DNA from: Callorhinchus milii
Taxonomy: Eukaryota
Direction: 5' to 3'
Assembly: GCF_018977255.1 (NCBI RefSeq)
Contig: NW_024704812.1
Location: 186,001 to 250,000 of the forward strand
Length of the DNA: 64,000 bases
Below, piece after piece: positions 1 to 64,000 of the stretch. How positions within the stretch are numbered: position 1 is the first letter of the stretch; the number at the start of each line of letters is the position of its first letter. Under the pieces are notes generated by a model, which was given only the letters and a program-made list of their open reading frames with translations, was not told the origin of the DNA and ran no database searches. Made by a program: the position numbers and the translations under genes.

Positions 1-1046
1 AAAGATAGTCGTGGGTAGAAGTAGCCAATATATTATTTTTTTTGTAAGGATTATTACCCCCAGAAAAGCAATCCACCAGTCGACTAACAACCGTATTCTT
101 ACTTACTGCAGTGTAAACAGAGGCGTGTGCGTGTGAAATAAGGACATTATGCCCCGACGCGCCCAGGAATCCAACAAAGGTCCTCTCGCTTGTGAGGCGA
201 GTGCTGTAACCACTGAGCTGCAGGACTCCAACGATAAAACCCCTGACAGGTAAACCACCCGGAGCTCAGTGACCTGTGAGTTAGGAATGTCTGGAGTTAA
301 TTGCTGAACAGCTCAAAGGTTTCAGTTGTTTTGAAGCAGTGATTTCATGTGGAAGTGAAAGCCATTGTAAGATTAGCTCACTCATAAAGCTGGCTCGTGG
401 CCTCAGATTCCTGTACCTTGCCTGCAGCTGGCTGGGATAATAATGGTAATAACAACAATAATAATAATCCTTACATCTTCTGGACGTCTCAAAGCGCTTC
501 ACAGAATAGTGAATCGACTGCATAAATTTGTGGGGGAAATGCGGAGGCCAATTACGCACAGCAGTGTCCCACAAACAGTCGTGGATTGAAATGACCAATT
601 TATTATTGTTTTTTTGAGGGATTATTATCAGGGTGTGGAGTAAGGAAACTTGTCTAAGGCCTCGCCCGGCCGGGAATCAAACTCAGGTCTCTAACTAATA
701 ATAGTAGAAATAGTAATAATAGTAATTCTTGCAAAAAAGATAAATTGGTCACTTCAATCCACTATTTGTGGGACACCTCTGTGCAATTAATTGGCTGTTG
801 ACTAACAAGTGAGGTCCTACATTCTGCTTGGTAAACAGAGGCGCGCGCTCGCGTGTGTGTGTGTTTGTCTGTGTGTGCATGTCTGTGTGTGTGTGTATGT
901 CTGTGTGTGTGCGTTTCTGTGAGTATGTGTGTGTGAGTCTGTGTCTGCGTATGTGTGTGTGGAGTAAGGAAACTTGCCCTACGTTTCACCCTGAATACTG
1001 AACTCCTGATAAATAACATTAACTTCTCAGTGAGCCGATAAGTCAC

Positions 1047-1445
1047 AACAACAACAACTTGTATTTACACAGCGCCCTTTACGAGGGTAGCGTCTCGGAG
1101 TGGTGGAGCCTGACGCAGAGCCAGGTGGAGGGGAGAGACAGGCAGAAGGTGACCGTGAGCATGGTCAAAGAGAAAGATTTTCAGTCGTGATCTAAAAGAG
1201 GGGGAAGGATAGGAGAGGGGAGGAAAGGGGGAAAGGCGGAGTGATCGGGGGAGAGAACTCCACAAAGTCTGACAATACGACCCCCCATGATGGATCAGAG
1301 GGCACGAGGGACACGCAGGAGGCCAGAGGCAGCCGAGAGGAGGCAGCGGCTAGTGGGTTGGGGGGGTCAGCAGGTCGGAGAGAGAGGTAGGGAGGTGCCG
1401 GAGCCTGAAGGGATTTGTAGATGATTGAAAGGATCTTGAAATCGA
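1047..1445 (-). mobile_element. L2 LINE 3' fragment (paralogs ~17735-18125, 40118-40506, 56080-56470)
   Basis: FRSRLKIFLFDHA-type ORF2 end, ..GGGCGCTGTGTAAATACAAG(TTG)n tail. Confidence 0.75.
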
Positions 1446-1464
1446 TCTACGTTGTCACAGCTAT

Positions 1465-1527
1465 CTACTTCCTGGTGCCATTACGACGTAAATTGTGATA
1501 AATATCTTTCTGGTGCTTTCCAAGGTT
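1465..1527 (-). CDS. Gene A exon 11, [20 protein letters not shown]-stop
   Basis: 63 nt including TAG after TGTGTTTCAG acceptor; conserved in 4 copies. Confidence 0.8.
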   Translation of the reverse strand, partial: NLGKHQKDIYHNLRRNGTRK

Positions 1528-4095
1528 CTGAAACACAATGCAGATCAGACAGACCATTACTAACAACAACATTTTACACTGAACCTTTCACATCAGGAGG
1601 ACGTCCCAAGGACCTGGAGAGTCAGGGATTTGGATCTGAGCTGTGGGTTGGGATCAGGAAGGGATGGAGGGTGGGGAGGGAGGGGGTAGGAGGGTGACCA
1701 GGTTGAAGAGAAAAGTCTTGAGACAGGCCTTCAAGGAGGTGAGGGAGTGAGTGAAACCGAGGGATTGTGGGATGGAGTTCCAGAGGGTGGGGCAGAGTAA
1801 CTGAAGGCCTGACCGATGGTGGGGCAGGTGAGGCAGGGGATGTGAAGCAGGTCGGAGCCCACTGAGCAGAGGGAGAGGACAGGTTGTTAGGGGTTAGGAG
1901 GTCACAGAGGTAGTGGGGAGCAAAGCCATGGAGGGCTTTGAAGGTGAGGACCAGGATCTTGAACAACAACAACAACAACAAGATTCCATTTATAAAGCGC
2001 CTTTCACGTCAGGAGGACGTCCCAAGGCGCTGCACAGTTGGGTCATGACCCGAGCAGGGGGGAAATGGTCAGGGTGAGGGGAGGGAAGGGAGGGAGCAAG
2101 GAGGGGGGAAATGGTCAGGGTGAGGGAAGGGAAGGGAGGGAGCGAGGAGGGGGAAGAGAGTCGAGAGGGGATCTGAAGGCTCGGTCAAAGAGAAAGGTTT
2201 TGAGACCGGCCTTGAAGGAGGAGAGGGAGGAAGCGGCGAAGGCACTGGGGGATAGAGTTCCAGAGCCTGGGGGCTGAGAGGCTGAAGGCCCGACCTCCGA
2301 TGGTAGGGCGGTTGGGCGGGGGACGTGGAGCAGACCGGAGCCAGAGGAACGGAGGGTACGGGCAGGTAGGTAGGGGGATAGTAGGTTGGAGAGGTAGGAG
2401 GGAGCGAGGCCGTGGATGGCCTTGTAGGTGAGGATGAGGATCTTGAAATCAATCCTCTGGGGGATGGGGAGCAGTGGAGGCGAGCGAGGGCGAGGGCGAG
2501 GGCGAGGGCGAGGGTGGGAGTGATGTGGTCGCGGTGTCTGGTGCGGGACAGTACACGAGCTGCAGAGTTCTGAATGACCTGCAGTGTGGAGGGAGGTGGC
2601 GGGAAGGCCGGCGAGGAGAGAGTTCCCGTAGTCTAGCCTTGAGGTGACATAGGCGTGAACCAGGGTTTCGTAGTCTGGCGATGTTCCGGAGGTGATGGAA
2701 GGCGGTGCTAGTTGTGGTGCGGATGTGAGGGAGAAAGGACAGCTCAGGGTCGAACAAAACCCCGAGGTTCCTGATGGCTTTGAGAGGTGGAGAGTGCGGC
2801 CTTCGATGCTGATGCTGTCAGTGCCTGAGGTGCGGAGGCGCTGACGTGAGCCAATCAGGAGGGCCTCGGTTTTGCACACGTTGAGCTGAAGAAAGTTGTC
2901 TCTCGTCCAGGACTCGATGTCGGACAGACAGCTGTCAGGACATCGGGGGTCGTGGAGTTGAGAGTAGAGGAGGAAAGGTAGAGTTGGGTGTCATCCGCAT
3001 ACATGTGGGAGTTAACTCCATGTCTGTATGCTGTGTGTGATGGGAAGCAGTGGAGTTGGGGAGGGTGGGGCTGATGGGGGGCAGAGCCTGGGGTGGGAGA
3101 GGACAGAGCTGCAGAGTTAGTTCTGGATGATCTGCAGTTTGTAGAGGGAGGCGTTGGGAAGGCCGACAAGCAGGGAGTGGGCAAAGTCAAGCCTGTATGT
3201 GGTGAACACATGGATGAGGGCCTCGGTGGCCTGTGGTGAGAGACAGTGGCGGAGCCGGGCAATATAGTGGAGGAAGGCATAGCAGGACATGGTATGGATG
3301 AGGGGATGAAGGACAGTTGAGGGTCATAAAGGACAGAGGTGGGACAGCAAGAGACTGAGCCGGGCTGACACACTGTCCGTGTCAGCCATTTGTTTCCTCA
3401 CCATGTAAGGGCCTGAATCCTTCTGGGAGACATTGGCAGAGGAAGCCTAAAATATAAACAAACACAGTTTAGCTACTCATTAGCAATGTCGTTAGCAATA
3501 AATAATAATAACCATTGCATTTCACAAGGCAGCTTATCACGTCTTCAAAACGTCTCAAAGTGCTTCACAAGATACACGGTAAAGAGAATTGACTGTTGTT
3601 TCGTAATAATAATAATTGTTGCATTTGATATAGTGCCTTATCACGTCTTTGAGTCGTGTCAAAGAGGAGCCAATTGCCTAAGGTTTTGCTCTGTCCGGGA
3701 AACAAAACCGGATCCTTTCGCTTGAGAGGCGAGGACTCTAACCACTGAGCTACAGGACTGCACAGGACTTACTCTGACATCAATGGTCTCGTAGTGTGGT
3801 TCACCCTCTGTCTCTTGCTGTGTTTTGGCTGGAAAATAAACAACAACTTGTTTATTCAAAGGCACAGCCTCTGATGGTGGGATGGAGGGAACGAGGGACA
3901 AATAGGAGGCCGGTGTGGGGGCGGTGGGGGGTGAGCAGGTCAGAGAGGTAGGGAGGTGCCAGGGCATGAAGGGGTTTGAAAACGAGTGAGAGGATCTTGA
4001 AATCGTAGAAAATCTTGAAAATCTACAAGAGTTTGTACATTTGCTGAACCGGTGAACTTGGAGAGAAACGGAGAAGGAGGGACTGATAGAGAGAC

Positions 4096-4128
<33 letters not shown>

Positions 4129-4298
4129 TTGGTAGCGAGAGATAGGGTTAGAGCCTGACAGAAAGACAAAGAGGGAGCGATTGAAAGAGAATGGTGGAGA
4201 TGGATGGATAGAGACTGATAGAGAGTGAGATGGAGGGTGATAGAGAGGGGGGGATAGAGGCTGATAGAAAGGAGATGGTGAAATGGAGTGGGAGAGAC

Positions 4299-4354
<56 letters not shown>

Positions 4355-7300
4355 GGGGAGAGACTGATGGAGGAAGAGTGAGACGGAGAGGGTAGAGACT
4401 GATTTGAGTTTGTGACGGAGGTGGATAGAGACTAATAGAGGGAGTGTGAGACAGAAGGGAAGAGACTGATAGAGAGACATGAAGGGGGAGAGACTGGGAG
4501 TGAGAGAGAGTGAGACGGAGGGGGTAGAGACAGATAGAGAGAGACGGAGGGGTAGAGACTGACAGAGAGAGATGGAGGGGGAGAGACTGATAGTGAAAGA
4601 GAGTGAGACGGAGGGGTAGAGACTGACAGAGAGAGAGGACAGTGAGAGGGTGAGTGGCTGAGGGGGGTCTGGGCTGGTATATAAACAACAGAACATGAAG
4701 GTGAAAGGTTTTCCTGTGTATATACGGCCTCACCTTCCTTACGTTTCCTGTAAACGTACACCACAGCGAGTGTTGCAATGACCACCACAGCCACAGCCCC
4801 CACTATTGTCCCCACTATCAGGGCCACATTCACTGCGGAGAGAAACACCTTCACTGTCTCTCTATTAGATTATACTCTCGTAACATAGAGACCACAGCAC
4901 AGACCTCATGAACATCATATCAATCCTCGCATTTGATACAGCGCCTTATCACGTCGTTGTAAAGTGTCGTAACTGTATTTTGTCGGCGGAACACAGCAGC
5001 CAATTGCGCACAGCGGTGACCCACAAACAGTTGTGGATTGATTGACCAGATTCTTTGTTTTTTTGGAGGGATTATGACCCCCAGAAAGTGAACCGTCAAT
5101 TGACTAACAGCGGGTTCCTACCTACTGCTGATAAACAGAGGTGCACATCTGTGTGTGTATGTGTGTCTATGTGTGTCTGCGTGTGTGTGTGTGTGTGTGT
5201 CTGTGGGTGTTGTCTGCGGTGGGGTGTATATGTCTGTCTGTGAGTTTGTGTGTGTCTGTGACTGTGTAAGTGTGTGTGTCTGTGTGTGTGTCTGTGTGTG
5301 TGTCAACATATCATAACTTACCTCCGCCTTTCAAAGTCACGTCAAATTGGAAGAGGTTCTCTCCCATTGCGTTAGTGACATGGCATTGATATGTGCCCTG
5401 ATCGGTTGCCTGGAATTTACTGATGAGCAGTTTAGAGAAGGTTAGTCCTGAGGTGATGTTGAACTTGCCGTCAGAGCCAGTGATGGAGTTGTCTTCCTTC
5501 GACCATGTAAAGTGTGCGGGCAGCAGGCCAGGGTCTGACACCCGCACTGTGTCTGTCAGTGACACGTCTAAGGTCACATCTGCCTCCTTCCCCACTTCCA
5601 CCTGAGGCTCAGACCCTGACGCTCTCTGGGGTTTATCTGTATAACAGCACAGACGGCGTTCAGCAAAACAGCAACACAGTCACCCCAACAGTCAGTAGGA
5701 ATAATAATAATCCTCCCGTTTGATACAGCGCCTTATCACGCCATCGAGACATCTTAAATCCCATCTAAAGACCTTCCTCTTCGACCAACCGCACCTTCAG
5801 CCACCCTCCCACCCCCAACCACCACCACCCCCTGCCCTCCACCCCTCCTGACCCCAACTCCCAGCTCAGGTCCAAAAACCCAGACTATGCAGCGTCCCGG
5901 GACGTGTTTGCGACGTGAAGGGTGCTATACAAGTGTAATTTGTTATTGTCGCTGCTGTTCAGCCCTCAAGTCCTCACCAATGACTATAGAGCATTGACTG
6001 TCAGAGACAACATGGCGTCCAACACATGTGAAGATCTCTCGGGAGCTGAGCTGATCCTTTGTGATGGTGACATTCCCCTCGTTTGTCCCATTGACAATCG
6101 TCTGTCCGACCTTCAGCTGAAGGACAGTGTCTGGCACCCCACCAGCCCAGGAGCACATCAACCCACTGCTGTTCCTTTATCCGCTGCTCCGCATGTGATC
6201 TGCTGTGTGGGAGTCCCTTGAACAAGGCAAAGACAAACAGTCCAGTTATTGGCTCCACCTTGAGTTGTCCCCACCCTCGCCCGGCTCCACTGGCTCCCCA
6301 TCCCTCAGAGGATACTGTTCAAGATCCTGATCCTCAACTATCAAAGCCCTCAATGGCCTCACTTCTCCCTCCCTTCCTCTGTGACCTCCTAACCCCTGAC
6401 CAAGCTGTCCACTCCCTCCGCTCATTAGGCTCCAACCTACTCCATGTCCCTTCCCGGCCCACTCCATCATCGGCGTTCTGCCCTAATTTGCCCCATCCTA
6501 TGAAACTCCCATAACCGCTCCGCCTCGCCCTCTCCCTCGCCTTCTTCAAACCTGTGCGATCTACTGTGCCTTCGTCACCCTCCTACACCCATCTCCCTGC
6601 CCTCCAACCCTCCTGATAGCAACCCCCAGCTCAGGTGTGGGTCCCTGACTGTCCAGCGCCTTGGGACATCCTCCTGACGTGAAAGCCACTGTGTAAATGC
6701 CATGTGTTGTTATTTAGACAGTGCCAACTTTGACTGAGATCTAACTCACTGTACACGAGGATTGAAACCTTCTCCGTGCGGCTAATCGTGGTGTAATCGC
6801 TCTCCACATTGCAAGTGTAATCCCCGCTGCTTTGGAACGTGAGGCTCTCTATAGGCAGCTGTGAGGTGTTGCCGGCAATGACCGCGGTGTTATGTGTCCA
6901 CGTGTAGTTACACTCTGGGAAACATTTCGTCTGACAGTTGAGTGTCACTAAATCTCCCTCCTTCCCACAGTACTGTCCTGGGAAGAAGCTGTCACATAGC
7001 TCCAGCCCGATCACTTCAACTGTGGGTGGATCAGGGCCATCTGAAAGAAAAAGCATTAAACTATGACATAGATAGATAAATGGATGGCAGATGATAGTGT
7101 GAGAGAAACAGCCTTTTTACATGTATCACAGGAACCTGGGAATCTTGTTTGACCCTGAACTGTCCTTTCTCCCCCACATCCGCGCCATGACAGCACTGCC
7201 TACCGCCACCTCCGCAATATTGCCAGACTCCGCCACCTCCGCAATATTGCCAGACTCCGCCACTGTCTCAGCCATCAGGCTTCCGAAGCCTTCACCCACG

Positions 7301-10300
7301 CATTCATCACCTCAAGGTTTGATTACGTGAACTCCCTCCTCATCGGCCTTCCCAACTCTTCCCTTCAGAAACTGCAGATCATCCAAAACTCTGCAGCTCG
7401 TGTACTCTCGTGCACCCGGCTCCGTGACCCCATCACTCCCACCCTCGCCGACTCCACTGGCTCCCCATCCCTCAGAGGATGGAATACCAGATGCTTGTCC
7501 TCACCTTTAAGGCCATCCATGGCCTTGCCCCCTCCTATCTCTCTGACCTGCTGACTCCCTACCAACCTGCCCGCGTCCTCCGTTCAGTGGGCTCCGGCTG
7601 CTCCATGTCTCCTACCCGGCCCATCGCTGGCCGGGCTTTCAGCTTCTCTGCCCCACACTCTGGAACTCCATCCCACGGTCCCTTGGCCTCGCTTCCTCCC
7701 TGGTCTCCTTCAAGGCCGGTCTCAAGACCCTCTTCTTTATCGTGCTTTTGGTCTCCCTCCCACCTCTCTGCCTTCCCTCACCCCTCCCCCACCCCTCCCA
7801 CATGCTCGGGCCCCGACACCTGACTGTTCAGCACTTTGGAACGTTTTCCTGACGTGAAAGGCGCTCTATAAATGTAATTTTGTTGATGTTGTTGCTGTTG
7901 TTCTGGCCTTTTGTGGGTCCCTCCTGAGCGCAATTGGCTGCGCGTTTCACACATAAAATATACAGTGAATTCACTTTACAATATATTCTGTGAAGCGATT
8001 TGAGACGAGGTAAGGCACGTTTTTTGGATGTGTTAATACCTCTGGAAAAGTGATCCGGCAATCGACTAACAAGGGTTCCCGCTTACTGTTAGGCAAACAA
8101 TAGTGTGTGTGGGGGTGAATGTGGGGTGTGTGGGTGGAGTAAGGAAAGTTGCGTTAGGTGTCGTCCTGACCCGCCCGGGAATCAAACCCAGGTCCTCTCG
8201 CTTGATAAGGCGATATATCAAGTGCAAGAATGATTATTATTCTGATGATCATGACTATGATCATTATTATTGTGATTATCATTACTGTTATTGCAGCTCA
8301 GGTCACGTGAGGCTGACTTTGGGTCATGGAGTTTAAAGCGAGTCGGGGTTCCTGCTCCTGGTCCCTAAACTCCCTCTCGGGCTCAGGTGTGTGTGTTGCA
8401 GTCTAGTGAGGAGATTAGGTTTGTCTGTGGGGCCCTCTACAGTCAAGTGGCCGATTGATACTCAAATGGTGATGAGATCTTTAACCTGAACAGACAGATA
8501 GTTTAACGTCTCATCCAAACAACGGCTCTTCAATGATAATAACAATAGTGGAGTCCTGTAGCTCAGTGTTTCGAGCAAGTGAGAGTCTTGGGTTCGATTC
8601 CCAGCAGGGGGTGAATGCTTGGGCAACTTTCCTCACTCCACACGCCTGATAATAATCCCTCAAGAAAAAAAAACAATAATAAATTGGTTACTTCAATCTA
8701 TGGCTGTTTGTGGGGATGTCGCTGTGCGCAACTGTCTGCCACATTTCACCCACAAATATAGTCAATTCACTTTACAGTATATTCTGTGAAGCGTTTCAGT
8801 CGTCCAGAAGACGTGAAAAGCACTGTATCAAATGCAAGGATTATTATATTATTGATAGAGCAAAAATGTCGGCCAAGTTTCCCTACTCCCAAACACACCC
8901 TCTGTTTACTGAGCAGTAATTAGGAACCCGGTTATTAGTCGATTGGTGGGAATCAAACCAAAGTCCTCTCACTTGCGAGGTGAGGGCTCCAACCACTACA
9001 GGACCCCACTGTTTGTTCCTCTATTCACAGCATCAAACCCCAATGTAGAATATTCCAGCATTGCATTGGAGCTTCAGTCTGGACTACATGAGTTCCAAGT
9101 ACTGAGGTGAGGCCACAACCTTCTGACTTATAGAGAGCTGAGCCAGGCTGGAACAAGTAGGGATATACGTGGGCCAACTGCACTGTCCTGTTCAGCTCAC
9201 GTTGATCTGGTTTTAACACCACAGCAAATATACTCACAAGTTATCACCAGCTTCACTGGTTTGCTGCTGTCACTGTTCACCGGGTTACTGGCCGTGCAGA
9301 TAAACCCTCCACTGTCGCTCCTGTGTACGGGGCTGATTGTCAGAGTGCTATTATCTGCAGACAGTGTGTAACGTGGGGTTACAGGTAACGGGTGTCCACC
9401 CAGTGCCCAGGAATAGGTGGGGAACGATCCCATCGCTGTACATCTCAGTGTCGCTGTGTCTTCATTCTCGATAAATATCTCCTTGTCTGGACTCAGGCTG
9501 ATGCTCACATTGGACACCAGGGCTGTAAGATAAAGTGTTTTATTTCATTCAGACACAAAGCTTAACACAAAGCTGTTCTGATTCACTTTACTAACACTGC
9601 ATTGCATTTCCAACACTGTTTGTGTTATTATTTTTCCCCCTTAATTCAGACATCAAGTGCTCTGGGACGCTATCCTGCGTGAGGGGGGCTATATCAATGT
9701 AAGCTGTTGTTGTTATAATATTAATCCTTGCATTGGATACAGCGACTTATCATATCTTCGAGACATCTGAAAGCACTTCACAGAATATACTGTGTAACTT
9801 GTGGGTGAAACGCGGCTGTCAATTGAGCCCAGCGACATCCCCAGAAACAGTTGTCGATTGAGTGACCAAATTATTATTATTATTTTATTTTTTTGAAGTA
9901 ATTATTGCCCCCAGAAAACTGATCCGCCAATGGACTAACAACTGGGTTCCTACTGACTGCTGTTAAACAGAGACGTGTGCAGTAGGAAACCTGCGCATTG
10001 TTTCGCCAGGAATCAAACCCTCTCACTTGCGAGGCCAGTGCTCTAACCCCTGAGCTACAGGTCTCCGTACATAGTATGCAGTTCTGTAGTTAGTAGTATT
10101 GTTACACCAGTAGTTATGCGCTCAACAATCTGGGCCAAGAAAAGTAAAAGTTGTGGGGGATTTGGGCATTTTTGACAAATTTTGCAGAAAATGGCGGGAA
10201 GTTGATCGGGGATATTGATGAACATGTTTTCACTTTATTGATAAAAACTGAACACGAGGAAATAAGAAATATTACATTGTTGGGGAAAAATATAATTGCT

Positions 10301-13300
10301 TCTTTATCAAGGACTGGGTGTCTTTTTTGCGGGGGTGGGGGAGAAAGAGACGCACACACACACACACAAACACACACAGGGAGAGTCACACACTCACAGA
10401 GAGACGCACATACAGAAACACAGAGAGACACACACTCTCACAGAGAGACACACACACTCAGAGACTCAGCGAGAGACACACACACAGACACAGAGAGCAA
10501 CACACACATTTGTATAGCGCCTTTTACATTGGGAGCATATCCCATAGATTGAGACGCACTCACAGACACAGAGAGACACTCACAAACACATAGAGAGACA
10601 CACAAGGGGACATTCACAAACAGACGGAGACACAGACACACAACGACACTCACAAACAGAGATACACAGTCACACAGAGACACACATAGCTCACAAATGC
10701 ATATAGGGAGACACACACACACACTCATTCACACACGGACACAGAGACACACTCACAAAGAGAGAGAGACACACACACTCACACACAGACGCAAACAATC
10801 ACAACAGCGGTGAATCCAAGTGAAGCCCATTTGCATGTCCTGAGCCGAGCGCCCCACAGTGACGTCAGTGAGGCCCGTGGGCCGGAAAGTACATTATTAT
10901 TTGTACCGGGTTTCTAATAATAATAATGACAATACTCGTATTTGATATAGCGCCTTATCACGTCGTTGAGACTCTTGTATTATTATTGTATTAATAATAT
11001 AATATTGTAGATTGTATTAATATAATATCGTAGATTGTACTAATAATATAATATTGGAGTGGGCTCCGCATGACAAGGGCGCACATTTCCATTGGTCCAA
11101 AAGCAGATGTCGCTGGGAACACTCAGCCGGTCAGGCAGCATCTATGGAGAGAGGAAAGTGAGTCAGCATTTTGGGTCCACGACCCTTCATCAGAATGTCA
11201 GAACGAAGGGTCGTGGACCTGAAACGTTGACCCGTTTCCTCTCTCCATAGATGCCGCCTGACCTGCTGAGTGTTCCCAGCGACGTCTGTTTTTCTTTCAG
11301 ATTTCCAGCATCTGCAGTATTGCCTTTTGTTTGTATTGGTCCAACTCACCTTGTATGGTTAGGGCCACCGGTTTGCTGCTGTCACTGCCCACCAGGTGAC
11401 TGGCCGTGCAGATAAACCCTCCACTGTCGTTCCTGTGTACGGGGCTGATTGTCAGAGTGCTATTATCTGCAGACAGTGTGTAACGTGGGGTTACAGGTAA
11501 CGGGTGTCCATCCAGTGCCCAGGAATAGGTGGGGAACGATCCCATCGCTGTACATCTTAGTGCCACTGTGTCTTTGTTCTCGATAAATATCTCCTTGTCT
11601 GGACTCAGGCTGATGCTCACATTGGACACCGGAGCTGTAAGATAACGCATTTCATTTCATTCAGAAACTTGTTCAGATTCACTTCACTGACACAGACCTG
11701 TTCAGAGTCACTTTGCTGAACCCTACACTTTATTTCTGACGCTGTTTGTTATGATTCACTGTTTATTCAGGTCTCAGTCTGGCTCATTTGGTAGCACAAT
11801 GTTATGGTTTAAAGCCCCACTTTGGGAGCTCACAGTCCAGGTTTATTGGCTTAATGAATGAAATGAAATGGGCCCGGGGGCCGGATGCGGCCCGTGGGCC
11901 ACCAGTTGGCCCACCCTGCTCTCACCGATGCTCTGAAGCAGGGTGGCTGCCGTGGGACGGATTACCCTATTTGACAAAGGTCCACAGACCACATCCAACC
12001 TGAGGCCATTTCCACTTCGCTTCCTCTCCTCCCTCCCTCCCCCCCTCCCTGGGCTGCGGCAGGAGCTGATGGTTGGGAAGACCCAGTGAGCAGAGCCTTT
12101 ACTGCAGTCTATCAGGAAGGCAGAGCAAGTGTGTCTCTACTCCTCTCTCTCCTCCTCTCTCCCCCCCCACTCACTCCCCAACCCCACTCTCTCATCCCCT
12201 CTCCCCCCTCCCACTTCTCCCCGTCTCTTGCCCTCTCTTTCCCACTCTCTCCCCCTTCTATTTCCCCCTCCCCCTTCTCTCCCGCCCCTCTCTCTCCCCT
12301 CCTCTCCCTTTCCCTCTCTTTCCCCCTCTCTCTCTCCCCTCTCTCTCTCGCAATCTGTCTCTCCCAATCTGCAGTGGCAGGAGCCCAAGGGCGCAGTTGG
12401 TAAGAGATTTGTTTGCCTTCCTGCAGTAAAGGCTCTGCTCGCTGCATTCTCCCAAACGCCGGCTCCTGCCGCTGCCCTGTGAGGACGTTCACCAGGGAGA
12501 GAGGGAGGGAGGGAGGGGTGGTTGGGGAAGTTGGAACATTGCAAATGGTCGCCGGCCGCACAAAATCACCTCCGGGCAGCTGACAGCCCAGGTACCGCCT
12601 GTTGGACCACACTGAACTGAATGAAATGAAATCGGTCCGGGGGCCATCACACCCTCCTGTTTGCCCCTCGGCCCCTCCGCTCCATCATCGGTGGCTGTAT
12701 TTTCAGCTGTTACGCCCTGAAACTCTGTCACTCTCTCCCTGTCAATCCCTCCGTCTCCCCCTCTCGTTCCCCACCTTCAAATCCCACCTAATATCCTTCC
12801 TTTTTGATTGGGTTTACCATCACCTCCCCCCTCCCTGTCCAGCCTTCCCGGACGCTACCCCACGTGAGGGGCGCAGTGTAAATGCAAGTTGTTGTTTACT
12901 CACTGTGAACACGCAGTTGTAAAGCTGCTGTGGCTGATCCGTGGCTTAATTCAAACACAATCACTGAGTACGAACCGGAATCAGTCGGAGTCACTGTGTC
13001 CAGACGTAGAGTGGCATTGCTGCGGTAAAGCTCAGCCCGACCCTGGTAGTCTGGAGAGTAATTCACTGTTGTTCCCTGTGCTGATACGATTAAGATGCTG
13101 TTGACTTTCCACGATACACTGAAATTTCCCTGTTCACTGGGCATTACCAGGAAGTACACAGATTGTCCGGCTGTGGCTTCTATGTGACTCTCAGTGACGG
13201 TCAGACTGAAAGCTCCCACCTGCTCTGTAACACATAACACACACAACAGTCAATCACCAGGTAATCTCACAATATAAAAATAATAATATTAATAATAATC

Positions 13301-14124
13301 CTGTAGTTATTGTTCGAGCACTCGTCTCGCAAGTGAGCAGACCCAGATTTGATCCCCGGGCGGAAGGGCGAAACGTTGGGCAGTTTCCTTACTTCACACA
13401 CACGCCTCTGTTTTTCTCGCAGTAAGTCGGAACCCGGTTGTTAACCGATTAGAGACTTTTTCGGGATAACAATTCCTTCAAAAAAGTAATAAATTGATGA
13501 CTCAAACCATGACTGTTTTTTGGCACTGCAGTGCACACTGTATAAATGGAATGATTATTAATATTATATTAATAGTTCTTGCATTTGATATAGTGCCTTA
13601 TCACGTCTTTGAGACGTCTGAACGCGCTTCATGGGCTGTACTGTAAAGTGAATTATTGTATATTTTGTGGGTGAACCCTTTCAGCCAATTGTACACAATA
13701 GCGACCCACACAGAGCCGTGGATTGAGTGACCAATTTTTTTATTTTGAAGGAATTATTATCCCCAGAGAAGCGATCCGCCAACCGACCAACAAGTGGTTC
13801 CCACTTATTGTTCGGTAAATAGAGGCGCGTGTGTGTGGAGTAAGGAAACTTACCCAACCTCTCGCCCTGTGCCGCCCGGGAATCAAACCCAGGACTCTCA
13901 CTTGCGAGGCGAGTGCTCCAACCACTGAGCTACAGGACTCCACAATTCAGAACAATTCTGTGGAAAAACGACCTCAGTGAGAGAGTGGGAAACAGGATCC
14001 CAAAGGAGACAGACGGCAGAAGCAGAAAATGTTATTTATTTCAAGATCAAATTGGATAGATTTCTGCAAGAAAATAATATCTCAGGATACAGTGTATAGA
14101 CACACATACACAGACACACAGTCG

Positions 14125-14160
<36 letters not shown>

Positions 14161-14487
14161 CCTTGCATTTGATATAGTGCTTTTCACGTCGGACGTCCCA
14201 AAGCGCTTCACAGAAGACACTGTAAAGTGAATTGACTGTATATTAGTGAGCGAAGTCTTAGAGAGAGGAGACACAGAGACTCACACACATCAAGACACAC
14301 AGAGAGACAGATAGACACACACACACACAGTATATAGTTTGTGACACGACATGTGTAGCGACTGCCAGGATGGTGGGAGATGAACGAGATGGACCTTTGC
14401 TTATGTTGTTACCAGTAACTCACCCAAATTAGTGACCAGAATGAGCAGAGCAGCCACCAACATCCTCGCGGCTGGAAACCACCACAT
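1465..14487 (-). CDS. Gene A: 11-exon CEACAM/VSIG10L-like Ig receptor (L-V-A1-A2-B-C-D-TM-3 cytoplasmic exons, ITAM); one 1-nt frameshift in exon 6 as assembled
   Basis: 11 exons with canonical AG/GT boundaries and matching phases (Ig exons all phase 1-1); ~687 aa once the indel at ~6163 is corrected; exon set paralogous to genes B-E. Confidence 0.85.
1963..3023 (-). mobile_element. 5'-truncated L2 LINE (RT C-terminal part) nested in an older L2; gene A only
   Basis: [54 protein letters not shown] motifs; (GTT)n tail at 1963-1980. Confidence 0.85.
3402..3446 (-). CDS. Gene A exon 10, [15 protein letters not shown] (first half of ITAM)
   Basis: 45 nt, phase 0-0, TTTTAG / GTGAGG, conserved in 4 copies. 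Confidence 0.8.
3773..3828 (-). CDS. Gene A exon 9, cytoplasmic [19 protein letters not shown]
   Basis: 56 nt, phase 1 to 0, TTTTCCAG acceptor and GTAAGT donor. Confidence 0.8.
4075..4660. repeat. GA-rich polypurine low-complexity tract with (AG)n at 4303-4349 (paralogs ~19995-20740, 38290-38700, 53720-54640)
   Basis: degenerate GAGAGACTGATAGAGAG units in the TM to cytoplasmic-1 intron. Confidence 0.85.
4734..4832 (-). CDS. Gene A exon 8, transmembrane helix
   Basis: 99 nt; [28 protein letters not shown] then RKRKE. Confidence 0.9.
5322..5636 (-). CDS. Gene A exon 7, membrane-proximal Ig domain
   Basis: 315 nt; [15 protein letters not shown]; GTAAGT donor. Confidence 0.9.
5978..6216 (-). 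CDS. Gene A exon 6, short VSIG10-like Ig domain (CSWAGGVP); 1-nt deletion
   Basis: 239 nt versus 240 in C and D; G run has 3 rather than 4 bases at 6162-6164. Confidence 0.8.
6750..7040 (-). CDS. Gene A exon 5, CEACAM B-like Ig domain (YGPD junction)
   Basis: 291 nt; spliced T+AT GGC CCT GAT = YGPD; VTLNC..W..SGDYTC. Confidence 0.9.
7130..7890 (+). mobile_element. L2 LINE fragment (mirror copy ~50490-51245, minus)
   Basis: [48 protein letters not shown]; TTG tail. Confidence 0.8.
8550..8855 (+). mobile_element. tRNA-derived Deu-domain-type SINE (representative; dozens of full and partial copies, e.g. 1-229, 9715-10066, 13570-13941, 14900-15298, 16510-16880, 42970-43370, 58915-59300, 60095-60460)
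   Basis: A/B boxes, GGCAAGTTTCCTTACTCCACAC core, TGTGGGACACTGCTGTGCGCAATTGGCTG segment, L2-like GGCGCTATATCAAATGCAAGG(ATT)n tail. Confidence 0.85.
9238..9522 (-). CDS. Gene A exon 4, IgC2/I domain A2 (duplicate of A1)
   Basis: 285 nt; ends KPVKLVIT with GTGAGT donor. Confidence 0.9.
11101..11334. mobile_element. Penelope-like inverted-repeat insertion with 10-bp TSD; gene A only
   Basis: ~90-nt arms 11101-11189 and 11203-11290; ATTGGTCCAA at 11091-11100 and 11335-11344. Confidence 0.7.
11350..11634 (-). CDS. Gene A exon 3, IgC2/I domain A1
   Basis: 285 nt; [26 protein letters not shown]. Confidence 0.9.
12904..13224 (-). CDS. Gene A exon 2, Cys-free IgV (CEACAM N-like) domain
   Basis: 321 nt open; [23 protein letters not shown] with no B/F-strand cysteines. 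Confidence 0.9.
14424..14487 (-). CDS. Gene A exon 1, signal peptide [21 protein letters not shown]
   Basis: 64 nt, ATG to phase-1 GTGAGT donor; hydrophobic leader conserved in D and E; second in-frame ATG at 14463. Confidence 0.8.
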
Positions 14488-15374
14488 ATACACGTTAGGG
14501 AGAGAGACAGAGACAAACTGAATATGGGCTGTCACCTGAACGCAGGGCAGAGTCTGCTGTTAATCATTACTGTTACTGTGGAGAGACCCTGACACTGGCT
14601 CTAATGGCACCCGGTGCACTTTCACTTTGTCAGGAATTAATATGTTAATTTATGAGATAAATAGTTTTGCTTCCTGTAAGACACACTTTACGCCCTCACT
14701 ATTTTTAATATTATTATAATAATAATCCTTGCATTTGACACAGCGCCTTATCACGTTTTTGAGACTTCTCAAAGTGCTTCACAGGATACACTGGGAAATG
14801 TAGGGACTGTTTTGTGGGAGAAACGCAGCAGCCAATTCCGCACAGCAATGTTCCACAAACAGTAGAGGATTGAGTGCCTTAATAGTTACAAAAAATTTTG
14901 AATAATCCTTCCATCTGATACAGCGCCTTATCACATCTTCGGAACGTCTCAAAGCGCTTCACAGGATACGCTGTAAGGTGGAGTGACTGTGTGTTTTGGA
15001 GGCTGAAACATGGCAGCCAATTGCACACAGCGACGTCTCCACAAACAGTTGTGGATTGAGTGACCACATTATTGTTATTTTTTTGAAGTTATTATTACCC
15101 CCAGAAACGCATTCCGCCAATCGACTGACGACCGGGTTCCTACTGACTGCTGGTAAACAGGGGCGTGAGTAACAAGTGTGTGTGTGTGGGGGGGTAAGGA
15201 AACTTGCTTAAGGTTTTGCCCTGACACACCTGGGAATCGAACCCAGATCCGTTCGCTTGCGAGGCGAGCGCTCTAACCCCTGAGCTACAGGGACTCCACA
15301 AGATACTCACTGAGACACAAGTTTAGTGTGTGTTTTGTGATGTGTTCAGTGACTGTTTAGGGATGTGTTCAGGG

Positions 15375-15800
15375 TCATGTTTCGTTACCCCATCACCCCC
15401 ATCTTCGCCCGGCTCCACTGGCTCCCCATCACTGAGAGAGTACAGTTCAAGCTCCTGGTCCTCACCTTCGAAGCACTCCATGGCCTCACTCCCCCCCACC
15501 TCTGTGAACTCCTAACTAAGCCCCTACCAACCTGTCCATTCTCTCCACTCAGTAGGCTCCGGCCGGCTTCACATCCCCCACCCGCCTCCCCCACCATTGG
15601 CTGTCGGGCCTTCAGCCTCTCCACCCCCTCTCTCGCCTCCTTCAAGGCCAGTTTCAAGACCTTCCTCGTCGACCATCACATCTTTGGTCACTGTCCTACC
15701 CTCACTCTCCCAGTCCTCTACCCTTCCTGATCCCAACCCCCAACCTGGGTATAAACCTCTGACTGTCCAGCGCCTTGGGACGTCCTCCTGACATGAACAT
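15375..15800 (+). mobile_element. L2 LINE fragment (copies ~42470-42890 and ~58410-58850, minus)
   Basis: [33 protein letters not shown]. Confidence 0.75.
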
Positions 15801-16136
15801 AATAATCATTGCATTTGATATCGCGCCTTATCACGTTGTCGAGACATCTCATTCATAGAACAGACTGTAGAGTGGAGTGACTGTGTATTTTGTAGCCAAA
15901 ACACGGCAACCAATTATCATGTCATTGAAGTGGCTCAAGGAGCTTAGCAGGATATGCTACTGTAAAGTGTAGTGACTGTGTGTTCAGTGACTGTGTAGTG
16001 ACTGTCAGGGATAGTGTGCACCCCACCACACTCCTAACCTCTGACACAAGATGGAATTATTGCGGTCAAACCAAAGGAATTTTATTACCAGAAGAAGATA
16101 ACAAGAGAGAAATGTGGAGAGACGAGAGAAGCTGAG

Positions 16137-16507
16137 ATTGTTCTCCTTAGAGCAAGAGGAGGATAGGGGAGATCTAATATAGGTGTTCAAAATGATGAGG
16201 GGTTTTGATAGAGTAAATAGGGAGAAACTGTTTCCACTGGTGTGTGGGTCAGTAACGGGAGAACATAGATTTAATATAATTGGGAAAAGAACCAGAGGGG
16301 AGACGAGGGGATATTTACGCAGCGATTTGTTACGGTCTGGAACGCACTGCCGGAAAGGGAATTGGACAGGGACTTGAAAAGGAAAAATATGCAGAGATAC
16401 GGGGTAGGAGCGGGGGAGTGGGACTGATTGGGCAGCTCTTTCAAAGAACCGGCACAGACACGATGGGCTGAATGGCTTCCGCCTGTGCTGTAAGATTCTG
16501 TGATTCC
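16137..16507 (+). mobile_element. CR1 LINE 3' end (copies 41727-42133 and 57670-58075, minus)
   Basis: FKMMRGFDRVNREKLFPLV..WNALP-type ORF2 end and GATGGGCTGAATGG..GATTCTGTGATTC tail. Confidence 0.85.
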
Positions 16508-18149
16508 ATAATAATAATAATAATAATCATTTGATATAGCGCCTTAACACGTCTTCGAGATCTCAGAGCTCTTCACAGAATACACTGTAAAGTGAATTGA
16601 CTGTATATTTGTGGGTGAAACGCGGCAGACAATTGCGCACAGCAGTGTCCTACAAACAGTCGTGGATCGAAGTAGCCAATATATTATTTTTTGTAAGGAT
16701 TATTACCCCCAGAAAAGTAATCCACCAGTCGACTAACAACCGTATTCTTACTTACTGCAGTGTAAACAGAGGCGTGTGCGTGTGAAATAAGGACATTATG
16801 CCCCGACCCGCCCAGGAATCGAACAAAGGTCCTCTCGCTTGTGAGGCGAGTGCTGTAACCACTGAGCTGCAGGACTCCAACGATAAAACCCCTGACAGGT
16901 TAACCACCCGGAGCTCAGTGACCTGTGAGTTAGGAATGTCTGGAGTTAATCGCTGTACAGCTCAAAGGTTTCAGTTGGTTTGAAGCAGTGATTTCATGTG
17001 GAAGTGAAAGCCATTGTAAGATTAGCTCACTCATAAAGCTGGCTCGTGGCCTCAGATTCCTGTACCTTGTCCTGTACCAGCTGACTGGGATAATAATGGT
17101 AATAACAACAATAATAATAATAATAATAATAATCCTTGCATTTGATATACGCTTTTCACGTCTTCTAGACGTCTCAAAGCGCTTCACAGAATAGTGAATT
17201 GACTACATTTGTAGGTGAAACACAGCAGCCAATTGTACACAGCAGTGTCCCACAAACAGTCGTGGATTGGAATGACCAATTTATTATTGTTTTTTTTGAG
17301 GGATTATTATCAGGGTGTGGAGTAAGGAAACTTGTCCAAGGCCTCGCCCGGCCAGGAATCGAACTCAGGTCTCTCACTAATAATAATAGTAATAATAGTA
17401 ATTCTTGCAAAAAAGACAAATTGGTCACTTCAATCCGCAACTGTTTGTGGGCACCTCTGTGCACGTGCAATTAATTGGCTGCTGACTAACAAGCGAGGTC
17501 CTACTTACTGCTTGGTAAACAGAGGCAAACGCGTGTNNNNNNNNNNNNNNNNNNNNNNNNNNNNNNNNNNNNNNNNNNNNNNNNNNNNNNNNNNNNNNNN
17601 NNNNNNNNNNNNNNNNNNNNNNNNNNNNNNNNNNNNNNNNNNNNNNNNNNNNNNNNNNNNNNNNNNCTACGTTTCACCCTGAATACTGAACTCCTGGTAA
17701 ATAACATTAACTTCTCAGTGAGCCGATAAGTCACAACAACAACAACTTGTATTTACACAGCGCCCTTTATGAGGGTAGCGTCTCGGAGTGGTGGAGCCTG
17801 ACGCAGAGCCAGTTGGAGGGGAGAGACAGGCAGAAGGTGACCGTGAGCATGGTCAAAGAGAAAGATTTTCAGTCTTGATCTAAAAGAGGGGGAAGGATAG
17901 GAGAGGGGAGGAAAGGGGGAAAGGCGGAGGGATCGGTGGAGAGAGCTCCAAAGTCTGACAATACGACCCCCATGATGGATCAGAGGGCACGAGGGACACG
18001 CAGGAGGCCGGAGGCAGCCGAGAGGAGGCAGTGGGTAGTGGGTTGGGGGGGTCAGCAGGTCGGAGAGAGAGGTAGGGAGGTGCCAGAGCCTGAAGAGATT
18101 TGTAGATGATTGAAAGGATCTTGAAATCGATCTACGTTGTCACAGCTAT

Positions 18150-18212
18150 CTACTTCCTGGTGCCATTACGACGTAAATTGTGATAAATATCTTTTTGGTG
18201 CTTTCCAAGGTC
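18150..18212 (-). CDS. Gene B last exon [20 protein letters not shown]-stop
   Basis: 63 nt including TAG. Confidence 0.8.
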   Translation of the reverse strand, partial: DLGKHQKDIYHNLRRNGTRK

Positions 18213-21200
18213 CTGAAACACAATGCAGATCGGACAGACCATTACTAACAACATTTTACACTGAACCTTTCACATCAGGAGGACGTCCCAAGGACCTGGA
18301 CAGTCAGGGATTTGGATCTGAGCTGTGGGTTGGGATCAGGACGGGGTGGATGGTGGCGAGGTAGGGGTTAGGAAGGTGACCAGGTTGAAGAGGAAAGTCT
18401 TGTGACAGGCCTTGAAGGAGGTGAGGGAGTGATGGGGTGGGATGGAGGGACTGTGGGATGGAGTTCCAGAGGGTGGGGCAGAGTAACTGAAGGCCCAACC
18501 GATGGTGGGGCAGGTGAGGCGGGGGATGTGAAGCAGGCCGGAGCCCGCTGAGCAGAGAGAGCGGACAGGTTGTTAGGGGGTATGGGGAGCTGCAGAGTTA
18601 GTTCTGGATGATCTGCAGTTTGTAGAGGGAGGCGTTGGGAGGCCGACAAGCAGGGAGGGGCAAAGTCAAGCCTGTTTGTGGTGAACACATGGATGAGGGC
18701 CTCGGTGGCCTGCGGTGAGAGACAGTGGCGAGCCGGGCAATATGGCGGAGGTGGGGAAGGCATATCAGGTCATGGCACGGATGAGGGGATGAAGGACAGT
18801 TTAGGGTCGTAAAGGACAGAGTTGGGACAGCAAGAGACTGAGCCGGGCTGACACACTGTCCGTGTCAGCCATTTGTTTCCTCACCATGTAAGGGCCTGAA
18901 TCCTTCTGGGAGACATTGGCAGAGGAAGCCTAAAATATAACCAAACACAGTTTAGCTATTCATTAGCAATGTCGTTAGCAGTAAATAATAATAACCATTG
19001 CATTTCATACAGTGCCTTATCACGTCTTCATAACATCTCAAAGCGCTTCACAGGATACAACAACAACAACAACAAGATTCCATTTATAAAGCGCCTTTCA
19101 CGTCAGGAGGACGTCCCAAGCGCTGCACAGTTGGGTCATGACCCGAGCAGGGGGGAAATGGTCAGGGTAAGGGGAGGGAAGGGAGGGAGCGAGGAGGGGG
19201 AAGAGAGTCGAGAGGGGAGCTGAAGGCTCGGTCAAAGAGAAAGGTTTTGAGACCGGCCTTGAAGGAGGAAAGGGAGGAAGCGGCGAAGGCACTGGGGGAT
19301 AGAGTTCCAGAGCCTGGGGCTGAGAGGCTGAAGGCCCGACCACCGATGGTAGGGCGATTGGGGCGGGGGACGTGGAGCAGACCGGAGCCAGAGGAACGGA
19401 GGGTACGGGCAGGTAGGTAGGGGGATAGTAGGTCGGAGAGGTAGGAGGGAGCGAGGCCGTGAATGGCCTTGTAGGTGAGGATGAGGATCTTGAAATCTTG
19501 ATACACGGTAAAGAGTAGTGACTGTGTGGTTTCAAAAATAATAATAATCGTTGCATTTGATACAGTGCCTTATCACGTCTTTGAGTCGTATCAAAGGGGA
19601 GTCAATTGCCTAAGGTTTTGCCCTGTCCGGGAAACAAAACCGGATCCTCTCGCTTGAGAGGCGAGGGCTCTAACCACTGAGCTACAGGACTGCACAGCAC
19701 TTACTCTGACATCAATGGTCTCGTAGTATGGTTCACCCTCTGTCTCTTGCTGTGTTTTGGCTGGAAAATAAACAACAACTTGTTTATTCAAAGGCACAGC
19801 CTCTGATGGTGGGATGGAGGGAACGAGGGACAAATAGGAGGCCGGTGTGGGGGCGGTGGGGGGTGAGCAGGTCGGAGAGGTAGGGAGGTGCCAGGGCATG
19901 AAGGGGTTTGAAAACGAGTGAGAGGATCTTGAAATCGTAGAAAATCTTGAAAATATACAAGAGTTTGTACATTTGCTGAACCGGTGAACTTGGAGAGAAA
20001 CGGAGAAGGAGGCACTGATAGAGAGACAGAGAGAGAGAGAGAGATTGGTAGTGAGAGATAGGGTTAAAGCCTGACAGAAAGACAAAGAGGGAGCGATTGA
20101 AAGAGAGAGGGGGAGATGGATGGATAGAGACTGATAGAGAGTGAGATGGAGGGTGATAGAGAGACAGGGGTAGAGGCTGATAGAAAGGAGAGGGTGAAAT
20201 GGAGTGGGAGAGACTGATAGAGAGAGAGAGAAAGATGGAGGGGGAGAGACTGATGGAGGAAGAGTGAGACGGAGAGGGTAGAGACTGATTGAGTTTGTGA
20301 TGGAGGTGGATAGAGACTAATAGAGGGAGTGTGAGACAGAGGGAGAGACTGACAGAGTGAGATAAAGAGGGAGAGACTGAAAGTGAGAGAGAGTGAGACG
20401 GAGGAGGAGTGATTGATAGCGAGAGGGGGAGATGGATGGATAGAGACTGACAGAGAGTGAGATGGAGGGTGATAGAGAGAGAGGGGTAGAAACTGATAGA
20501 AAAGAGTGGGTGAAATGGAGAGGGAGAGACTGAGAGTGATGGAGGGTGACAGAGAGAAGGGGTAGAAGACTGATAGAAAAGAGAGGGTGAAATGGGAGGG
20601 GGAGAGGCTGATAGAGAGAGAGAGACAAAGTGGGAGAGACTGATAGTGAAAGAGAGTGAGATGGAGGGGCTAGAGACAGATAGAGAGAGACGGAGGGGTA
20701 AGAGACTGCAGAGAGAGAGGACAGTGAGAGGGTGAGTGGCTGAGGGGGGTCTGGGCTGGTATAATAAACTACAGAACATGAAGGTGAAAGGTTTTCCTGT
20801 GTATATACGGCCTCACCTTCCTTACGTTTCCTGTAAACGTACACCACAGCGAGTGTTGCAATGACCACCACAGCCCACAGCCCCCACATTGTCCCCACTA
20901 TCAGGGCCACATTCACTGCGGAGAGAAAACACCTTCACTGTCTCTCTATTAGATTATACTCTCGTAACATAGAGACCACAGCACAGACCTCATGTAAATC
21001 ATAGCAATCCTCGCATTTGATACAGCGCCTTATCACGTTGTTGTAAAGTGTAGTAACTGTGTATTTTTGTGGGCGGACACAGCAGCCAATTGCGCACAGC
21101 GGTGACCCACAAACAGTCGTGGATTGATTGACCCAGATTTTTTGTTTTTTTGGAGGGATTATGACCCCCAGAAAGTGAACCGTCAATTGACTAACAGCGG

Positions 21201-21266
21201 GTTCCTACCTACTGCTGATAAACAGAGTGCACATCTGTGTGTGTATGTGTGTCTATGTGTGTCTGC

Positions 21267-21298
<32 letters not shown>

Positions 21299-24200
21299 TG
21301 TGGGTGTGTGTCTGTGTGTGTGTCAAATATCAATAAACTTACCTCCGCCTTTCAAAGTCACGTCAAATTGGAGAAGTTCTCTCCCTTGCGTTAGTGACAC
21401 GGCATTGATATGTGCCCTGATCGGTTTGCCTGGAATTTACTGATGAGCAGTTTAGAGAAGGTAGTCCTGAGGTATGTTGAAACTTGTCGTCAGAGCCCAG
21501 TGATGGAAGTTGTCTTCCTTCGACCATGTAAGTGTGCGGGCAGCAGGCCAGGGTCTGACACCCGCACTGTGTCTGTCAGTGACACGTCTAAGGTCACATC
21601 TGCCTCCTTCCCCACTTCCACCTGAGGCTCAGACCCTGACGCTCTCTGGGGTTTATCTGTGTAACAGCACAGACAGCGTTCAGCAAAACAGCAACACAGT
21701 CACCCCAACAGTCAGTAGGAATAATAATAATCCTCCTGTTTGATACAGCGCCTTATCACGCCATCGAGACATCTTAAATCCCATCTAAAGACCTTCCTCT
21801 TCGACCAACCCGCACATTCAGGCCACCCTCCCACCCCCAAAACCCACCCCCCCCTGTCCTCCACCCCCTCCTGCCCCCAACTCCCAGCTCAGGTCCAAAA
21901 ACCCTGACTGTGCAGCGTCCTGGAACATCTTTTGCGACGTTGAAGGGGCGCTATACAAGTGTAAATTTGTCATCGTTGTTGCTGTTTCCAGCCCCTCAAG
22001 TCCTCACCAATAACTATAGAGCATTGACTGTCAGAGACAACATGGCGTCCAACACATGTGAAGATCTCCTCGGGAGCTGAGCTGATCCTTTGTGATGGTG
22101 ACATTCCCCTCGTTTGTCGCATTGACAGTCGTCTGTCCAACCTTCAGCTGAAGGACAGAGTCTGGCACCCCACCAGCCCAGGAGCACATCAACACCAATG
22201 CTGTTCCTTTATCTGCTGCTCCCGCATGTGATCCGCTGTGTGGGAGCCCCTTGAACAAGGCAAAGACAAACAGTCCAGTTATTGGCTCCACCTTGAGTTG
22301 TCCCCACCCTCGCCCGGCTCCACTGGCTCCCCATCCCTCAGAGGATACTGTTCAAGATCCTGGTGCTCAGCTTTAAAGCCCTCCATGGCCTCACTCCTCC
22401 CTCCCTACCTCTGTGACCTCCTAATCCCTGACCAACCGGTCCGCTCCCTCTGCTTAGCGGGCTCCCGGCCTGCTCCATGTTCCCCGCCCGCCCATCCCCT
22501 TCAGCCTCTCTGACCCACCCTCTGAAACTCCCACAATCCCTCTGCCACGCCTCCCTCACCTCCTTCGAAACCTATCTCAAGATCCTCCTCTTCGACAGAC
22601 CGTGCCTTCGGTCACCCTCCTACACCCATCTCCCTGCCCTCCAACCCTCCTGATAGCAACCCCAGCTCAGATGTGGGTCCCTGACTGTCCAGCGCCTTGA
22701 GACATCCTCCTGACGTGAAAGCCACTGTGTAAATGCCATGTGTTGTTATTTAGACAGTGCCAATTTTGACTGAGATCTAACTCACTGTACACGAGGATTG
22801 AAACCTTCTCCGTGTGGCTAATCGTGGTGTAATCATTCTTCACATTGCAAGTGTAATCCCCGCTGTTGTTGAACGTGAGGCTCTCTATAGGCAGCAGTGA
22901 GGTGTTGCCGGCAATGACTGTGGTGTTATGTGTCCACCTGTAGTTACACTCTGGGAAACATTTCGTCTGACAGTTGAGCGTCACTAAATCTCCCTCCTTC
23001 CCACAGTACTGTCCTGGGACCAAACTGTCACATATCACTGCCCACTCATATATACTGTGGGTGGATCAGGGCCATCTGAAAGAAAAACATTAAGTGATGA
23101 CATAGATAGATAAATGGGTGGCAGATGATAGTGTGAGAGAAACAGCCTTTTTACATGTATCACAGACCTCCGACTGTTTGTGGGTCCCTCCTGTGCGCAA
23201 TTGGCTGCCGTCCCCCGACCCACCCACCCCACCATTGGCGGGAGAGACTTCAGCCACTCTGCCCCCAACCTCTGGAATCCTATCCCCCAGTCATTCCGCT
23301 TCACGCCCTCCTTAGCCTCCTTCAAGTCACGCCTCAAGACCCTCCTCTTCGACCATGCCATCGGCCATCCCCCTTCCCCGCCCCTCCCTTCTCCCCCCGT
23401 GACTCCAGCTCGGGTCTGAAATGCTGTCACTGTCCAGTGCCTTGGGACATCCTCCCGATGTGAAACACGCTATACAAATGTAATCCTGTTGTTGTTGTTG
23501 TGTTTCATCCATAAAATATACAGTCAATTCACTTTACAGTATATTCTGTGAAGTGATTTGAGACGTGAGGAGGTGTTTTTTTTGGAGGGGTTAATACATT
23601 CGGAAAAGTGATCTGGCAATCGACTAACAAGGGTTCCCGCTTACTGTTAGGTAAACAACAAAATACAACAACAATAATATTACATTTATAGGGCGTCCTT
23701 AACGTCGGGAGGACGTCCCAAGACATTGGCGCTGCTAAACAGTGGGGTGTATGTGTGTGGGGGGGTGGGGGTGGGGGCGAGTGTTGGGTGGAGTAATGTA
23801 CCTGCCTAAGCTTTCGTCCTGACCTGCGCGGGAATCAAACCCAGGTCCTCTCGCTTGATAAGGCGATATATCAAGTGCAAGAATGATTATTATTCTGATG
23901 ATCATGACTATGATCATTATTATTGTTATTATCTTTACTGTTATTGCAGCTCAGGTCACGTGAGGCTGACTTTGGGTCATGGAGTTTAAAGCGAGTCGGG
24001 GTTCCTGCTCCTGGTCCCTAAACTCCCTCTCGGGCTCAAGTGTGGGTGTTGCAGTCTGGTGGGGAGATTAGGTTTGTCTGTGGGGCCCTCTACAGTCAAG
24101 TGGCCGATTGACACTCAGATAGTGATGGGATCTTTAACCTGAACAGGCAGATAGTTTAACGTCTCATCCAAACAGCGGCTCTTCAATGATAATAACAATA

Positions 24201-27200
24201 GTGGAGTCCTGTTGCTCAGTGGTTAGAGCATTTGCCTCGTAAGTGAACTTGAGTTCAATTCCCATCAGGGTGCGAATGCTTGGGCAAGTTTCCTTACTCC
24301 ACACGCCTGATAATAACCCCTCCAGAAAGAAACTAATAGTAAATTGGGCACTTCAATCCACGGCTGTTTTGGGACGACGCTGTGTGCAATTGTGTTTCAC
24401 CCACAAATATACAGTCAATTCACTTTACAATATATTCTGTGAAGCATTTTGAGTTGTCTCAAAGACGTAAAGAGCGCGGCATCAAATGAAAGGTTTATTA
24501 TATTATTTATAGGGCAAAACATTGGGCAAGTTTCCTTACTCCGCACGCCTCTGTTTACCTCGCAGTGTGTGGGGACCCAGTTGTTAGTCGACTGATGGAT
24601 CGCTTTTCCGAGGGTAAAAATTCCTTCAAAAAATAATATTAATGAATTGGTCCCTGAATCCCCAACTGTTTGTGGGACACTGCTGTGTGCAATTGGTTGA
24701 CATTTTATGGAGTGGTTATTACCTCCAGAAAGTGATCCGGCAATGAACTGACAAGTAGGTTCCCACTTACTGCAGGTCAGCAGAGCCATGTCTATGTGTG
24801 TTTCTATGAGTGGAGGAAGGACTATATGAGTTCCAAGTACTGACGTGAGGCTTGAACCCACAACCTTCTGACTTATAGAGAGCTGAGCCAGGCTGGAACA
24901 AGTAGGGATATACGTGGGCCAACTGCACTGTCCTGTTCAGCTCACGTTGATCTGGTTTTAACACCACAGCAAATATACTCACAAGTTATCACCAGCTTCA
25001 CTGGTTTGCTGCTGTCACTGTTCACCGGGTTACTGGCCGCGCAGATAAACCCTCCACTGTCGTTCCTGTGTACGGGGCTGATTGTCAGAGTGCTATTAGC
25101 TGCAGACAGTGTGTAACGTGGGGTTACAGGTAACGGGTGTCCACCCAGTGCCCAGGAATAGGTGGGGAACAATCCCATCGCTGTACACCTCAATGTCGTT
25201 GTGTCTTTATTCTCGATAAATATCTCCTTGTCTGGACTCAGGCTGATGCTCACATTGGACAGCAGAGCTGTAAGATAAAGTGTTTCATTTCATCCGGATT
25301 TACTTTACTTAACACAAAGCTGTTCTGCTTCAGTTCAAGATCCTGGTCCTCACCTTGAATGTCCTCTACAACCTCACTCCTCTCTCCTTACCTCCGCTCC
25401 CTCTGCTCAGCGGGCTCCGGCCTGCTTCATGCCCCCCGCCCACCTGCCCCACCATCAGCGGTTGGGCCTTCAGCCTCTCTGCCCCAATCCACGACTGTTT
25501 GTGGGACACTGCTGTGTGCAATTGGCTGCAGAGTTTCGCCCACAAAATAGACCGGCAATTCACTTTACAGTATATCGTCCCAAAATACATCACTTTGCAC
25601 TTCTCCACATTAAACTTCATCATGTCTGCCCATGTTACCAGTCTGTCTATGTCCTCTTGCAGTCTGTTACTCTCCTCCTCACTGTTTACTACTTTTCTTA
25701 GCTTAGTATCATGTGTGTGGCTCCTGATCACACACTAAACTCTGTACCCCCATCACCCCAGTCCTGCCCAGGCTCCAAACTTGGCAATTGTGCTCTCTAT
25801 ACCCAAGTCCAGGCCACCTTAAAGACCCATTTCAAGGCCTTCCTCTTCGACCGGCCATGCCTCCAGTCATCCTTCTATTCCAACCCTACCCGCCCTCCAC
25901 CCCTCCTTATCCCAACCCCCACCTCGAGTGCGGATCCCTGACTATCCAGTGCCTTGGGACGTCGTCCTGATATGAAAGCCACTGTTGTTGTTTACACCAT
26001 GACATTTTTGACTGAGATAACTAACTCACTGTACACGAGGATTGAAACCTTCTCCGTGCGGCTAATCGTGGTGTAATCATTCTTCACATTGCAAGTGTAA
26101 TCCCCGCTGTTGTTGAACGTGAGGCTCTCTATAGGCAGCTGTGAGGTGTTGCCGGCAATGACTGTGGTGTTATGTGTCCACCTGTAGTTACACTCTGGGA
26201 AACATTTCGTCTGACAGTTGAGGGTCATCAAATCTCCCTCCTTCCCACAGTACTGTCCTGGGACCAAACTGTCACATATCACCTGCCCACTCACAATAAA
26301 GGTGAGTGGATCAGGGCCATCTGAAAGAAAAAGCATTAAACTATGCATAGATAGATAAATGGATGGCAGATGATAGTGTGAGAGAAACAGTCTTTTTACA
26401 TGTATCACAGACCTCTGACTGTTTGTGGGTCGCTGCTGTGTGCAATTGGCTGCTGCGTTTTGCTCATAACATATACAGTCAATTCACTTTACAGTGTATT
26501 CTGTGAAGCGTTTCAGTCGTCCAGAAGACGTGAAAAGCGCTGTATCAAATGCAAGGATTATTATATTATTGATAGAGAAAAACGTCGGCCAAGTTTCCCT
26601 ACTCCCACACACCTCTGTTTACTGAGCAGTAATTAGGAACCCGGTTATTAGTCGATTGGTGGAATCAAACCAAAGTCCTCTCACTTGCGAGGTGAGGGCT
26701 CCAACCACTACAGGACCCCACTGTTTGTTTCTCTATTCACAGCATCAAACCCCAATGTAGAATATTCCAGCATTGCATTGGCGCTTCAGTCTGGACTACA
26801 TGAGTTCCAAGTACTGACGTGAGGCCACAACCTTCTGACTTATAGAGAGCTGAGCCAGGCTGGAACAAGTAGGGATATACGTGGGCCAACTGCACTGTCC
26901 TGTTCAGCTCACGTTGATCTGGTTTTAACACAACAGCAAATATACTCACAAGTTATCACCAGCTTCACTGGTTTGCTGCTGTCACTGCCCACCAGGTGAC
27001 TGGCCGTGCAGATAAACCCTCCACTGTCGCTCCTGTGTACGGGGCTGATTGTCAGAGTGCTATTATCTGCAGACAGTGTGTAACGTGGGGTTACAGGTAA
27101 CGGGTGTCCATCCAGTGCCCAGGAATAGGTGGGGAACGATCCCATTGCTGTACATCTTAGTGTCACTGTGTCTTTATTCTCGATAAATATCTCCTTGTCT

Positions 27201-29000
27201 GGACTCAGGCTGATGCTCACATTGGACACCGGAGCTGTAAGATAACGCGTTTCATTTCATTCAGAAACTTGTTCAGATTCACTTCACTGACACAGACCTG
27301 TTCAGAGTCACTTTGCTGAACCCTACACTTTATTTCTGACGCTGTTTGTTATGATTCACTGTTTATTCAGGTCTCAGTCTGGCTCATTTGGTAGCACAAT
27401 GTTATGGTTTAAAGCCCCACTCTTGGAGCTCACAGTCCAGGTTTATTGGCTTAATGAATGAAATGAAATGGGCCCGGGGGCCGGATGCGGCCCGTGGGCC
27501 ACCAGTTGGCCCACCCTGCTCTCACCGATGCTCTGAAGCAGGGTGGCTGCCGTGGGCCGGATTCCCCTATTTGTCAAAGATCCACGAGCCACATCCAACC
27601 TGAGGCCATTTCCACTCCCGCCCTCCCTCCCTCCCTCCCTGGTCAGCGGCAGGAGCTGATGGTTGGGAAGACCCAGCGACCAGAGCCTTTACTGCAGTCT
27701 GTCAGGAGAGCAGAGCAAATACGTCGCTGTTCCTCACACTCCCCCTCCCTCTCCCCCCCTCCCTCTCTCTGCCCCCACTCTTTTTCACTCCCCTCTCTCC
27801 CCCTCTCTTTCTCCCCCCCTCCCTTGCTCCCAAGATCCACTGGCACTTGCCTGGCTTTCCTATCACACACTAAACTCTGTAACCCATCCCCCGCCCTCAC
27901 CAGACCCCACTGGCTCCTATCACACACTAAACTCTGTACCCCATCACCCCCGCCTCGCCAGGCCCCACTGGCCCTATCACACACTAAACTCTGTACCCCA
28001 TCACCTGAGCCCTCGCCAGGCCCCACTGGCTCCCTATCACACACTAAACTCTGTACCCCATCACCCCCAGCCCTCGCCAGGCCCCACTGGATCCCTATCA
28101 CACACTATACTCTGTACCCCATCACCTCCGCCCTCGCCCCCGCCCTCACCAGGCCCCACTGGCTCCCTATCACACACTAAACTCTGTACCCCATCAACCC
28201 CGCCCTCGCCAGGCCCCACTGGCTCCCTATCACACACTAAACTCTGTACCCCATCACCCCGCCCTCGCCAGGCTCCACTGTTTCCGTATCACCAAACAGA
28301 TCGATTTTGAGATCATCTCACTCGTTTTCAAATCCCTTCATGCCATGGTACTGCCCTAACTCTCCGACCTGCTCACCCACCCACTGCACCTCTCGGTGCC
28401 TCCTCTTGGCTGGTTCCATCCTTGTCTTGTTTGTCCCTCGTCCCCTCCACTCCACCATCAATGGCTGTGTCTTCAGCCACTGCGTCACTTTCTCCCTCAA
28501 TCCCAACGCCTCGCCCCTCCCTCCCCACCTTCAAATCGCGCCTAAAGACCTTCCAGTTTGATCGTGTTTACAGTCACCGCCTTCCTCTCCCTCTCCCCCC
28601 CCGGTCGGGTCAGACTCGGCCCCTGCAAAGTGCTCCGGGACACTCCGCGTGAAGGGCGCTGTTGTTGTTTACTCACTGTGAACACGCAGTTGTAAATCTG
28701 CTGAGGCTGCTCCGAGGATTAAGTCAAACACAGACACTGAGTACGAACCGGAATCAGCCGGAGTCACTGTGTCCAGACGTAGAGTGGCATTGTTGGGGTA
28801 AAGCTCAGCCCGACCCTGGTAGTCTCCAAAGTACTTCACTGCTGTTCCCTTTGCTGATGCGATTGTGGAGCTGGTGTTGACTTTCCATATTATACTAAAA
28901 TTTCCCAGTTCACTGGGCATTACCAGGAAGTACACAGATTGTCCGGCTGTGGCTTCTATCTGACTCTCAGTGACGGTCAGACTGAAAGCTCCCACCTGCT
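18150..29000 (-). CDS. Gene B: paralog with V-A*-B-A-B-C-D-TM-ITAM; leader exon missing (probably in the gap at 30099); several frameshifts in the 3' Ig exons (errors or pseudogene)
   Basis: 11 exons located; V, A*, B1, A2 and tail exons intact; B2, C, D and TM exons carry 1-2 nt indels. Confidence 0.75.
18885..18929 (-). CDS. Gene B cytoplasmic exon 2 (..DSGPYM)
   Basis: 45 nt, phase 0-0. Confidence 0.8.
19058..19499 (-). mobile_element. L2 3' fragment inserted into a SINE remnant; gene B only
   Basis: near-identical to 1963-2450; flanked by GATACA direct repeat; absent from A, C, D at this site. Confidence 0.8.
19705..19760 (-). CDS. Gene B cytoplasmic exon 1 ([10 protein letters not shown])
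   Basis: 56 nt, canonical sites. Confidence 0.8.
20817..20915 (-). CDS. Gene B transmembrane exon
   Basis: 99 nt with compensating -1/+1 indels (GTMWGLWA versus GTIVGAVA). Confidence 0.8.
21343..21656 (-). CDS. Gene B membrane-proximal Ig exon, multiple indels
   Basis: homologous to 5322-5636 and 37322-37636 but with many single-base indels. Confidence 0.7.
22008..22249 (-). CDS. Gene B VSIG10-like Ig exon, frameshifted
   Basis: 242 nt versus 240. Confidence 0.7.
22786..23075 (-). CDS. Gene B second B-type Ig exon, 1-nt deletion
   Basis: 290 nt; GGGCAGTGA versus GGGCAAGTGA in gene C. Confidence 0.75.
24983..25267 (-). CDS. Gene B second A-type Ig exon
   Basis: 285 nt open. Confidence 0.9.
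25590..25715 (-). mobile_element. CR1 RT fragment (mirror ~33275-33410, plus)
   Basis: [41 protein letters not shown]. Confidence 0.8.
26030..26320 (-). CDS. Gene B first B-type Ig exon
   Basis: 291 nt open; [15 protein letters not shown]. Confidence 0.9.
26950..27234 (-). CDS. Gene B hybrid A1/A2 Ig exon
   Basis: 285 nt; A1-type start and [10 protein letters not shown]2-type end KPVKLVIT. Confidence 0.9.
27861..28280. repeat. L2-derived ~57-61 bp minisatellite, 7 units (4 units in gene D at 45795-46028)
   Basis: TATCACACACTAAACTCTGTACCCCATCACCCCCGCCCTCGCCAGGCCCCACTGGCTCCC repeated. Confidence 0.9.
28677..29000 (-). CDS. Gene B IgV (N-like) exon
   Basis: 324 nt open; ..[21 protein letters not shown]. 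Confidence 0.9.
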
Positions 29001-30098
29001 CTGTAATACAAAACACACACAACAGTCAATCACCAAATTCACAATGTAATAATATATTCATCCTTGCATTTGATCTAACGTCTTATCACGTCTTTGAGAT
29101 GTCTCAAAGCGCTTCACAGAATTACTGTCAGGTGAATTGACTATATTTGTGGACAAAAGTTTTGAAGGAATTATTACCCCCAGAAAAGCAATCCGCCAAT
29201 CGACTAACAACCAGGTTTCTACTTACTTCTGATAAACAGAGGCGTGTGGGTACGTGTGAAGTAAGGAAACTTGCCCAACGTTTCCCCAGAGGGGAAGCGA
29301 ACCCAGATCTCTCACTTACAAGGTGAGCGCTCTTACCACTGAACTACAGAACTGCACAATTCAGAAAATGTCATTTGTTTAAGATGAAAGATAGATTTAG
29401 ATAGATTTCTGCTAGAAAATAATAGCTTGGGATACAGTAGATAGACCCACAGATACACACAGAAAGACATAGAGAGAGAGGAGACAGACACATACACACA
29501 CACAGAGGCAGAGAGAGGTACCATTTGTGTAGCGACTTTCACATCGGGAGGATATCTCATAGATAGACACACTCACAGACACAGAGAGACACTCACACAC
29601 ATAGAGAGACACACACAGGCACATCCACAAACACACAGAGAAGGAGACACAGACACACAACAACGCACAGACACACACAAACAGAGAGATACACAGACAA
29701 ACAGACACACACAAACAGAGAGATACACAGACAAACAGAGACACACATAGACACTCACAAATGCATATAGAGAGACACACACACTCATACATACGCGGAC
29801 ACGGAGACACACACACACACACTCACAAACTGAGAGAAACACACACACTCCCAAACAGAGACACAGACACACACACTGAGAGACAGAACACAGACACACA
29901 CAGAGCGACACATACACAGAGACACACAGAGAGACACATACAGAAAGACTACACGCGGATAGATAGAGAAACATACCGAGAGACAGACACCCCCAGATAA
30001 TCACACACACACACACAGACAGAGACATACACTGTGAGACAGACACACACATCCAGACAGAGATATATATACACACACACAGTGGGAGACACACACAG

Positions 30099-30128
30099 NN
30101 NNNNNNNNNNNNNNNNNNNNNNNNNNNN
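30099..30128. other. Assembly gap at the axis of the inverted arrangement
   Basis: 30 N; gene orientation flips across it. Confidence 0.95.
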
Positions 30129-30272
30129 CAACTCTATAGGCGATCCAGTACCAACCTTGAGTCCCATCTCCGATTTTAGCGAAGTGATAGGTCTAATGCT
30201 TGAGCTACAGGTTATTATTAATATTATTATTACAGTGTGATTGATTGACTGTTTGTGTGTTATGTGTTACAG

Positions 30273-30593
30273 AGCAGGTGGGAGCTTTCAGTCTGACGTC
30301 ACTGAGAGTCACATAGAAGCCACAGCCGGACAATCTGTGTACTTCCTGGTAATGCCCAGTACAGGGAAGTTTTACTATAACATGGACAGTCAACACCAGC
30401 TCCACAATCGCATCAGCACAGGGAACAGCAGTGAAGTACTTTGGAGACTACCAGGGTCGGGCTGAGCTTTTACCCCAACAATGCCACTCTACGTCTGGAC
30501 ACAGTGACTCGGCTGATTCCGGTTCGTACTCAGTGATTGTGTTTGAATTAAGCCACGGAACAGCCACAGCAGCTTTACAACTGCGTGTTCACA
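30273..30593 (+). CDS. Gene C IgV exon, several indels
   Basis: homologous to other V exons; e.g. CTGACGTC versus CTGACCGTC, extra T in GAGCTTTTACC. Confidence 0.7.
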
Positions 30594-33500
30594 GTGAGTA
30601 AACAACAACAACTTGCATTTACACCACATCCCTCACGTGGGGTAGCGTCCGGGAGCGCTTAACAGGGGCAGAATCTGACCCCGAGCCGGTGGGAGAGGGA
30701 GGGGGGAGGTGACGGTAAACACAATCAAAAAGGAAGGTCATTAAATAGAATTTGGAGGTGGGAACGAGAGGGTGAGACGGGGATTGCGGGAGAGAGTGAC
30801 AGAGTTTTGGGGCGTAGCACCTGAAGGTCCATCTACCAATGGAGGGCGAGGTTGATGGGGGTACGGAATTTAGTGCTTGTGATCGGAAGCCCTGGAGTCC
30901 TGTAGGGTATTAGTTAGAGCAGGAAGGTCAACTGGCGGCCCGTGGGCCACATCCGGCCCCCCGGACCGATTTCATTTCATTCATTCAGCTCATTGTGGTC
31001 CAAGAGGCGGTACGTGGGCTGTCAGCTGCCCGTTGGTGATTTTGTGCGGCTGGCGGCCATTTGCAATGTTCCAACTTCCTCTCCCCCACCCCTCCCTCCC
31101 TCCCTGGTGAATGTCCTCACAGGGCAGTGGCAGGAGCCGGCGTTTGGGAGAATCCAGCGAGCAGAGCCCTTACTGCAGTCTGTCAGGAAGGCAAATGAGT
31201 CTCTTACCAACTGTGTCCTTGGGCTCCTACCACTGCTGATTGGGAGAGAGTGATTGGGAGAGAGAGAGGGAGAGAGAGAGAGAGGGAGGAGAGAGGGAGG
31301 CATGAAAGATAAGGGGGAGAGAGGGGAAGGGAGAGGGGAGAGAGGAAGGGAGAGAAGGGGAGAGAAGGGGGAAAGAGTGGGAAAGAGAGGGCAAGGTCGG
31401 AAGAGTGAGAGGGGAGAGAGGAATGAGAGAGTGGGGTTGGGGAGTGGGTGGTGGGGAGAGAGGAGAGAGAGAGGAGCAGAGACACACTTGCTCTGCCTTC
31501 CTGATAGACTGCAGTAAAGGGCCCATTTCATCTCATTCATTAAGCCAATAAACCTGGACTGTGAGCTCCCAGAGTGTGACTTTAAACCATAAATTGTGCT
31601 ACCAAATGAGCCAGACTGAGACCTGAATAAACAGTGAATCATAACAAACAGCGTCAGAAATAAAGTGTAGGGTTCAGCAAAGTGACTCTGAACAGTCTGT
31701 GTCAGTGAAGTGAATTGAACAAGTTTCTGAATGAAATGAAATGCGTTATCTTACAGCTCCGGTGTCCAATGTGAGCATCAGTCTGAGTCCAGACAAGGAG
31801 ATATTTATCGAGAAAAGATACAGCGACACTAAGATGTACAGCGATGGGATCGTTCCCCACCTATTCCTGGGCACTGGATGGAAACCCGTTACCTCTAACC
31901 CCACGTTACACACTGTCTGCAGATAATAGCACTCTGACAATCAGCCCCGTACACAGGAGCGACAGTGGAGGGTTTATCTGCACGGCCAGTCACCTGGTGG
32001 GCAGTGACAGCAGTAAACCAGTGAAGCTGGTGATAACTTGTGAGTATATTTGCTGTTGTGTTAAAACCAGATCAACGTGAGCTGAACAGGACAGTGCAGT
32101 TGGCCCACGTATATCCCTACTTGTTCCAGCCTGGCTCAGCTCTCTATAAGTCAGAAGGTTGTGGCCTCACGTAGTACTTGGAACTCATGTAGTCCAGACT
32201 GAAGCGCCAATGCAATGCTGGAATATTCTACATTGGGGTTTGATGCTGTGAATAGAGAAACAAACAGTGGGGTCCTGCAGTGGTTGGAGCCCTCACCTCG
32301 CAAGTGAGAGGACTTTGGTTTGATTCTCACCAATCGACTAATAACCGGGTTCCTAATTACTGCTCAGTAAACAGACGGTGTGTTTGGGAGTAGGGAAACT
32401 TGGCCGACGTTTTGCTCTATCAATAATATAATAATCCTTGCATTTGATACAGCGCTTTTCACATCTTCTGGACGACTGAAACGCTTCACAGAATATACTG
32501 TAAAGTGAATTGACTGTATATGTTATGAGCAAAACGCAGCAGCCAATTGCACACAGCAGCGAACCACAAACAGTCAGAGGTCTGTGATACATGTAAAAAG
32601 ACTGTTTCTCTCACACTATCATCTGCCATCCATTTATCTATCTATGTCATAGTTTAATGCTTTTTCTTTCAGATGGCCCTGATCCACTCACCTTTATTGT
32701 GAGTGGGCAGGTGATATGTGACAGTTTGGTCCCAGGACAGTACTGTGGGAAGGAGGAAGATTTGATGACCCTCAACTGTCAGACAAAATGTTTCCCAGAG
32801 TGTAACTACAGGTGGAACATAACACCACAGTCATTGCCGGCAACACCTCACAGCTGCCTATAGAGAGCCTCACGTTCAACAACAGCGGGGATTACACTTG
32901 CAATGTGAAGAATGATTACACCACGATTAGCCGCACGGAGAAGGTTTCAATCCTCGTGTACAGTGAGTTAGTTATCTCAGTCAAAAATGTCATGGTGTAA
33001 ACAACAACAGTGGCTTTCATATCAGGACGACGTCCCAAGGCACTGGATAGTCAGGGATCCGCACTCGAGTGGGGGTTGGGATAAGGAGGGGTGGAGGGCG
33101 GGTAGGGTTGGAATAGAAGGATGACTGGAGGCATGGCCGGTCGAAGAGGAAGGCCTTGAAATGGGTCTTTAAGGTGGCCTGGACTTGGGTATAGAGAGCA
33201 CAATTGCCAAGTTTGGAGCCTGGGCAGGACTGGGATGATGGGGTACAGAGTTTAGTGTGTGATCAGGAGCCACACACATGATACTAAGCTAAGAAAAGTA
33301 GTAAACAGTGAGGAGGAGAGTAACAGACTGCAAGAGGACATAGACAGACTGGTAACATGGGCAGACATGATGAAGTTTAATGTGGAGAAGTGCAAAGTGA
33401 TGTATTTTGGGACGATATACTGTAAAGTGAATTGCCGGTCTATTTTGTGGGCGAAACTCTGCAGCCAATTGCACACAGCAGTGTCCCACAAACAGTCGTG

Positions 33501-36500
33501 GATTGGGGCAGAGAGGCTGAAGGCCCAACCGCTGATGGTGGGGCAGATGGGCGGGGGGCATGAAGCAGGCCGGAGCCCGCTGAGCAGAGGGAGCGGAGGT
33601 AAGGAGAGAGGAGTGAGGTTGTAGAGGACATTCAAGGTGAGGACCAGGATCTTGAACTGAAGCAGAACAGCTTTGTGTTAAGTAAAGTAAATCCGGATGA
33701 AATGAAACACTTTATCTTACAGCTCTGCTGTCCAATGTGAGCATCAGCCTGAGTCCAGACAAGGAGATATTTATCGAGAATAAAGACACAACGACATTGA
33801 GGTGTACAACGATGGGATTGTTCCCCACCTATTCCTGGGCACTGGGTGGACACCCGTTACCTGTAACCCCACGTTACACACTGTCTGCAGCTAATAGCAC
33901 TCTGACAATCAGCCCCGTACACAGGAACGACAGTGGAGGGTTTATCTGCACGGCCAGTAACCCGGTGAACAGTGACAGCAGCAAACCAGTGAAGCTGGTG
34001 ATAACTTGTGAGTATATTTGCTGTGGTGTTAAAACCAGATCAACGTGAGCTGAACAGGACAGTGCAGTTGGCCCACGTATATCCCTACTTGTTCCAGCCT
34101 GGCTCAGCTCTCTATAAGGCAGAAGGTTGTGGGTTCAAGCCTCACGTCAGCACTTGGAACTCATATAGTCCTTCCTCCACTCATAGAAACACACATAGAC
34201 ATGGCTCTGCTGACCTGCAGTAAGTGGGAACCTACTTGTCAGTTGATTGCCGGATCGCTTTCTGGAGGTAATAACCACTCCATAAAATGTCAACCAATTG
34301 CACACAGCAGTGTCCCACAAACAGTTGGGGATTCAGGGACCAATTCATGAATATTATTTTTTGAAGGAATTTTTACCCTCGGAAAAGCGATCCATCAGTC
34401 GACTAACAACTGGGTCCCCACACACTGCGAGGTAAACAGAGGCGTACGGAGTAAGGAAACTTGCCCAATGTTTTGCCCTATAAATAATATAATAAACCTT
34501 TCATTTGATGCCGCGCTCTTTACATCTTTGAGACATCTCAAAATGCTTCACAGAATATATTGTAAAGTGAATTGACTGTATATTTGTGGGTGAAACACAA
34601 TTGCACACAGCGTCGTCCCAAAACAGCCGTGGATTGAAGTGACCAATTTACTATTAGTTTCTTTCTGGAGGGTTATTATCAGGCGTGTGGAGTAAGGAAA
34701 CTTGCCCAAGCATTCGCACCCTGATGGGAATTGAACTCAAGTTCACTTACGAGGCAAATGCTCTAACCACTGAGCAACAGGACTCCACTATTGTTATTAT
34801 CATTAAAGAGCCGCTGTTTGGATGAGACGTTAAACTATCTGCCTGTTCAGGTTAAAGATCCCATCACTATCTGAGTGTCAATCGGCCACTTGACTGTAGA
34901 GGGCCCCACAGACAAACCTAATCTCCCCACCAGACTGCAACACACACACCTGAGCCCGAGAGGGAGTTTAGGGACCAGGAGCAGGAACCCCGACTCGCTT
35001 TAAACTCCATGACCCAAAGTCAGCCTCACGTGACCTGAGCTGCAATAACAGTAAAGATAATAACAATAATAATGATCATAGTCATGATCATCAGAATAAT
35101 AATCATTCTTGCACTTGATATATCGCCTTATCAAGCGAGAGGACCTGGGTTTGATTCCCGCGCAGGTCAGGACGAAAGCTTAGGCAGGTACATTACTCCA
35201 CCCAACACTCACCGCCACCCCCACCCCCCCACACACATACACCCCACTGTTTAGCAGCGCCAATGTCTTGGGACGTCCTCCCGACGTTAAGGACGCTCTA
35301 TAAATGTAATATTATTGTTGTTGTATTTTGTTGTTTACCTAACAGTAAGTGGAAACCCTTGTTAGTCGATTGCCGGATCACTTTTCCGAATGTATTAACC
35401 CCTCCAAAAAAAACACCTCCTCACGTCTCAAATCACTTCACAGAATATACTGTAAAGTGAATTGACTGTATATTTTATGGGTGAAACACAACAACAACAA
35501 CAGGATTACATTTGTATAGCGTCTTTCACATCGGGAGGATGTCCCAAGGCACTGGACAGTGACAGCATTTCAGACCCGAGCTGGAGTCAGGGGGGGAGAA
35601 GGGAGGGGCGGGGAAGGGGGATGGCCGATGGCATGGTCGAAGAGGAGGGTCTTGAGGCGTGACTTGAAGGAGGCTAAGGAGGGCGTGAAGCGGAATGACT
35701 GGGGGATAGGATTACAGAGGTTGGGGGCAGAGTGGCTGAAGGCTCTCCCGCCAATGGTGGGGTGGGTGGGTCGGGGGACGGCAGCCAATTGCGCACAGGA
35801 GGGACCCACAAACAGTCGGAGGTCTGTGATACATGTAAAAAGGCTGTTTCTCTCACACTATCATCTGCCACCCATTTATCTATCTATGTCATCACTTAAT
35901 GTTTTTCTTTCAGATGGCCCTGATCCACCCACAGTATATATGAGTGGGCAAGTGATATGTGACAGTTTGGTCCCAGGACAGTACTGTGGGAAGGAGGGAG
36001 ATTTAGTGACGCTCAACTGTCAGACGAAATGTTTCCCAGAGTGTAACTACAGGTGGACACATAACACCACAGTCATTGCCGGCAACACCTCACAGCTGCC
36101 TATAGAGAGCCTCACGTTCAACAACAGCGGGGATTACACTTGCAATGTGAAGAATGATTACACCACGATTAGCCACACGGAGAAGGTTTCAATCCTCGTG
36201 TACAGTGAGTTAGATCTCAGTCAAAATTGGCACTGTGTAAACAATACATGGCATTTACACAGTGGCTTTCACATCAGGAGGATGTCTCAAGGCGCTGGAC
36301 AGTCAGGGACCCACATCTGAGCTGGGGGTTGCTATCAGGAGGGTTGGAGGGCAGGGAGATGGGTGTAGGAGGGTGACCGAAGGCACGGTCTGTCGAAGAG
36401 GAGGATCTTGAGATAGGTTTTGAAGGAGGTGAGGGAGGCGTGGCAGAGGGATTGTGGGAGTTTCAGAGGGTGGGGGCAGAGAGGCTTAAGGGGATGGGCG

Positions 36501-39500
36501 GGCGGGGAACATGGAGCAGGCCGGAGCCCGCTAAGCAGAGGGAGCGGACCGGTTGGTCAGGGATTAGGAGGTCACAGAGGTAGGGAGGGAGGAGTGAGGC
36601 CATGGAGGGCTTTAAAGCTGAGCACCAGGATCTTGAACTGTATCCTCTGAGGGATGGGGAGCCAGTGGAGCCGGGCGAGGGTGGGGACAACTCAAGGTGG
36701 AGCCAATAACTGGACTGTTTGTCTTTGCCTTGTTCAAGGGGCTCCCACACAGCAGATCACATGCGGAGCAGCAGATAAAGGAACAGCATTGGTGTTGATG
36801 TGCTCCTGGGCTGGTGGGGTGCCAGACACTGTCCTTCAGCTGAAGGTCGGACAGACGATTGTCAATGCGACAAACGAGGGGAATGTCACCATCACAAAGG
36901 ATCAGCTCAGCTCCCGAGAGATCTTCACATGTGTTGGACGCCATGTTGTCTCTGACAGTCAATGCTCTATAGTTATTGGTGAGGACTTGAGGGCTGAACA
37001 ACAACAACGATGACAAATTACACTTGTATAGCGCCTTTCACGTCGCAAAGACTTTCCAGGACGCTGCACAGTCAGGGTTTTTGGACCTGAGCTGGGAGTT
37101 GGGGTCAGGAGGGGTGGAGGACAGGGGGGGTGGTGGTGGTTGGGGGTGGGAGGGTGGCTGAATGTGCGGTTGGTCGAAGAGGAAGGTCTTTAGATGGGAT
37201 TTAAGATGTCTCGATGGCGTGATAAGGCGCTGTATCAAACGGGAGGATTATTATTATTCCTACTGACTGTTGGGGTGACTGTGTTGCTGTTTTGCTGAAC
37301 ACTGTCTGTGCTGTTACACAGATAAACCCCAGAGAGCGTCAGGGTCTGAGCCTCAGGTGGAAGTGGGGAAGGAGGCAGATGTGACCTTAGACGTGTCACT
37401 GACAGACACAGTGCGGGTGTCAGACCCTGGCCTGCTGCCCGCACACTTTACATGGTCGAAGGAAGACAACTCCATCACTGGCTCTGACGGCAAGTTCAAC
37501 ATCACCTCAGGACCAACCTTCTCTAAACTGCTCATCAGTAAATTCCAGGCAACCGATCAGGGCACATATCAATGCCATGTCACTAACGCAATGGGAGAGA
37601 ACTTCTTCCAATTTGACGTGACTTTGAAAGGCGGAGGTAAGTTATGATATGTTGACACACACACACACACACACACACTTACACAGTCACAGACACACAC
37701 AAACTCACAGACAGACATACACACCCCACCGCAGACACACACCCACAGACACACACACATACAGACACACACACACAGACACACATAGACACACATACAC
37801 ACACAGACGCGTACCTCTGTTTATCAGCAGTAGGTAGGAACCCGCTGTTAGTCAATTGACGGTTCACTTTCCGGAGGTCATCATAATCCTCCAAAAGAAC
37901 AAAAATCTGGTCAATCAATCCACGACTGTTTGTGGGACACTGCTGTGTGCAATTGGCTGCCGTGTTCCACCCACAAATACACAGTTACTACACTTTACAA
38001 CGACGTGATAAGGCACTGTATCAAATGCGAGGATTGATATGATTTACATGAGGTCTGTGCTGTGGTCTCTGTGTTACGAGAGTATAATCTAATAGAGAGA
38101 CAGTGAAGGTGTTTCTCTCCGCAGTGAATGTGGCCCTGATAGTGGGGACAATAGTGGGGGCTGTGGCTGTGGTGGTCATTGCAACACTCGCTGTGGTGTA
38201 CGTTTACAGGAAACGTAAGGAAGGTGAGGCCGTATATACACAGGAAAACCTTTCACCTTCATGTTCTGTTGTTTATATACCAGTCCAGACCCCCCTCAGC
38301 CACTCACCCTCTCACTGTCCTCTCTCTCTGTCAGTCTCTACCCCTCCGTCTCTCTCTATCTGTCTCTAGCCCCTCCGTCTCACTCTCTTTCACTATCAGT
38401 CTCTCCCACTTTGTCTCTCTCTCTCTATCAGCCTCTCCCCCTCCATTTCACCCTCTCTTTTCTATCAGTCTCTCCCCTTCTCTCTATCACCCTCCATCAC
38501 TCTCAGTCTCTCCCTCTCCATTTCACCCACTCTTTTCTATCAGTTTCTACCCCTCTCTCTCTATCAACCTCCATCTCACTCTCTGTCAGTCTCTATCCAT
38601 CCATCTCCCCCTCTCGCTATCAATCACTCCTCCTTTGTCTTTCTCTCTTTCTGTCAGGCTCTACCCCTATCTCTCTCTCTGTCAGTCCCTCCCTCTCCGT
38701 TTCTCTCCAGGTTCACCGGTTCAGCACCAAACTCTTGTTTATTTTCAAGATTTTCTACGATTTCAAGATACTCTCACCCGTTTTCAAACCCTTTCATGCC
38801 CTGGCACCTCCCTACCTCTCTGACCTGCTCACCCCCACCCCACACCGGCCTCCTATTTGTCCCTCGTTCCCTCCATCCCACCATCAGAGGCTGTGCCTTT
38901 GAATAAACAAGTTGTTGTTTATTTTCCAGCCAAAACACAGCAAGAGACAGAGGGTGAACCATACTACGAGACCATTGATGTCAGAGTAAGTCCTGTGCAG
39001 TCCTGTAGCTCAGTGGTTAGAGTCCTCGCCTCTCAAGCGAGAGGATCCGGTTTTGTTTCCCGGACAGGGCAAAACCTTAGGCAATTGGCTCCCCTTTGAT
39101 ACGACTCAAAGACGTGATAAGGCACTGTATCAAATGCAACAATTATTATTATGAAACCACACAGTCACTACTCTTTACCGTGTATCCTGTGAAGCGCTTT
39201 GAGATGTTATGAAGACGTGATAAGGCACTGTATGAAATGCAATGGTTATTATTATTTACTGCTAACGACATTGCTAATGAATAGCTAAACTGTGTTTGGT
39301 TATATTTTAGGCTTCCTCTGCCAATGTCTCCCAGAAGGATTCAGGCCCTTACATGGTGAGGAAACAAATGGCTGACACGGACAGTGTGTCAGCCCGGCTC
39401 AGTCTCTTGCTGTCCCAACTCTGTCCTTTACGACCCTAAACTGTCCTTCATCCCCTCATCCATGCCATGACCTGATATGCCTTCCCCACCTCCGCCATAT

Positions 39501-40093
39501 TGCCCGGCTCCGCCACTGTCTCTCACCGCAGGCCACCGAGGCCCTCATCCATGTGTTCACCACAAACAGGCTTGACTTTGCCCCTCCCTGCTTGTCGGCC
39601 TCCCCAACGCCTCCCTGTGCAAACTGCAGATCATCCAGAACTAACTCTGCAGCTCCCCATACCCCCTAACAACCTGTCCGCTCTCTCTGCTCAGCGGGCT
39701 CCGGCCTGCTTCACATCCCCCGCCTCACCTGCCCCACCATCGGTTGGGCCTTCAGTTACTCTGCCCCACCCTCTGGAACTCCATCCCACAGTCCCTCCAT
39801 CCCACCCCATCACTCCCTCACCTCCTTCAAGGCCTGTCACAAGACTTTCCTTCAACCTGGTCACCTTCCTAACCCCTACCTCGCCACCATCCACCCCGTC
39901 CTGATCCCAACCCACAGCTCAGATCCAAATCCCTGACTGTCCAGGTCCTTGGGACGTCCTCCTGATGTGAAAGGTTCAGTGTAAAATGTTGTTGTTAGTA
40001 ATGGTCTGTCCGATCTGCATTGTGTTTCAGGACCTTGGAAAGCACCAAAAAGATATTTATCACAATTTACGTCGTAATGGCACCAGGAAGTAG
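30273..40093 (+). CDS. Gene C: paralog with V-A*-B-A-B-C-D-TM-ITAM; leader exon not in the assembly; frameshifts in its first three exons (errors or pseudogene)
   Basis: 11 exons located; the last eight are open and in phase. Confidence 0.75.
31757..32039 (+). CDS. Gene C hybrid A1/A2 exon, 2-nt deletion
   Basis: 283 nt versus 285. Confidence 0.75.
32673..32962 (+). CDS. Gene C first B-type exon, 1-nt deletion
   Basis: 290 nt; TGGAACAT versus TGGACACAT. Confidence 0.75.
33723..34007 (+). CDS. Gene C second A-type Ig exon
   Basis: 285 nt open. Confidence 0.9.
35914..36204 (+). CDS. Gene C second B-type Ig exon
   Basis: 291 nt open; [15 protein letters not shown]. Confidence 0.9.
36739..36978 (+). 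CDS. Gene C VSIG10-like Ig exon
   Basis: 240 nt open; [20 protein letters not shown]. Confidence 0.9.
37322..37636 (+). CDS. Gene C membrane-proximal Ig exon
   Basis: 315 nt open. Confidence 0.9.
38125..38223 (+). CDS. Gene C transmembrane exon
   Basis: 99 nt. Confidence 0.9.
38930..38985 (+). CDS. Gene C cytoplasmic exon 1 ([10 protein letters not shown])
   Basis: 56 nt. Confidence 0.8.
39311..39355 (+). CDS. Gene C cytoplasmic exon 2 (..DSGPYM)
   Basis: 45 nt. Confidence 0.8.
40031..40093 (+). CDS. Gene C last exon (DL..IYHNL..stop)
   Basis: 63 nt including TAG. Confidence 0.8.
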   Translation, partial: DLGKHQKDIYHNLRRNGTRK

Positions 40094-43000
40094 ATAGCTG
40101 TGACAACGTAGATCGATTTCAAGATCCTTTCAATCATCTACAAATCTCTTCAGGCTCTGGCACCTCCCTACCTCTCTCTCCGACCTGCTGACCCCCCAAC
40201 CCACTACCCACTGCCTCCTCTCGGCTGCCTCCGGCCTCCTGCGTGTCCCTCGTGCCCTCTGATCCATCATGGGGGGTCGTATTGTCAGACTTTGGAGTTC
40301 TCTCCCCGATCCTCCGCCTTTCCCCCTTTCCTCCCCTCTCCTATCCTTCTCCCTCTTTTAGATCAAGACTGAAAATCTTTCTCTTTGACCATGCTCACGG
40401 TCACCTTCTGCCTGTCTCTCCCCTCCAACTGGCTCTGCGTCAGGCTCCACCACTCCGAGACGCTACCCTCATAAAGGGCGCTGTGTAAATACAAGTTGTT
40501 GTTGTTGTGACTTATCGGCTCACTGAGAAGTTAATGTTATTTACCAGGAGTTCAGTATTCAGGGTGAAACGTAGNNNNNNNNNNNNNNNNNNNNNNNNNN
40601 NNNNNNNNNNNNNNNNNNNNNNNNNNNNNNNNNNNNNNNNNNNNNNNNNNNNNNNNNNNNNNNNNNNNNNNNNNNNNNNNNNNNNNNNNNNNNNNNNNNN
40701 NNNNNNNNNNNNNNNNNNNNNNNNNCCAAGCAGTAAGTAGGACCTCGCTTGTTAGTCAACAGCCAAGTAATTGCACAGAGGTGCCCCCAAACAGTTGCGG
40801 ATTGAAGTGACCAATTTATCTTTTTTGCAAGAATTACTATTATTACTATTATTATTAGTGAGAGACCTGAGTTCGATTCCTGGCCGGGCGAGGCCTTGGA
40901 CAAGTTTCCTTACTCCACACCCTGATAATAATCCCTCAAAAAAAACAATAATAAATTGGTCATTCCAATCCACGACTGTTTGTGGGACACTGCTGTGTAC
41001 AATTGGCTGCTGTGTTTCACCTACAAATGTAGTCAATTCACTATTCTGTGAAGCGCTTTGAGACGTCTAGAAGACGTGAAAAGCGTATATCAAATGCAAG
41101 GATTATTATTATTATTATTATTGTTGTTATTACCATTATTATCCCAGTCAGCTGGTACAGGACAAGGTACAGGAATCTGAGGCCACGAGCCAGCTTTATG
41201 AGTGAGCTAATCTTACAATGGCTTTCACTTCCACATGAAATTAGTGCTTCAAACCAACTGAAACCTTTGAGCTGTACAGCGATTAACTCCAGACATTCCT
41301 AACTCACAGATCACTGAGCTCCGGGTGGTTAACTGTCAGGGGTTTTATCGTTGGAGTCCTGCAGCTCAGTGGTTACAGCACTCGCCTCACAAGCGAGAGG
41401 ACCTTTGTTTGATTCCTGGGCGGGTCGGGGCATAATGTCCTTATTTCACACGCACACGCCTCTGTTTACACTGCAGTAAGTAAGAATACGGTTGTTAGTC
41501 GACTGGTGGATTACTTTTCTGGGGGTAATAATCCTTACAAAAAATAATATATTGGCTACTTCGATCCACGACTGTTTGTAGGACACTGCTGTGCGCAATT
41601 GTCTGCCGCGTTTCGCCCACAAATATACAGTCAATTCACTTTACAGTGTATTCTGTGAAGAGCTCTGAGATCTCGAAGACGTGATAAGGCGCTATATCAA
41701 ATGCAAGGATTATTATTATTGTTGTAGAATCACAGAATCTTACAACACAGGGGGAGGCCATTCAGCCCATCGTGTCTGTGCCGGTTCTTTGAAAGAGCTG
41801 CCCAATGAGTCCCACTCCCCCGCTCCTACCCCGTATCTCTGCATAGTTTTCCTTTTCAAGTCCCTGTCCAATTCCCTTTTGAAAGCTACTATGGAATCTG
41901 ATTTCATGAGCCTTTCCGACAGTACGTTTCAGATCGTAATAAATCGCTGCGTAAATGTCCCCTCGTCTCCCCTCTGGTTCTTTTCCCAATTATATTAAAT
42001 CTATGTTCTCCCGTTACTGACCCACACACCAGTGGAAACAGTTTCTCCCTATTTACTCTATCAAAACCCCTCATCATTTTGAACACCTATATTAGATCTC
42101 CCCTATCCTCCTCTTGCTCTAAGGAGAACAATCTCAGCTTCTCTCGTCTCTCCACATTTCTCTCTTGTTATCTTCTTCTGGTAATAAAATTCCTTTGGTT
42201 TGACCGCAATAATTCCATCTTGTGTCAGAGGTAAGGAGTGTGGTGGGGTGCACACTATCCCTGACAGTCACTACACAGTCTCTGAACACACAGTCACTAC
42301 ACTTTACAGTAGCATATCCTGCTGAGCTCTTTGAGCCGCTTCAATTAAATGATAATTGGCTGCTGTATTTCGGCTACAAAATACAGTCACTCCACTCTAC
42401 AATGTGTTCTATGAATGAGATGTCTCGACGACGTGATAAGGCGCGATATCAAATGGAATGATTATTATATTCACGTCAGGAGGACATCCCAAAGTGCTGG
42501 ACAGTCAGAGGTTTATACCCAGGTTGGCGGTTGGGATCAGGAAGGGTAGAGGACGGGGAGAGTGAGGGTAGGACAGTGACCAAAGATGTGATGGTCGACG
42601 AGGAAGGTCTTGAAACTGGCCTTGAAGGAGGCGAGGGAGGGGGCGGAGAGGCTGAAGGCCCGACAGCCAATGGTGGGGGAGGCGGGTGGGGGATGTGAAG
42701 CCGGCCGGAGCCTACTGAGTGGAGAGAATGGACAGGTTGGTAGGGGGTGAGTTAGGAGTTCACAGAGGTGGGGGGGAGTGAGGCCATGGAGTGCTTCAAA
42801 GGTGAGGACCAGGAGCTTGAACTGTACTCTCTCAGTGATGGGGAGTCAGTGGAGTCGAACGAAGATGGGGGTGATGGGGTAACGAAACATGACCCTGAAC
42901 ACATCCCTAAACAGTCACTGAACACATCACAAAACACACACTAAACCTGTGTCTCAGTGAGTATCTTGTGGAGTCCCTGTAGCTCAGGGGTTAGAGCGCT

Positions 43001-43598
43001 CGCCTCGCAAGCGAACGGATCTGGGTTCGATTCCCAGGTGTGTCAGGGCAAAACCTTAAGCAAGTTTCCTTACCCCACACACACACACACACACACACTT
43101 TTTACTCACACCTCTGTTTACCAGCAGTCAGTAGGAACCCGGGGGTTAGTCGATTGGGGGATCGATTTCCTGGGGGCAATAATATCTTTTAAAAAATAAT
43201 AATAATGTGGTCACTCAATCCACAACTGTTTGTGGGGACGTCGCTGTGTGCAATTGGCTGCCACATTTCAGCCCCCAAAACACACAGTCACTCCACTTTA
43301 CAGCGTATCCTGTGAAGCGCTTTGAGACGTTTCGAAGATGTGATAAGGTGCTGTATCAGATGGAAGGATTATTCAAAAATTTTTGTAACTAATACGGCAC
43401 TCAATCCTCTACTGTTTGTGGAACATTGCTGTATGGAATTGGCTGCTGCGTTTCTCCCACAAAACACAGTCACTACATTTCTCAGTGTATCCTGTGAAGC
43501 ACTTTGAGAAGTCTCAAAAACGTGATAAGGCGCTGTGTCAAACGCAAGGACTATTATTATAATAATATTAAAAATAGTGAGGGCGTAAAATGTGTCTT

Positions 43599-43659
43599 AC
43601 AGGAAGTAAATCTATTTATCTCATAAATTAACATATTAATTCCTGACAAAGTGAAAGTG
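43599..43659 (+). promoter_or_regulatory. Candidate proximal promoter: ETS core ACAGGAAG and IRF-type AAAGTGAAAGTG (copies 59584-59595 plus; 14617-14628 minus)
   Basis: non-repetitive sequence ~130-190 nt upstream of the ATG, conserved before genes A, D and E; motif match only. Confidence 0.4.
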
Positions 43660-43788
43660 CACCGGGTGCCATTAGAGCCAGTGTCAGGGTCTCTCTACAG
43701 TAACAGTAATGATTAACAGCAGACTCTGCCCTGTGTTCAGGTGACAGCCCATATTCAGTTTGTCTCTGTCTCTCTCCCTAACGTGTAT

Positions 43789-43852
43789 ATGTGGTGGTTT
43801 CCAGCCGCGAGGATGTTGGTGGCTGCTCTGCTCATTCTGGTCACTAATCTGA
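43789..43852 (+). CDS. Gene D exon 1, signal peptide
   Basis: 64 nt, ATG TGG TGG TTT.., GTGAGT donor. Confidence 0.8.
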
Positions 43853-46800
43853 GTGAGTTACTGGTAACAACATAAGCAAAGGTCCATCTCGTTCATCCCC
43901 CACCATCGTGGCAGTCGCTACACATGTCGTGTCCCAAACTATATACTGTGTGTGTCTCCCACTGTGTGTGTATATATATATCTCTGTCTGGATGTGTGTG
44001 TCTGTCTCACAGTATGTGTCTCTGTCTGTGTGTGTGTGTGTGATTATCTGGGGGGTGTCTGTCTCTCGGTATGTTTCTCTATCTATCCGCGTGTATCTCT
44101 GTCTTTCTGTATGTGTCTCTCTGTGTGTCTCTGTGTATGTGTCGCTCTCTGTGTGTGTCTGTGTTTCTGTCTCTCAGTGTGTGTGTCTGTGTCTCTGTTT
44201 GTGAGTGTGTGTGTTCTCTCAGTTTGTGAGTGTGTGTGTGTCTCTGTGTCCGCGTGTGTATGAGTGTGTGTGTGTGTCTCTCTATATGCATTTGTGAGTG
44301 TCTATGTGTGTCTCTGTTTGTCTGTGTATCTCTCTGTTTGTGAGTGTCTGTTTGTGTATCTCTCTGTTTGTGAGTGTCTGTGTGTCGTTGTGTGTCTGTG
44401 TCTCCTTCTCTGTGTGTTTGTGGATGTGCCTGTGTGTGTCTCTCTATGTGTGTGAGTGTCTCTCTGTGTCTGTGAGTGTGTCTATCTATGAGATATCCTC
44501 CCGACGTGAAAGTCGCTACACAAATGGTACCTCTCTCTGCCTCTGTGTGTGTGTCTCTGTCTCGGTGTGTGTGTATGTGTCTGTCTCCTCTCTCTCTATG
44601 TCTTTCTGTGTGTATCTGTGGGTCTATCTACTGTATCCCAAGCTATTATTTTCTAGCAGAAATCTATCTAAATCTATCTTTCATCTTAAACAAATGACAT
44701 TTTCTGAATTGTGCAGTTCTGTAGTTCAGTGGTAAGAGCGCTCACCTTGTAAGTGAGAGATCTGGGTTCGCTTCCCCTCTGGGGGAAACGTTGGGCAAGT
44801 TTCCTTACTTCACACGTACCCACACGCCTCTGTTTACCAGAAGTAAGTAGAAACCTGGTTGTTAGTCGATTGACGGATTGCTTTTCTGGGGGTAATAATT
44901 CCTTCAAAACTTTTGTCCACAAATATAGTCAATTCACCTGACAGTAATTCTGTGAAGCGCTTTGAGACATCTCAAAGACGTGATAAGACGTTAGATCAAA
45001 TGCAAGGATGAATATTATTATTACATTGTGATATTTGGTGATTGACTGTTGTGTGTGTTTTGTATTACAGAGCAGGTGGGAGCTTTCAGTCTGACCGTCA
45101 CTGAGAGTCAGATAGAAGCCACAGCCGGACAATCTGTGTACTTCCTGGTAATGCCCAGTGAACAGGGAAGTTTTAGTATAACATGGAAAGTCAACACCAG
45201 CTCCACAATCGCAACAGCACAGGGAACAACAGTGAAGTACTATGGAGACTACCAGGGTCGGGCTGAGCTTTACCCCAACAATGCCACTCTACGTCTGGAC
45301 ACAGTGACTCCGGCTGATTCCGGTTCGTACTCAGTGTCTGTGTATGACTTAATCCTCGGAGCAGCCTCAGCAGATTTACAACTGCGTGTTCACAGTGAGT
45401 AAACAACAACAGCGCCCTTCACGCGGAGTGTCCCGGAGCACTTTGCAGGGGCCGAGTCTGACCCCGACCTGGGGGGGGAGAGGGAGAGGAAGGCGGTGAC
45501 TGTAAACACGATCAAACTGGAAGGTCTTTAGGTGCGATTTGAAGGTGGGGAGGGAGGGGCGAGGCGTCGGGTTTGAGGGAGAAAGTGACGCAGTGGCTGA
45601 AGACACAGCCATTGATGGTGGAGTGGAGGGGACGAGGGACAAACAAGACCAAGATGGAACCAGCCAAGAGGAGGCACCTGGAGGTGCAGTGGGTGGGTGA
45701 GCAGGTCGGAGAGTTAGGGCAGTACCATGGCATGAAGGGATTTGAAAACGAGTGAGATGATCTCAAAATCGATCTGTTTGGTGATACGGAAACAGTGGGG
45801 CCTGGCGAGGGCGGGGGTGATGGGGTACAGAGTTTAGTGTGTGATAGGGAGCCAGTGGGGCCTGGCGAGGGCGGGAGTTGATGGGGTACAGAGTTTAGTG
45901 TGTGATAGGGAGCCAGTGGGGCCTGGCGAGGGCGGGGGTGATGGGGTACAGAGTTTAGTGTGTGATAGGGAGCCAGTGGGGCCTGGCGAGGGCTGGGGTG
46001 ATGGGGTACAGAGTTTAGTGTGTGATAGGAAAGCCAGGCAAGTGCCAGTGGATCTTGGGAGCAAGAGAGGGGGGGGGGGGGGGCGGGAGAGAGAGAGAGG
46101 AGGGGAGAGGGAGGGGGAGAGTGAGCAGCAGCGACGTATTTGCTCTGCTCTCCTGACAGACTGCAGTAAAGGCTCTGGTCGCTGGGTCTCCCAACCATCA
46201 GCTCCTGCCGCTGACCAGGGAGGGAGGGAGGGAGTGGAAATGGCCTCAGGTTGGATGTGGCTCGTGGATCTTTGACAAACGGGAATCCGGCCCACGGCAG
46301 CCACCCTGCTTCAGAGCATCGGTGAGAGCAGGGTGGGCCAACTGGTGGCCCACGGGCCGCATCCGGCCCCCGGGCCCATTTCATCTCATTCATTAAGCCA
46401 ATAAACCTGGACTGTGAGCTCCCAGAGTGTGGCTTTAAACCATAAAATTGTGCTACCAAATGAGCCAAACTGAGACCTGAATAAACAGTGAATCATAACA
46501 AACAGCGTCAGAAATAAAGTGTAGGGTTCAGCAAAGTGACTCCGAATAGGTTTGTGACAGTGAAGTGAATCTGAACAAGTTTCTCAATGAAATGAAACGC
46601 GTTATCTTACAGCTCTGCTGTCCAATGTGAGCATCAGCCTGAGTCCAGACAAGGAGATATTTATCGAGAATAAAGACACAGTGACACTAAGATGTACAGC
46701 GATGGGATTGTTCCCCACCTATTCCTGGGCACTGGATGGACACCCGTTACCTGTAACCCCACGTTACACACTGTCTGCAGCTAATAGCACTCTGACAATC

Positions 46801-49800
46801 AGCCCCGTACACAGGAGCGACAGTGGAGGGTTTATCTGCACGGCCAGTAACCTGGTGGGCAGTGACAGCAGCAAACCAGTGGCCCTAACCATACAAGGTG
46901 AGTTGGACCAATAGAAAAGTGCGCCCCTTTCTTGCGGAACCCACTATAATCAATAATGTACTTTCCGGCCCTCGGGCCTCGCTGACGTCACTGTGGGGCG
47001 CTCGGCTCCGGACACACAAGCGGCAAACGGACTTCACTAGGATTCACCGCTGTTGTGATTGTCTGTCTGTCTGTCTGTGTGTGTGTGAGTGTGAGTCTGT
47101 GTGTGTGAGTCTGTGTGTGTGAGAGAGGGTGTGGGTGTGTGAGAGAGGGTGTGTGAGAGGGAGTGTGTGTGTGAGTGTGTGTGAGAGTGCGTGTGTGACT
47201 CTCTGTTTGTGAGTGTCTCTTTGTGGATCTGTGTCTCTGATTGTGAGTGTCTGCGTGTCTCTCTCTCTCAGTTTGTGAGTGTGTTTGCATGCCTCTGTGT
47301 GCGTGTGTATGTGAGTGTGTGTATGTTTGTGAGTGTCTGTGTGTGTGTCTCTGTGTCTGTGTATCTCTCTGTGAGTGTCTGAGTATCTGTGTATCTCTCC
47401 GTGAGTGTCTGTGTGTTGTGTGTCTGTGTATCTCTCTGTTTGTGAGTGTCCATGTGTTTGTGTGTGTGTATGCCTGTTTGTGTGTGTCTGTGTGCCTCTG
47501 TGTGTCTGTGGATCCCTCTGTTTGTGAGTGTCTGTGTGTCTTTATGTGTCTGTGTATCTCTCTGTGAGTGTCTGTATGTGTCTCTGTATGTCTGTATTTC
47601 TGTTTATGAGTGTCTGTGTGTTTCAGTGTGTCAGTGTCTCTCTGTTTGTGAGTGTCTGCGTATCTCTGTTTGTGAGCGTCTGTGAGTCTTTGTGTGTCTG
47701 TGTCTCCGTCTCTGTGTGTTTGTGGGTGTGCCTCTGTGTGTCTCTCTATGTGTTTGTGAGTGTCTCTCTGTGTCTGTGAGTGCGTCTCTCTCTATGGGAC
47801 ATCCTCCCGACATGAAAGGCGCTATATAAATGTATGTATCTCTCTCTGTATCTGTGAGAGTGTGTGTCTCTGTGAGTCTGTGAGTGTGTGTGTGTCTCTC
47901 TCTGTGTTTGTGCATGTTTGTCTCTCTCTGTGAGTGTGTGAGTTTCCCTCTGGGTCTGTGTGTATGTCTCTGTGTTTCTGAGTGTGTGTTTCTCTCTCCC
48001 CCAAACGCCCCCAAAAAAGCCACCCAGTCCTTGTTAAAGAAGCAATTATATTTTCCCCAACAATGTAATATGTCCTATTTCCTCATGTCTCGTTTATATC
48101 AATAAAGTGAATACACGTTCATCAATATCCCCGTTCAACTCCCCGCCATTTTCTGCAAAATTTGTCAAAAATGCCCACAATTTTTACAAATATTTCTGCA
48201 CTTTTCTTGGCCCAGAGTGTTGAGCGCATAACTACCGGTATAACGATGCTGCTAACTACAGAACTGCATACTATGTACAGAGACCTGTAGCTCAGGGGTT
48301 AGAGCACTGGCCTCGCAAGTGAGGGGGTTTGATTCCCGGTGGGTCAGGGCGAAACATAGGGCAATTTTCCTTACTCCACACCCACGCCCCTCTGTTCATC
48401 AGCAGTAAGTACCCAGTTGTTAGTTGATTGGTGGATCACTTTTCCGGAGGTAATAATTCCCGTCAAAATACATAAAACAATAATAATAATTTGGTCACTC
48501 AATCCATGACTGTTTGTGGGGATGTCGCTGAGCTCAATTGGCTGCCGTGTTCCGCCCACAAAATACTGTCACTGCACTTTACAGCATATCCTGTGAAGCG
48601 TTTTGAGACGCCTCGAAGACGTGATGAGGTTATATCAAATGCAAGATTTATTATTATAACAACAACAGCTTACATTGATATAGCCCCCCTCACGCAGGAT
48701 AGCGTCCCAGAGCACTTGATGTCTGAATTAAGGGTGAATAATAATAACACTAACAGTGTCGGAAATGCAGTGCAGTGTTAGTAAAGTGAATCAGAACAGC
48801 TTTGTGTTAAGCTTTGTGTCTGAATGAAACGAAACGCTTTATCTTACAGCCTTGGTGTCCAATGTGAGCATCAGCCTGAGTCCAGACGGGGAGATGATGA
48901 TAGAGAATAAGGACACAGTGACACTGAGATGTACATCGATGGGATCGTTCCCCACCTATTCCTGGGCACTGGCTGGACACCCGTTACCTGTAACCCCACG
49001 TTACACACTGTCTGCAGATAATAGCACTCTGACAATCAGCCCCGTACACAGGAGCGACAGTGGAGGGTTTATCTGCACGGCCAGTAACCTGGTGAGCAGT
49101 GACAGCAGCAAACCAGTGAAGCTGGTGATAACTTGTGAGTATATTTGCTGTGGTGTTAAAACCAGATCAACGTGAGCTGAACAGGACAGTGCAGTTGGCC
49201 CACGTGTATCCCTACTTGTTCCAGTCTGGCTCAGCTCTCTATAAGTCAGAAGGTTGTGGCCTCACCTCAGTACTTGGAACTCATGTAGTCCAGACTGAAG
49301 CTCCAATGCAATGCTGGAATATTCTACATTGGGGTTTGATGCTGTGAATAGAGGAACAAACAGTGGGGTCCTGTAGTGGTTGGAGCCCTCACCTCGCAAG
49401 TGAGAGGACTTTGGTTTGATTCCCACCAATTGACTAATAACCGGGTTCCTAATTACTGCTCAGTAAACAGAGGGTGTGTTTGGGAGTAGGGAAACTTGGC
49501 CGACATTTTGCTCTATCAATAATATAATAATCCTTGCATTTGATACAGCGCTTTTCACGTCTTCTGGACGACTGAAACGCTTCACAGAATATACTGTAAA
49601 GTGAATTGACTGTATATTTGTGGGTGAAACGTGGCAGACAGTTGCGCACAGCGACATCCCCACAAACAGCCATAGATTGAAGTAACCAATTTATTATTGT
49701 TTTTTTTTTCTTGAGGGATTATTATCAGGCGTGTGGAGTAAGGAAAGTTGCCCAAGCATTCCCCCACCTGCTGGGAATCGAACCCAAGACTCTCACTTGC

Positions 49801-52800
49801 TCGAAACACTGAGCTACAGGACTCCACTATTGTTATTATCATTGGAAGAGCCGTTGTTTGGATGAGACGTTAAACTATCTGTCTGTTCAGGTTAAAGATC
49901 TCATCACCATTTGAGTATCAATCGGCCACTTGACTGTAGAGGGCCCCACAGACAAACCTAATCTCCTCACTAGACTGCAACACACACACCTGAGCCCGAG
50001 AGGGAGGTTAGGGACCAGGAGCAGGAACCCCGACTCACTTTAAACTCCTTGACCCAAAGTCAGCCTCACGTGACCTGAACTGCAATAATAGTAATGATAA
50101 TCACAATAATAATGATCATAGTCATGATCATCAGAATAATAATCATTCTAGCACTTGATATATCGCCTTATCAAGCGAGAGGACCTGGGTTTGATTCTTG
50201 GGCGGGTCAGGACGACACCTAACGCAACTTTCCTTACTCCACCCACACACCCCCACATTCACCCCCACACACACTATTGTTTGCCTAACAGTAAGCGGGA
50301 ACCCTTGTTAGTCGATTGCCGGATCACTTTTCCAGAGGTATTAACACATCCAAAAAACGTGCCTTACCTCGTCTCAAATCGCTTCACAGAATATATTGTA
50401 AAGTGAATTCACTGTATATTTTATGTGTGAAACGCGCAGCCAATTGCGCTCAGGAGGGACCCACAAAAGGCCAGAACAACAGCAACAACATCAACAAAAT
50501 TACATTTATAGAGCGCCTTTCACGTCAGGAAAACGTTCCAAAGTGCTGAACAGTCAGGTGTCGGGGCCCGAGCATGTGGGAGGGGTGGGGGAGGGGTGAG
50601 GGAAGGCAGAGAGGTGGGAGGGAGACCAAAAGCTCGATAAAGAAAAGGGTTTTGAGACCGGACTTGAAGGAGGCCAAGGAGGAAGCGAGGCCAAGGGACC
50701 GTGGGATGGAGTTCCAGAGTGTGGGGGCAGAGAAGCTGAAAGCCCGGCCAGCGATGGGCCGGGTAGGAGACATGGAGCAGCCGGAGCACACTGAACGGAG
50801 GACGCGGGCAGGTTGGTAGGGAGTCAGCAGGTCAGAGAGATAGGAGGGGGCAAGGCCATGGATGGCCTTAAAGGTGAGGACAAGCATCTGGTATTCCATC
50901 CTCTGAGGGATGGGGAGCCAGTGGAGTCGGCGAGGGTGGGAGTGATGGGGTCACGGAGCCGGGTGCACGAGAGTACACGAGCTGCAGAGTTTTGGATGAT
51001 CTGCAGTTTCTGAAGGGAAGAGTTGGGAAGGCCGATGAGGAGGGAGTTCACGTAATCAAACCTTGAGGTGATGAATGCGTGGGTGAAGGCTTCGGAAGCC
51101 TGATGGCTGAGACAGTGGCGGAGTCTGGCAATATTGCGGAGGTGGCGGAGTCTGGCAATATTGCGGAGGTGGCGGTAGGCAGTGCTGTCATGGCGCGGAT
51201 GTGGGGGAGAAAGGACAGTTCAGGGTCAAACAAGATTCCCAGGTTCCTGTGATACATGTAAAAAGGCTGTTTCTCTCACACTATCATCTGCCATCCATTT
51301 ATCTATCTATGTCATAGTTTAATGCTTTTTCTTTCAGATGGCCCTGATCCACCCACAGTTGAAGTGATCGGGCTGGAGCTATGTGACAGCTTCTTCCCAG
51401 GACAGTACTGTGGGAAGGAGGGAGATTTAGTGACACTCAACTGTCAGACGAAATGTTTCCCAGAGTGTAACTACACGTGGACACATAACACCGCGGTCAT
51501 TGCCGGCAACACCTCACAGCTGCCTATAGAGAGCCTCACGTTCCAAAGCAGCGGGGATTACACTTGCAATGTGGAGAGCGATTACACCACGATTAGCCGC
51601 ACGGAGAAGGTTTCAATCCTCGTGTACAGTGAGTTAGATCTCAGTCAAAGTTGGCACTGTCTAAATAACAACACATGGCATTTACACAGTGGCTTTCACG
51701 TCAGGAGGATGTCCCAAGGCGCTGGACAGTCAGGGACCCACACCTGAGCTGGGGGTTGCTATCAGGAGGGTTGGAGGGCAGGGAGATGGGTGTAGGAGGG
51801 TGACGAAGGCACAGTAGATCGCACAGGTTTGAAGAAGGCGAGGGAGAGGGCGAGGCGGAGCGGTTATGGGAGTTTCATAGGATGGGGCAAATTAGGGCAG
51901 AACGCCGATGATGGAGTGGGCCGGGAAGGGACATGGAGTAGGTTGGAGCCTAATGAGCGGAGGGAGTGGACAGCTTGGTCAGGGGTTAGGAGGTCACAGA
52001 GGAAGGGAGGGAGAAGTGAGGCCATTGAGGGCTTTGATAGTTGAGGATCAGGATCTTGAACAGTATCCTCTGAGGGATGGGGAGCCAGTGGAGCCGGGCG
52101 AGGGTGGGGACAACTCAAGGTGGAGCCAATAACTGGACTGTTTGTCTTTGCCTTGTTCAAGGGACTCCCACACAGCAGATCACATGCGGAGCAGCGGATA
52201 AAGGAACAGCAGTGGGGTTGATGTGCTCCTGGGCTGGTGGGGTGCCAGACACTGTCCTTCAGCTGAAGGTCGGACAGACGATTGTCAATGGGACAAACGA
52301 GGGGAATGTCACCATCACAAAGGATCAGCTCAGCTCCCGAGAGATCTTCACATGTGTTGGACGCCATGTTGTCTCTGACAGTCAATGCTCTATAGTCATT
52401 GGTGAGGACTTGAGGGCTGAACAGCAGCGACAATAACAAATTACACTTGTATAGCACTCTTCACGTCGCAAACACGTCCCGGGACGCTGCACAGTCTGGG
52501 TTTTTGGACCTGAGCTGGGAGTTGGGGTCAGGAGGGGTGGAGGGCAGGGGGTGGTGGTGGTTGGGGGTGGGAGGGTGGCTGAAGGTGCGGTTGGTCGAAG
52601 AGGAAGGTCTTTAGATGGGATTTAAGATGTCTCGATGGCGTGATAAGGCGCTGTATCAAACGGGAGGATTATTATTATTCCTACTGACTGTTGGGGTGAC
52701 TGTGTTGCTGTTTTGCTGAACGCCGTCTGTGCTGTTATACAGATAAACCCCAGAGAGCGTCAGGGTCTGAGCCTCAGGTGGAAGTGGGGAAGGAGGCAGA

Positions 52801-55800
52801 TGTGACCTTAGACGTGTCACTGACAGACACAGTGCGGGTGTCAGACCCTGGCCTGCTGCCCGCACACTTTACATGGTCGAAGGAAGACAACTCCATCACT
52901 GGCTCTGACGACAAGTTCAACATCACCTCAGGACTAACCTTCTCTAAACTGCTCATCAGTAAATTCCAGGCAACCGATCAGGGCACATATCAATGCCGTG
53001 TCACTAACGCAATGGGAGAGAACTCTTCCAATTTGACGTGACTTTGAAAGGCGGAGGTAAGTTATGATATGTTGACACACACACAGACACACACACAGAC
53101 ACACACACTTACACAGTCACAGACACACACAAACTCACAGACAGACATATACACCCCACCGCAGACAACACCCACAGACACACACACACACACACACACG
53201 CAGACACACATAGACACACATACACACACAGATGTGCACCTCTGTTTATCAGCAGTAGGTAGGAACCCGCTGTTAGTCAATTGACGGTTCACTTTCTGGG
53301 GTCATAATCCCTCCAAAAAAAAACAAAGAATCTGGTCAATCAATCCACGACTGTTTGTGGGTCACCGCTGTGCGCAATTGGCTGCTGTGTTCCGCCGACA
53401 AAATACAGTTACGACACTTTACAACGACGTGATAAGGCGCTGTATCAAATGCGAGGATTGATATGATGTTCATGAGGTCTGTGCTGTGGTCTCTATGTTA
53501 CGAGAGTATAATCTAATAGAGAGACAGTGAAGGTGTTTCTCTCCGCAGTGAATGTGGCCCTGATAGTGGGGACAATAGTGGGGGCTGTGGCTGTGGTGGT
53601 CATTGCAACACTCGCTGTGGTGTACGTTTACAGGAAACGTAAGGAAGGTGAGGCCGTATATACACAGGAAAACCTTTCACCTTCATGTTCTGTAGTTTAT
53701 ATACCAGCCCAGACCCCCCTCAGCCACTCACCCTCTCACTGCCCTCTCTCTCTGCCAGTCTCTACCCCTCCGTCTCTCTCTATCTGTCTCTAGCCCCTCC
53801 GTCTCACTCTCCCTCACTATCAGTCTCTCCCCCTTCATCTCTCTCTATCAGTCTCTCCCCCTCCATCTCTCTCTGTCAGTCTCTACCCCTCCGTCTCTCT
53901 CTATAATAATAATAATAATAATCCTTGCATTTGATATAGCGCTTTTCATGTCGGGAGGACGTCCCAAAGCGCTTCACAGAACACACTGTAAAGTGAATTG
54001 ATTGTATATTTGTGGGCGAACGCGGCAGCCAATTGCGCACAGCAATGTCCCACAAACAGTCGTAGATTGGAAATGACCAATTTTTTATTATTGTTTATTT
54101 TTGGGGGGGGGGATTATTATTAGGCGTGTGGAGTAAGGAAACTTGCCCAAGGTTTCGCCCTGACTGGAATTGAACTCAGGTCTCTCGCTTGTAAAGTGAG
54201 TGCTCTAACCACTGAGCTACAGGACTCCACTCTATCTGTCTCTACCCACTCCGTCTCACTCTCTCTCACTCCCAGTCTCTCCCCTTTCATGTCTCTCTAT
54301 CAGTCTCTTCCCTTCTGTCTCACACTCCCTCTATTAGTCTCTATCCACCTCCGTCACAAACTCAATCAGTCTCTACCCTCTCCGTCTCACTCTTCCTCCA
54401 TCAGTCTCTCCCCCTCTATCTCTCTCTCTCTCTCTATCAGTCTCTCCCGCTCCATTTCACCATCTCCTTTCTATCAGCCTCTATCCCCCCTCTCTATCAC
54501 CCTCCATCTCACTCTCTATCAGTCTCTATCCATCCATCTCCACCTCTCTCTTTCAATCGCTCCCTCTTTGTCTTTCTGTCAGGCTTTAACCCTATCTCTC
54601 ACTACCAATCTCTCTCTCTCTCTCTGTCTCTCTATCAGTGCCTCCTCTCCGTTTCTCCCCAAGTTCACCGGTTCAGCAAATGTACAAACTCTTGTATATT
54701 TTCAAGATTTTCTACGATTTCAAGATCCTCTCACTCGTTTTGAAACCCCTTCATGCCCTGGCACCTCCCTACCTCTCTGACCTGCTCACCCCCCACCGCC
54801 CCCACACCGGCCTCCTATTTGTCCCTCGTTCCCTCCATCCCACCATCAGAGGCTGTGCCTTTGAATAAACAAGTTGTTGTTTATTTTCCAGCCAAAACAC
54901 AGCAAGAGACAGAGGGTGAACCACACTACGAGACCATTGATGTCAGAGTAAGTCCTGTGCAGTCCTGTAGCTCAGTGGTTAGAGTCCTCGCCTCTCAAGC
55001 GAGAGGATCCGGTTTTGTTTCCCGGACAGGGCAAAACCTTAGGCAATTGGCTCCCCTTTGATACGACTCAAAGACGTGATAAGGCACTGTATCAAATGCA
55101 ACGATTATTATTGTTATGAAACCACACAGTCACTACTCTTTACCGTGTATCCTGTGAAGCGCTTTGAGATGTTACGAAGACGTGATAAGGCACTGTATGA
55201 AATGCAATGGTTATTATTATTTATTGCTAACGACATTGCTAATGAGTAGCTAAACTGTGTTTGGTTATATTTTAGGCTTCCTCTGCCAATGTCTCCCAGA
55301 AGGATTCAGGCCCTTACATGGTGAGGAAACAAATGGCTGACACGGACAGTGTGTCAGCCCGGCTCAGTCTCTTGCTGTCCCACCTCTGTCCTTTACGACC
55401 CTAAACTGTCCTTCATCCCCTCATCCATACCATGACCTGCTATGCCTTCCCCACCTCCGCCATATTGCCCGGCTCCGCCACTGTCTCTCACCGCAGACCA
55501 ACGAGAACCTCATCCATGTGTTCACCACAAACAGGCTTGACTTTGCCCACTCCCTGCTTGTCGGCCTTCCCAACGTCTCCCTCTACAAACTGCAGATCAT
55601 CCAGAACTAACTCTGCAGCTCCCCATACCCCCTAACAACCTGTCCGCTCTCTCTGCTCAGCGGGCTCCGGCCTGCTTCACATCCCCCGCCTCACCTGCCC
55701 CACCATCGGTTGGGCCTTCAGTTACTCTGCCCCACCCTCTGGAACTCCATCCCACAGTCCCTCCATCCCACCCCATCACTCCCTCACCTCCTTCAAGGCC

Positions 55801-56055
55801 TGTCACAAGACTTTCCTCTCAACCTGGTCACCTTCCTAACCCTACTCGCCACCATCCACCCCGTCCTGATCCCAACCCACAGCTCAGATCCAAATCCCTG
55901 ACTGTCCAGGTCCTTGGGACGTCCTCCTGATGTGAAAGGTTCAGTGTAAAATGTTGTTAGTAATGGTCTGTCCGATCTGCATTGTGTTTCAGGACCTTGG
56001 AAAGCACCAAAAAGATATTTATCACAATTTACGTCGTAATGGCACCAGGAAGTAG
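43789..56055 (+). CDS. Gene D: 11-exon paralog (L-V-A1-A2-B-C-D-TM-ITAM); 1-nt deletion at the end of exon 7
   Basis: all 11 exons with canonical boundaries; ~688 aa if the indel at ~53023 is corrected. Confidence 0.85.
45071..45394 (+). CDS. Gene D IgV exon
   Basis: 324 nt open, Cys-free. Confidence 0.9.
46613..46897 (+). CDS. Gene D A1 Ig exon
   Basis: 285 nt open, ends KPVALTIQ. Confidence 0.9.
47055..47990. repeat. GT/CT-rich compound microsatellite (similar tracts 10340-10800, 29430-30098, 43940-44600, 62945-63840)
   Basis: degenerate (GT)n and GTGTCTCT units. Confidence 0.9.
48850..49134 (+). CDS. Gene D A2 Ig exon
   Basis: 285 nt open. Confidence 0.9.
51338..51628 (+). CDS. Gene D B-type Ig exon
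   Basis: 291 nt; translation identical to gene A exon 5. Confidence 0.9.
52162..52401 (+). CDS. Gene D VSIG10-like Ig exon
   Basis: 240 nt open. Confidence 0.9.
52743..53056 (+). CDS. Gene D membrane-proximal Ig exon, 1-nt deletion giving TGA at 53039-53041
   Basis: 314 nt versus 315. Confidence 0.8.
53549..53647 (+). CDS. Gene D transmembrane exon
   Basis: 99 nt. Confidence 0.9.
53905..54229 (-). mobile_element. Full-length tRNA-derived SINE with (ATT)n tail and 6-bp TSD; gene D only
   Basis: GGAGTCCTGTAGCTCAGTGG A-box head, GAGTTCAATTCC B-box, CTCTAT duplicated at 53899-53904 and 54230-54235. Confidence 0.9.
54892..54947 (+). CDS. Gene D cytoplasmic exon 1 ([10 protein letters not shown])
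   Basis: 56 nt. Confidence 0.8.
55276..55320 (+). CDS. Gene D cytoplasmic exon 2 (..DSGPYM)
   Basis: 45 nt. Confidence 0.8.
55993..56055 (+). CDS. Gene D last exon (DL..IYHNL..stop)
   Basis: 63 nt including TAG. Confidence 0.8.
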   Translation, partial: DLGKHQKDIYHNLRRNGTRK

Positions 56056-59000
56056 ATAGCTGTGACAACGTAGATCGATTTCAAGATCCTTTCAATCATC
56101 TACAAATCTCTTCAGGCTCTGGCACCTCCCTACCTCTCTCTCCGACCTGCTGACCCCCCAACCCACTACCCACTGCCTCCTCTCGGCTGCCTCCGGCCTC
56201 CTGCGTGTCCCTCGTGCCCTCTGATCCATCATGGGGGGTCGTATTGTCAGACTTTGGAGCTCTCTCCACCGATCCTCCGCCTTTCCCCCTTTCCTCCCCT
56301 CTCCTATCCTTCCCCCTCTTTTAGATCAAGACTGAAAATCTTTCTCTTTGACCATGCTCACGGTCACCTTCTGCCTGTCTCTCCCCTCCAACTGGCTCTG
56401 CGTCAGGCTCCACCACTCCGAGACGCTACCCTCATAAAGGGCGCTGTGTAAATACAAGTTGTTGTTGTTGTGACTTATCGGCTCACTGAGAAGTTAATGT
56501 TATTTACCAGGAGTTCAGTATTCAGGGTGAAACGTAGNNNNNNNNNNNNNNNNNNNNNNNNNNNNNNNNNNNNNNNNNNNNNNNNNNNNNNNNNNNNNNN
56601 NNNNNNNNNNNNNNNNNNNNNNNNNNNNNNNNNNNNNNNNNNNNNNNNNNNNNNNNNNNNNNNNNNNACACGCGTTTGCCTCTGTTTACCAAGCAGTAAG
56701 TAGGACCTCGCTTGTTAGTCAGCAGCCAATTAATTGCACGTGCACAGAGGTGCCCCACAAACAGTTGCGGATTGAAGTGACCAATTTGTCTTTTTTGCAA
56801 GAATTACTATTATTACTATTATTATTAGTGAGAGACCTGAGTTCGATTCCTGGCCGGGCGAGGCCTTGGACAAGTTTCCTTACTCCACACCCTGATAATA
56901 ATCCCTCAAAAAAAACAATAATAAATTGGTCATTCCAATCCACGACTGTTTGTGGGACACTGCTGTGCGTAATTGGCCTCCGCATTTCGCCCACAAATTT
57001 ATGCAGTCAATTCACTATTCTGTGAAGCGCTTTGAGACGTCCAGAAGATGTAAGGATTATTATTATTATTATTATTATTACCATTATTATCCCAGCCAAC
57101 TGCAGGCAAGGCACAGGAATCTGAGGCCACGAGCCAGCTTTATGAGTGAGCTAATCTTACAATGGCTTTCACTTCCACATGAAATTAGTGCTTCAAACCA
57201 ACTGAAACCTTTGAGCTGTACAGCGATTAACTCCAGACATTCCTAACTCACAGCTCACTGAGCTCCGGGTGGTTAACTGTCAGGGGTTTTATCGTTGGAG
57301 TCCTGCAGCTCAGTGGTTACAGCACTCGCCTCACAAGCGAGAGGACCTTTGTTCGATTCCTGGGCGCGTCGGGGCATAATGTCCTTATTTCACACGCACA
57401 CGCCTCTGTTTACACTGCAGTAAGTAAGAATACGGTTGTTAGTCGACTGGTGGATTACTTTTCTGGGGGTAATAATCCTTACAAAAAATAATATATTGGC
57501 TACTTCGATCCACGACTGTTTGTGGGACACTGCTGTGCGCAATTGACTGCCGCGTTTCGTCCACAAATATACAGTCAATTCACTTCACAGTATATCCTGT
57601 GAAGAGCTCTGAGATCTCGAAGACGTGTTAAGGCGCTATATCAAATGCAAGGATTATTATTATTATTATGGAATCACAGAATCTTACAACACAGGCGGAG
57701 GCCATTCGGCCCATCGTGTCTGTGCCGGTTCTTTGAAAGAGCTGCCCAATCAGTCCCACTCCCCCGCTCCTACCCCGTATCTCTGCATATTTTCCTTTTC
57801 AAGTCCCTGTCCAATTCCCTTTTGAAAGCTACTATGGAATCTGATTTCATAAGCCTTTCCGGCAGTGCGTTCCAGACCATGACAAATCGCTGCGTAAATA
57901 TCCCCTCGTCTCCCCTCTGGTTCTTTTCCCAATTATATTAAATCTATGTTCTCCCGTTACTGACCCACACACCAGTGGAAACAGTTTCTCCCTATTTACT
58001 CTATCAAAACCCCTCATCATTTTGAACACCTATATTAGATCTCCCCTATCCTCCTCTTGCTCTAAGGAGAACAATCTCAGCTTCTCTCGTCTCTCCACAT
58101 TTCTCTCTTGTTATCTTCTTCTGGTAATAAAATTCCTTTGGTTTGACCGCAATAATTCCATCTTGTGTCAGAGGTTAGGAGTGTGGTGGGGTGCACACTA
58201 ACCCTGACAGTCACTACACAGTCACTGAACACACAGTCACTACACTTTACAGTAGCATATCCTGCTAAGCTCTTTGAGCCACTTCAATGACATGATAATT
58301 GGTTGCCATGTTTTGGCTACAAAATACACAGTCACTCCACTCTACAGTCTGTTCTATGAATGAGATGTCACGACGACATGATAAGGCTCGATATCAAATG
58401 CAATGATTATTATGTTCATGTCAGGAGGACGTCCCAAGGCGCTGGACAGTCAGAGGTTTATACCCAGGATGGGGGTTGGGATCAGGAAGGGTAGAGGACG
58501 GGGAGGGGGAAGGTAGGATGGTGACCAAAGGTGTGATGGTCGAAGAGGAAGATCTTGAAACTGGCCTTGAAGGAGGCGAGAGAGGGGGTGGAGAGGCTGA
58601 AGGCCCGACAGCCAATTGTGGGGGAGGCGGGTGGGGGATGTGAAGCCGGCCGGAGGCTACTGAGTGGAGAGAGTGGACAGGTTGGTAGGGGGTTAGTTAG
58701 GAGTTCACAGAGGTGGGGGGGAGTGAGGCCATGGAGTGCTTCGAAGGTGAGGACCAGGAGCTTGAACTGTACTCTCTCAGTGATGGGGAGTCAGTGGAGC
58801 CGGGCGAAGATGGGGGTGATGGGGTAACGAAACATGACCCTGAACTCATCCCTAAACAGTCACTGAACACATCACAAAACACACACTAAACTTGTGTCTC
58901 AGTGAGTATCTTGTGGAGTCCCTGTAGCTCAGGGGTTAGAGCGCTCGCCTCGCAAGCGAAAGGATCTGGGTTCGATTCCCAGGTGTGTCAGGGCAAAACC

Positions 59001-59724
59001 TTAAGCAAGTTTCCTTACCCCCCCACACACACACTTTTTACTCACGCCCCTGTTTACCAGCAGTCAGTAGGAACCCGGGGGTTAGTCGATTGGCGGAATG
59101 CGTTTCTGGGGGTAATAATAACTTCAAAAAAATAACAATAATGTGGTCACTCAATCCACAACTGTTTGTGGAGACGTCGCTGTGTGCAATTGGCTGCCAT
59201 GTTTCAGCCTCCAAAACACACAGTCACTCCACTTTACAGCGTATCCTGTGAAGCGCTTTGAGACATTCCGAAGATGTGATAAGGCGCTGTATCAGATGGA
59301 AGGATTATTCAAAATTTTTTGTAACTATTAAGGCACTCAATCCTCTACTGTTTGTGGAACATTGCTTTGCGGAATTAGCTGCTGCGTTTCTCCCACAAAA
59401 CACAGTCACTACATTTCCCAGTGTATCCTGTGAAGCACTTTGAGAAGTCTCGAAAACGTGATAAGGCGCTGTGTCAAACGCAAGGACTATTATTATAATA
59501 ATATTAAAAATAGTGAGGGCGTAAAATGTGTCTTACAGGAAGCAAAACTATTTATCTCATAAATTAACATATTAATTCCTGACAAAGTGAAAGTGCACCG
59601 GGTGCCATTAGAGCCAGTGTCAGGGTCTCTCTACAGTAACAGTAATGATTAACAGCAGACTCTGCCCTGTGTTCAGGTGACAGCCCATATTCAGTTTGTC
59701 TCTGTCTCTCTCCCTAACGTGTAT

Positions 59725-59788
59725 ATGTGGTGGTTTCCAGCCGCGAGGATGTTGGTGGCTGCTCTGCTCATTCTGGTCACTAATTTGG
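59725..59788 (+). CDS. Gene E exon 1, signal peptide
   Basis: 64 nt. Confidence 0.8.
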
Positions 59789-62782
59789 GTGAGTTACTGG
59801 TAACAACATAAGCAAAGGTCCATCTCGTTCATCTCCCACCATCCTGGCAGTCGCTAGACATGTCGTGTCACAAACTATATACTGTGTATGTGTGTCTCTC
59901 TGTCTGTGTCTACTTCTGTGTGTCTGTGTGTGTGTCTATATACTGTATCCTGAGATATTATTTTCTTGCAGAAATCTATCCAATTTGATCTTGAAATAAA
60001 TGACATTTTCTGCTTCCGCCGTCTGTCTCCTTCGGGATCCTGTTTCCCACTCTCTCACTGAGGTCGTGTTTCCACAGAATTGTTCTGAATTGTGGAGTCC
60101 TGTAGCTCAGTGGTTGGAGCACTCGCCTCGCAAGTGAGAGTCCTGGGTTTGATTCCCGGGCGGCACAGGGCGAGAGGTTGGGCAAGTTTCCTTACTCCAC
60201 ACACACGCGCCTCTATTTACCGAACAATAAGTACGAACCACTTGTTGGTCGGTTGGCGGATCGCTTCTCTGGGGATAATAATTCGGTCAAAATAAAAAAA
60301 ATCCACGGCTCTGTGGGTCGCTGTTGTGTGCAATTGGCTGCCAAGTTTCACCCACAAAATATACAATAATTCACTTTACAGTACATCGTGTGAAGCGCTG
60401 TCAGACGTCTCAAAGACGTGATAAGGCACTGTATCAAATGCAAGGACTATTAATATAATATTAATAATTATTCATTTATACAGTGTGCACTGTAGTGCCC
60501 ACGAACAGTCATTGTTTGAGTCATCAATTTATTACTTTTTTGAAGGAATTGTTATCCCGAAAAAGCCTCTAATCGGTTAACAACCGGGTTCCTACTTACT
60601 GCGAAGCAAACAGAGGTGTGTGTGTGAAGTAAGGAAACTGCCCAACATTTCGCCCTTCCGCCCGGGGATCAAACCCGGGTCCTCTCGTTTGTGAGGCGAG
60701 TGCTCGAACCATTGAGCTACAGGATTATTATTAATAGTATTATTACACTGTGAGATTTGGTGATTGACTGTTGTGTGTGTTATGTATTACAGAGCAGGTG
60801 GGAGCTTTCAGTCTGACCGTCACTGAGAGTCAGATAGAAGCCACAGCCGGACAATCTGTGTACTTCCTGGTAATGCCCAGTGAACAGGGAAGTTTTAGCA
60901 TATCATGGAAAGTCAACACCAGCTCCACAATCGCAGCAGCACAGGGAACATCAGTGAAGTACTATGGAGACTACCAGGGTCGGGCTGAGCTTTACCCCAA
61001 CAATGCCACTCTACGTCTGGACACAGTGACTCCGACTGATTCCGGTTCGTACTCAGTGACTGTGATTGAGTTAAACCACGGATCAGCCACAGCGGCTTTA
61101 CAACTGCGTGTTCACAGTGAGTAAACAACAACAACAACTTGCATTTACACCGCACCCCTCACGTGGGGTAGCGTCCGGGAGCGCTTGATAGGGGAAGAAT
61201 CTGACCCCGAGCCGCTGGGAGAGGGAGGGGGGAGGTGACGGTAAACACAATCAAAAAGGAAGGATATTAGGTGGGATTTGAAGGTGGGGAACGAGAGGGT
61301 GAGACGGAGGGATTGACAGGGAGAGAGTGACAGAGTTTCAGGGCGTAGCAGCTGAAAATACAGCCACCAATGATGGAGCGGAGGGGCCGAGGGACAAACA
61401 GGAGGGTGTGATGGGGGCACAGAGTTTAGTGTGTGTGAGATAGGGAGCCCTGTGGAGTCCTGAAGGGTATTAGTTAGAGCAGGATGGTCAACTGGTGGCC
61501 TGTGGGCCACATCCGGCCCCCCGGACCGATTTCATTTTATTCATTCAGCTCAGTGTGGTCCAACAGGCGGTACGTGGGCTGTCAGCTGCCCGGAGGTGAT
61601 TTTGTGCAGCCGGCGACCATTTGCAATGTTTCAACTTCCCCAACCCCCCTCCCTCCCTCCCTCCCTGGTAAATGTCCTCACAGGGCAGTGGCAGGAGGCG
61701 GCGTTTGTGAGAATCCAGCGAGCAGAGCCCTTACTGCAGTCTGTCAGGAAGGTAAATGAGTCTCTTACCAACTGTGTCCTTGGGCTCCTGCCACTGCAGA
61801 TTGGGAGAGAGTGATTGGGAGAGAGAGAGGGGAGAGAGAGGGGGGAGGAGAGAGGGAGGCATGAAAGATAAGGGGGAGAGAGGGGTAAAGAGAAGGGGGA
61901 GAGAGTTGGAAAGAAAAGGCAAGAGACAGTGAGAGGGGGAGAGGGAGAGGGGATGAGAGAGTGGGGTGGGAGAGTGAGTGGGGGGGAGAGAGGAGGAGAG
62001 AGAGGAGCAGGATCACACTTGCTCTGCCTTCCTGATAGGCTGCAGTAAAGGCTCTGGTCGTTGGGTCTTCCCAACCATCAGCTCCTGCCGTTGCCCAGGG
62101 AGGGAGGGAGGGAGGGAGTGGAAATGGCCTCAGGTTGGATGTGGCTCGTGGATCTTTGACAAATAGGGGAATCCGGCCCACGGCAGCCACCCTGCTTCAG
62201 AGCATCGGTGAGAGCAGGGTGGGCCAACTGGTGGCCCATGTGCCGCATCCGGCCCCCGGGCCATTCAATTTCATTCATTCAGCCAATAAACCTGGACTGT
62301 GAGCTCCAAGAGTGGGGCTTTAAACCGTAACATTGTGCTACCAAATGAGCCAGACTGAGACCTGAATAAACAGTGAATCATAACAAACAGCGTCAGAAAT
62401 AAAGTGTAGGGTTCAGCAAAGTGACTCTGAACAGGTTTGTGTCAGTGAATTGAATCTGAACAAGTTTCTGAATGAAATGAAACGCGTTATCTTACAGCTC
62501 TGCTGTCCAATGTGAGCATCAGCCTGAGTCCAGACAAGGAGATATTTATCGAGAACGAAGACACAGTGACACTGAGGTGTACAGCGATGGGATCGTTCCC
62601 CACCTATTCCTGGGCACTGGATGGACACCCGTTACCTGTAACCCCACGTTACACACTGTCTGCAGATAATAGCACTCTGACAATCAGCCCCGTACACAGG
62701 AGCGACAGTGGAGGGTTTATCTGTACGGCCAGTAACCTGGTGGGCAGTGACAGCAGCAAACCAGTGGCCCTAACCATACAAG
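59725..62782 (+). CDS. Gene E, 5' part (leader, IgV, A1); continues beyond the window
   Basis: three intact exons; the following intron matches gene D intron 3 up to the window edge. Confidence 0.85.
60793..61116 (+). CDS. Gene E IgV exon
   Basis: 324 nt open; ..[21 protein letters not shown]. Confidence 0.9.
62214..62260 (+). mobile_element. hAT/Charlie-like DNA transposon terminus (also 61478, 46327, 30919; minus at 11872-11920, 27472-27520)
   Basis: CAGGGTGGGCCAACTGGTGGCCC..GGGCCGCATCCGGCCC resembles hAT MITE ends. Confidence 0.55.
62498..62782 (+). CDS. Gene E A1 Ig exon
   Basis: 285 nt open. Confidence 0.9.
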
Positions 62783-64000
62783 GTGAGTTGGACCAATAGA
62801 AAAATGCGCCCCTTTCTTGCGGAACCCACTATAATCAATAATGTACTTTCCGGCCCACGGGCCTCGCTGACGTCACTGTGGGGCGCTCGGCTCAGGACAG
62901 GCAAGTGGCAAACGGGCTTCACTAGGATTCACCGCTGTTGTGATTGTCTGTGTCTGTCTGTCTGTGTGTGTGTGAGTGTGAGTCTGTGTGTGTGAATGTG
63001 GGTGTGTGAGAGAGGGTGTGTGAGAGGGAGTGTGTGTGTGAGTGTGTGTGGTGTGTGTGTCTCTCTGTTTGTGAGTGTCTCTTTGTGGATCTGTGTCTCT
63101 CTGATTGTGAGTGTCTGCGTGTCTCTCTCTCTCAGTTTGTGAGTGTGTTTGCATGCCTCTGTGTGCGTGTGTATGTGAGTGTGTGTATGTTTGTGAGTGT
63201 CTGTGTGTGTGTCTCTGTGTATGTATATCTCTCTGTGAGTGTCTGAGTATCTGTGTATCTCTCTGTGAGTGTCTCTGTGTTGTGTGTCTGTGAATCTCTC
63301 TGTTTGTGAGTGTCCATGTGTTTGTGTGTGTGTATGTCTGTTTGTGTGTGTCTGTGTGCCTCTGTGTGTCTGTGGATCCCTCTGTTTGTGAGTGTCTGTG
63401 TGTCTTTATGTGTCTGTGTATCTCTCTGTGAGTGTCTGTATGTGTCTCTGTATGTCTGTATCTCTGTTTGTGAGTGTCTGCGTATCTCTGTTTGTGAGTG
63501 TCTGCGTATCTCTGTTTGTGAGCGTCTGTGAGTCTTTGTGTGTCTGTGTCTCCGTCTCTGTGTGTTTGTGGGTGTGCCTGTGTGTCTCTCTATGTGTTTG
63601 TGAGTGTCTCTCTGTGTCTGTGAGTGTGTCTCTATCTATGGGACATCCTCCCGACATGAAAGGCGCTATATAAATGTATGTATCTCTCTCTGTATCTGTG
63701 AGAGTGTGTGTCTCTGTGAGTCTGTGAGTGTGTGTGTGTCTCTCTCTGTGTTTGTGCATGTTTGTCTCTCTCTGTGAGTGTGTGAGTTTCCCTCTGGGTC
63801 TGTGTGTATGTCTCTGTGTTTCTGAGTGTGTGTTTCTCTCTCCCCCAAACGCCCCCAAAAAAGCCACCCAGTCCTTGTTAAAGAAGCAATTATATTTTTC
63901 CCCAACAATGCAATATGTCCTATTTCCTCATGTCTCGTTTATATCAATAAAGTGAAAACATGTTCATCAATATCCCCGATCAACTTTCCGCCATTTTCTG

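What the first reader, a model, noticed from the sequence alone, without database searches (positions are those of the whole stretch)
1465..62782. Cluster of ITAM-bearing CEACAM/VSIG10L-like Ig receptors: candidate diversifying activating immune-receptor family
Seen: five paralogs with leader, Cys-free IgV, 5-6 Ig domains, uncharged TM with GxxxG (GTIVG) and a 3-tyrosine tail; all four complete copies end in an ITAM and none has an ITIM. Established: Cys-free N domains and YGPD A/B junctions are CEACAM hallmarks, and mammalian CEACAM3 is an ITAM decoy receptor for bacterial adhesins. Inference: the combination of a CEACAM-like front, two VSIG10/VSIG10L-like proximal domains and an intrinsic ITAM, expanded on a ~16-kb unit in a probable chondrichthyan, may be an undescribed pathogen-recognition family, possibly the activating arm of a paired-receptor system.
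Basis: partly seen in the sequence, partly recalled or inferred. Interest (0 to 1): 0.85.

Follow-up and report, generated by a model that had tools for sequence, protein, structure and literature searches.

The report
Elephant-shark CEACAM-like ITAM receptor gene cluster
The window holds five tandem copies of an elephant-shark (Callorhinchus milii) CEACAM-like immune-receptor gene with a built-in activating (ITAM) tail and a fast-diversifying tip domain; it extends a known kind of receptor family into cartilaginous fish and is not a new kind of system.

Summary
The window is Callorhinchus milii unplaced scaffold MU249885.1, positions 186001-250000. It carries five copies of a ~16-kb gene unit: A and B on the minus strand, C, D and E on the plus strand. 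Each copy encodes a leader, a cysteine-free IgV (N) domain, CEACAM-type A/B domains joined by YGPD, two membrane-proximal Ig domains, an uncharged GxxxG transmembrane helix, and a tail ending in the ITAM YM|[13 protein letters not shown], which a phase-0 intron splits.

There are caveats. All four full-length copies carry 1-bp homopolymer frameshifts as assembled, most likely consensus errors. B and C have no leader exon, and their head-to-head join is a true scaffold gap.

The A/B domains match human CEA best (6e-61). The Ig5 domain belongs to a rare type shared with VSIG10L2, shark orthologues and a frog CEACAM1-like protein. The N exons show omega of about 4 (LRT 11.1), with 24 of 28 variable sites on the C-C'-C''/F-G strands. 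A C. milii paralogue on another contig has a 93-98% identical ectodomain but an unrelated DxYAxV tail, and its Mustelus orthologue has canonical ITIMs. This supports the paired-receptor reading.

NCBI already annotates these genes. CEACAM paired receptors are known in mammals and Xenopus. Verdict: new member of a known kind, moderate interest.

The parts
1465..14487 (-). Gene A, 688-aa type (N-A1-A2-B2-Ig5-Ig6-TM-tail). Exons: L 14424-14487, N 12904-13224, A1 11350-11634, A2 9238-9522, B2 6750-7040, Ig5 5978-6216 (239 nt, -1 frameshift in a G run), Ig6 5322-5636, TM 4734-4832, cy2 3773-3828, cy3 3402-3446, cy4+stop 1465-1527.
18150..29000 (-). Gene B, 785-aa type with an extra B1 domain; the leader exon is missing at the scaffold gap. 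Exons: N 28677-29000, A1 26950-27234, B1 26030-26320, A2 24983-25267, B2 22786-23075 (-1), Ig5 22008-22249 (+2), Ig6 21343-21656 (about 10 one-base indels), TM 20817-20915 (two compensating indels), cy2 19705-19760, cy3 18885-18929, cy4+stop 18150-18212.
30273..40093 (+). Gene C, 785-aa type; the leader exon is missing at the scaffold gap. Exons: N 30273-30593 (four indels), A1 31757-32039 (-2), B1 32673-32962 (-1), A2 33723-34007, B2 35914-36204, Ig5 36739-36978, Ig6 37322-37636, TM 38125-38223, cy2 38930-38985, cy3 39311-39355, cy4+stop 40031-40093.
43789..56055 (+). Gene D, 688-aa type. Exons: L 43789-43852, N 45071-45394, A1 46613-46897, A2 48850-49134, B2 51338-51628, Ig5 52162-52401, Ig6 52743-53056 (314 nt, -1 frameshift), TM 53549-53647, cy2 54892-54947, cy3 55276-55320, cy4+stop 55993-56055.
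59725..62782 (+). Gene E, 5' part only. Exons L 59725-59788, N 60793-61116 and A1 62498-62782 are all intact; the rest lies beyond the window end.
45071..45394 (+). N-domain (Cys-free IgV) exon of D, the example used for the structure model. The equivalent exons are A 12904-13224, B 28677-29000, C 30273-30593 and E 60793-61116. This is the exon under positive selection.
55276..55320 (+). Exon cy3 of D ([15 protein letters not shown]). It carries the first ITAM tyrosine and ends after 'YM' at a phase-0 intron. The same exon is at A 3402-3446, B 18885-18929 and C 39311-39355.
55993..56055 (+). Exon cy4 of D ([20 protein letters not shown] plus stop). It completes YMDL and carries YHNL, the second ITAM tyrosine and a YxN motif. 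The same exon is at A 1465-1527 (NL instead of DL), B 18150-18212 and C 40031-40093.
54892..54947 (+). Exon cy2 of D ([19 protein letters not shown]), carrying the membrane-proximal YETI tyrosine. The same exon is at A 3773-3828, B 19705-19760 and C 38930-38985; B and C read YYETI.
53549..53647 (+). Transmembrane exon of D ([33 protein letters not shown]), uncharged with GTIVG. It is 100% identical in A (4734-4832) and C (38125-38223).
30099..30128 (.). True scaffold gap, N in the public record as well. It is the point where gene orientation switches, and the leader exons of B and C are absent on either side.
17537..17666 (.). Masked run, 484 nt 3' of B's stop and outside coding sequence. The public record has 130 letters here with colinear flanks. 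I did not read them.
40575..40725 (.). N run 482 nt 3' of C's stop, at the same position in the unit. Its flanks are colinear with the unmasked unit A. It is outside coding sequence.
56538..56667 (.). N run 483 nt 3' of D's stop, at the same position in the unit. Its flanks are colinear with unit A. It is outside coding sequence.

Best explanation
The window is part of a large tandem array, on a scaffold of at least 260 kb, of Callorhinchus milii genes for type-I membrane receptors of the CEACAM / VSIG10L branch of the Ig superfamily. Each gene encodes a signal peptide, a disulfide-less IgV 'N' domain, one or two A-B sets of CEACAM-type C2 domains, two membrane-proximal Ig domains (a rare four-Cys 'CSWxGGxP' type, then an I-set), an uncharged TM helix and a 62-residue tail with YETI plus a canonical ITAM core.

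Shown: the gene structure, the domain relationships, the ITAM and its phase-0 split, the excess of amino-acid-changing substitutions in the N exon on the C-C'-C''/F-G strands, and a same-ectodomain paralogue with a different, ITIM-related tail.

Inferred: the N domain binds a ligand through its GFCC'C'' face. Clustering lets Src-family kinases phosphorylate the ITAM, which recruits Syk-type tandem-SH2 kinases (YHNL could also bind Grb2), so the receptor activates the cell without an adaptor chain. The array would be the activating side of a CEACAM1/CEACAM3-like paired system, diversified under pressure from a changing ligand, possibly microbial. The frameshifts in the window copies are most likely long-read consensus errors and not pseudogenisation.
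For: Identity and structure:
- Exon models with canonical splice sites and phase 1 are.
- An uninterrupted 12-exon, 785-aa ORF of the same family lies in the next unit of the scaffold.
- Pfam finds only Ig-type domains.

Domain relationships:
- The A/B domains are best matched by human CEA (6e-61) and CEACAM1 (1e-34), including the YGPD junction.
- The N domain's best sequence hits are CEACAM1 N domains. Its model has pLDDT 92.7 and is a 9-10-strand IgV.
- The Ig5 type is rare and shared with VSIG10L2, shark orthologues and a frog CEACAM1-like protein that also has an ITAM-like tail.

ITAM:
- The ITAM YMDL-x7-YHNL is present in all four tails and split after 'YM' by a phase-0 intron.
- That split, and YxN motifs, are described as characteristic of CEACAM ITAM exons (PMC5112662).

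Selection:
- dN/dS exceeds 1 in all 10 N-exon pairs.
- Omega is 4.0, with 2dlnL = 11.1 against omega = 1. B2 gives 0.75 and Ig5 1.25, neither significant.
- 24 of 28 variable sites lie on the C-C'-C''/F-G segments, Fisher p = 7e-6.

Partner:
- P0006 is 93-98% identical through A2-Ig6, but 53% in the TM, and its tail is unrelated (DFYAQV, DLYAKV).
- The Mustelus orthologue has VEYAQI and VIYAQV.

Frameshifts as errors:
- All are 1-bp homopolymer indels with almost no accompanying substitutions.
- A sister unit matches C's exons with 0 mismatches in 10 of 11 exons but carries different, non-shared indels.
Against: - There is no expression, protein or ligand evidence of any kind.
- Every full-length copy in the window is frameshifted as assembled, and B is heavily damaged, so some copies may be real pseudogenes.
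- The scaffold is unplaced and highly repetitive. Near-identical units could be haplotypes or false duplications, so the true copy number is unknown.
- Six distinct intact N sequences in a diploid imply at least three loci (inference).
- The acidic residue of the full ITAM consensus (D/E at -3) is at -4.
- Omega was estimated from only six sequences, and gene conversion among paralogues can distort it.
- The strand segments in the Fisher test were chosen after seeing the data.
- The structural search does not single out CEACAM: PD-L1, CD155 and TIGIT IgV domains rank above CEACAM N domains.
- The partner's motifs in C. milii have D at -2, not a canonical ITIM. Its N domain is unknown and it lies on another contig.
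- Synteny with the CEACAM locus could not be examined.
Confidence: 0.68

Rival explanations
1. These are cell-cell adhesion or self-recognition molecules with endogenous, homophilic or heterophilic ligands, as for CEACAM1 adhesion or the poorly known VSIG10L2. On this reading the N-domain diversity reflects co-evolution with host partners or relaxed constraint after duplication, not microbes, and the tyrosines act mainly as YxxPhi sorting or endocytosis signals.
For: CEACAM N domains use the same GFCC'C'' face for homophilic binding (established knowledge; PMC5112662 background). The colinear relative VSIG10L2 has no known immune role; papers mention it only as an inner-ear hair-cell marker. 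A2, B2, Ig5 and Ig6 give dN/dS of 0.5 to about 1, which is weak constraint overall.
Against: Relaxed constraint gives omega near 1, not 4, and would not confine changes to one sheet of one domain. A canonical YxxL-x7-YxxL with the ITAM-typical exon split is conserved without any change in cy3 across all four copies. A same-ectodomain partner with a different tail fits immune paired receptors.
Confidence: 0.2
2. The array is largely dead or artefactual: a pseudogene graveyard and/or false duplications and a mis-oriented contig in an unplaced, poorly polished scaffold. On this reading 'five paralogues' overstates what the animal has.
For: Eight of 45 exons are frameshifted. The orientation switch coincides with a true assembly gap and removes two leader exons. 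Unit C and a unit about 74 kb away differ almost only by indels. NCBI had to build chimeric models across units.
Against: The indels are in homopolymers, are not shared between near-identical units, and come without stop-creating substitutions or splice-site loss. An intact 785-aa ORF exists next door. Copies differ by 1.7-6.6% substitutions. There are six different intact N sequences whose differences are mostly non-synonymous, which sequencing error cannot produce.
Confidence: 0.1
3. The genes are lineage-specific co-orthologues of VSIG10L/VSIG10L2 and not members of the CEACAM family, and the CEACAM resemblance reflects only shared descent of the two families.
For: Human VSIG10L2 aligns colinearly across A-YGPD-B-Ig5, at 28% identity over 324 aa and E = 1e-26. 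The Ig5 type is otherwise found mainly in proteins named VSIG10L2. NCBI names one model VSIG10-like.
Against: The N domain lacks the canonical cysteines that the human VSIG10L2 V domain keeps. There is no fn3 domain, whereas VSIG10L2 has one at 614-690. The A-B pair scores about 80-85 bits against CEA and CEACAM1, versus 101 bits for VSIG10L2 over an alignment that also includes Ig5. The ITAM/ITIM tails and their exon split are CEACAM-like (PMC5112662). Frog and shark relatives with the same proximal domains are annotated CEACAM1-like or CEACAM5-like.
Confidence: 0.15

Closest known systems
Mammalian CEACAM1-related paired receptors (CEACAM1 with ITIM/ITSM; CEACAM3 with an ITAM-like motif; CEACAM4 with a consensus ITAM)
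   Same: Both have a disulfide-less N-terminal IgV, A/B C2 domains joined by YGPD and phase-1 ectodomain exons. Both carry an ITAM within the receptor's own tail instead of on an adaptor chain. Both form tandem multigene clusters with a rapidly evolving N domain and a same-ectodomain partner with a different tail (PMC2832619, PMC7026191).
   Different: The chimaera proteins have two extra membrane-proximal Ig domains (Ig5, Ig6) that mammalian CEACAMs lack. They have 6-7 Ig domains where CEACAM3 and CEACAM4 have one. Their ITAM core is fully canonical with a YxN second tyrosine. Sequence identity is only about 25% in N. No ligand, expression or synteny data exist.
Xenopus Ceacam families, group 1 and group 2 paired receptors (Zimmermann & Kammerer 2016, PMC5112662)
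   Same: Both are large uninterrupted clusters containing ITAM/ITAM-like and ITIM members with similar N domains. In both, the YxxL of the ITAM is split by a phase-0 intron, YxN motifs are present, and the N exon shows dN/dS above 1. The paper states that group 1 N domains are closest to cartilaginous and bony fish CEACAM N domains. A frog CEACAM1-like protein (P0052) shares the A-Ig5-Ig6-TM arrangement and an ITAM-like tail.
   Different: This is a different lineage with its own expansion. Here only the ITAM type is seen in the 64-kb window, and the ITIM-type partner is on a separate contig. Orthology to any Xenopus gene was not tested.
VSIG10L2 (human P0DP72 / NP_001352006; teleost 'VSIG10-like 2')
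   Same: The ectodomains are colinear through A, YGPD, B and the rare CxWxGGxP Ig5-type domain.
   Different: VSIG10L2 keeps the V-domain cysteines, repeats the Ig5 type, has an fn3 domain and has no ITAM.
Elasmobranch orthologues: Pristiophorus japonicus 'CEACAM5-like' (P0005) and Mustelus asterias 'CD22-like' (P0024)
   Same: They have the same N-A(n)-B-Ig5-Ig6-TM architecture, at 36-58% identity domain by domain.
   Different: Their tails carry repeated D/VxYAxV motifs, which are canonical ITIMs in Mustelus, and no ITAM. The ITAM tail type was found only in C. milii.

Membership tests
CEACAM family | N-terminal IgV-like domain without the canonical intradomain disulfide | tested here: met
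   There is no Cys in any of the five N exons. The fold is an IgV at pLDDT 92.7. The best sequence hits are CEACAM1 N domains, but only weakly at 9e-5.
CEACAM family | IgC2-like A and B domains most similar to CEACAM A/B, joined by YGPD | tested here: met
   Human CEA scores 6e-61 and CEACAM1 1.4e-34, with the alignment running through 'YGPD'. Caveat: VSIG10L2 has the same junction.
CEACAM family | Separate leader exon, one exon per Ig domain, phase-1 introns | tested here: met
   This exon pattern is generic for IgSF genes and so only weakly diagnostic.
CEACAM family | Cytoplasmic ITAM or ITIM encoded by small exons, with the ITAM's YxxL split by a phase-0 intron | tested here: met
   The split is YM|DL between cy3 and cy4, with both exons phase 0. 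The criterion is taken from PMC5112662.
CEACAM family | Location in the conserved CEACAM locus (LIPE, BCL3, XRCC1, PAFAH1B3 and CNFN as neighbours) | not testable with these tools
   The window and all fetched loci of the unplaced scaffold contain only family members.
CEACAM family | Structural match of the N domain specifically to CEACAM N domains | tested here: inconclusive
   In Foldseek, PD-L1, CD155 and TIGIT IgV domains rank first (TM 0.81-0.87). CEACAM1, CEACAM6 and CEA N domains rank 23-43 (TM 0.72-0.75) but have the highest identity at 24-26%.
ITAM-bearing activating receptor | D/E-x-x-Y-x-x-L/I-x(6-8)-Y-x-x-L/I in the cytoplasmic tail | tested here: met
   The core YMDL-x7-YHNL is present in B, C and D, and YMNL-x7-YHNL in A. 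The acidic residue sits at -4 (DSGPY) and not at -3.
ITAM-bearing activating receptor | Tyrosine phosphorylation and Syk/ZAP-70 recruitment on cross-linking | not testable with these tools
   This needs an experiment.
Paired activating/inhibitory receptors | A partner with a closely similar ectodomain and a tail of opposite sign | tested here: inconclusive
   P0006 is 98% (A2), 93% (B2), 95% (Ig5) and 94% (Ig6) identical, but 53% in the TM, with an unrelated tail. Its motifs DFYAQV and DLYAKV have D at -2, whereas the Mustelus orthologue has canonical VEYAQI and VIYAQV. The partner's N domain and its map position are unknown.
VSIG10L2 orthologue | V domain with canonical Cys, repeated Ig5-type domains, and an fn3 domain before the TM | tested here: not met
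   The chimaera proteins have no fn3, while human VSIG10L2 has fn3 at 614-690. Their N domain is Cys-free and they have a single Ig5-type domain.

The most novel reading that the evidence does not exclude
The chondrichthyan genes preserve an ancestral architecture (N-A-B-Ig5-Ig6) from which both the CEACAM and the VSIG10L/VSIG10L2 families descend. On this reading, an ITAM/ITIM paired CEACAM system with ligand-driven, possibly pathogen-driven, diversification of the N-domain binding face already operated at the base of jawed vertebrates. The chimaera would have independently expanded the activating arm into a large array.
Probability: 0.3. Interest if true: 0.6.

Novelty: new member of a known kind. 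Interest (0 to 1): 0.4.

Why it matters
CEACAM paired receptors are a textbook case of host-pathogen arms races in mammals and have been traced to amphibians. For cartilaginous fish, the papers I could search cite only a skate EST. A holocephalan array with a canonical in-chain ITAM, an ITIM-related partner and omega of about 4 confined to the N-domain binding face would push this receptor logic back about 450 million years. It would also give a concrete set of N domains to screen for ligands. The shared A-YGPD-B-Ig5 layout offers a testable link between the CEACAM family and the uncharacterised VSIG10L2 family. On the practical side, it flags a scaffold where indel errors have produced chimeric public gene models, including one named 'titin-like'.

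Tried and rejected
- Word-index searches on Ig5-to-tail and on TM+tail found only C. milii proteins. These say little about other species because the method needs shared 5-mers.
- Look-ups of P0006 and P0003 found no contig, so the partner gene's structure, N domain and location stay unknown. DNA for L003 was not held.
- Foldseek on the N-domain model was not family-specific.
- The PDB search on Ig5-Ig6 gave only generic I-set hits such as titin, DSCAM and ROBO.
- Pfam found nothing in the repeat-derived ORFs.
- I first took locus L001 for another assembly of the same genes. Searches showed it is another part of the same scaffold, so the comparison is between sister units and not between assemblies.
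- I considered that the A/B versus C/D mirror arrangement was a fold-back assembly artefact. I rejected that as a full explanation because the arms differ by 1.7-3.6% substitutions. The join itself remains unverified.
- I did not read or fill any masked or gap letters.

Full report
WHAT IS THERE

The window has 49% G+C, a CpG observed/expected ratio of 0.48, and four N runs. Six-frame ORFs and self-BLAST show one gene unit of about 16 kb repeated five times. Copies A and B lie on the minus strand and copies C, D and E on the plus strand.

I located every exon by its splice-site-flanked open frame. The A/D type has 11 exons: leader (64 nt), N (IgV, 321/324 nt), A1, A2 (285 nt each), B2 (291), Ig5 (240), Ig6 (315), TM (99), cy2 (56), cy3 (45) and cy4 (60 plus stop). 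This gives 688 aa. The B/C type has an extra B-type exon (B1) between A1 and A2, giving 785 aa. All borders are AG/GT, ectodomain exons are phase 1, and the tyrosine of YGPD is assembled across the A2/B2 splice. E is cut by the window end after A1. Leader-to-leader spacing from D to E is 15,936 bp.

The N domain has no cysteine in any copy. The TM segment, [25 protein letters not shown], is uncharged and contains GTIVG. The tail reads RKRKE / [11 protein letters not shown](H/Y)YETIDVR / [15 protein letters not shown] / (D/N)[19 protein letters not shown]. It contains YxxL-x7-YxxL and no (S/I/V/L)xYxx(I/V/L) motif. The first YxxL is split after 'YM' by a phase-0 intron, and the second is a YxN motif. 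Zimmermann and Kammerer describe both points as typical of CEACAM ITAM exons (PMC5112662).

ORIGIN AND THE N RUNS

The best protein hits are Callorhinchus milii RefSeq models named CEACAM1-like, CEACAM5-like, VSIG10-like and 'titin-like, partial'. Loci fetched for those models are 100% identical to the window. This places the window at GCA_018977255.1 scaffold MU249885.1, positions 186001-250000, on an unplaced scaffold of 259,846 bp.

The four N runs behave as follows:
- 30099-30128 is N in the public record too, so it is a true scaffold join. It lies between the N exons of B (…29000, minus) and C (30273…, plus), exactly where both leader exons should be. The leader is found only upstream of A, D and E. 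B and C are therefore 5'-truncated. The switch of gene orientation, with everything to the left on one strand and C-D-E on the other, rests on scaffolding alone.
- 17537-17666 corresponds to exactly 130 letters in the public record, with colinear flanks. It was masked on purpose and I did not read it.
- 17537-17666, 40575-40725 and 56538-56667 all sit about 483 nt 3' of the stop codons of B, C and D, at the same point of the unit. Their flanks are colinear with unit A.

No exon or reading frame crosses any N run.

FRAMESHIFTS

None of the four full-length copies is open as assembled:
- A has a -1 in Ig5.
- D has a -1 in Ig6.
- B is broken in B2, Ig5 and Ig6, and has two compensating indels in the TM exon.
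- C is broken in N, A1 and B1.

Every lesion is a 1-bp change in a homopolymer, with 0-4 substitutions in the same exon. A sister unit about 74 kb away in the same scaffold matches C's exons with zero mismatches in 10 of 11 exons. It is intact where C is broken, and broken in Ig5, TM, cy2 and cy4, where C is intact. The unit just left of the window gives an uninterrupted 12-exon, 785-aa ORF with all the features above.

I conclude that the frameshifts are most likely consensus errors of a long-read assembly in a multicopy region. Real decay of some copies, B above all, is not excluded. These errors explain why the public gene models skip exons and run across two units.

The copies are not simple duplicates of one another. 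Substitution divergence is 1.7% for B versus C, 3.6% for A versus D, and 4.4-6.6% for the other pairs.

FAMILY RELATIONSHIPS

Pfam sees only Ig-type domains. The per-domain results are:
- A1-A2-B2 matches human CEA at 6e-61 and CEACAM1 at 1.4e-34. The alignments run through '…VITYGPDPPT' against '…VLYGPDAPT'.
- The N domain's best sequence hits are CEACAM1 N domains, but only weakly at 9e-5.
- The N-domain AlphaFold model is confident (pLDDT 92.7; strands A, A', B, C, C', C'', D, E, F, G). Foldseek, however, ranks PD-L1, CD155 and TIGIT above CEACAM N domains, so the structure does not decide family membership.
- Ig5-Ig6 hit only generic I-set proteins in the PDB.
- An exhaustive search with the Ig5 exon found just 20 proteins among 1.8 billion. 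Those outside chondrichthyans are mostly named VSIG10L2 (teleosts, primates), and one is a frog CEACAM1-like protein.

Human VSIG10L2 aligns colinearly with the chimaera protein through A, YGPD, B and Ig5, at 28% identity over 324 aa and E = 1e-26. It differs in keeping the V-domain cysteines, repeating the Ig5 type and carrying an fn3 domain.

The frog protein P0052 has A-Ig5-Ig6-TM and an ITAM-like tail. The sawshark (P0005) and Mustelus (P0024) orthologues share the whole N-A(n)-B-Ig5-Ig6-TM layout at 36-58% identity.

The 'CEACAM front, VSIG10L back' is therefore real. It looks like one old architecture shared by fish and amphibian CEACAM-like genes and VSIG10L2, and not a recent fusion.

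DIVERSIFICATION

Nei-Gojobori counts give dN/dS above 1 for all ten N-exon pairs. Examples are A-B with 25.3 non-synonymous against 1.7 synonymous changes, and B-C with 15 against 0. A1, B2 and Ig5 give 0.2-1.1, and the tail exons are almost invariant.

I used six distinct intact N exons from the window and the neighbouring units. A codon model then gives omega = 4.0, and fixing omega at 1 costs 2dlnL = 11.1 (1 df, p of about 0.001). B2 gives 0.75 and Ig5 1.25, neither significant. Ig6 has too few changes to judge.

On the model's strand map, 24 of 28 variable positions fall in the C-C'-C'' and F-G segments (53 residues) and 4 fall in the other 54 residues. Fisher's test gives p = 7e-6, with segments chosen after seeing the data. 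That sheet is the ligand and adhesin face of CEACAM N domains (established knowledge). Sequencing error cannot produce this pattern. Gene conversion and the small sample could still inflate it.

A PARTNER WITH A DIFFERENT TAIL

P0006, a C. milii model on a separate 16.7-kb contig, is 98%, 93%, 95% and 94% identical to the window genes in A2, B2, Ig5 and Ig6. It is only 53% identical in the TM segment, and its tail is unrelated, carrying DFYAQV and DLYAKV.

The same tail type occurs in the sawshark orthologue (four D[LM]Y[AS]xV motifs) and in Mustelus, where two motifs are canonical ITIMs (VEYAQI, VIYAQV). Frog and teleost CEACAM1-like tails have IQYAEV, LNYADV and similar motifs.

The ITAM tail type was found only in C. 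milii (limited sensitivity). A differently built Mustelus CEACAM5-like protein does carry YMELQLQDQSVYNEL.

This is the signature of paired receptors. It suggests that the ITIM-type form is the older one and the chimaera ITAM array a derived activating arm. The partner's N domain and its map position are unknown.

HOW IT MOST LIKELY WORKS (INFERENCE)

The proposed sequence is:
1. A ligand binds the variable GFCC'C'' face of N.
2. Clustering brings the tails together.
3. Src-family kinases phosphorylate YMDL and YHNL.
4. Syk-type tandem-SH2 kinases dock, and the cell is activated or engulfs the particle.

This follows what is known for CEACAM3 and CEACAM4 (PMC7026191). YETI and the YxN site could add Src-SH2 and Grb2 contacts (my knowledge, untested). 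The uncharged TM helix fits signalling through the receptor's own tail, with no need for a charged-TM adaptor.

COMPARISON AND NOVELTY

Published work already covers much of this ground:
- CEACAM homologues 'from cartilaginous fish to humans', some with an ITAM, are claimed on the basis of skate ESTs (PMC3628338, PMC4079198).
- Paired CEACAMs with positively selected N exons are described in mammals and Xenopus (PMC2832619, PMC5112662).

I found no paper on the C. milii cluster. VSIG10L2 is essentially uncharacterised.

This is therefore a new member of a known kind. It is already machine-annotated, and the new details are the shared proximal-domain architecture, the canonical in-chain ITAM and the omega of about 4 on the binding face.

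LIMITS

There is no expression, ligand, synteny or accurate copy-number information. The unplaced scaffold may contain haplotypic or false duplicates.

Noticed in passing
window 3687-3758, 19619-19690, 39000-39071, 54962-55033 and 12 further sites: Rfam reports 16 tRNA-like matches at 29-44 bits. They sit at the same intronic or intergenic positions in each unit, for example directly after exon cy2, so they are heads of tRNA-derived SINEs and not tRNA genes.
   Followed up: partly
window about 1894-3105 (minus strand, last intron of gene A): Gene A alone has a 1.2-kb insertion here: its cy3-cy4 intron is 1.9 kb, against 0.67 kb in B, C and D. The ORFs contain a 'YADD' reverse-transcriptase-like motif but give no Pfam hit. 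It is probably a decayed LINE fragment.
   Followed up: partly
window 29400-30098, 43900-44735 (intron 1); 10100-10730, 47000-48000, 62900-63900 (A1-A2 intron): Long TG/CA-rich low-complexity arrays produce spurious 'CVCVSL…' and 'THTHR…' ORFs of up to 170 aa.
   Followed up: no
window 22570-23208 vs 25825-26453 (and 32539-33174 vs 35781-36426): There is an internal duplication of the B-type exon region at 87-88% identity. This explains the extra B1 domain of the 785-aa genes B and C.
   Followed up: partly
window 28484-29061, 30217-30800, 45008-45589, 60730-61331: The N exon and its immediate flanks are the most diverged part of the unit between two N lineages: '…[10 protein letters not shown]…' in B and D, and '…ELSHG(S/T)ATAA…' in A, C and E. 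Identity there is 85-87%, against 92-98% elsewhere.
   Followed up: partly
L001 10001-34714; L002 10001-35240; L003 10001-17208 (same scaffold, outside or overlapping the window): The public RefSeq models are chimeric. P0001 (593 aa) and P0004 (529 aa) each span about 25 kb, i.e. two units, and skip frameshifted exons. P0007 is named 'titin-like, partial'. P0002 gives gene B an artificial first exon across the scaffold gap.
   Followed up: yes
joined L002+L001 38883-50460 (scaffold about 168,663-157,086, just left of the window): An uninterrupted 12-exon, 785-aa ORF of the same family, with leader, Cys-free N, A1-B1-A2-B2-Ig5-Ig6, TM and ITAM tail, is present in the assembly.
   Followed up: yes
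protein P0006 (C. milii, separate 16.7-kb contig): The end of its tail ('…QILRIYTLKSTNP…', twice) reads like the +1 frame of the repeat 'DSQDLYAKVDKSNP'. That model probably also contains an indel error and hides further DLYAKV repeats. This is my reading of the protein only; I did not see the DNA.
   Followed up: no
window cy3/cy4 exons (e.g. 55276-55320, 55993-56055): From memory, the chimaera [19 protein letters not shown] resembles the human CEACAM3 ITAM-like motif in the pattern Y..L.KH...IY. This is an untested lead for homology of the tail exons.
   Followed up: no
window B2 exons (e.g. 51338-51628): The B-type domain has six cysteines (…[13 protein letters not shown]…[13 protein letters not shown]…YTCN…), against two in human CEACAM and VSIG10L2 B domains. 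The extra cysteines are shared with the sawshark and Mustelus orthologues, which suggests additional disulfides specific to chondrichthyans.
   Followed up: no

Follow-up and report, generated by a model that had tools for sequence, protein, structure and literature searches.

Exon-restricted homogenisation and probable diversifying selection on a putative ligand-binding face in a CEACAM-like ITAM receptor array of the elephant shark

The N domains of CEACAMs are textbook examples of host receptors that have been reshaped by microbial adhesins, with gene conversion between inhibitory and decoy receptors. In primates, positive selection on CEACAM1, CEACAM3, CEACAM5 and CEACAM6 is concentrated in the N domain, on its protein-binding surface (Baker et al. 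2022, PMC8860441), where the sites for host proteins and for adhesins overlap (PMC8860441). The CEACAM N exons of Xenopus show the same signature as the locus described here (Zimmermann & Kammerer 2016, PMC5112662). In the literature, CEACAM genes are also known to exist in cartilaginous fishes, without locus analysis, and analyses of the signature have so far concerned mammals and Xenopus.

The array that we describe from the elephant shark, Callorhinchus milii, shares with the Xenopus CEACAM paired receptors (PMC5112662) a conversion restricted to the N exon and ending just past the splice signals, hardly any silent substitutions although the flanking introns are poorly conserved, a fast build-up of replacements in the CC'C''FG strands, and opposite gene orientations with ITAM-bearing members. 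It differs in its holocephalan host, in a longer ectodomain with four to six C2-type domains, and in that the genes analysed all carry an ITAM, without a demonstrated ITIM/ITAM pair. Recurrent conversion limited to the N domain ('domain shuffling') is likewise common to the primate CEACAMs (PMC8860441; CEACAM3 decoy receptors, PMC11646289), as is an activating ITAM-type member, which in primates exists beside CEACAM1. In contrast, sequence identity to the primate proteins is only 24–27%, a microbial ligand is known for the primate side only, and what is compared here are paralogues or alleles of a single genome, not orthologues across species. The reading that we favour, and hold to be probable, is that of a CEACAM-like ITAM array whose N exon cycles between gene conversion and diversifying selection on a putative ligand-binding face.

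Architecture and family of the array genes

The window, a stretch of 64,000 nucleotides that is 100% identical to MU249885.1 (positions 186001-250000), belongs to an unplaced 260-kb scaffold made solely of these genes. Two runs of N in it are masked sequence and not gaps, the public record having letters at those places. The array is arranged as tandem and inverted copies. Searching with tblastn places five copies of the V (N) exon in the window, and the scaffold holds six more, seven being distinct and intact; these counts describe this one assembly, in which the copies may mix paralogues with alleles. The N exon of gene D, which is the focus of this work, occupies 45071–45394 on the forward strand (324 nt, AG acceptor, GTGAGT donor, phase 1 at both ends), comprises 107 whole codons with a split codon at either end, encodes no cysteine and is identical to RefSeq model XP_042201587.1 (P0028). 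The tblastn copies of genes A (12904–13224) and B (28677–29000) lie on the reverse strand, the former having lost 3 nt in C' and carrying the CC'C'' cassette that diverges most, the latter having an identical counterpart on the scaffold outside the window, copy H. Those of genes C (30273–30593) and E (60793–61116) lie on the forward strand; the frame of C is broken by four 1–2-nt indels, its intact twin being copy F elsewhere on the scaffold, and E matches XP_042201588.1 (P0027). A domain-restricted protein search returned three RefSeq models as the only V-bearing proteins, and the other variants come from cluster members and their loci.

Each array gene begins with a leader and an IgV N domain free of cysteine; four to six Ig domains of C2 type come next, followed by a transmembrane segment without charge and a cytoplasmic tail bearing an ITAM. 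In gene D, all of whose exons are on the forward strand, the leader exon (43789–43852, [21 protein letters not shown]) ends in a phase-1 donor, and five further Ig exons follow the V exon, each with AG/GT borders and phase 1. These are two C2-type exons (46613–46897 and 48850–49134), Ig3 (51338–51628), Ig4 (52162–52401) and Ig5 (52743–53056), the last of which is 1 nt short after position 53023 relative to A and C, giving a TGA at 53039–53041. The transmembrane exon (53549–53647) encodes no charged residues and is followed by three cytoplasmic exons (54892–54947, 55276–55320 and 55993–56055, including the stop), which encode YETI and [19 protein letters not shown]. Each of the four complete genes (A, B, C and D) encodes the ITAM, [15 protein letters not shown] (YxxL-x7-YxxL), on separate small exons, and the RefSeq paralogue models carry the same tail as D. 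Only ITAM genes occur in the window. From this cytoplasmic ITAM, the array genes are predicted to encode activating and perhaps phagocytic receptors of the CEACAM3/ITAM-CEACAM type.

The expectation of a CEACAM- or CD2-like N domain is borne out, as cysteines are absent from every V variant and CEACAM1 is the best sequence match among solved structures, at E=9e-5 only and with CD276 and CAR close behind. A Foldseek search of the PDB returns the generic IgV fold and does not discriminate the family here, PD-L1 (TM 0.86) ranking above CEACAM (0.75), which has the highest identity (27%); VCBP3 and LILRB1 turn up only as generic fold or sequence matches. The stalk finds CEA (1e07) as its top solved structure (E=6e-61) and CEACAM1 at 1e-34, ahead of Robo and contactin. 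Neither R63 nor D82 varies among the shark and teleost homologues; the two residues align with R64 and D82 of CEACAM1. Identity to the N domains of teleost and other shark CEACAM-like proteins is about 22–31%, and the database names are CEACAM1/5-like, PSG-like and VSIG10-like. An N domain that lacks the canonical B–F disulfide and has the conserved Arg-Asp salt-bridge pair, phase-1 C2 exons, and a transmembrane segment with an ITAM tail are three features of the CEACAM family present here, and the array is probably one of CEACAM-like innate immune receptor genes.

The N domains of the CD2/SLAM family are also disulfide-less N-terminal V domains that use the GFCC'C'' face, and a weak CD48 match was obtained (E=0.08). 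Unlike the array genes, with at least six Ig domains and an ITAM, those receptors have a two-domain V-C2 ectodomain and ITSM or GPI tails. The six Ig exons and the ITAM do not fit membership of CD2/SLAM, and no other protein comes near CEA as a match to the stalk. Tandem arrays, activating and inhibitory tails, CDR-like variation and conversion are also found in the teleost NITR and DICP, mammalian KIR and LILR, and amphioxus VCBP families. The V or D domains of those families, unlike the N domains here, retain the canonical disulfide, and none of them gives the best match by sequence.

Placement of the variable positions on the N domain

The peptide strings from which variation in the ligand face was originally proposed all occur as written in the copies, and the proposal describes the distribution closely. 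The first 30 residues, said to be nearly invariant, vary at position 13 only; residues 59–88, which span the D and E strands for which the same was said, vary at 68, 69 and 81 only. A and D, expected to differ at about 24 of 108 positions, differ at 22 aligned residues and by a one-codon deletion with an adjacent change, about 24 in all. Among nine V variants, 27 of the 32 variable positions fall in C–C'' (33–58) or F–G (84–106; Fisher p=1.3e-7), so that variation described as confined to CC'C''FG is nearly but not absolutely so, the other five sites being 13 in the A' strand, 31 in the BC loop, 68 and 69 in the DE loop, and 81 in EF. In gene D, the two hypervariable segments correspond to codons 31–58 (45163–45246, forward strand; end of the BC loop, C, C' and C''), with a divergence of 12–13% compared with less than 1% in the framework, and to codons 89–101 (45337–45375, forward strand; F strand, FG loop and G strand), with a divergence of 13–21%.

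An AF2 model of the D V domain (pLDDT 93), on which the strands were assigned, places the variable sites on the C, C', C'', F and G strands and on membrane-distal loops, in line with the proposed mapping. Along strands C, C'', F and G, variable residues make up 12 of 16 positions in the outward phase and 4 of 17 in the core phase (p=0.004), where outward and core facing are deduced from strand phase. The changes in core phase are conservative (I/V, V/A, D/E), while the variable positions of the second segment, 89, 91, 97, 99 and 101, are in outward phase. N-glycan sequons toggle among the copies at positions 33, 41 and 55. A HMMER alignment pairs variable positions 37, 44, 89 and 91 with S32, Q44, Q89 and I91 of human CEACAM1, which we take to be contact residues for adhesins and for homophilic binding.

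This surface may be expected, under the reading that we favour, to bind a ligand; the ligand would presumably be microbial and the genes presumably expressed, and a pathogen, by analogy only, would be the driver of diversification. The same face could instead be tuned to an endogenous partner, whether through homophilic and heterophilic CEACAM-CEACAM contacts or an inhibitory sister receptor. It is established that mammalian CEACAMs bind homophilically and heterophilically through the GFCC'C'' face, and a candidate partner exists in the sister gene P0005/P0031, whose membrane-proximal domains (Ig3–Ig5) are 95% identical to those of the array and are joined to a different transmembrane segment and tail. 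The motifs of that tail, D[FL]YA[QK]V, do not conform to the canonical ITIM. The N exon of this gene is missing from its 16.7-kb scaffold, and no partner N domain was recovered for comparison. Self-ligand systems, however, usually co-vary under purifying selection, without an open-ended excess of replacements among paralogues, and the presence of one ITAM tail in all genes of the window fits an array of sensors. As such, we consider an endogenous partner an unlikely explanation.

Homogenisation and replacement in the N exon

The introns flanking the V exons diverge by 3–27% among copies, more than the exon itself. The upstream introns are of two types that cannot be aligned upstream of −70 nt, and the 5' ends of the exons are nonetheless identical. 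Only the last ~70 nt of the intron (45001–45070 on the forward strand in gene D) align among all copies, and divergence between the two types is 16% in −70 to −1 and 65%, effectively random, in −300 to −71, as measured by pairwise BLAST and a ±300-nt alignment split by intron type. A ±700-nt multiple alignment around five V exons was discarded, as its 'divergences' of 40–60% are meaningless where flanks are not collinear. Against this background, none of 50 silent sites in the V framework has changed, while introns change at 0.19 per site (p=6e-5), and intron divergence would predict 15 silent differences in place of the 0 observed (p=2.5e-7). A framework without silent differences beside diverged introns indicates that the exon has been homogenised by gene conversion; since the introns of the V exon are themselves more diverged than the exon, conversion restricted to the exon is essential to the explanation. 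In the four-gamete test, 50 of 210 site pairs fail (Rmin=5), from which it follows that the two variable cassettes reassort. The segment trees also conflict, copy I grouping with A in CC'C'' and with B and D in FG.

The mechanism that we consider probable would have two steps. Paralogues, often lying in inverted orientation, would exchange sequence by conversion or recombination, which would repeatedly overwrite the exon together with ~70 nt of upstream intron, erasing silent differences and reassorting the CC'C'' and FG cassettes around a frozen D–E framework. Replacements would then be fixed preferentially at outward residues of the A'GFCC'C'' sheet and in the membrane-distal BC, C'C'', DE and FG loops, including gains and losses of N-glycan sites, which would amount to diversifying selection on the putative ligand-binding surface.

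The rates of substitution support the second step in part. Minimum-mutation counts give 39 nonsynonymous to 5 synonymous changes for the whole exon (p=0.016) and 35 to 5 for the variable segments (p=0.025). Maximum-likelihood omega on a single tree (GY94) is 3.99 for the exon (LRT against 1, p=0.0011) and 3.36 for the variable segments alone (p=0.0067), and pairwise omega ranges over 1.1–5.3, being undefined where synonymous differences are zero. The tree-free comparison of three independent nearest pairs (B–D, A–I and F–G) yields 25 nonsynonymous and 0 synonymous changes (p=7.9e-4 for a neutral ratio of 3:1). For the framework alone the counts are 4 and 0, and omega is undefined (iqtree at its upper bound of 50). 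With separate trees for CC'C'' and FG, which take recombination into account, omega remains above 1, at 2.4 and 2.6, but both values fall short of significance (p=0.13 and 0.19; combined p=0.13); silent changes number only 5–6 in total. The predicted diversifying selection is in this way upheld by the replacement excess over the exon and left short of significance segment by segment.

Could the variable segments simply be unconstrained surface that escapes homogenisation and drifts, while purifying selection and conversion hold the core and framework? In addition to the segment-wise likelihood ratios, such neutrality is compatible with the clustering of silent changes in the variable segments (5, compared with 0 in the framework; p=0.006), which means that part of the contrast stems from coalescence times that differ along the exon. 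When copies of the two intron types are compared, the variable segments diverge by replacement about as much as the introns do and not more, and other ectodomain exons are also near an omega of 1 (0.85 for all C2 exons and 0.7–1.7 for other exons, none different from 1). Neutral drift is nonetheless improbable in our assessment: every omega estimate exceeds 1 (1.9–4.0), the whole-exon test and the three recent pairs depart from the neutral expectation, and, within each intron type, replacements accumulate faster in the variable segments than changes do in the flanking introns (p=0.03 and 0.025).

An assembly artefact, in which the 'paralogues' would mostly be uncollapsed haplotypes or mis-joined, unpolished duplicates and the pattern allelic polymorphism or error, is quite improbable. 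The scaffold is unplaced and 260 kb long, frame-breaking indels occur in A (Ig4), B, C and D (Ig5) of this assembly, and B and H are identical; moreover, the inverted twins C/F and D/D' are 98–99% identical and differ chiefly by indels, the broken member of the pair alternating. Yet what separates the seven distinct intact V exons is substitutions that respect codons and not indels, these exons are found in two unalignable intron contexts, and two more variants exist in proteins of an earlier annotation (P0022 and P0023). Even if some copies were alleles, the pattern would remain, and would then be read as selection, balancing or diversifying, acting on this face.

The original prediction also contrasted a variable N domain with stalk exons identical between A and D. 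This identity holds for Ig3 at the nucleotide level (291 of 291 nt; probably the 'B exon' whose translations had been called identical, as they are) and in translation for Ig4, the transmembrane exon and the first two cytoplasmic exons. It does not extend to the two C2 exons directly after V (5 of 90 and 9 of 93 residues differ), to Ig5 (2 residues) or to the third cytoplasmic exon, in which A has YMNL and D has YMDL. The introns of this block carry 22 substitutions in 2196 positions, 0 in 533, 2 in 341 and 1 in 488 (about 99.5% identical). Since they are as alike as the exons, the block reflects recent duplication or conversion and not a selective contrast; stalk identity accordingly lends nothing to N-domain-specific selection where introns differ by 0–1% substitutions, and the A–D stalk exons were dropped as a neutral or constrained control. 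That strong purifying selection keeps the stalk identical, with the N domain alone released or driven, is very improbable despite those identical translations, given the equally identical introns and the stalk exons of older copies, with omega of 0.7–0.85 and, in Ig3 compared with B/C-type genes, 14–16 of 97 residues different (83.5–86.7% identity; 17–18.5 nonsynonymous substitutions). The practical lesson is that exon-to-exon contrasts in mosaic gene arrays are to be calibrated on neighbouring introns.

Implications for CEACAM-type receptors

A further reading, which we offer tentatively, is that the array constitutes a germline 'repertoire' of ITAM sensors, in which the D–E framework may serve as a recombination hinge while CC'C'' cassettes, with switchable glycans, and FG cassettes reassort combinatorially among inverted paralogues. 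If it were true, a CEACAM-type arms race with cassette shuffling would already have been present in a holocephalan, at the base of the jawed vertebrates, or alternatively would have arisen there independently. As placed on the model, at least seven N domains differing at about 30 surface positions may provide a natural variant set for binding studies. The pattern is already known from mammalian and frog CEACAMs, and the elephant shark is a further case. Its signature of exon-limited homogenisation, replacement-only CC'C''FG divergence, reassortment and ITAM tails would take the mechanism to the deepest-branching jawed vertebrates.

The gene D N exon and its array

The N exon of gene D (45071-45394, forward strand), which encodes the outermost IgV-like domain, is 324 nt long, is bounded by ...ttacAG and GTGAGT, and lies in phase 1 at both ends, as is usual in Ig-domain exons. 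Its in-frame product, QVGAFSLTV...LQLRVH, has 107 residues, contains no cysteine and is assigned to I-set/V-set by Pfam. Searched against solved structures, the sequence is closest to human CEACAM1, although the match is weak (E=9e-5); CD276, CAR and other CEACAMs rank next. An AlphaFold2 model with nine homologues as input is confident (pLDDT 93.3) and predicts a V-set fold with strands A (7-9), A' (13-16), B (22-28), C (35-40), C' (44-50), C'' (53-56), D (64-67), E (72-75), F (84-92) and G (96-106). Foldseek places this model in the generic IgV fold, with PD-L1 at TM 0.86; CEACAM1/5/6 reach TM of about 0.75, yet their identity is highest (24-27%).

Five paralogous genes were located in the window with tblastn and BLASTN: A (14487-1468) and B (29000-18153) on the minus strand, and C (30273-40090), D (43789-56055) and E (59725 to past the window end) on the plus strand. 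Gene D comprises a leader, the N exon, two C2 exons, three more Ig exons, a transmembrane (TM) exon and three small cytoplasmic exons. The D and E proteins are identical to RefSeq models named PSG4-like, and their database paralogues carry the names CEACAM1-like, CEACAM5-like, VSIG10-like and hemicentin-like. The window is 100% identical to MU249885.1:186001-250000, part of an unplaced 260-kb scaffold that holds six more N exons: two are intact (G, and F, the unbroken twin of C), H matches B exactly, I resembles A, and D' and J are broken. The scaffold thus has seven different intact N exons, and two further N-domain variants, P0022 and P0023, come from an earlier annotation as proteins only.

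Several exons carry small frame lesions. Gene D Ig5 lacks 1 nt near its end (53023-53041), giving a stop TGA at 53039-53041, and the RefSeq model P0028 spans this lesion with an unusual splice. Gene A Ig4 also lacks 1 nt (6161-6164), while B and C contain several indels, with 1-2-nt frame breaks in the C V exon (30273-30593) and in B Ig4/Ig5/TM (20817-22249); the broken exons are otherwise near-identical to other copies. The twins C/F and D/D' are 98-99% identical, differ mostly by indels, and alternate in which member is broken. The pattern suggests haplotig duplication or errors in unpolished long reads, and real pseudogenes are possible. The variation among the seven N exons is nevertheless real, since they differ by in-frame substitutions and sit in different intron contexts; each may be a locus or an allele.

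The array has further structural features. Gene C and the 5' part of D lie in a 15-kb stretch (30200-45916) whose inverted twin, at about 137-153 kb of MU249885.1, is 98-99% identical and differs mainly by indels. This may reflect a false duplication or haplotig, or else a palindrome of very recent origin. B and C are arranged head to head as an inverted pair (arms 21257-27475 and 37724-31519, 97.9% identical; centre about 29.6 kb) with an N run at 30099-30128 between them, and both carry an additional C2-Ig3 exon pair (V-C2-Ig3-C2-Ig3-Ig4-Ig5); no leader exon for either was found within the window. The N runs at 40575-40725 and 56538-56667 are masks rather than assembly gaps, because the public scaffold record has ordinary letters there. 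Long CT/GT-rich low-complexity blocks fill several introns (about 43900-44700, 47000-48050, 53050-53260 and 62900-63800), and a roughly 60-nt minisatellite lies just 3' of the D N exon (45750-46050); these hamper intron alignment and may promote rearrangement. Short ORF fragments containing a 16-residue string recur in introns, for example at 42945-43100, 48256-48400 and 54950-55050, and look like tRNA-derived SINE copies.

Location of variation in the N domain

The peptide strings and the A-D difference of about 24 of 108 V positions in the original prediction are all correct, the latter being made up of 22 aligned residues, a one-codon deletion and a change next to it. Variation had been described as confined to the CC'C''FG face, and this holds for most of it: 27 of the 32 positions that vary across nine N variants fall in C-C'' (33-58) or F-G (84-106), segments that make up 49 of 107 residues (Fisher p=1.3e-7). 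The five outliers are position 13, in the A' strand, which belongs to that sheet as well; 31, in the CDR1-equivalent BC loop; 68 and 69, in the DE loop and variable in A only; and 81, in the EF loop. Variable positions in strands C, C'', F and G are out of phase with those of the conserved hydrophobic core (W38, V54/Y56, Y86/V88/V90 and L102/L104/V106), with 12 of 16 outward-phase positions variable versus 4 of 17 in core phase (p=0.004). Three of these four core-phase changes are conservative (I/V, V/A, D/E), and the fourth is G/R at position 96. Judged by strand phase, this distribution is what residues that point out of the A'GFCC'C'' sheet would show.

A HMMER alignment equates positions 37, 44, 89 and 91 with S32, Q44, Q89 and I91 of human CEACAM1, which are contact residues for adhesins and in homophilic binding. 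N-glycan sequons also toggle among copies at positions 33, 41 and 55 (45169-45177, 45193-45201 and 45235-45243 in D): N33 occurs in A, B and I, together with N55 in A and I and with N41 in B, and D, E, F and G have N41 only. The N70 sequon, on the DE side opposite to the variable face, is constant.

Gene conversion and probable selection among N exons

The identity of the stalk had been offered as the contrast to this variation. Between A and D, Ig3 is indeed nucleotide-identical, and Ig4, TM and cytoplasmic exons 1 and 2 encode the same residues; the third cytoplasmic exon differs by one residue (YMNL in A, YMDL in D), and the C2 exons adjoining V differ at 5 of 90 and 9 of 93 residues with omega about 1. 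In comparison with the B/C-type genes, 14-16 of the 97 Ig3 residues are different. The contrast itself is confounded, because identity is just as high in the A-D introns of the Ig3-TM block (22/2196, 0/533, 2/341 and 1/488 substitutions). The 3' halves of the two genes (49135-53700 versus 4680-9237, minus strand) are about 99.5% identical, introns included, and so stem from duplication or conversion of a block in the very recent past. By contrast, the introns flanking V and the two C2 exons (C2a and C2b) are 13-24% different, and A and D are mosaics of blocks of very different age.

The right control is provided by the N exon's own introns, which show both conversion and face-specific replacement. 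Two intron contexts surround the N exon, type I in B, D and H and type II in A, E, F, G and I. Between types, introns are unalignable beyond about 70 nt upstream and 23-27% different downstream, whereas the exon framework differs by only 0-0.9%; within type II the corresponding values are 6-11% and 0-1.6%. The framework has no silent changes in about 50 silent sites versus 0.19 changes per intron site (p=6e-5), and the three nearest pairs show no silent differences where 15 are expected from intron divergence (p=2.5e-7). Silent sites cannot be kept constant by purifying selection acting on the protein, so these data indicate exon-limited homogenisation. Mosaicism among the N exons is seen directly: the four-gamete test fails for 50 of 210 informative site pairs (Rmin=5 in 321 nt), the A-type CC'C'' cassette is paired with three different FG cassettes (A, I and P0023), and the CC'C'' and FG segment trees conflict.

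Replacement changes outnumber silent ones in the N exon. In pairwise Nei-Gojobori comparisons, omega ranges from 1.1 to 5.3 and is undefined for pairs that lack synonymous differences (A-B, 25.3 replacement and 1.7 silent; B-C, 15 and 0). Minimum-mutation counts without a tree give 39 replacement versus 5 silent changes over seven N exons (p=0.016), and 35 versus 5 in the two variable segments, codons 31-58 and 89-101 (omega about 2.2, p=0.025); the few silent changes all lie within these segments (5 versus 0, p=0.006). Under the GY94 codon model omega exceeds 1 for the whole exon (3.99; LRT against omega=1, p=0.0011) and for the variable segments only (3.36, p=0.0067), but with separate trees for CC'C'' and FG the values of 2.4 and 2.6 are non-significant (combined p=0.13). 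The nearest pairs B-D, A-I and F-G, which are phylogenetically independent and give a tree-free comparison with no recombination bias, show 25 replacement versus 0 silent differences (binomial p=7.9e-4). Omega elsewhere is 0.85 (C2), 0.72 (Ig3) and 1.7 (Ig4+Ig5+TM, few changes), none differing from 1. The feature is real and its original description largely correct. Its reading as diversifying selection, acting on the CC'C''FG face in a CEACAM-like N domain, is probably right in substance but relied in part on a confounded control and left out gene conversion.

Tail, family and proposed mechanism

In all four complete genes, the 15-residue tail end is a canonical YxxL-x7-YxxL ITAM, with a D-to-N variant (YMNL) in gene A. 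The 19-residue ITAM stretch is divided between two small exons in each of them (D, 55276-55320 and 55993-56055, plus strand; A, 3446-3402 and 1527-1468, minus strand; the same exons in B and C). The TM segment has no charged residues, and for the stalk domains CEA (E=6e-61) and CEACAM1 (1e-34) outrank every other solved protein. Judged from sequence, this architecture of a disulfide-less N domain, CEA-like C2 repeats and an ITAM tail is that of an activating CEACAM-family member, resembling CEACAM3 and the ITAM-CEACAMs of dog and Xenopus. CD2/SLAM membership is ruled out by domain number and tail.

A YETI motif lies upstream of the ITAM, with H/Y variation immediately before it. A sister gene (P0005/P0031/P0033) on another C. 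milii scaffold of 16.7 kb is 95% identical over Ig3-Ig5; P0005/P0031 differs in its TM, carries a long tail in which the D[FL]YA[QK]V motif recurs, and may be an inhibitory or endocytic partner. The 16.7-kb scaffold assembly contains no N exon for it. The motif occurs four times in the sawshark homologue P0006.

For Xenopus CEACAM N exons, conversion confined to the exon and its splice signals has been reported, along with a lack of silent changes, poor conservation of the flanking introns, a build-up of replacements in CC'C''FG, and genes in opposite orientation (PMC5112662). The elephant-shark N exons carry the same signature of conversion and replacement, and N-domain shuffling has likewise been reported in primates (PMC8860441). 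The most likely mechanism has four steps. The N-domain face would bind a ligand under conflict, microbial by analogy; successful cassettes are spread and reshuffled by conversion; recognition is altered by new replacements and glycan switches; and the ITAM would then signal. The main value of these observations is that they extend the CEACAM mechanism of conversion and diversification to a holocephalan.

Follow-up and report, generated by a model that had tools for sequence, protein, structure and literature searches.

The 64,000-nucleotide stretch of the Callorhinchus milii genome analysed here (hereafter the window; contig NW_024704812.1, positions 186,001 to 250,000) carries four full receptor units, designated genes A through D, and the start of a fifth. 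At least three further units are present on another scaffold. Gene D, which spans positions 43789-56055, is composed of ten exons plus a leader exon, arranged in the order leader, cysteine-free IgV-like N domain, five Ig domains, uncharged transmembrane (TM) segment and three cytoplasmic tail exons (Table 1). The two small exons to which a first-pass annotation of this DNA had drawn attention complete this gene, though Ig exon 6 farther upstream is frameshifted as assembled. Runs of N occupy window positions 17537-17666, 30099-30128, 40575-40725 and 56538-56667.

Table 1. Exons of gene D and the corresponding tail exon pairs of genes A, B and C (window coordinates; a slash marks an exon boundary)
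Feature	Position	Strand	Description
Gene D leader exon	43789-43852	+	21 residues + 1 base; phase 1 donor a/gtgagt; located by tblastn with P0002 leader
Gene D N-domain exon	45071-45394	+	IgV-like, no cysteine, phase 1-1; Pfam V-set/I-set; aligns with human CEA/CEACAM1 N domain
Gene D Ig exon 2	46613-46897	+	A-type IgC2-like
Gene D Ig exon 3	48850-49134	+	A-type IgC2-like; duplicate of exon 2
Gene D Ig exon 4	51338-51628	+	
Gene D Ig exon 5	52162-52401	+	Short, Ig-like
Gene D Ig exon 6	52743-53056	+	314 nt; frameshifted
Gene D TM exon	53549-53647	+	Phase 1-1; no charged residues in helix
Gene D cytoplasmic exon 1 (cy1)	54892-54947	+	19 residues; phase 1 in, phase 0 out
Gene D cytoplasmic exon 2	55276-55320	+	First ITAM half, ends after Y-x, phase 0; identical in P0001-P0004
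Gene D intron splitting first YxxL	55321-55992	+	Phase 0; mainly interspersed repeat
Gene D cytoplasmic exon 3	55993-56055	+	Second ITAM half, distal Y-H-N-L; 20 residues + TAG
Gene C exon pair	39311-40093	+	Exons 39311-39355, 40031-40093
Gene B exon pair	18150-18929	-	Exons 18885-18929, 18150-18212
Gene A exon pair	1465-3446	-	Exons 3402-3446, 1465-1527; junction YM/NL; intron 1874 nt

The exon layout is that of CEACAM genes, as is evident from a leader split in phase 1 and from Ig domains that each occupy a single phase 1-1 exon. No cysteine is encoded by the N exons of copies A, B, D and E, and the canonical intradomain disulfide is accordingly missing. A search of PDB sequences with the N-A1 region returned human CEA as the best match (1e07, E=2.3e-43, query residues 7-200 against chain residues 2-198), followed by CEACAM1 and CEACAM6, and the N exon matches the Pfam V-set and I-set families. 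The C. milii gene models are named CEACAM1/5-like by NCBI, as are the closest annotated shark, ray and teleost proteins. The succession of an N domain and IgC2-like domains, most similar to CEACAMs over N-A1, supports the assignment of gene D as a CEACAM-like gene on sequence grounds. Its tail likewise has the (1)Cyt1(0)Cyt2(0)Cyt3 phases reported for Xenopus (PMC5112662) and the phase-0 split of the first YxxL found in CEACAM tails of the ITAM type (PMC5112662, PMC2832619).

The C. milii gene cluster is recently expanded. Among the paralogues, the TM and tail exons differ at only 1-2 of 263 nucleotides versus about 4% in the intervening introns, and the N exon exhibits dN/dS values of 1.3-5.8, as would be expected for functional, ligand-driven receptors. 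Both the window and locus L001 contain receptor copies only. The conserved CEACAM locus adjoins marker genes such as ATP1A3, LIPE, CNFN and PAFAH1B3, none of which lies within either stretch.

A tyrosine motif divided between two exons

Both small tail exons of gene D are bounded by canonical splice sites. In our reading of the sequence, the 45-nucleotide exon follows an acceptor ending in tatattttag and precedes the donor gtgagg, and the 63-nucleotide exon, which includes the TAG stop codon, follows the acceptor cattgtgtttcag. The reading frame is unbroken from the TM exon through cy1 and both small exons to the stop. When spliced, the first exon ends in DSGPYM/ and the next exon completes a YxxL-x7-YxxL motif (YMDL-x7-YHNL) across a phase-0 intron. 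The first-pass annotation had proposed that these exons are joined to form D-xxx-YxxL-x7-YxxL, and its coordinates are exact; the public C. milii gene models at NCBI (P0001-P0004) contain precisely the same spliced tail. Its placement of a phase-0 intron after the Y-x of the first YxxL is borne out by phases computed from the TM exon to the stop.

The motif lies 38 residues past the TM stop-transfer sequence RKRK and conforms to the pattern Yxx[L/I]-x6-8-Yxx[L/I]. The strict ITAM pattern D/E/N-x-x-Y calls for an acidic residue or N at position -3, where the shark sequence K-D-S-G-P-Y carries S, with its D at -4. As had been noted for the distal YHNL and for the YMNL of gene A, the sequences Y-H-N and Y-M-N match the pY-x-N pattern preferred by Grb2. 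The same exon junction was also said to be conserved in genes A through D. It is present in all four, with motifs in copies B and C identical to that of D and with YM/NL in copy A. However, because these copies are recent duplicates (98-100% identical, intron flanks included), their agreement is weak evidence and does not represent independent conservation.

A more distant instance of the split is provided by a CEACAM5/6-like gene of the ray Mobula hypostoma (XP_062895373/4; locus L003), in which the first YxxL is divided as Y-M/E-L, again in phase 0 (...STYM/ELNLGDRSVYSDL). Searches conducted with the tails themselves yielded little else. A HMMER search with the 87-residue TM and tail region against 1.84 billion representative sequences recovered only the C. 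milii protein itself plus two matches confined to the TM segment. A word-based search with P0002 tail residues 535-593 recovered only C. milii proteins, and neither search thus revealed a relative outside this species. Among PDB sequences nothing significant matched the tails: the shark tail gave a chance match to SLC30A1 (E=1.3), and the resemblance of the ray motif YMELNLGDRSVYSDL to CD3zeta ITAM1 is not significant (E=0.76). The possibility that gene D has another, inhibitory 3′ end was rejected because a search of the window for tail exons of the P0005 type uncovered similarity to the TM exon only.

Given these observations, we estimate a probability of roughly three in four that exons 55276-55320 and 55993-56055 close the coding sequence of a gene for a CEACAM-like type I membrane receptor with its own ITAM core. 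The predicted tail would allow the receptor to signal as follows. Binding of a ligand by the variable, cysteine-free N domain would cluster the receptors, after which Src-family kinases could phosphorylate both tail tyrosines. Once both are phosphorylated, Syk or ZAP-70 would bind the motif through their tandem SH2 domains, with no DAP12 or FcRgamma adaptor needed, and Grb2 could in addition be recruited by pYHNL (and, in copy A, by pYMNL). The P0005 paralogues, which combine a near-identical ectodomain with a long tail of D-x-Y-A-x-V repeats, may serve as the opposing partner, a role modelled on the paired CEACAM receptors of mammals and Xenopus. What the sequences show directly is the structure of the gene, its frame, the motif, the resemblance to the CEACAM family and the conservation of the junction in a ray; that the gene is expressed, its tail phosphorylated and bound by Syk and Grb2, and the receptor one of a pair is inferred.

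Assembly defects, splicing and the class of the motif

The exon model is drawn from genomic sequence, and an alternative in-frame acceptor at 55945 would, if used, destroy the motif and yield a tail that lacks an ITAM. Even so, it is highly improbable that an erroneous splice model has produced the motif by chance. A Yxx[LI]-x6-8-Yxx[LI] arrangement occurs in 0.12% of shuffled 54-residue tails and in 0.18% of random tails of the same length, the pyrimidine tract in front of 55993 is the better of the two, the public models use the same junction, and both its position and phase recur in Mobula and Xenopus. A more serious challenge comes from the state of the assembled copies. Ig exon 6 of gene D is 314 nucleotides long versus 315 in copies A and C and in three L001 copies, and the loss of one base after about position 53023 creates an in-frame stop at 53039, before the TM exon. 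Single-base indels are present in every copy in the window (D, 52743-53056; A, 5978-6216; B, several exons; C, three exons), such that no copy is intact if the sequence is read literally. In addition, a tblastn search with the P0002 leader found no leader exon in the assembled sequence of B or C, and the public gene models cover more than one unit and omit exons. These defects could indicate that gene D, and possibly every copy in the window, is a pseudogene whose split ITAM is an untranslated recent relic. We judge this to be unlikely, since the defects are exclusively single-base indels, with no substitution that creates a stop, and they strike different exons in each copy. One copy on scaffold MU249885.1 carries indels in its TM and tail exons as well, and the other copies on that scaffold are clean. 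This pattern fits consensus errors from long reads in near-identical repeats, and the indels are probably errors of assembly. Furthermore, all splice sites are intact, the tail exons are better conserved than their own introns, and the N exon dN/dS exceeds 1.

If the exons are indeed translated, the class of the motif must still be considered. The tail might function as an ITAM-like or endocytic motif in the manner of CEACAM3, acting directly through Grb2, Vav, PI3K or adaptor complexes rather than as a classical Syk-coupled ITAM. The acidic residue at -3 is missing in both shark and ray, the eutherian CEACAM1-related tails, which share the split but lack such a residue, have been classed as ITAM-like (PMC2832619), and the distal tyrosine resides in a Grb2-type Y-x-N context. 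However, the acidic residue is found just one position farther out, at -4, and both halves of the shark motif are YxxL with the canonical seven-residue spacer, unlike the eutherian YxxL-x7-YxxM/I. This alternative seems improbable, albeit slightly less so than a pseudogene, and we favor a receptor with its own ITAM core.

Origin of the exon pair and comparison with known receptors

The first-pass annotation likened the split layout to that of CEACAM3 and DAP12, which agrees with published descriptions. A phase-0 split of the first YxxL has been described for the ITAM-like tails of mammalian CEACAM1-related receptors (Kammerer and Zimmermann, 2010; PMC2832619) and for DAP12 and other classical signalling subunits with an ITAM (Guselnikov et al., 2015; PMC4536121), and YxN motifs of the Grb2 type had been noted for Xenopus and marsupial CEACAMs. 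Since CEACAM and other ITAM genes were known to be laid out in this way, the shark find is correct but only mildly new. The proposal of a shared ancient ITAM exon module likewise predates this work, and similarity this short cannot prove it. Exon phases are not stated in PMC11646289. Our literature search found nothing relevant on CEACAM in C. milii, and cartilaginous-fish CEACAMs were represented in the literature searched only by little skate ESTs.

What is added is a modest extension of known biology that involves no new mechanism: a putatively self-signalling, two-exon CEACAM ITAM tail can now be placed in both holocephalans and rays. This distribution, together with the signs of paired receptors that accompany the tail (diversifying N domains and a sister gene whose tail carries a different tyrosine motif), suggests that the activating/inhibitory arrangement of CEACAMs was already in place in the jawed-vertebrate ancestor. 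A bolder and rather doubtful proposal is that the chondrichthyan exon pair, defined as a 42-45 nucleotide exon ending in Y-x, a phase-0 intron and a terminal exon encoding x-L-x7-YxxL, is the ancestral two-exon cassette of CD3zeta, DAP12 and FcRgamma, shuffled between receptor and adaptor genes before holocephalans and elasmobranchs split. If so, the shark and ray genes would be the deepest-branching single-chain carriers and could serve as a root for tracing how ITAMs were acquired and how paired activating/inhibitory CEACAMs arose.

The shark exon pair has the ITAM exon structure set out in PMC4536121, and the seven-residue spacer is shared with DAP12/TYROBP, FcRgamma, the CD3 chains, CD3zeta and CD79. 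As short adaptors, these subunits have scarcely any ectodomain and an acidic residue in the TM segment, whereas the shark gene encodes a large ligand-binding receptor whose TM segment is uncharged, and the search of PDB sequences found no significant similarity between their tails. The Mobula gene is, like gene D, a CEACAM-like gene of a cartilaginous fish, with a tail that ends ...QNYENF...ENSTYM/ELNLGDRSVYSDLKR-stop, a penultimate exon (42 nt) followed by a phase-0 intron, and an acidic residue at -4. It differs in that its ectodomain is only about 28% identical, four tail exons follow the TM exon, and the upstream exon carries Y-E-N rather than Y-E-T-I.

Among mammalian proteins, human CEACAM3 and other CEACAM1-related receptors with ITAM-like tails, together with the ITAM-bearing CEACAMs of opossum (PMC2832619), resemble the shark receptor in being single chains with their own tyrosine motif. 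They also share the YxxL split by a phase-0 intron and the pairing with related inhibitory receptors whose N domains are similar, and marsupial forms share Y-x-N. In contrast, mammals use four exons to encode the tail, eutherian motifs read YxxL-x7-YxxI/M and lack the acidic residue, and the ectodomain of CEACAM3 consists of the N domain alone.

The ITAM and ITAM-like receptors of Xenopus Ceacam groups 1 and 2, e.g. Ceacam304 and Ceacam351/368/369 (Zimmermann and Kammerer, 2016; PMC5112662), have tails with (1)Cyt1(0)Cyt2(0)Cyt3 phases, a split first YxxL and YxN motifs, as in ...GPYM/GLQ...YSELK-stop and ...SSYQ/ELQFSNKDVYNNLRK (i.e. SSYQ/ELQ...YNNL). The shark gene has more membrane-proximal Ig domains, and different ones (5-6 past the N domain), and places its acidic residue at -4 rather than -3. 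Outside the motif only 2-5 of 21 tail positions are identical, a modest similarity (shuffle p 0.001-0.07) that does not by itself establish orthology. In both, the N domain is free of cysteine and precedes IgC domains, a TM segment and three tail exons. Also shared are the exon phases and Y-x/x-L split, a tyrosine in Cyt1, Y-x-N motifs, paired members whose tails are of other kinds and fast-evolving N domains, and the tails themselves resemble each other, with GPYM/GLQ in Xenopus and GPYM/ in the shark.

The ITAM of gene D and its splice junction

The gene D model was built on the forward strand from stop-to-stop open reading frames and splice sites, and its parts (see table) are mutually consistent. 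Every Ig piece matches Pfam Ig families, and the frame is open from the transmembrane (TM) exon through to the stop codon. Of the three cytoplasmic exons, cy2 is flanked by ...tatattttag and gtgagg, cy3 is preceded by ...cattgtgtttcag, and both junctions are in phase 0. The spliced product is D-xxx-YxxL-x7-YxxL, and the first-pass annotation, which had proposed an ITAM split by a phase-0 intron after Y-x, is reproduced exactly from the window coordinates and these junctions. The core Yxx[LI]-x6-8-Yxx[LI] occurs in only 0.12% of shuffles of the 54-residue tail and in 0.18% of random tails of that length.

Coordinates of the gene units and exons in the window and in the comparison loci
Feature	Coordinates	Strand	Remark
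Gene A	14487..1465	-	full unit
Gene B	29000..18150	-	full unit
Gene C	30273..40093	+	full unit
Gene D	43789..56055	+	full unit
Gene E	from 59725	+	start of unit
D leader	43789-43852	+	phase 1
D N domain	45071-45394	+	IgV-like, no cysteine
D Ig 2	46613-46897	+	phase 1-1
D Ig 3	48850-49134	+	phase 1-1
D Ig 4	51338-51628	+	phase 1-1
D Ig 5	52162-52401	+	phase 1-1
D Ig 6	52743-53056	+	phase 1-1
D TM	53549-53647	+	uncharged helix
D cy1	54892-54947	+	phase 1 in, phase 0 out
D cy2	55276-55320	+	ITAM first half, 45 nt
D cy3	55993-56055	+	ITAM second half and stop, 63 nt including TAG
A indel exon	5978-6216		1-nt deletion
B indel exons	22786-23075, 22008-22249, 21343-21656, 20817-20915	-	single-base indels
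C indel exons	30273-30593, 31757-32039, 32673-32962	+	single-base indels
L001 indel exons	17643-17881, 19023-19120, 19826-19880, 20923-20985		single-base indels
L003 (Mobula) ITAM exons	14826-14867 and 16711-16758		penultimate exon 42 nt, intron 1.8 kb

An alternative in-frame acceptor (aaaggttcag) with a weaker pyrimidine tract lies at 55945, 48 nt upstream of cy3. Splicing to it would add 16 residues and destroy the ITAM, and it is unused in public models. A third tyrosine is carried by cy1, in P-[HY]-Y-E-T-I, with copies of this exon at 38930-38985, 19705-19760 and 3773-3828. In P0007 (L002, SRR10305543), a related transcript that comes from a different sample, P-R-Y-E-T-[IF] occurs two times alongside an ITIM (SLYSKV). 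The cy2-cy3 intron measures 1874 nt in A, compared with 672 nt in B, 675 nt in C and 672 nt in D.

Long GT/CT-rich simple-sequence arrays, which translate as CVCVSV... runs, occupy 43857-44700 in the leader-N intron and 47100-48000 between Ig exons 2 and 3. Interspersed repeats are dense in the tail introns and 3′ flank (54156-54225 on the reverse strand, 54962-55033 on the forward strand, 55321-55992 and 56074-56448) and include tRNA-like SINE heads (tRNA-Val and tRNA-Glu by ARAGORN). One element with pseudo-ORFs such as ...LYKLQIIQN and IDFKILSIIYKSLQALAPPYL has further copies at 40139, 18063 and 1378.

Divergence and frame lesions among the paralogues

Four complete gene units lie in the window, together with the beginning of a fifth. 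A, B, C and D all contain the ITAM exon pair, which is 98-100% identical, flanking intron bases included, and only A carries a junction variant (YM/NL, the slash marking the intron). The conservation noted in the first pass therefore holds as far as the presence of the pair in all four genes is concerned, but because of this identity it reflects recent duplication or gene conversion and does not constitute independent evidence. Nevertheless, the TM and tail exons show signs of constraint relative to their introns. Across TM, cy1, cy2 and cy3 (263 nt) there are two differences between A and D and one each for C-D and B-D. The introns between these exons differ by ~4% for A-D and C-D, and by more for B-D; at 4%, ~11 exonic differences would be expected (P < 0.001, Poisson estimate).

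Pairwise dN/dS for the N exons (12904-13224 and 28677-29000, reverse strand; 45071-45394 and 60793-61116, forward strand) is 1.3-5.8, which is the diversifying pattern known for CEACAM ligand-binding domains. The changes are concentrated in two stretches, and the tail exons are near-invariant. A variable N exon set against a near-invariant tail is what one would expect if the receptors are expressed, their N domain being driven by the ligand and their signalling tail conserved. Domain number also varies: A and D have N plus five Ig exons, and B and C have N plus six, with an additional pair of A-type/B-type exons (in B, for example, 26030-26320 and 24983-25267).

Every copy carries frame lesions. 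At 314 nt, gene D Ig 6 is one base shorter than its counterparts in A, in C and in three additional copies (315 nt); the base is absent after ~53023, which creates a stop at 53039, ahead of the TM exon. Similar sporadic indels occur on another C. milii scaffold (L001; MU249885.1, GCA_018977255.1), in one copy even in the TM and tail exons, and individual copies may truly be pseudogenes. However, all lesions are single-base indels in exons that differ by copy, all splice sites are intact, and no stop codon created by substitution was found in any copy. The indels look like errors in the consensus of an array of near-identical repeats. Genes B and C are oriented head to head, and their N exons are ~1.2 kb apart across an assembly gap at 30099-30128 (region 28677-30593); this arrangement reflects either a genuine inverted duplication or a fold-back introduced during assembly. 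A search of the window recovered leaders only at 14487-14416 (reverse strand), 43789-43852 and 59725-59788 (both forward), and none for B or C in the assembled sequence.

Family identity and candidate partners

The closest proteins are C. milii NCBI models (93-94% identity), named CEACAM5-like, CEACAM1-like, VSIG10-like or titin-like. Four have exactly the gene D spliced tail, with [H/Y] varying at one residue, and thus public annotation already includes the junction. Two gene units are covered by at least one of the models with the ITAM tail. The N-A1 pair has as its top match human CEA (1e07, E=2.3e-43, end-to-end alignment), followed by CEACAM1 and CEACAM6, and a profile search recovered CEACAM-like proteins from sharks, a ray and teleosts. 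The split ITAM is confirmed and conforms to the architecture to be expected in a known family, annotated in C. milii but so far undiscussed. Our literature search found no paper describing the elephant-shark CEACAM cluster.

The ectodomain of another C. milii paralogue, P0005, is 88-89% identical to those of the ITAM-type genes. Its closest relatives in Pristiophorus japonicus (P0016) and Mustelus asterias (P0017) have an ectodomain of the same type, and all three have long tails of repeated D-[LFM]-Y-A-[QKR]-V units, with canonical ITIMs (VEYAQI, VIYAQV) in P0017. These proteins look like candidate inhibitory members of a paired-receptor system of the kind that exists in other CEACAM families. 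Tail exons of the P0005 type are absent from the 64-kb window.

Tail function and comparison with known systems

The TM helix is uncharged and so gives no indication that the receptor pairs with DAP12 or FcRgamma-type adaptors, and the ITAM core resides in the receptor's own tail. By established ITAM biology, receptor clustering would lead to Src-family phosphorylation of the tyrosines in YMDL and YHNL, on which the tandem SH2 domains of Syk/ZAP-70 could dock. Grb2 may bind pY-H-N and, in copy A, also pY-M-N. The Y-E-T-I upstream might be an additional site for docking or sorting. Functionally, the chief competing explanation is that the motif is used independently of Syk, in the manner of CEACAM3. 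The ITAM interpretation itself is supported by the CEACAM family match, the known split layout in Xenopus and the junction in a ray.

Mobula hypostoma provided an independent test: its CEACAM-like protein P0027 ends in ...QNYENFPRNEQGASHNAQDENSTYMELNLGDRSVYSDLKR, and the genomic locus (L003; CAWUEV010000073.1) reads ...TACATG/gtatat ... ttaacag/GAACTT, a phase-0 Y-M/E-L split. The Y-x/x-L junction is therefore shared by a holocephalan and a batoid, and it is conserved in frogs and mammals too. In mammals, a phase-0 split of the first YxxL has been described for CEACAM1-related ITAM-like tails (PMC2832619), and classical ITAM signalling subunits, DAP12 among them, have it as well (Guselnikov et al., 2015; PMC4536121). 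Both cartilaginous fishes have the acidic residue at -4, and so neither fits the strict D/E-x-x-Y pattern.

HMMER and word searches found no relatives of the tail beyond C. milii, and the C. milii tail has no significant match among ITAM chains in the PDB sequence set. The best match of the ray tail there is CD3zeta ITAM1 (YNELNLGRREEYDVL; PDB 3ioz_B), to which the Mobula ITAM (YMELNLGDRSVYSDL) is close, although not significantly so (E=0.76). Chang et al., 2013 (PMC3628338) had already claimed that a prototypic, ITAM-bearing CEACAM architecture extends 'from cartilaginous fish to humans', a claim that, like the work of Pavlopoulou and Scorilas, 2014 (PMC4079198), is based on little skate ESTs. 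A shared ancient ITAM exon module is an old and plausible idea, for which the sequences are too short to serve as a test.

Xenopus tails have the layout (1)Cyt1(0)Cyt2(0)Cyt3 (PMC5112662, Additional file 1), as in ...AHPAKEEGPYM / GLQRPSQDTYSELKL (followed by a stop) and ...ENMAGNNPQESSYQ / ELQFSNKDVYNNLRKTPR, and their Y-x-N Grb2 motifs are boxed in that report (PMC5112662). When alignments are anchored at the intron and the four residues of the motif are left out, the C. milii tail scores above its own shuffles against most Xenopus tails (p 0.001-0.07, comparisons that are non-independent), and likeness beyond the motif is only suggestive at the sequence level. Near the position of the C. 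milii cy1 third tyrosine, Xenopus Cyt1 exons carry Y-D-R-I-I. The phases, the Y-x/x-L split and the 7-residue spacer are identical in the Xenopus Ceacam and C. milii tails, and the flanks are alike (GPYM; KD[IV]Y.NLR[KR]).
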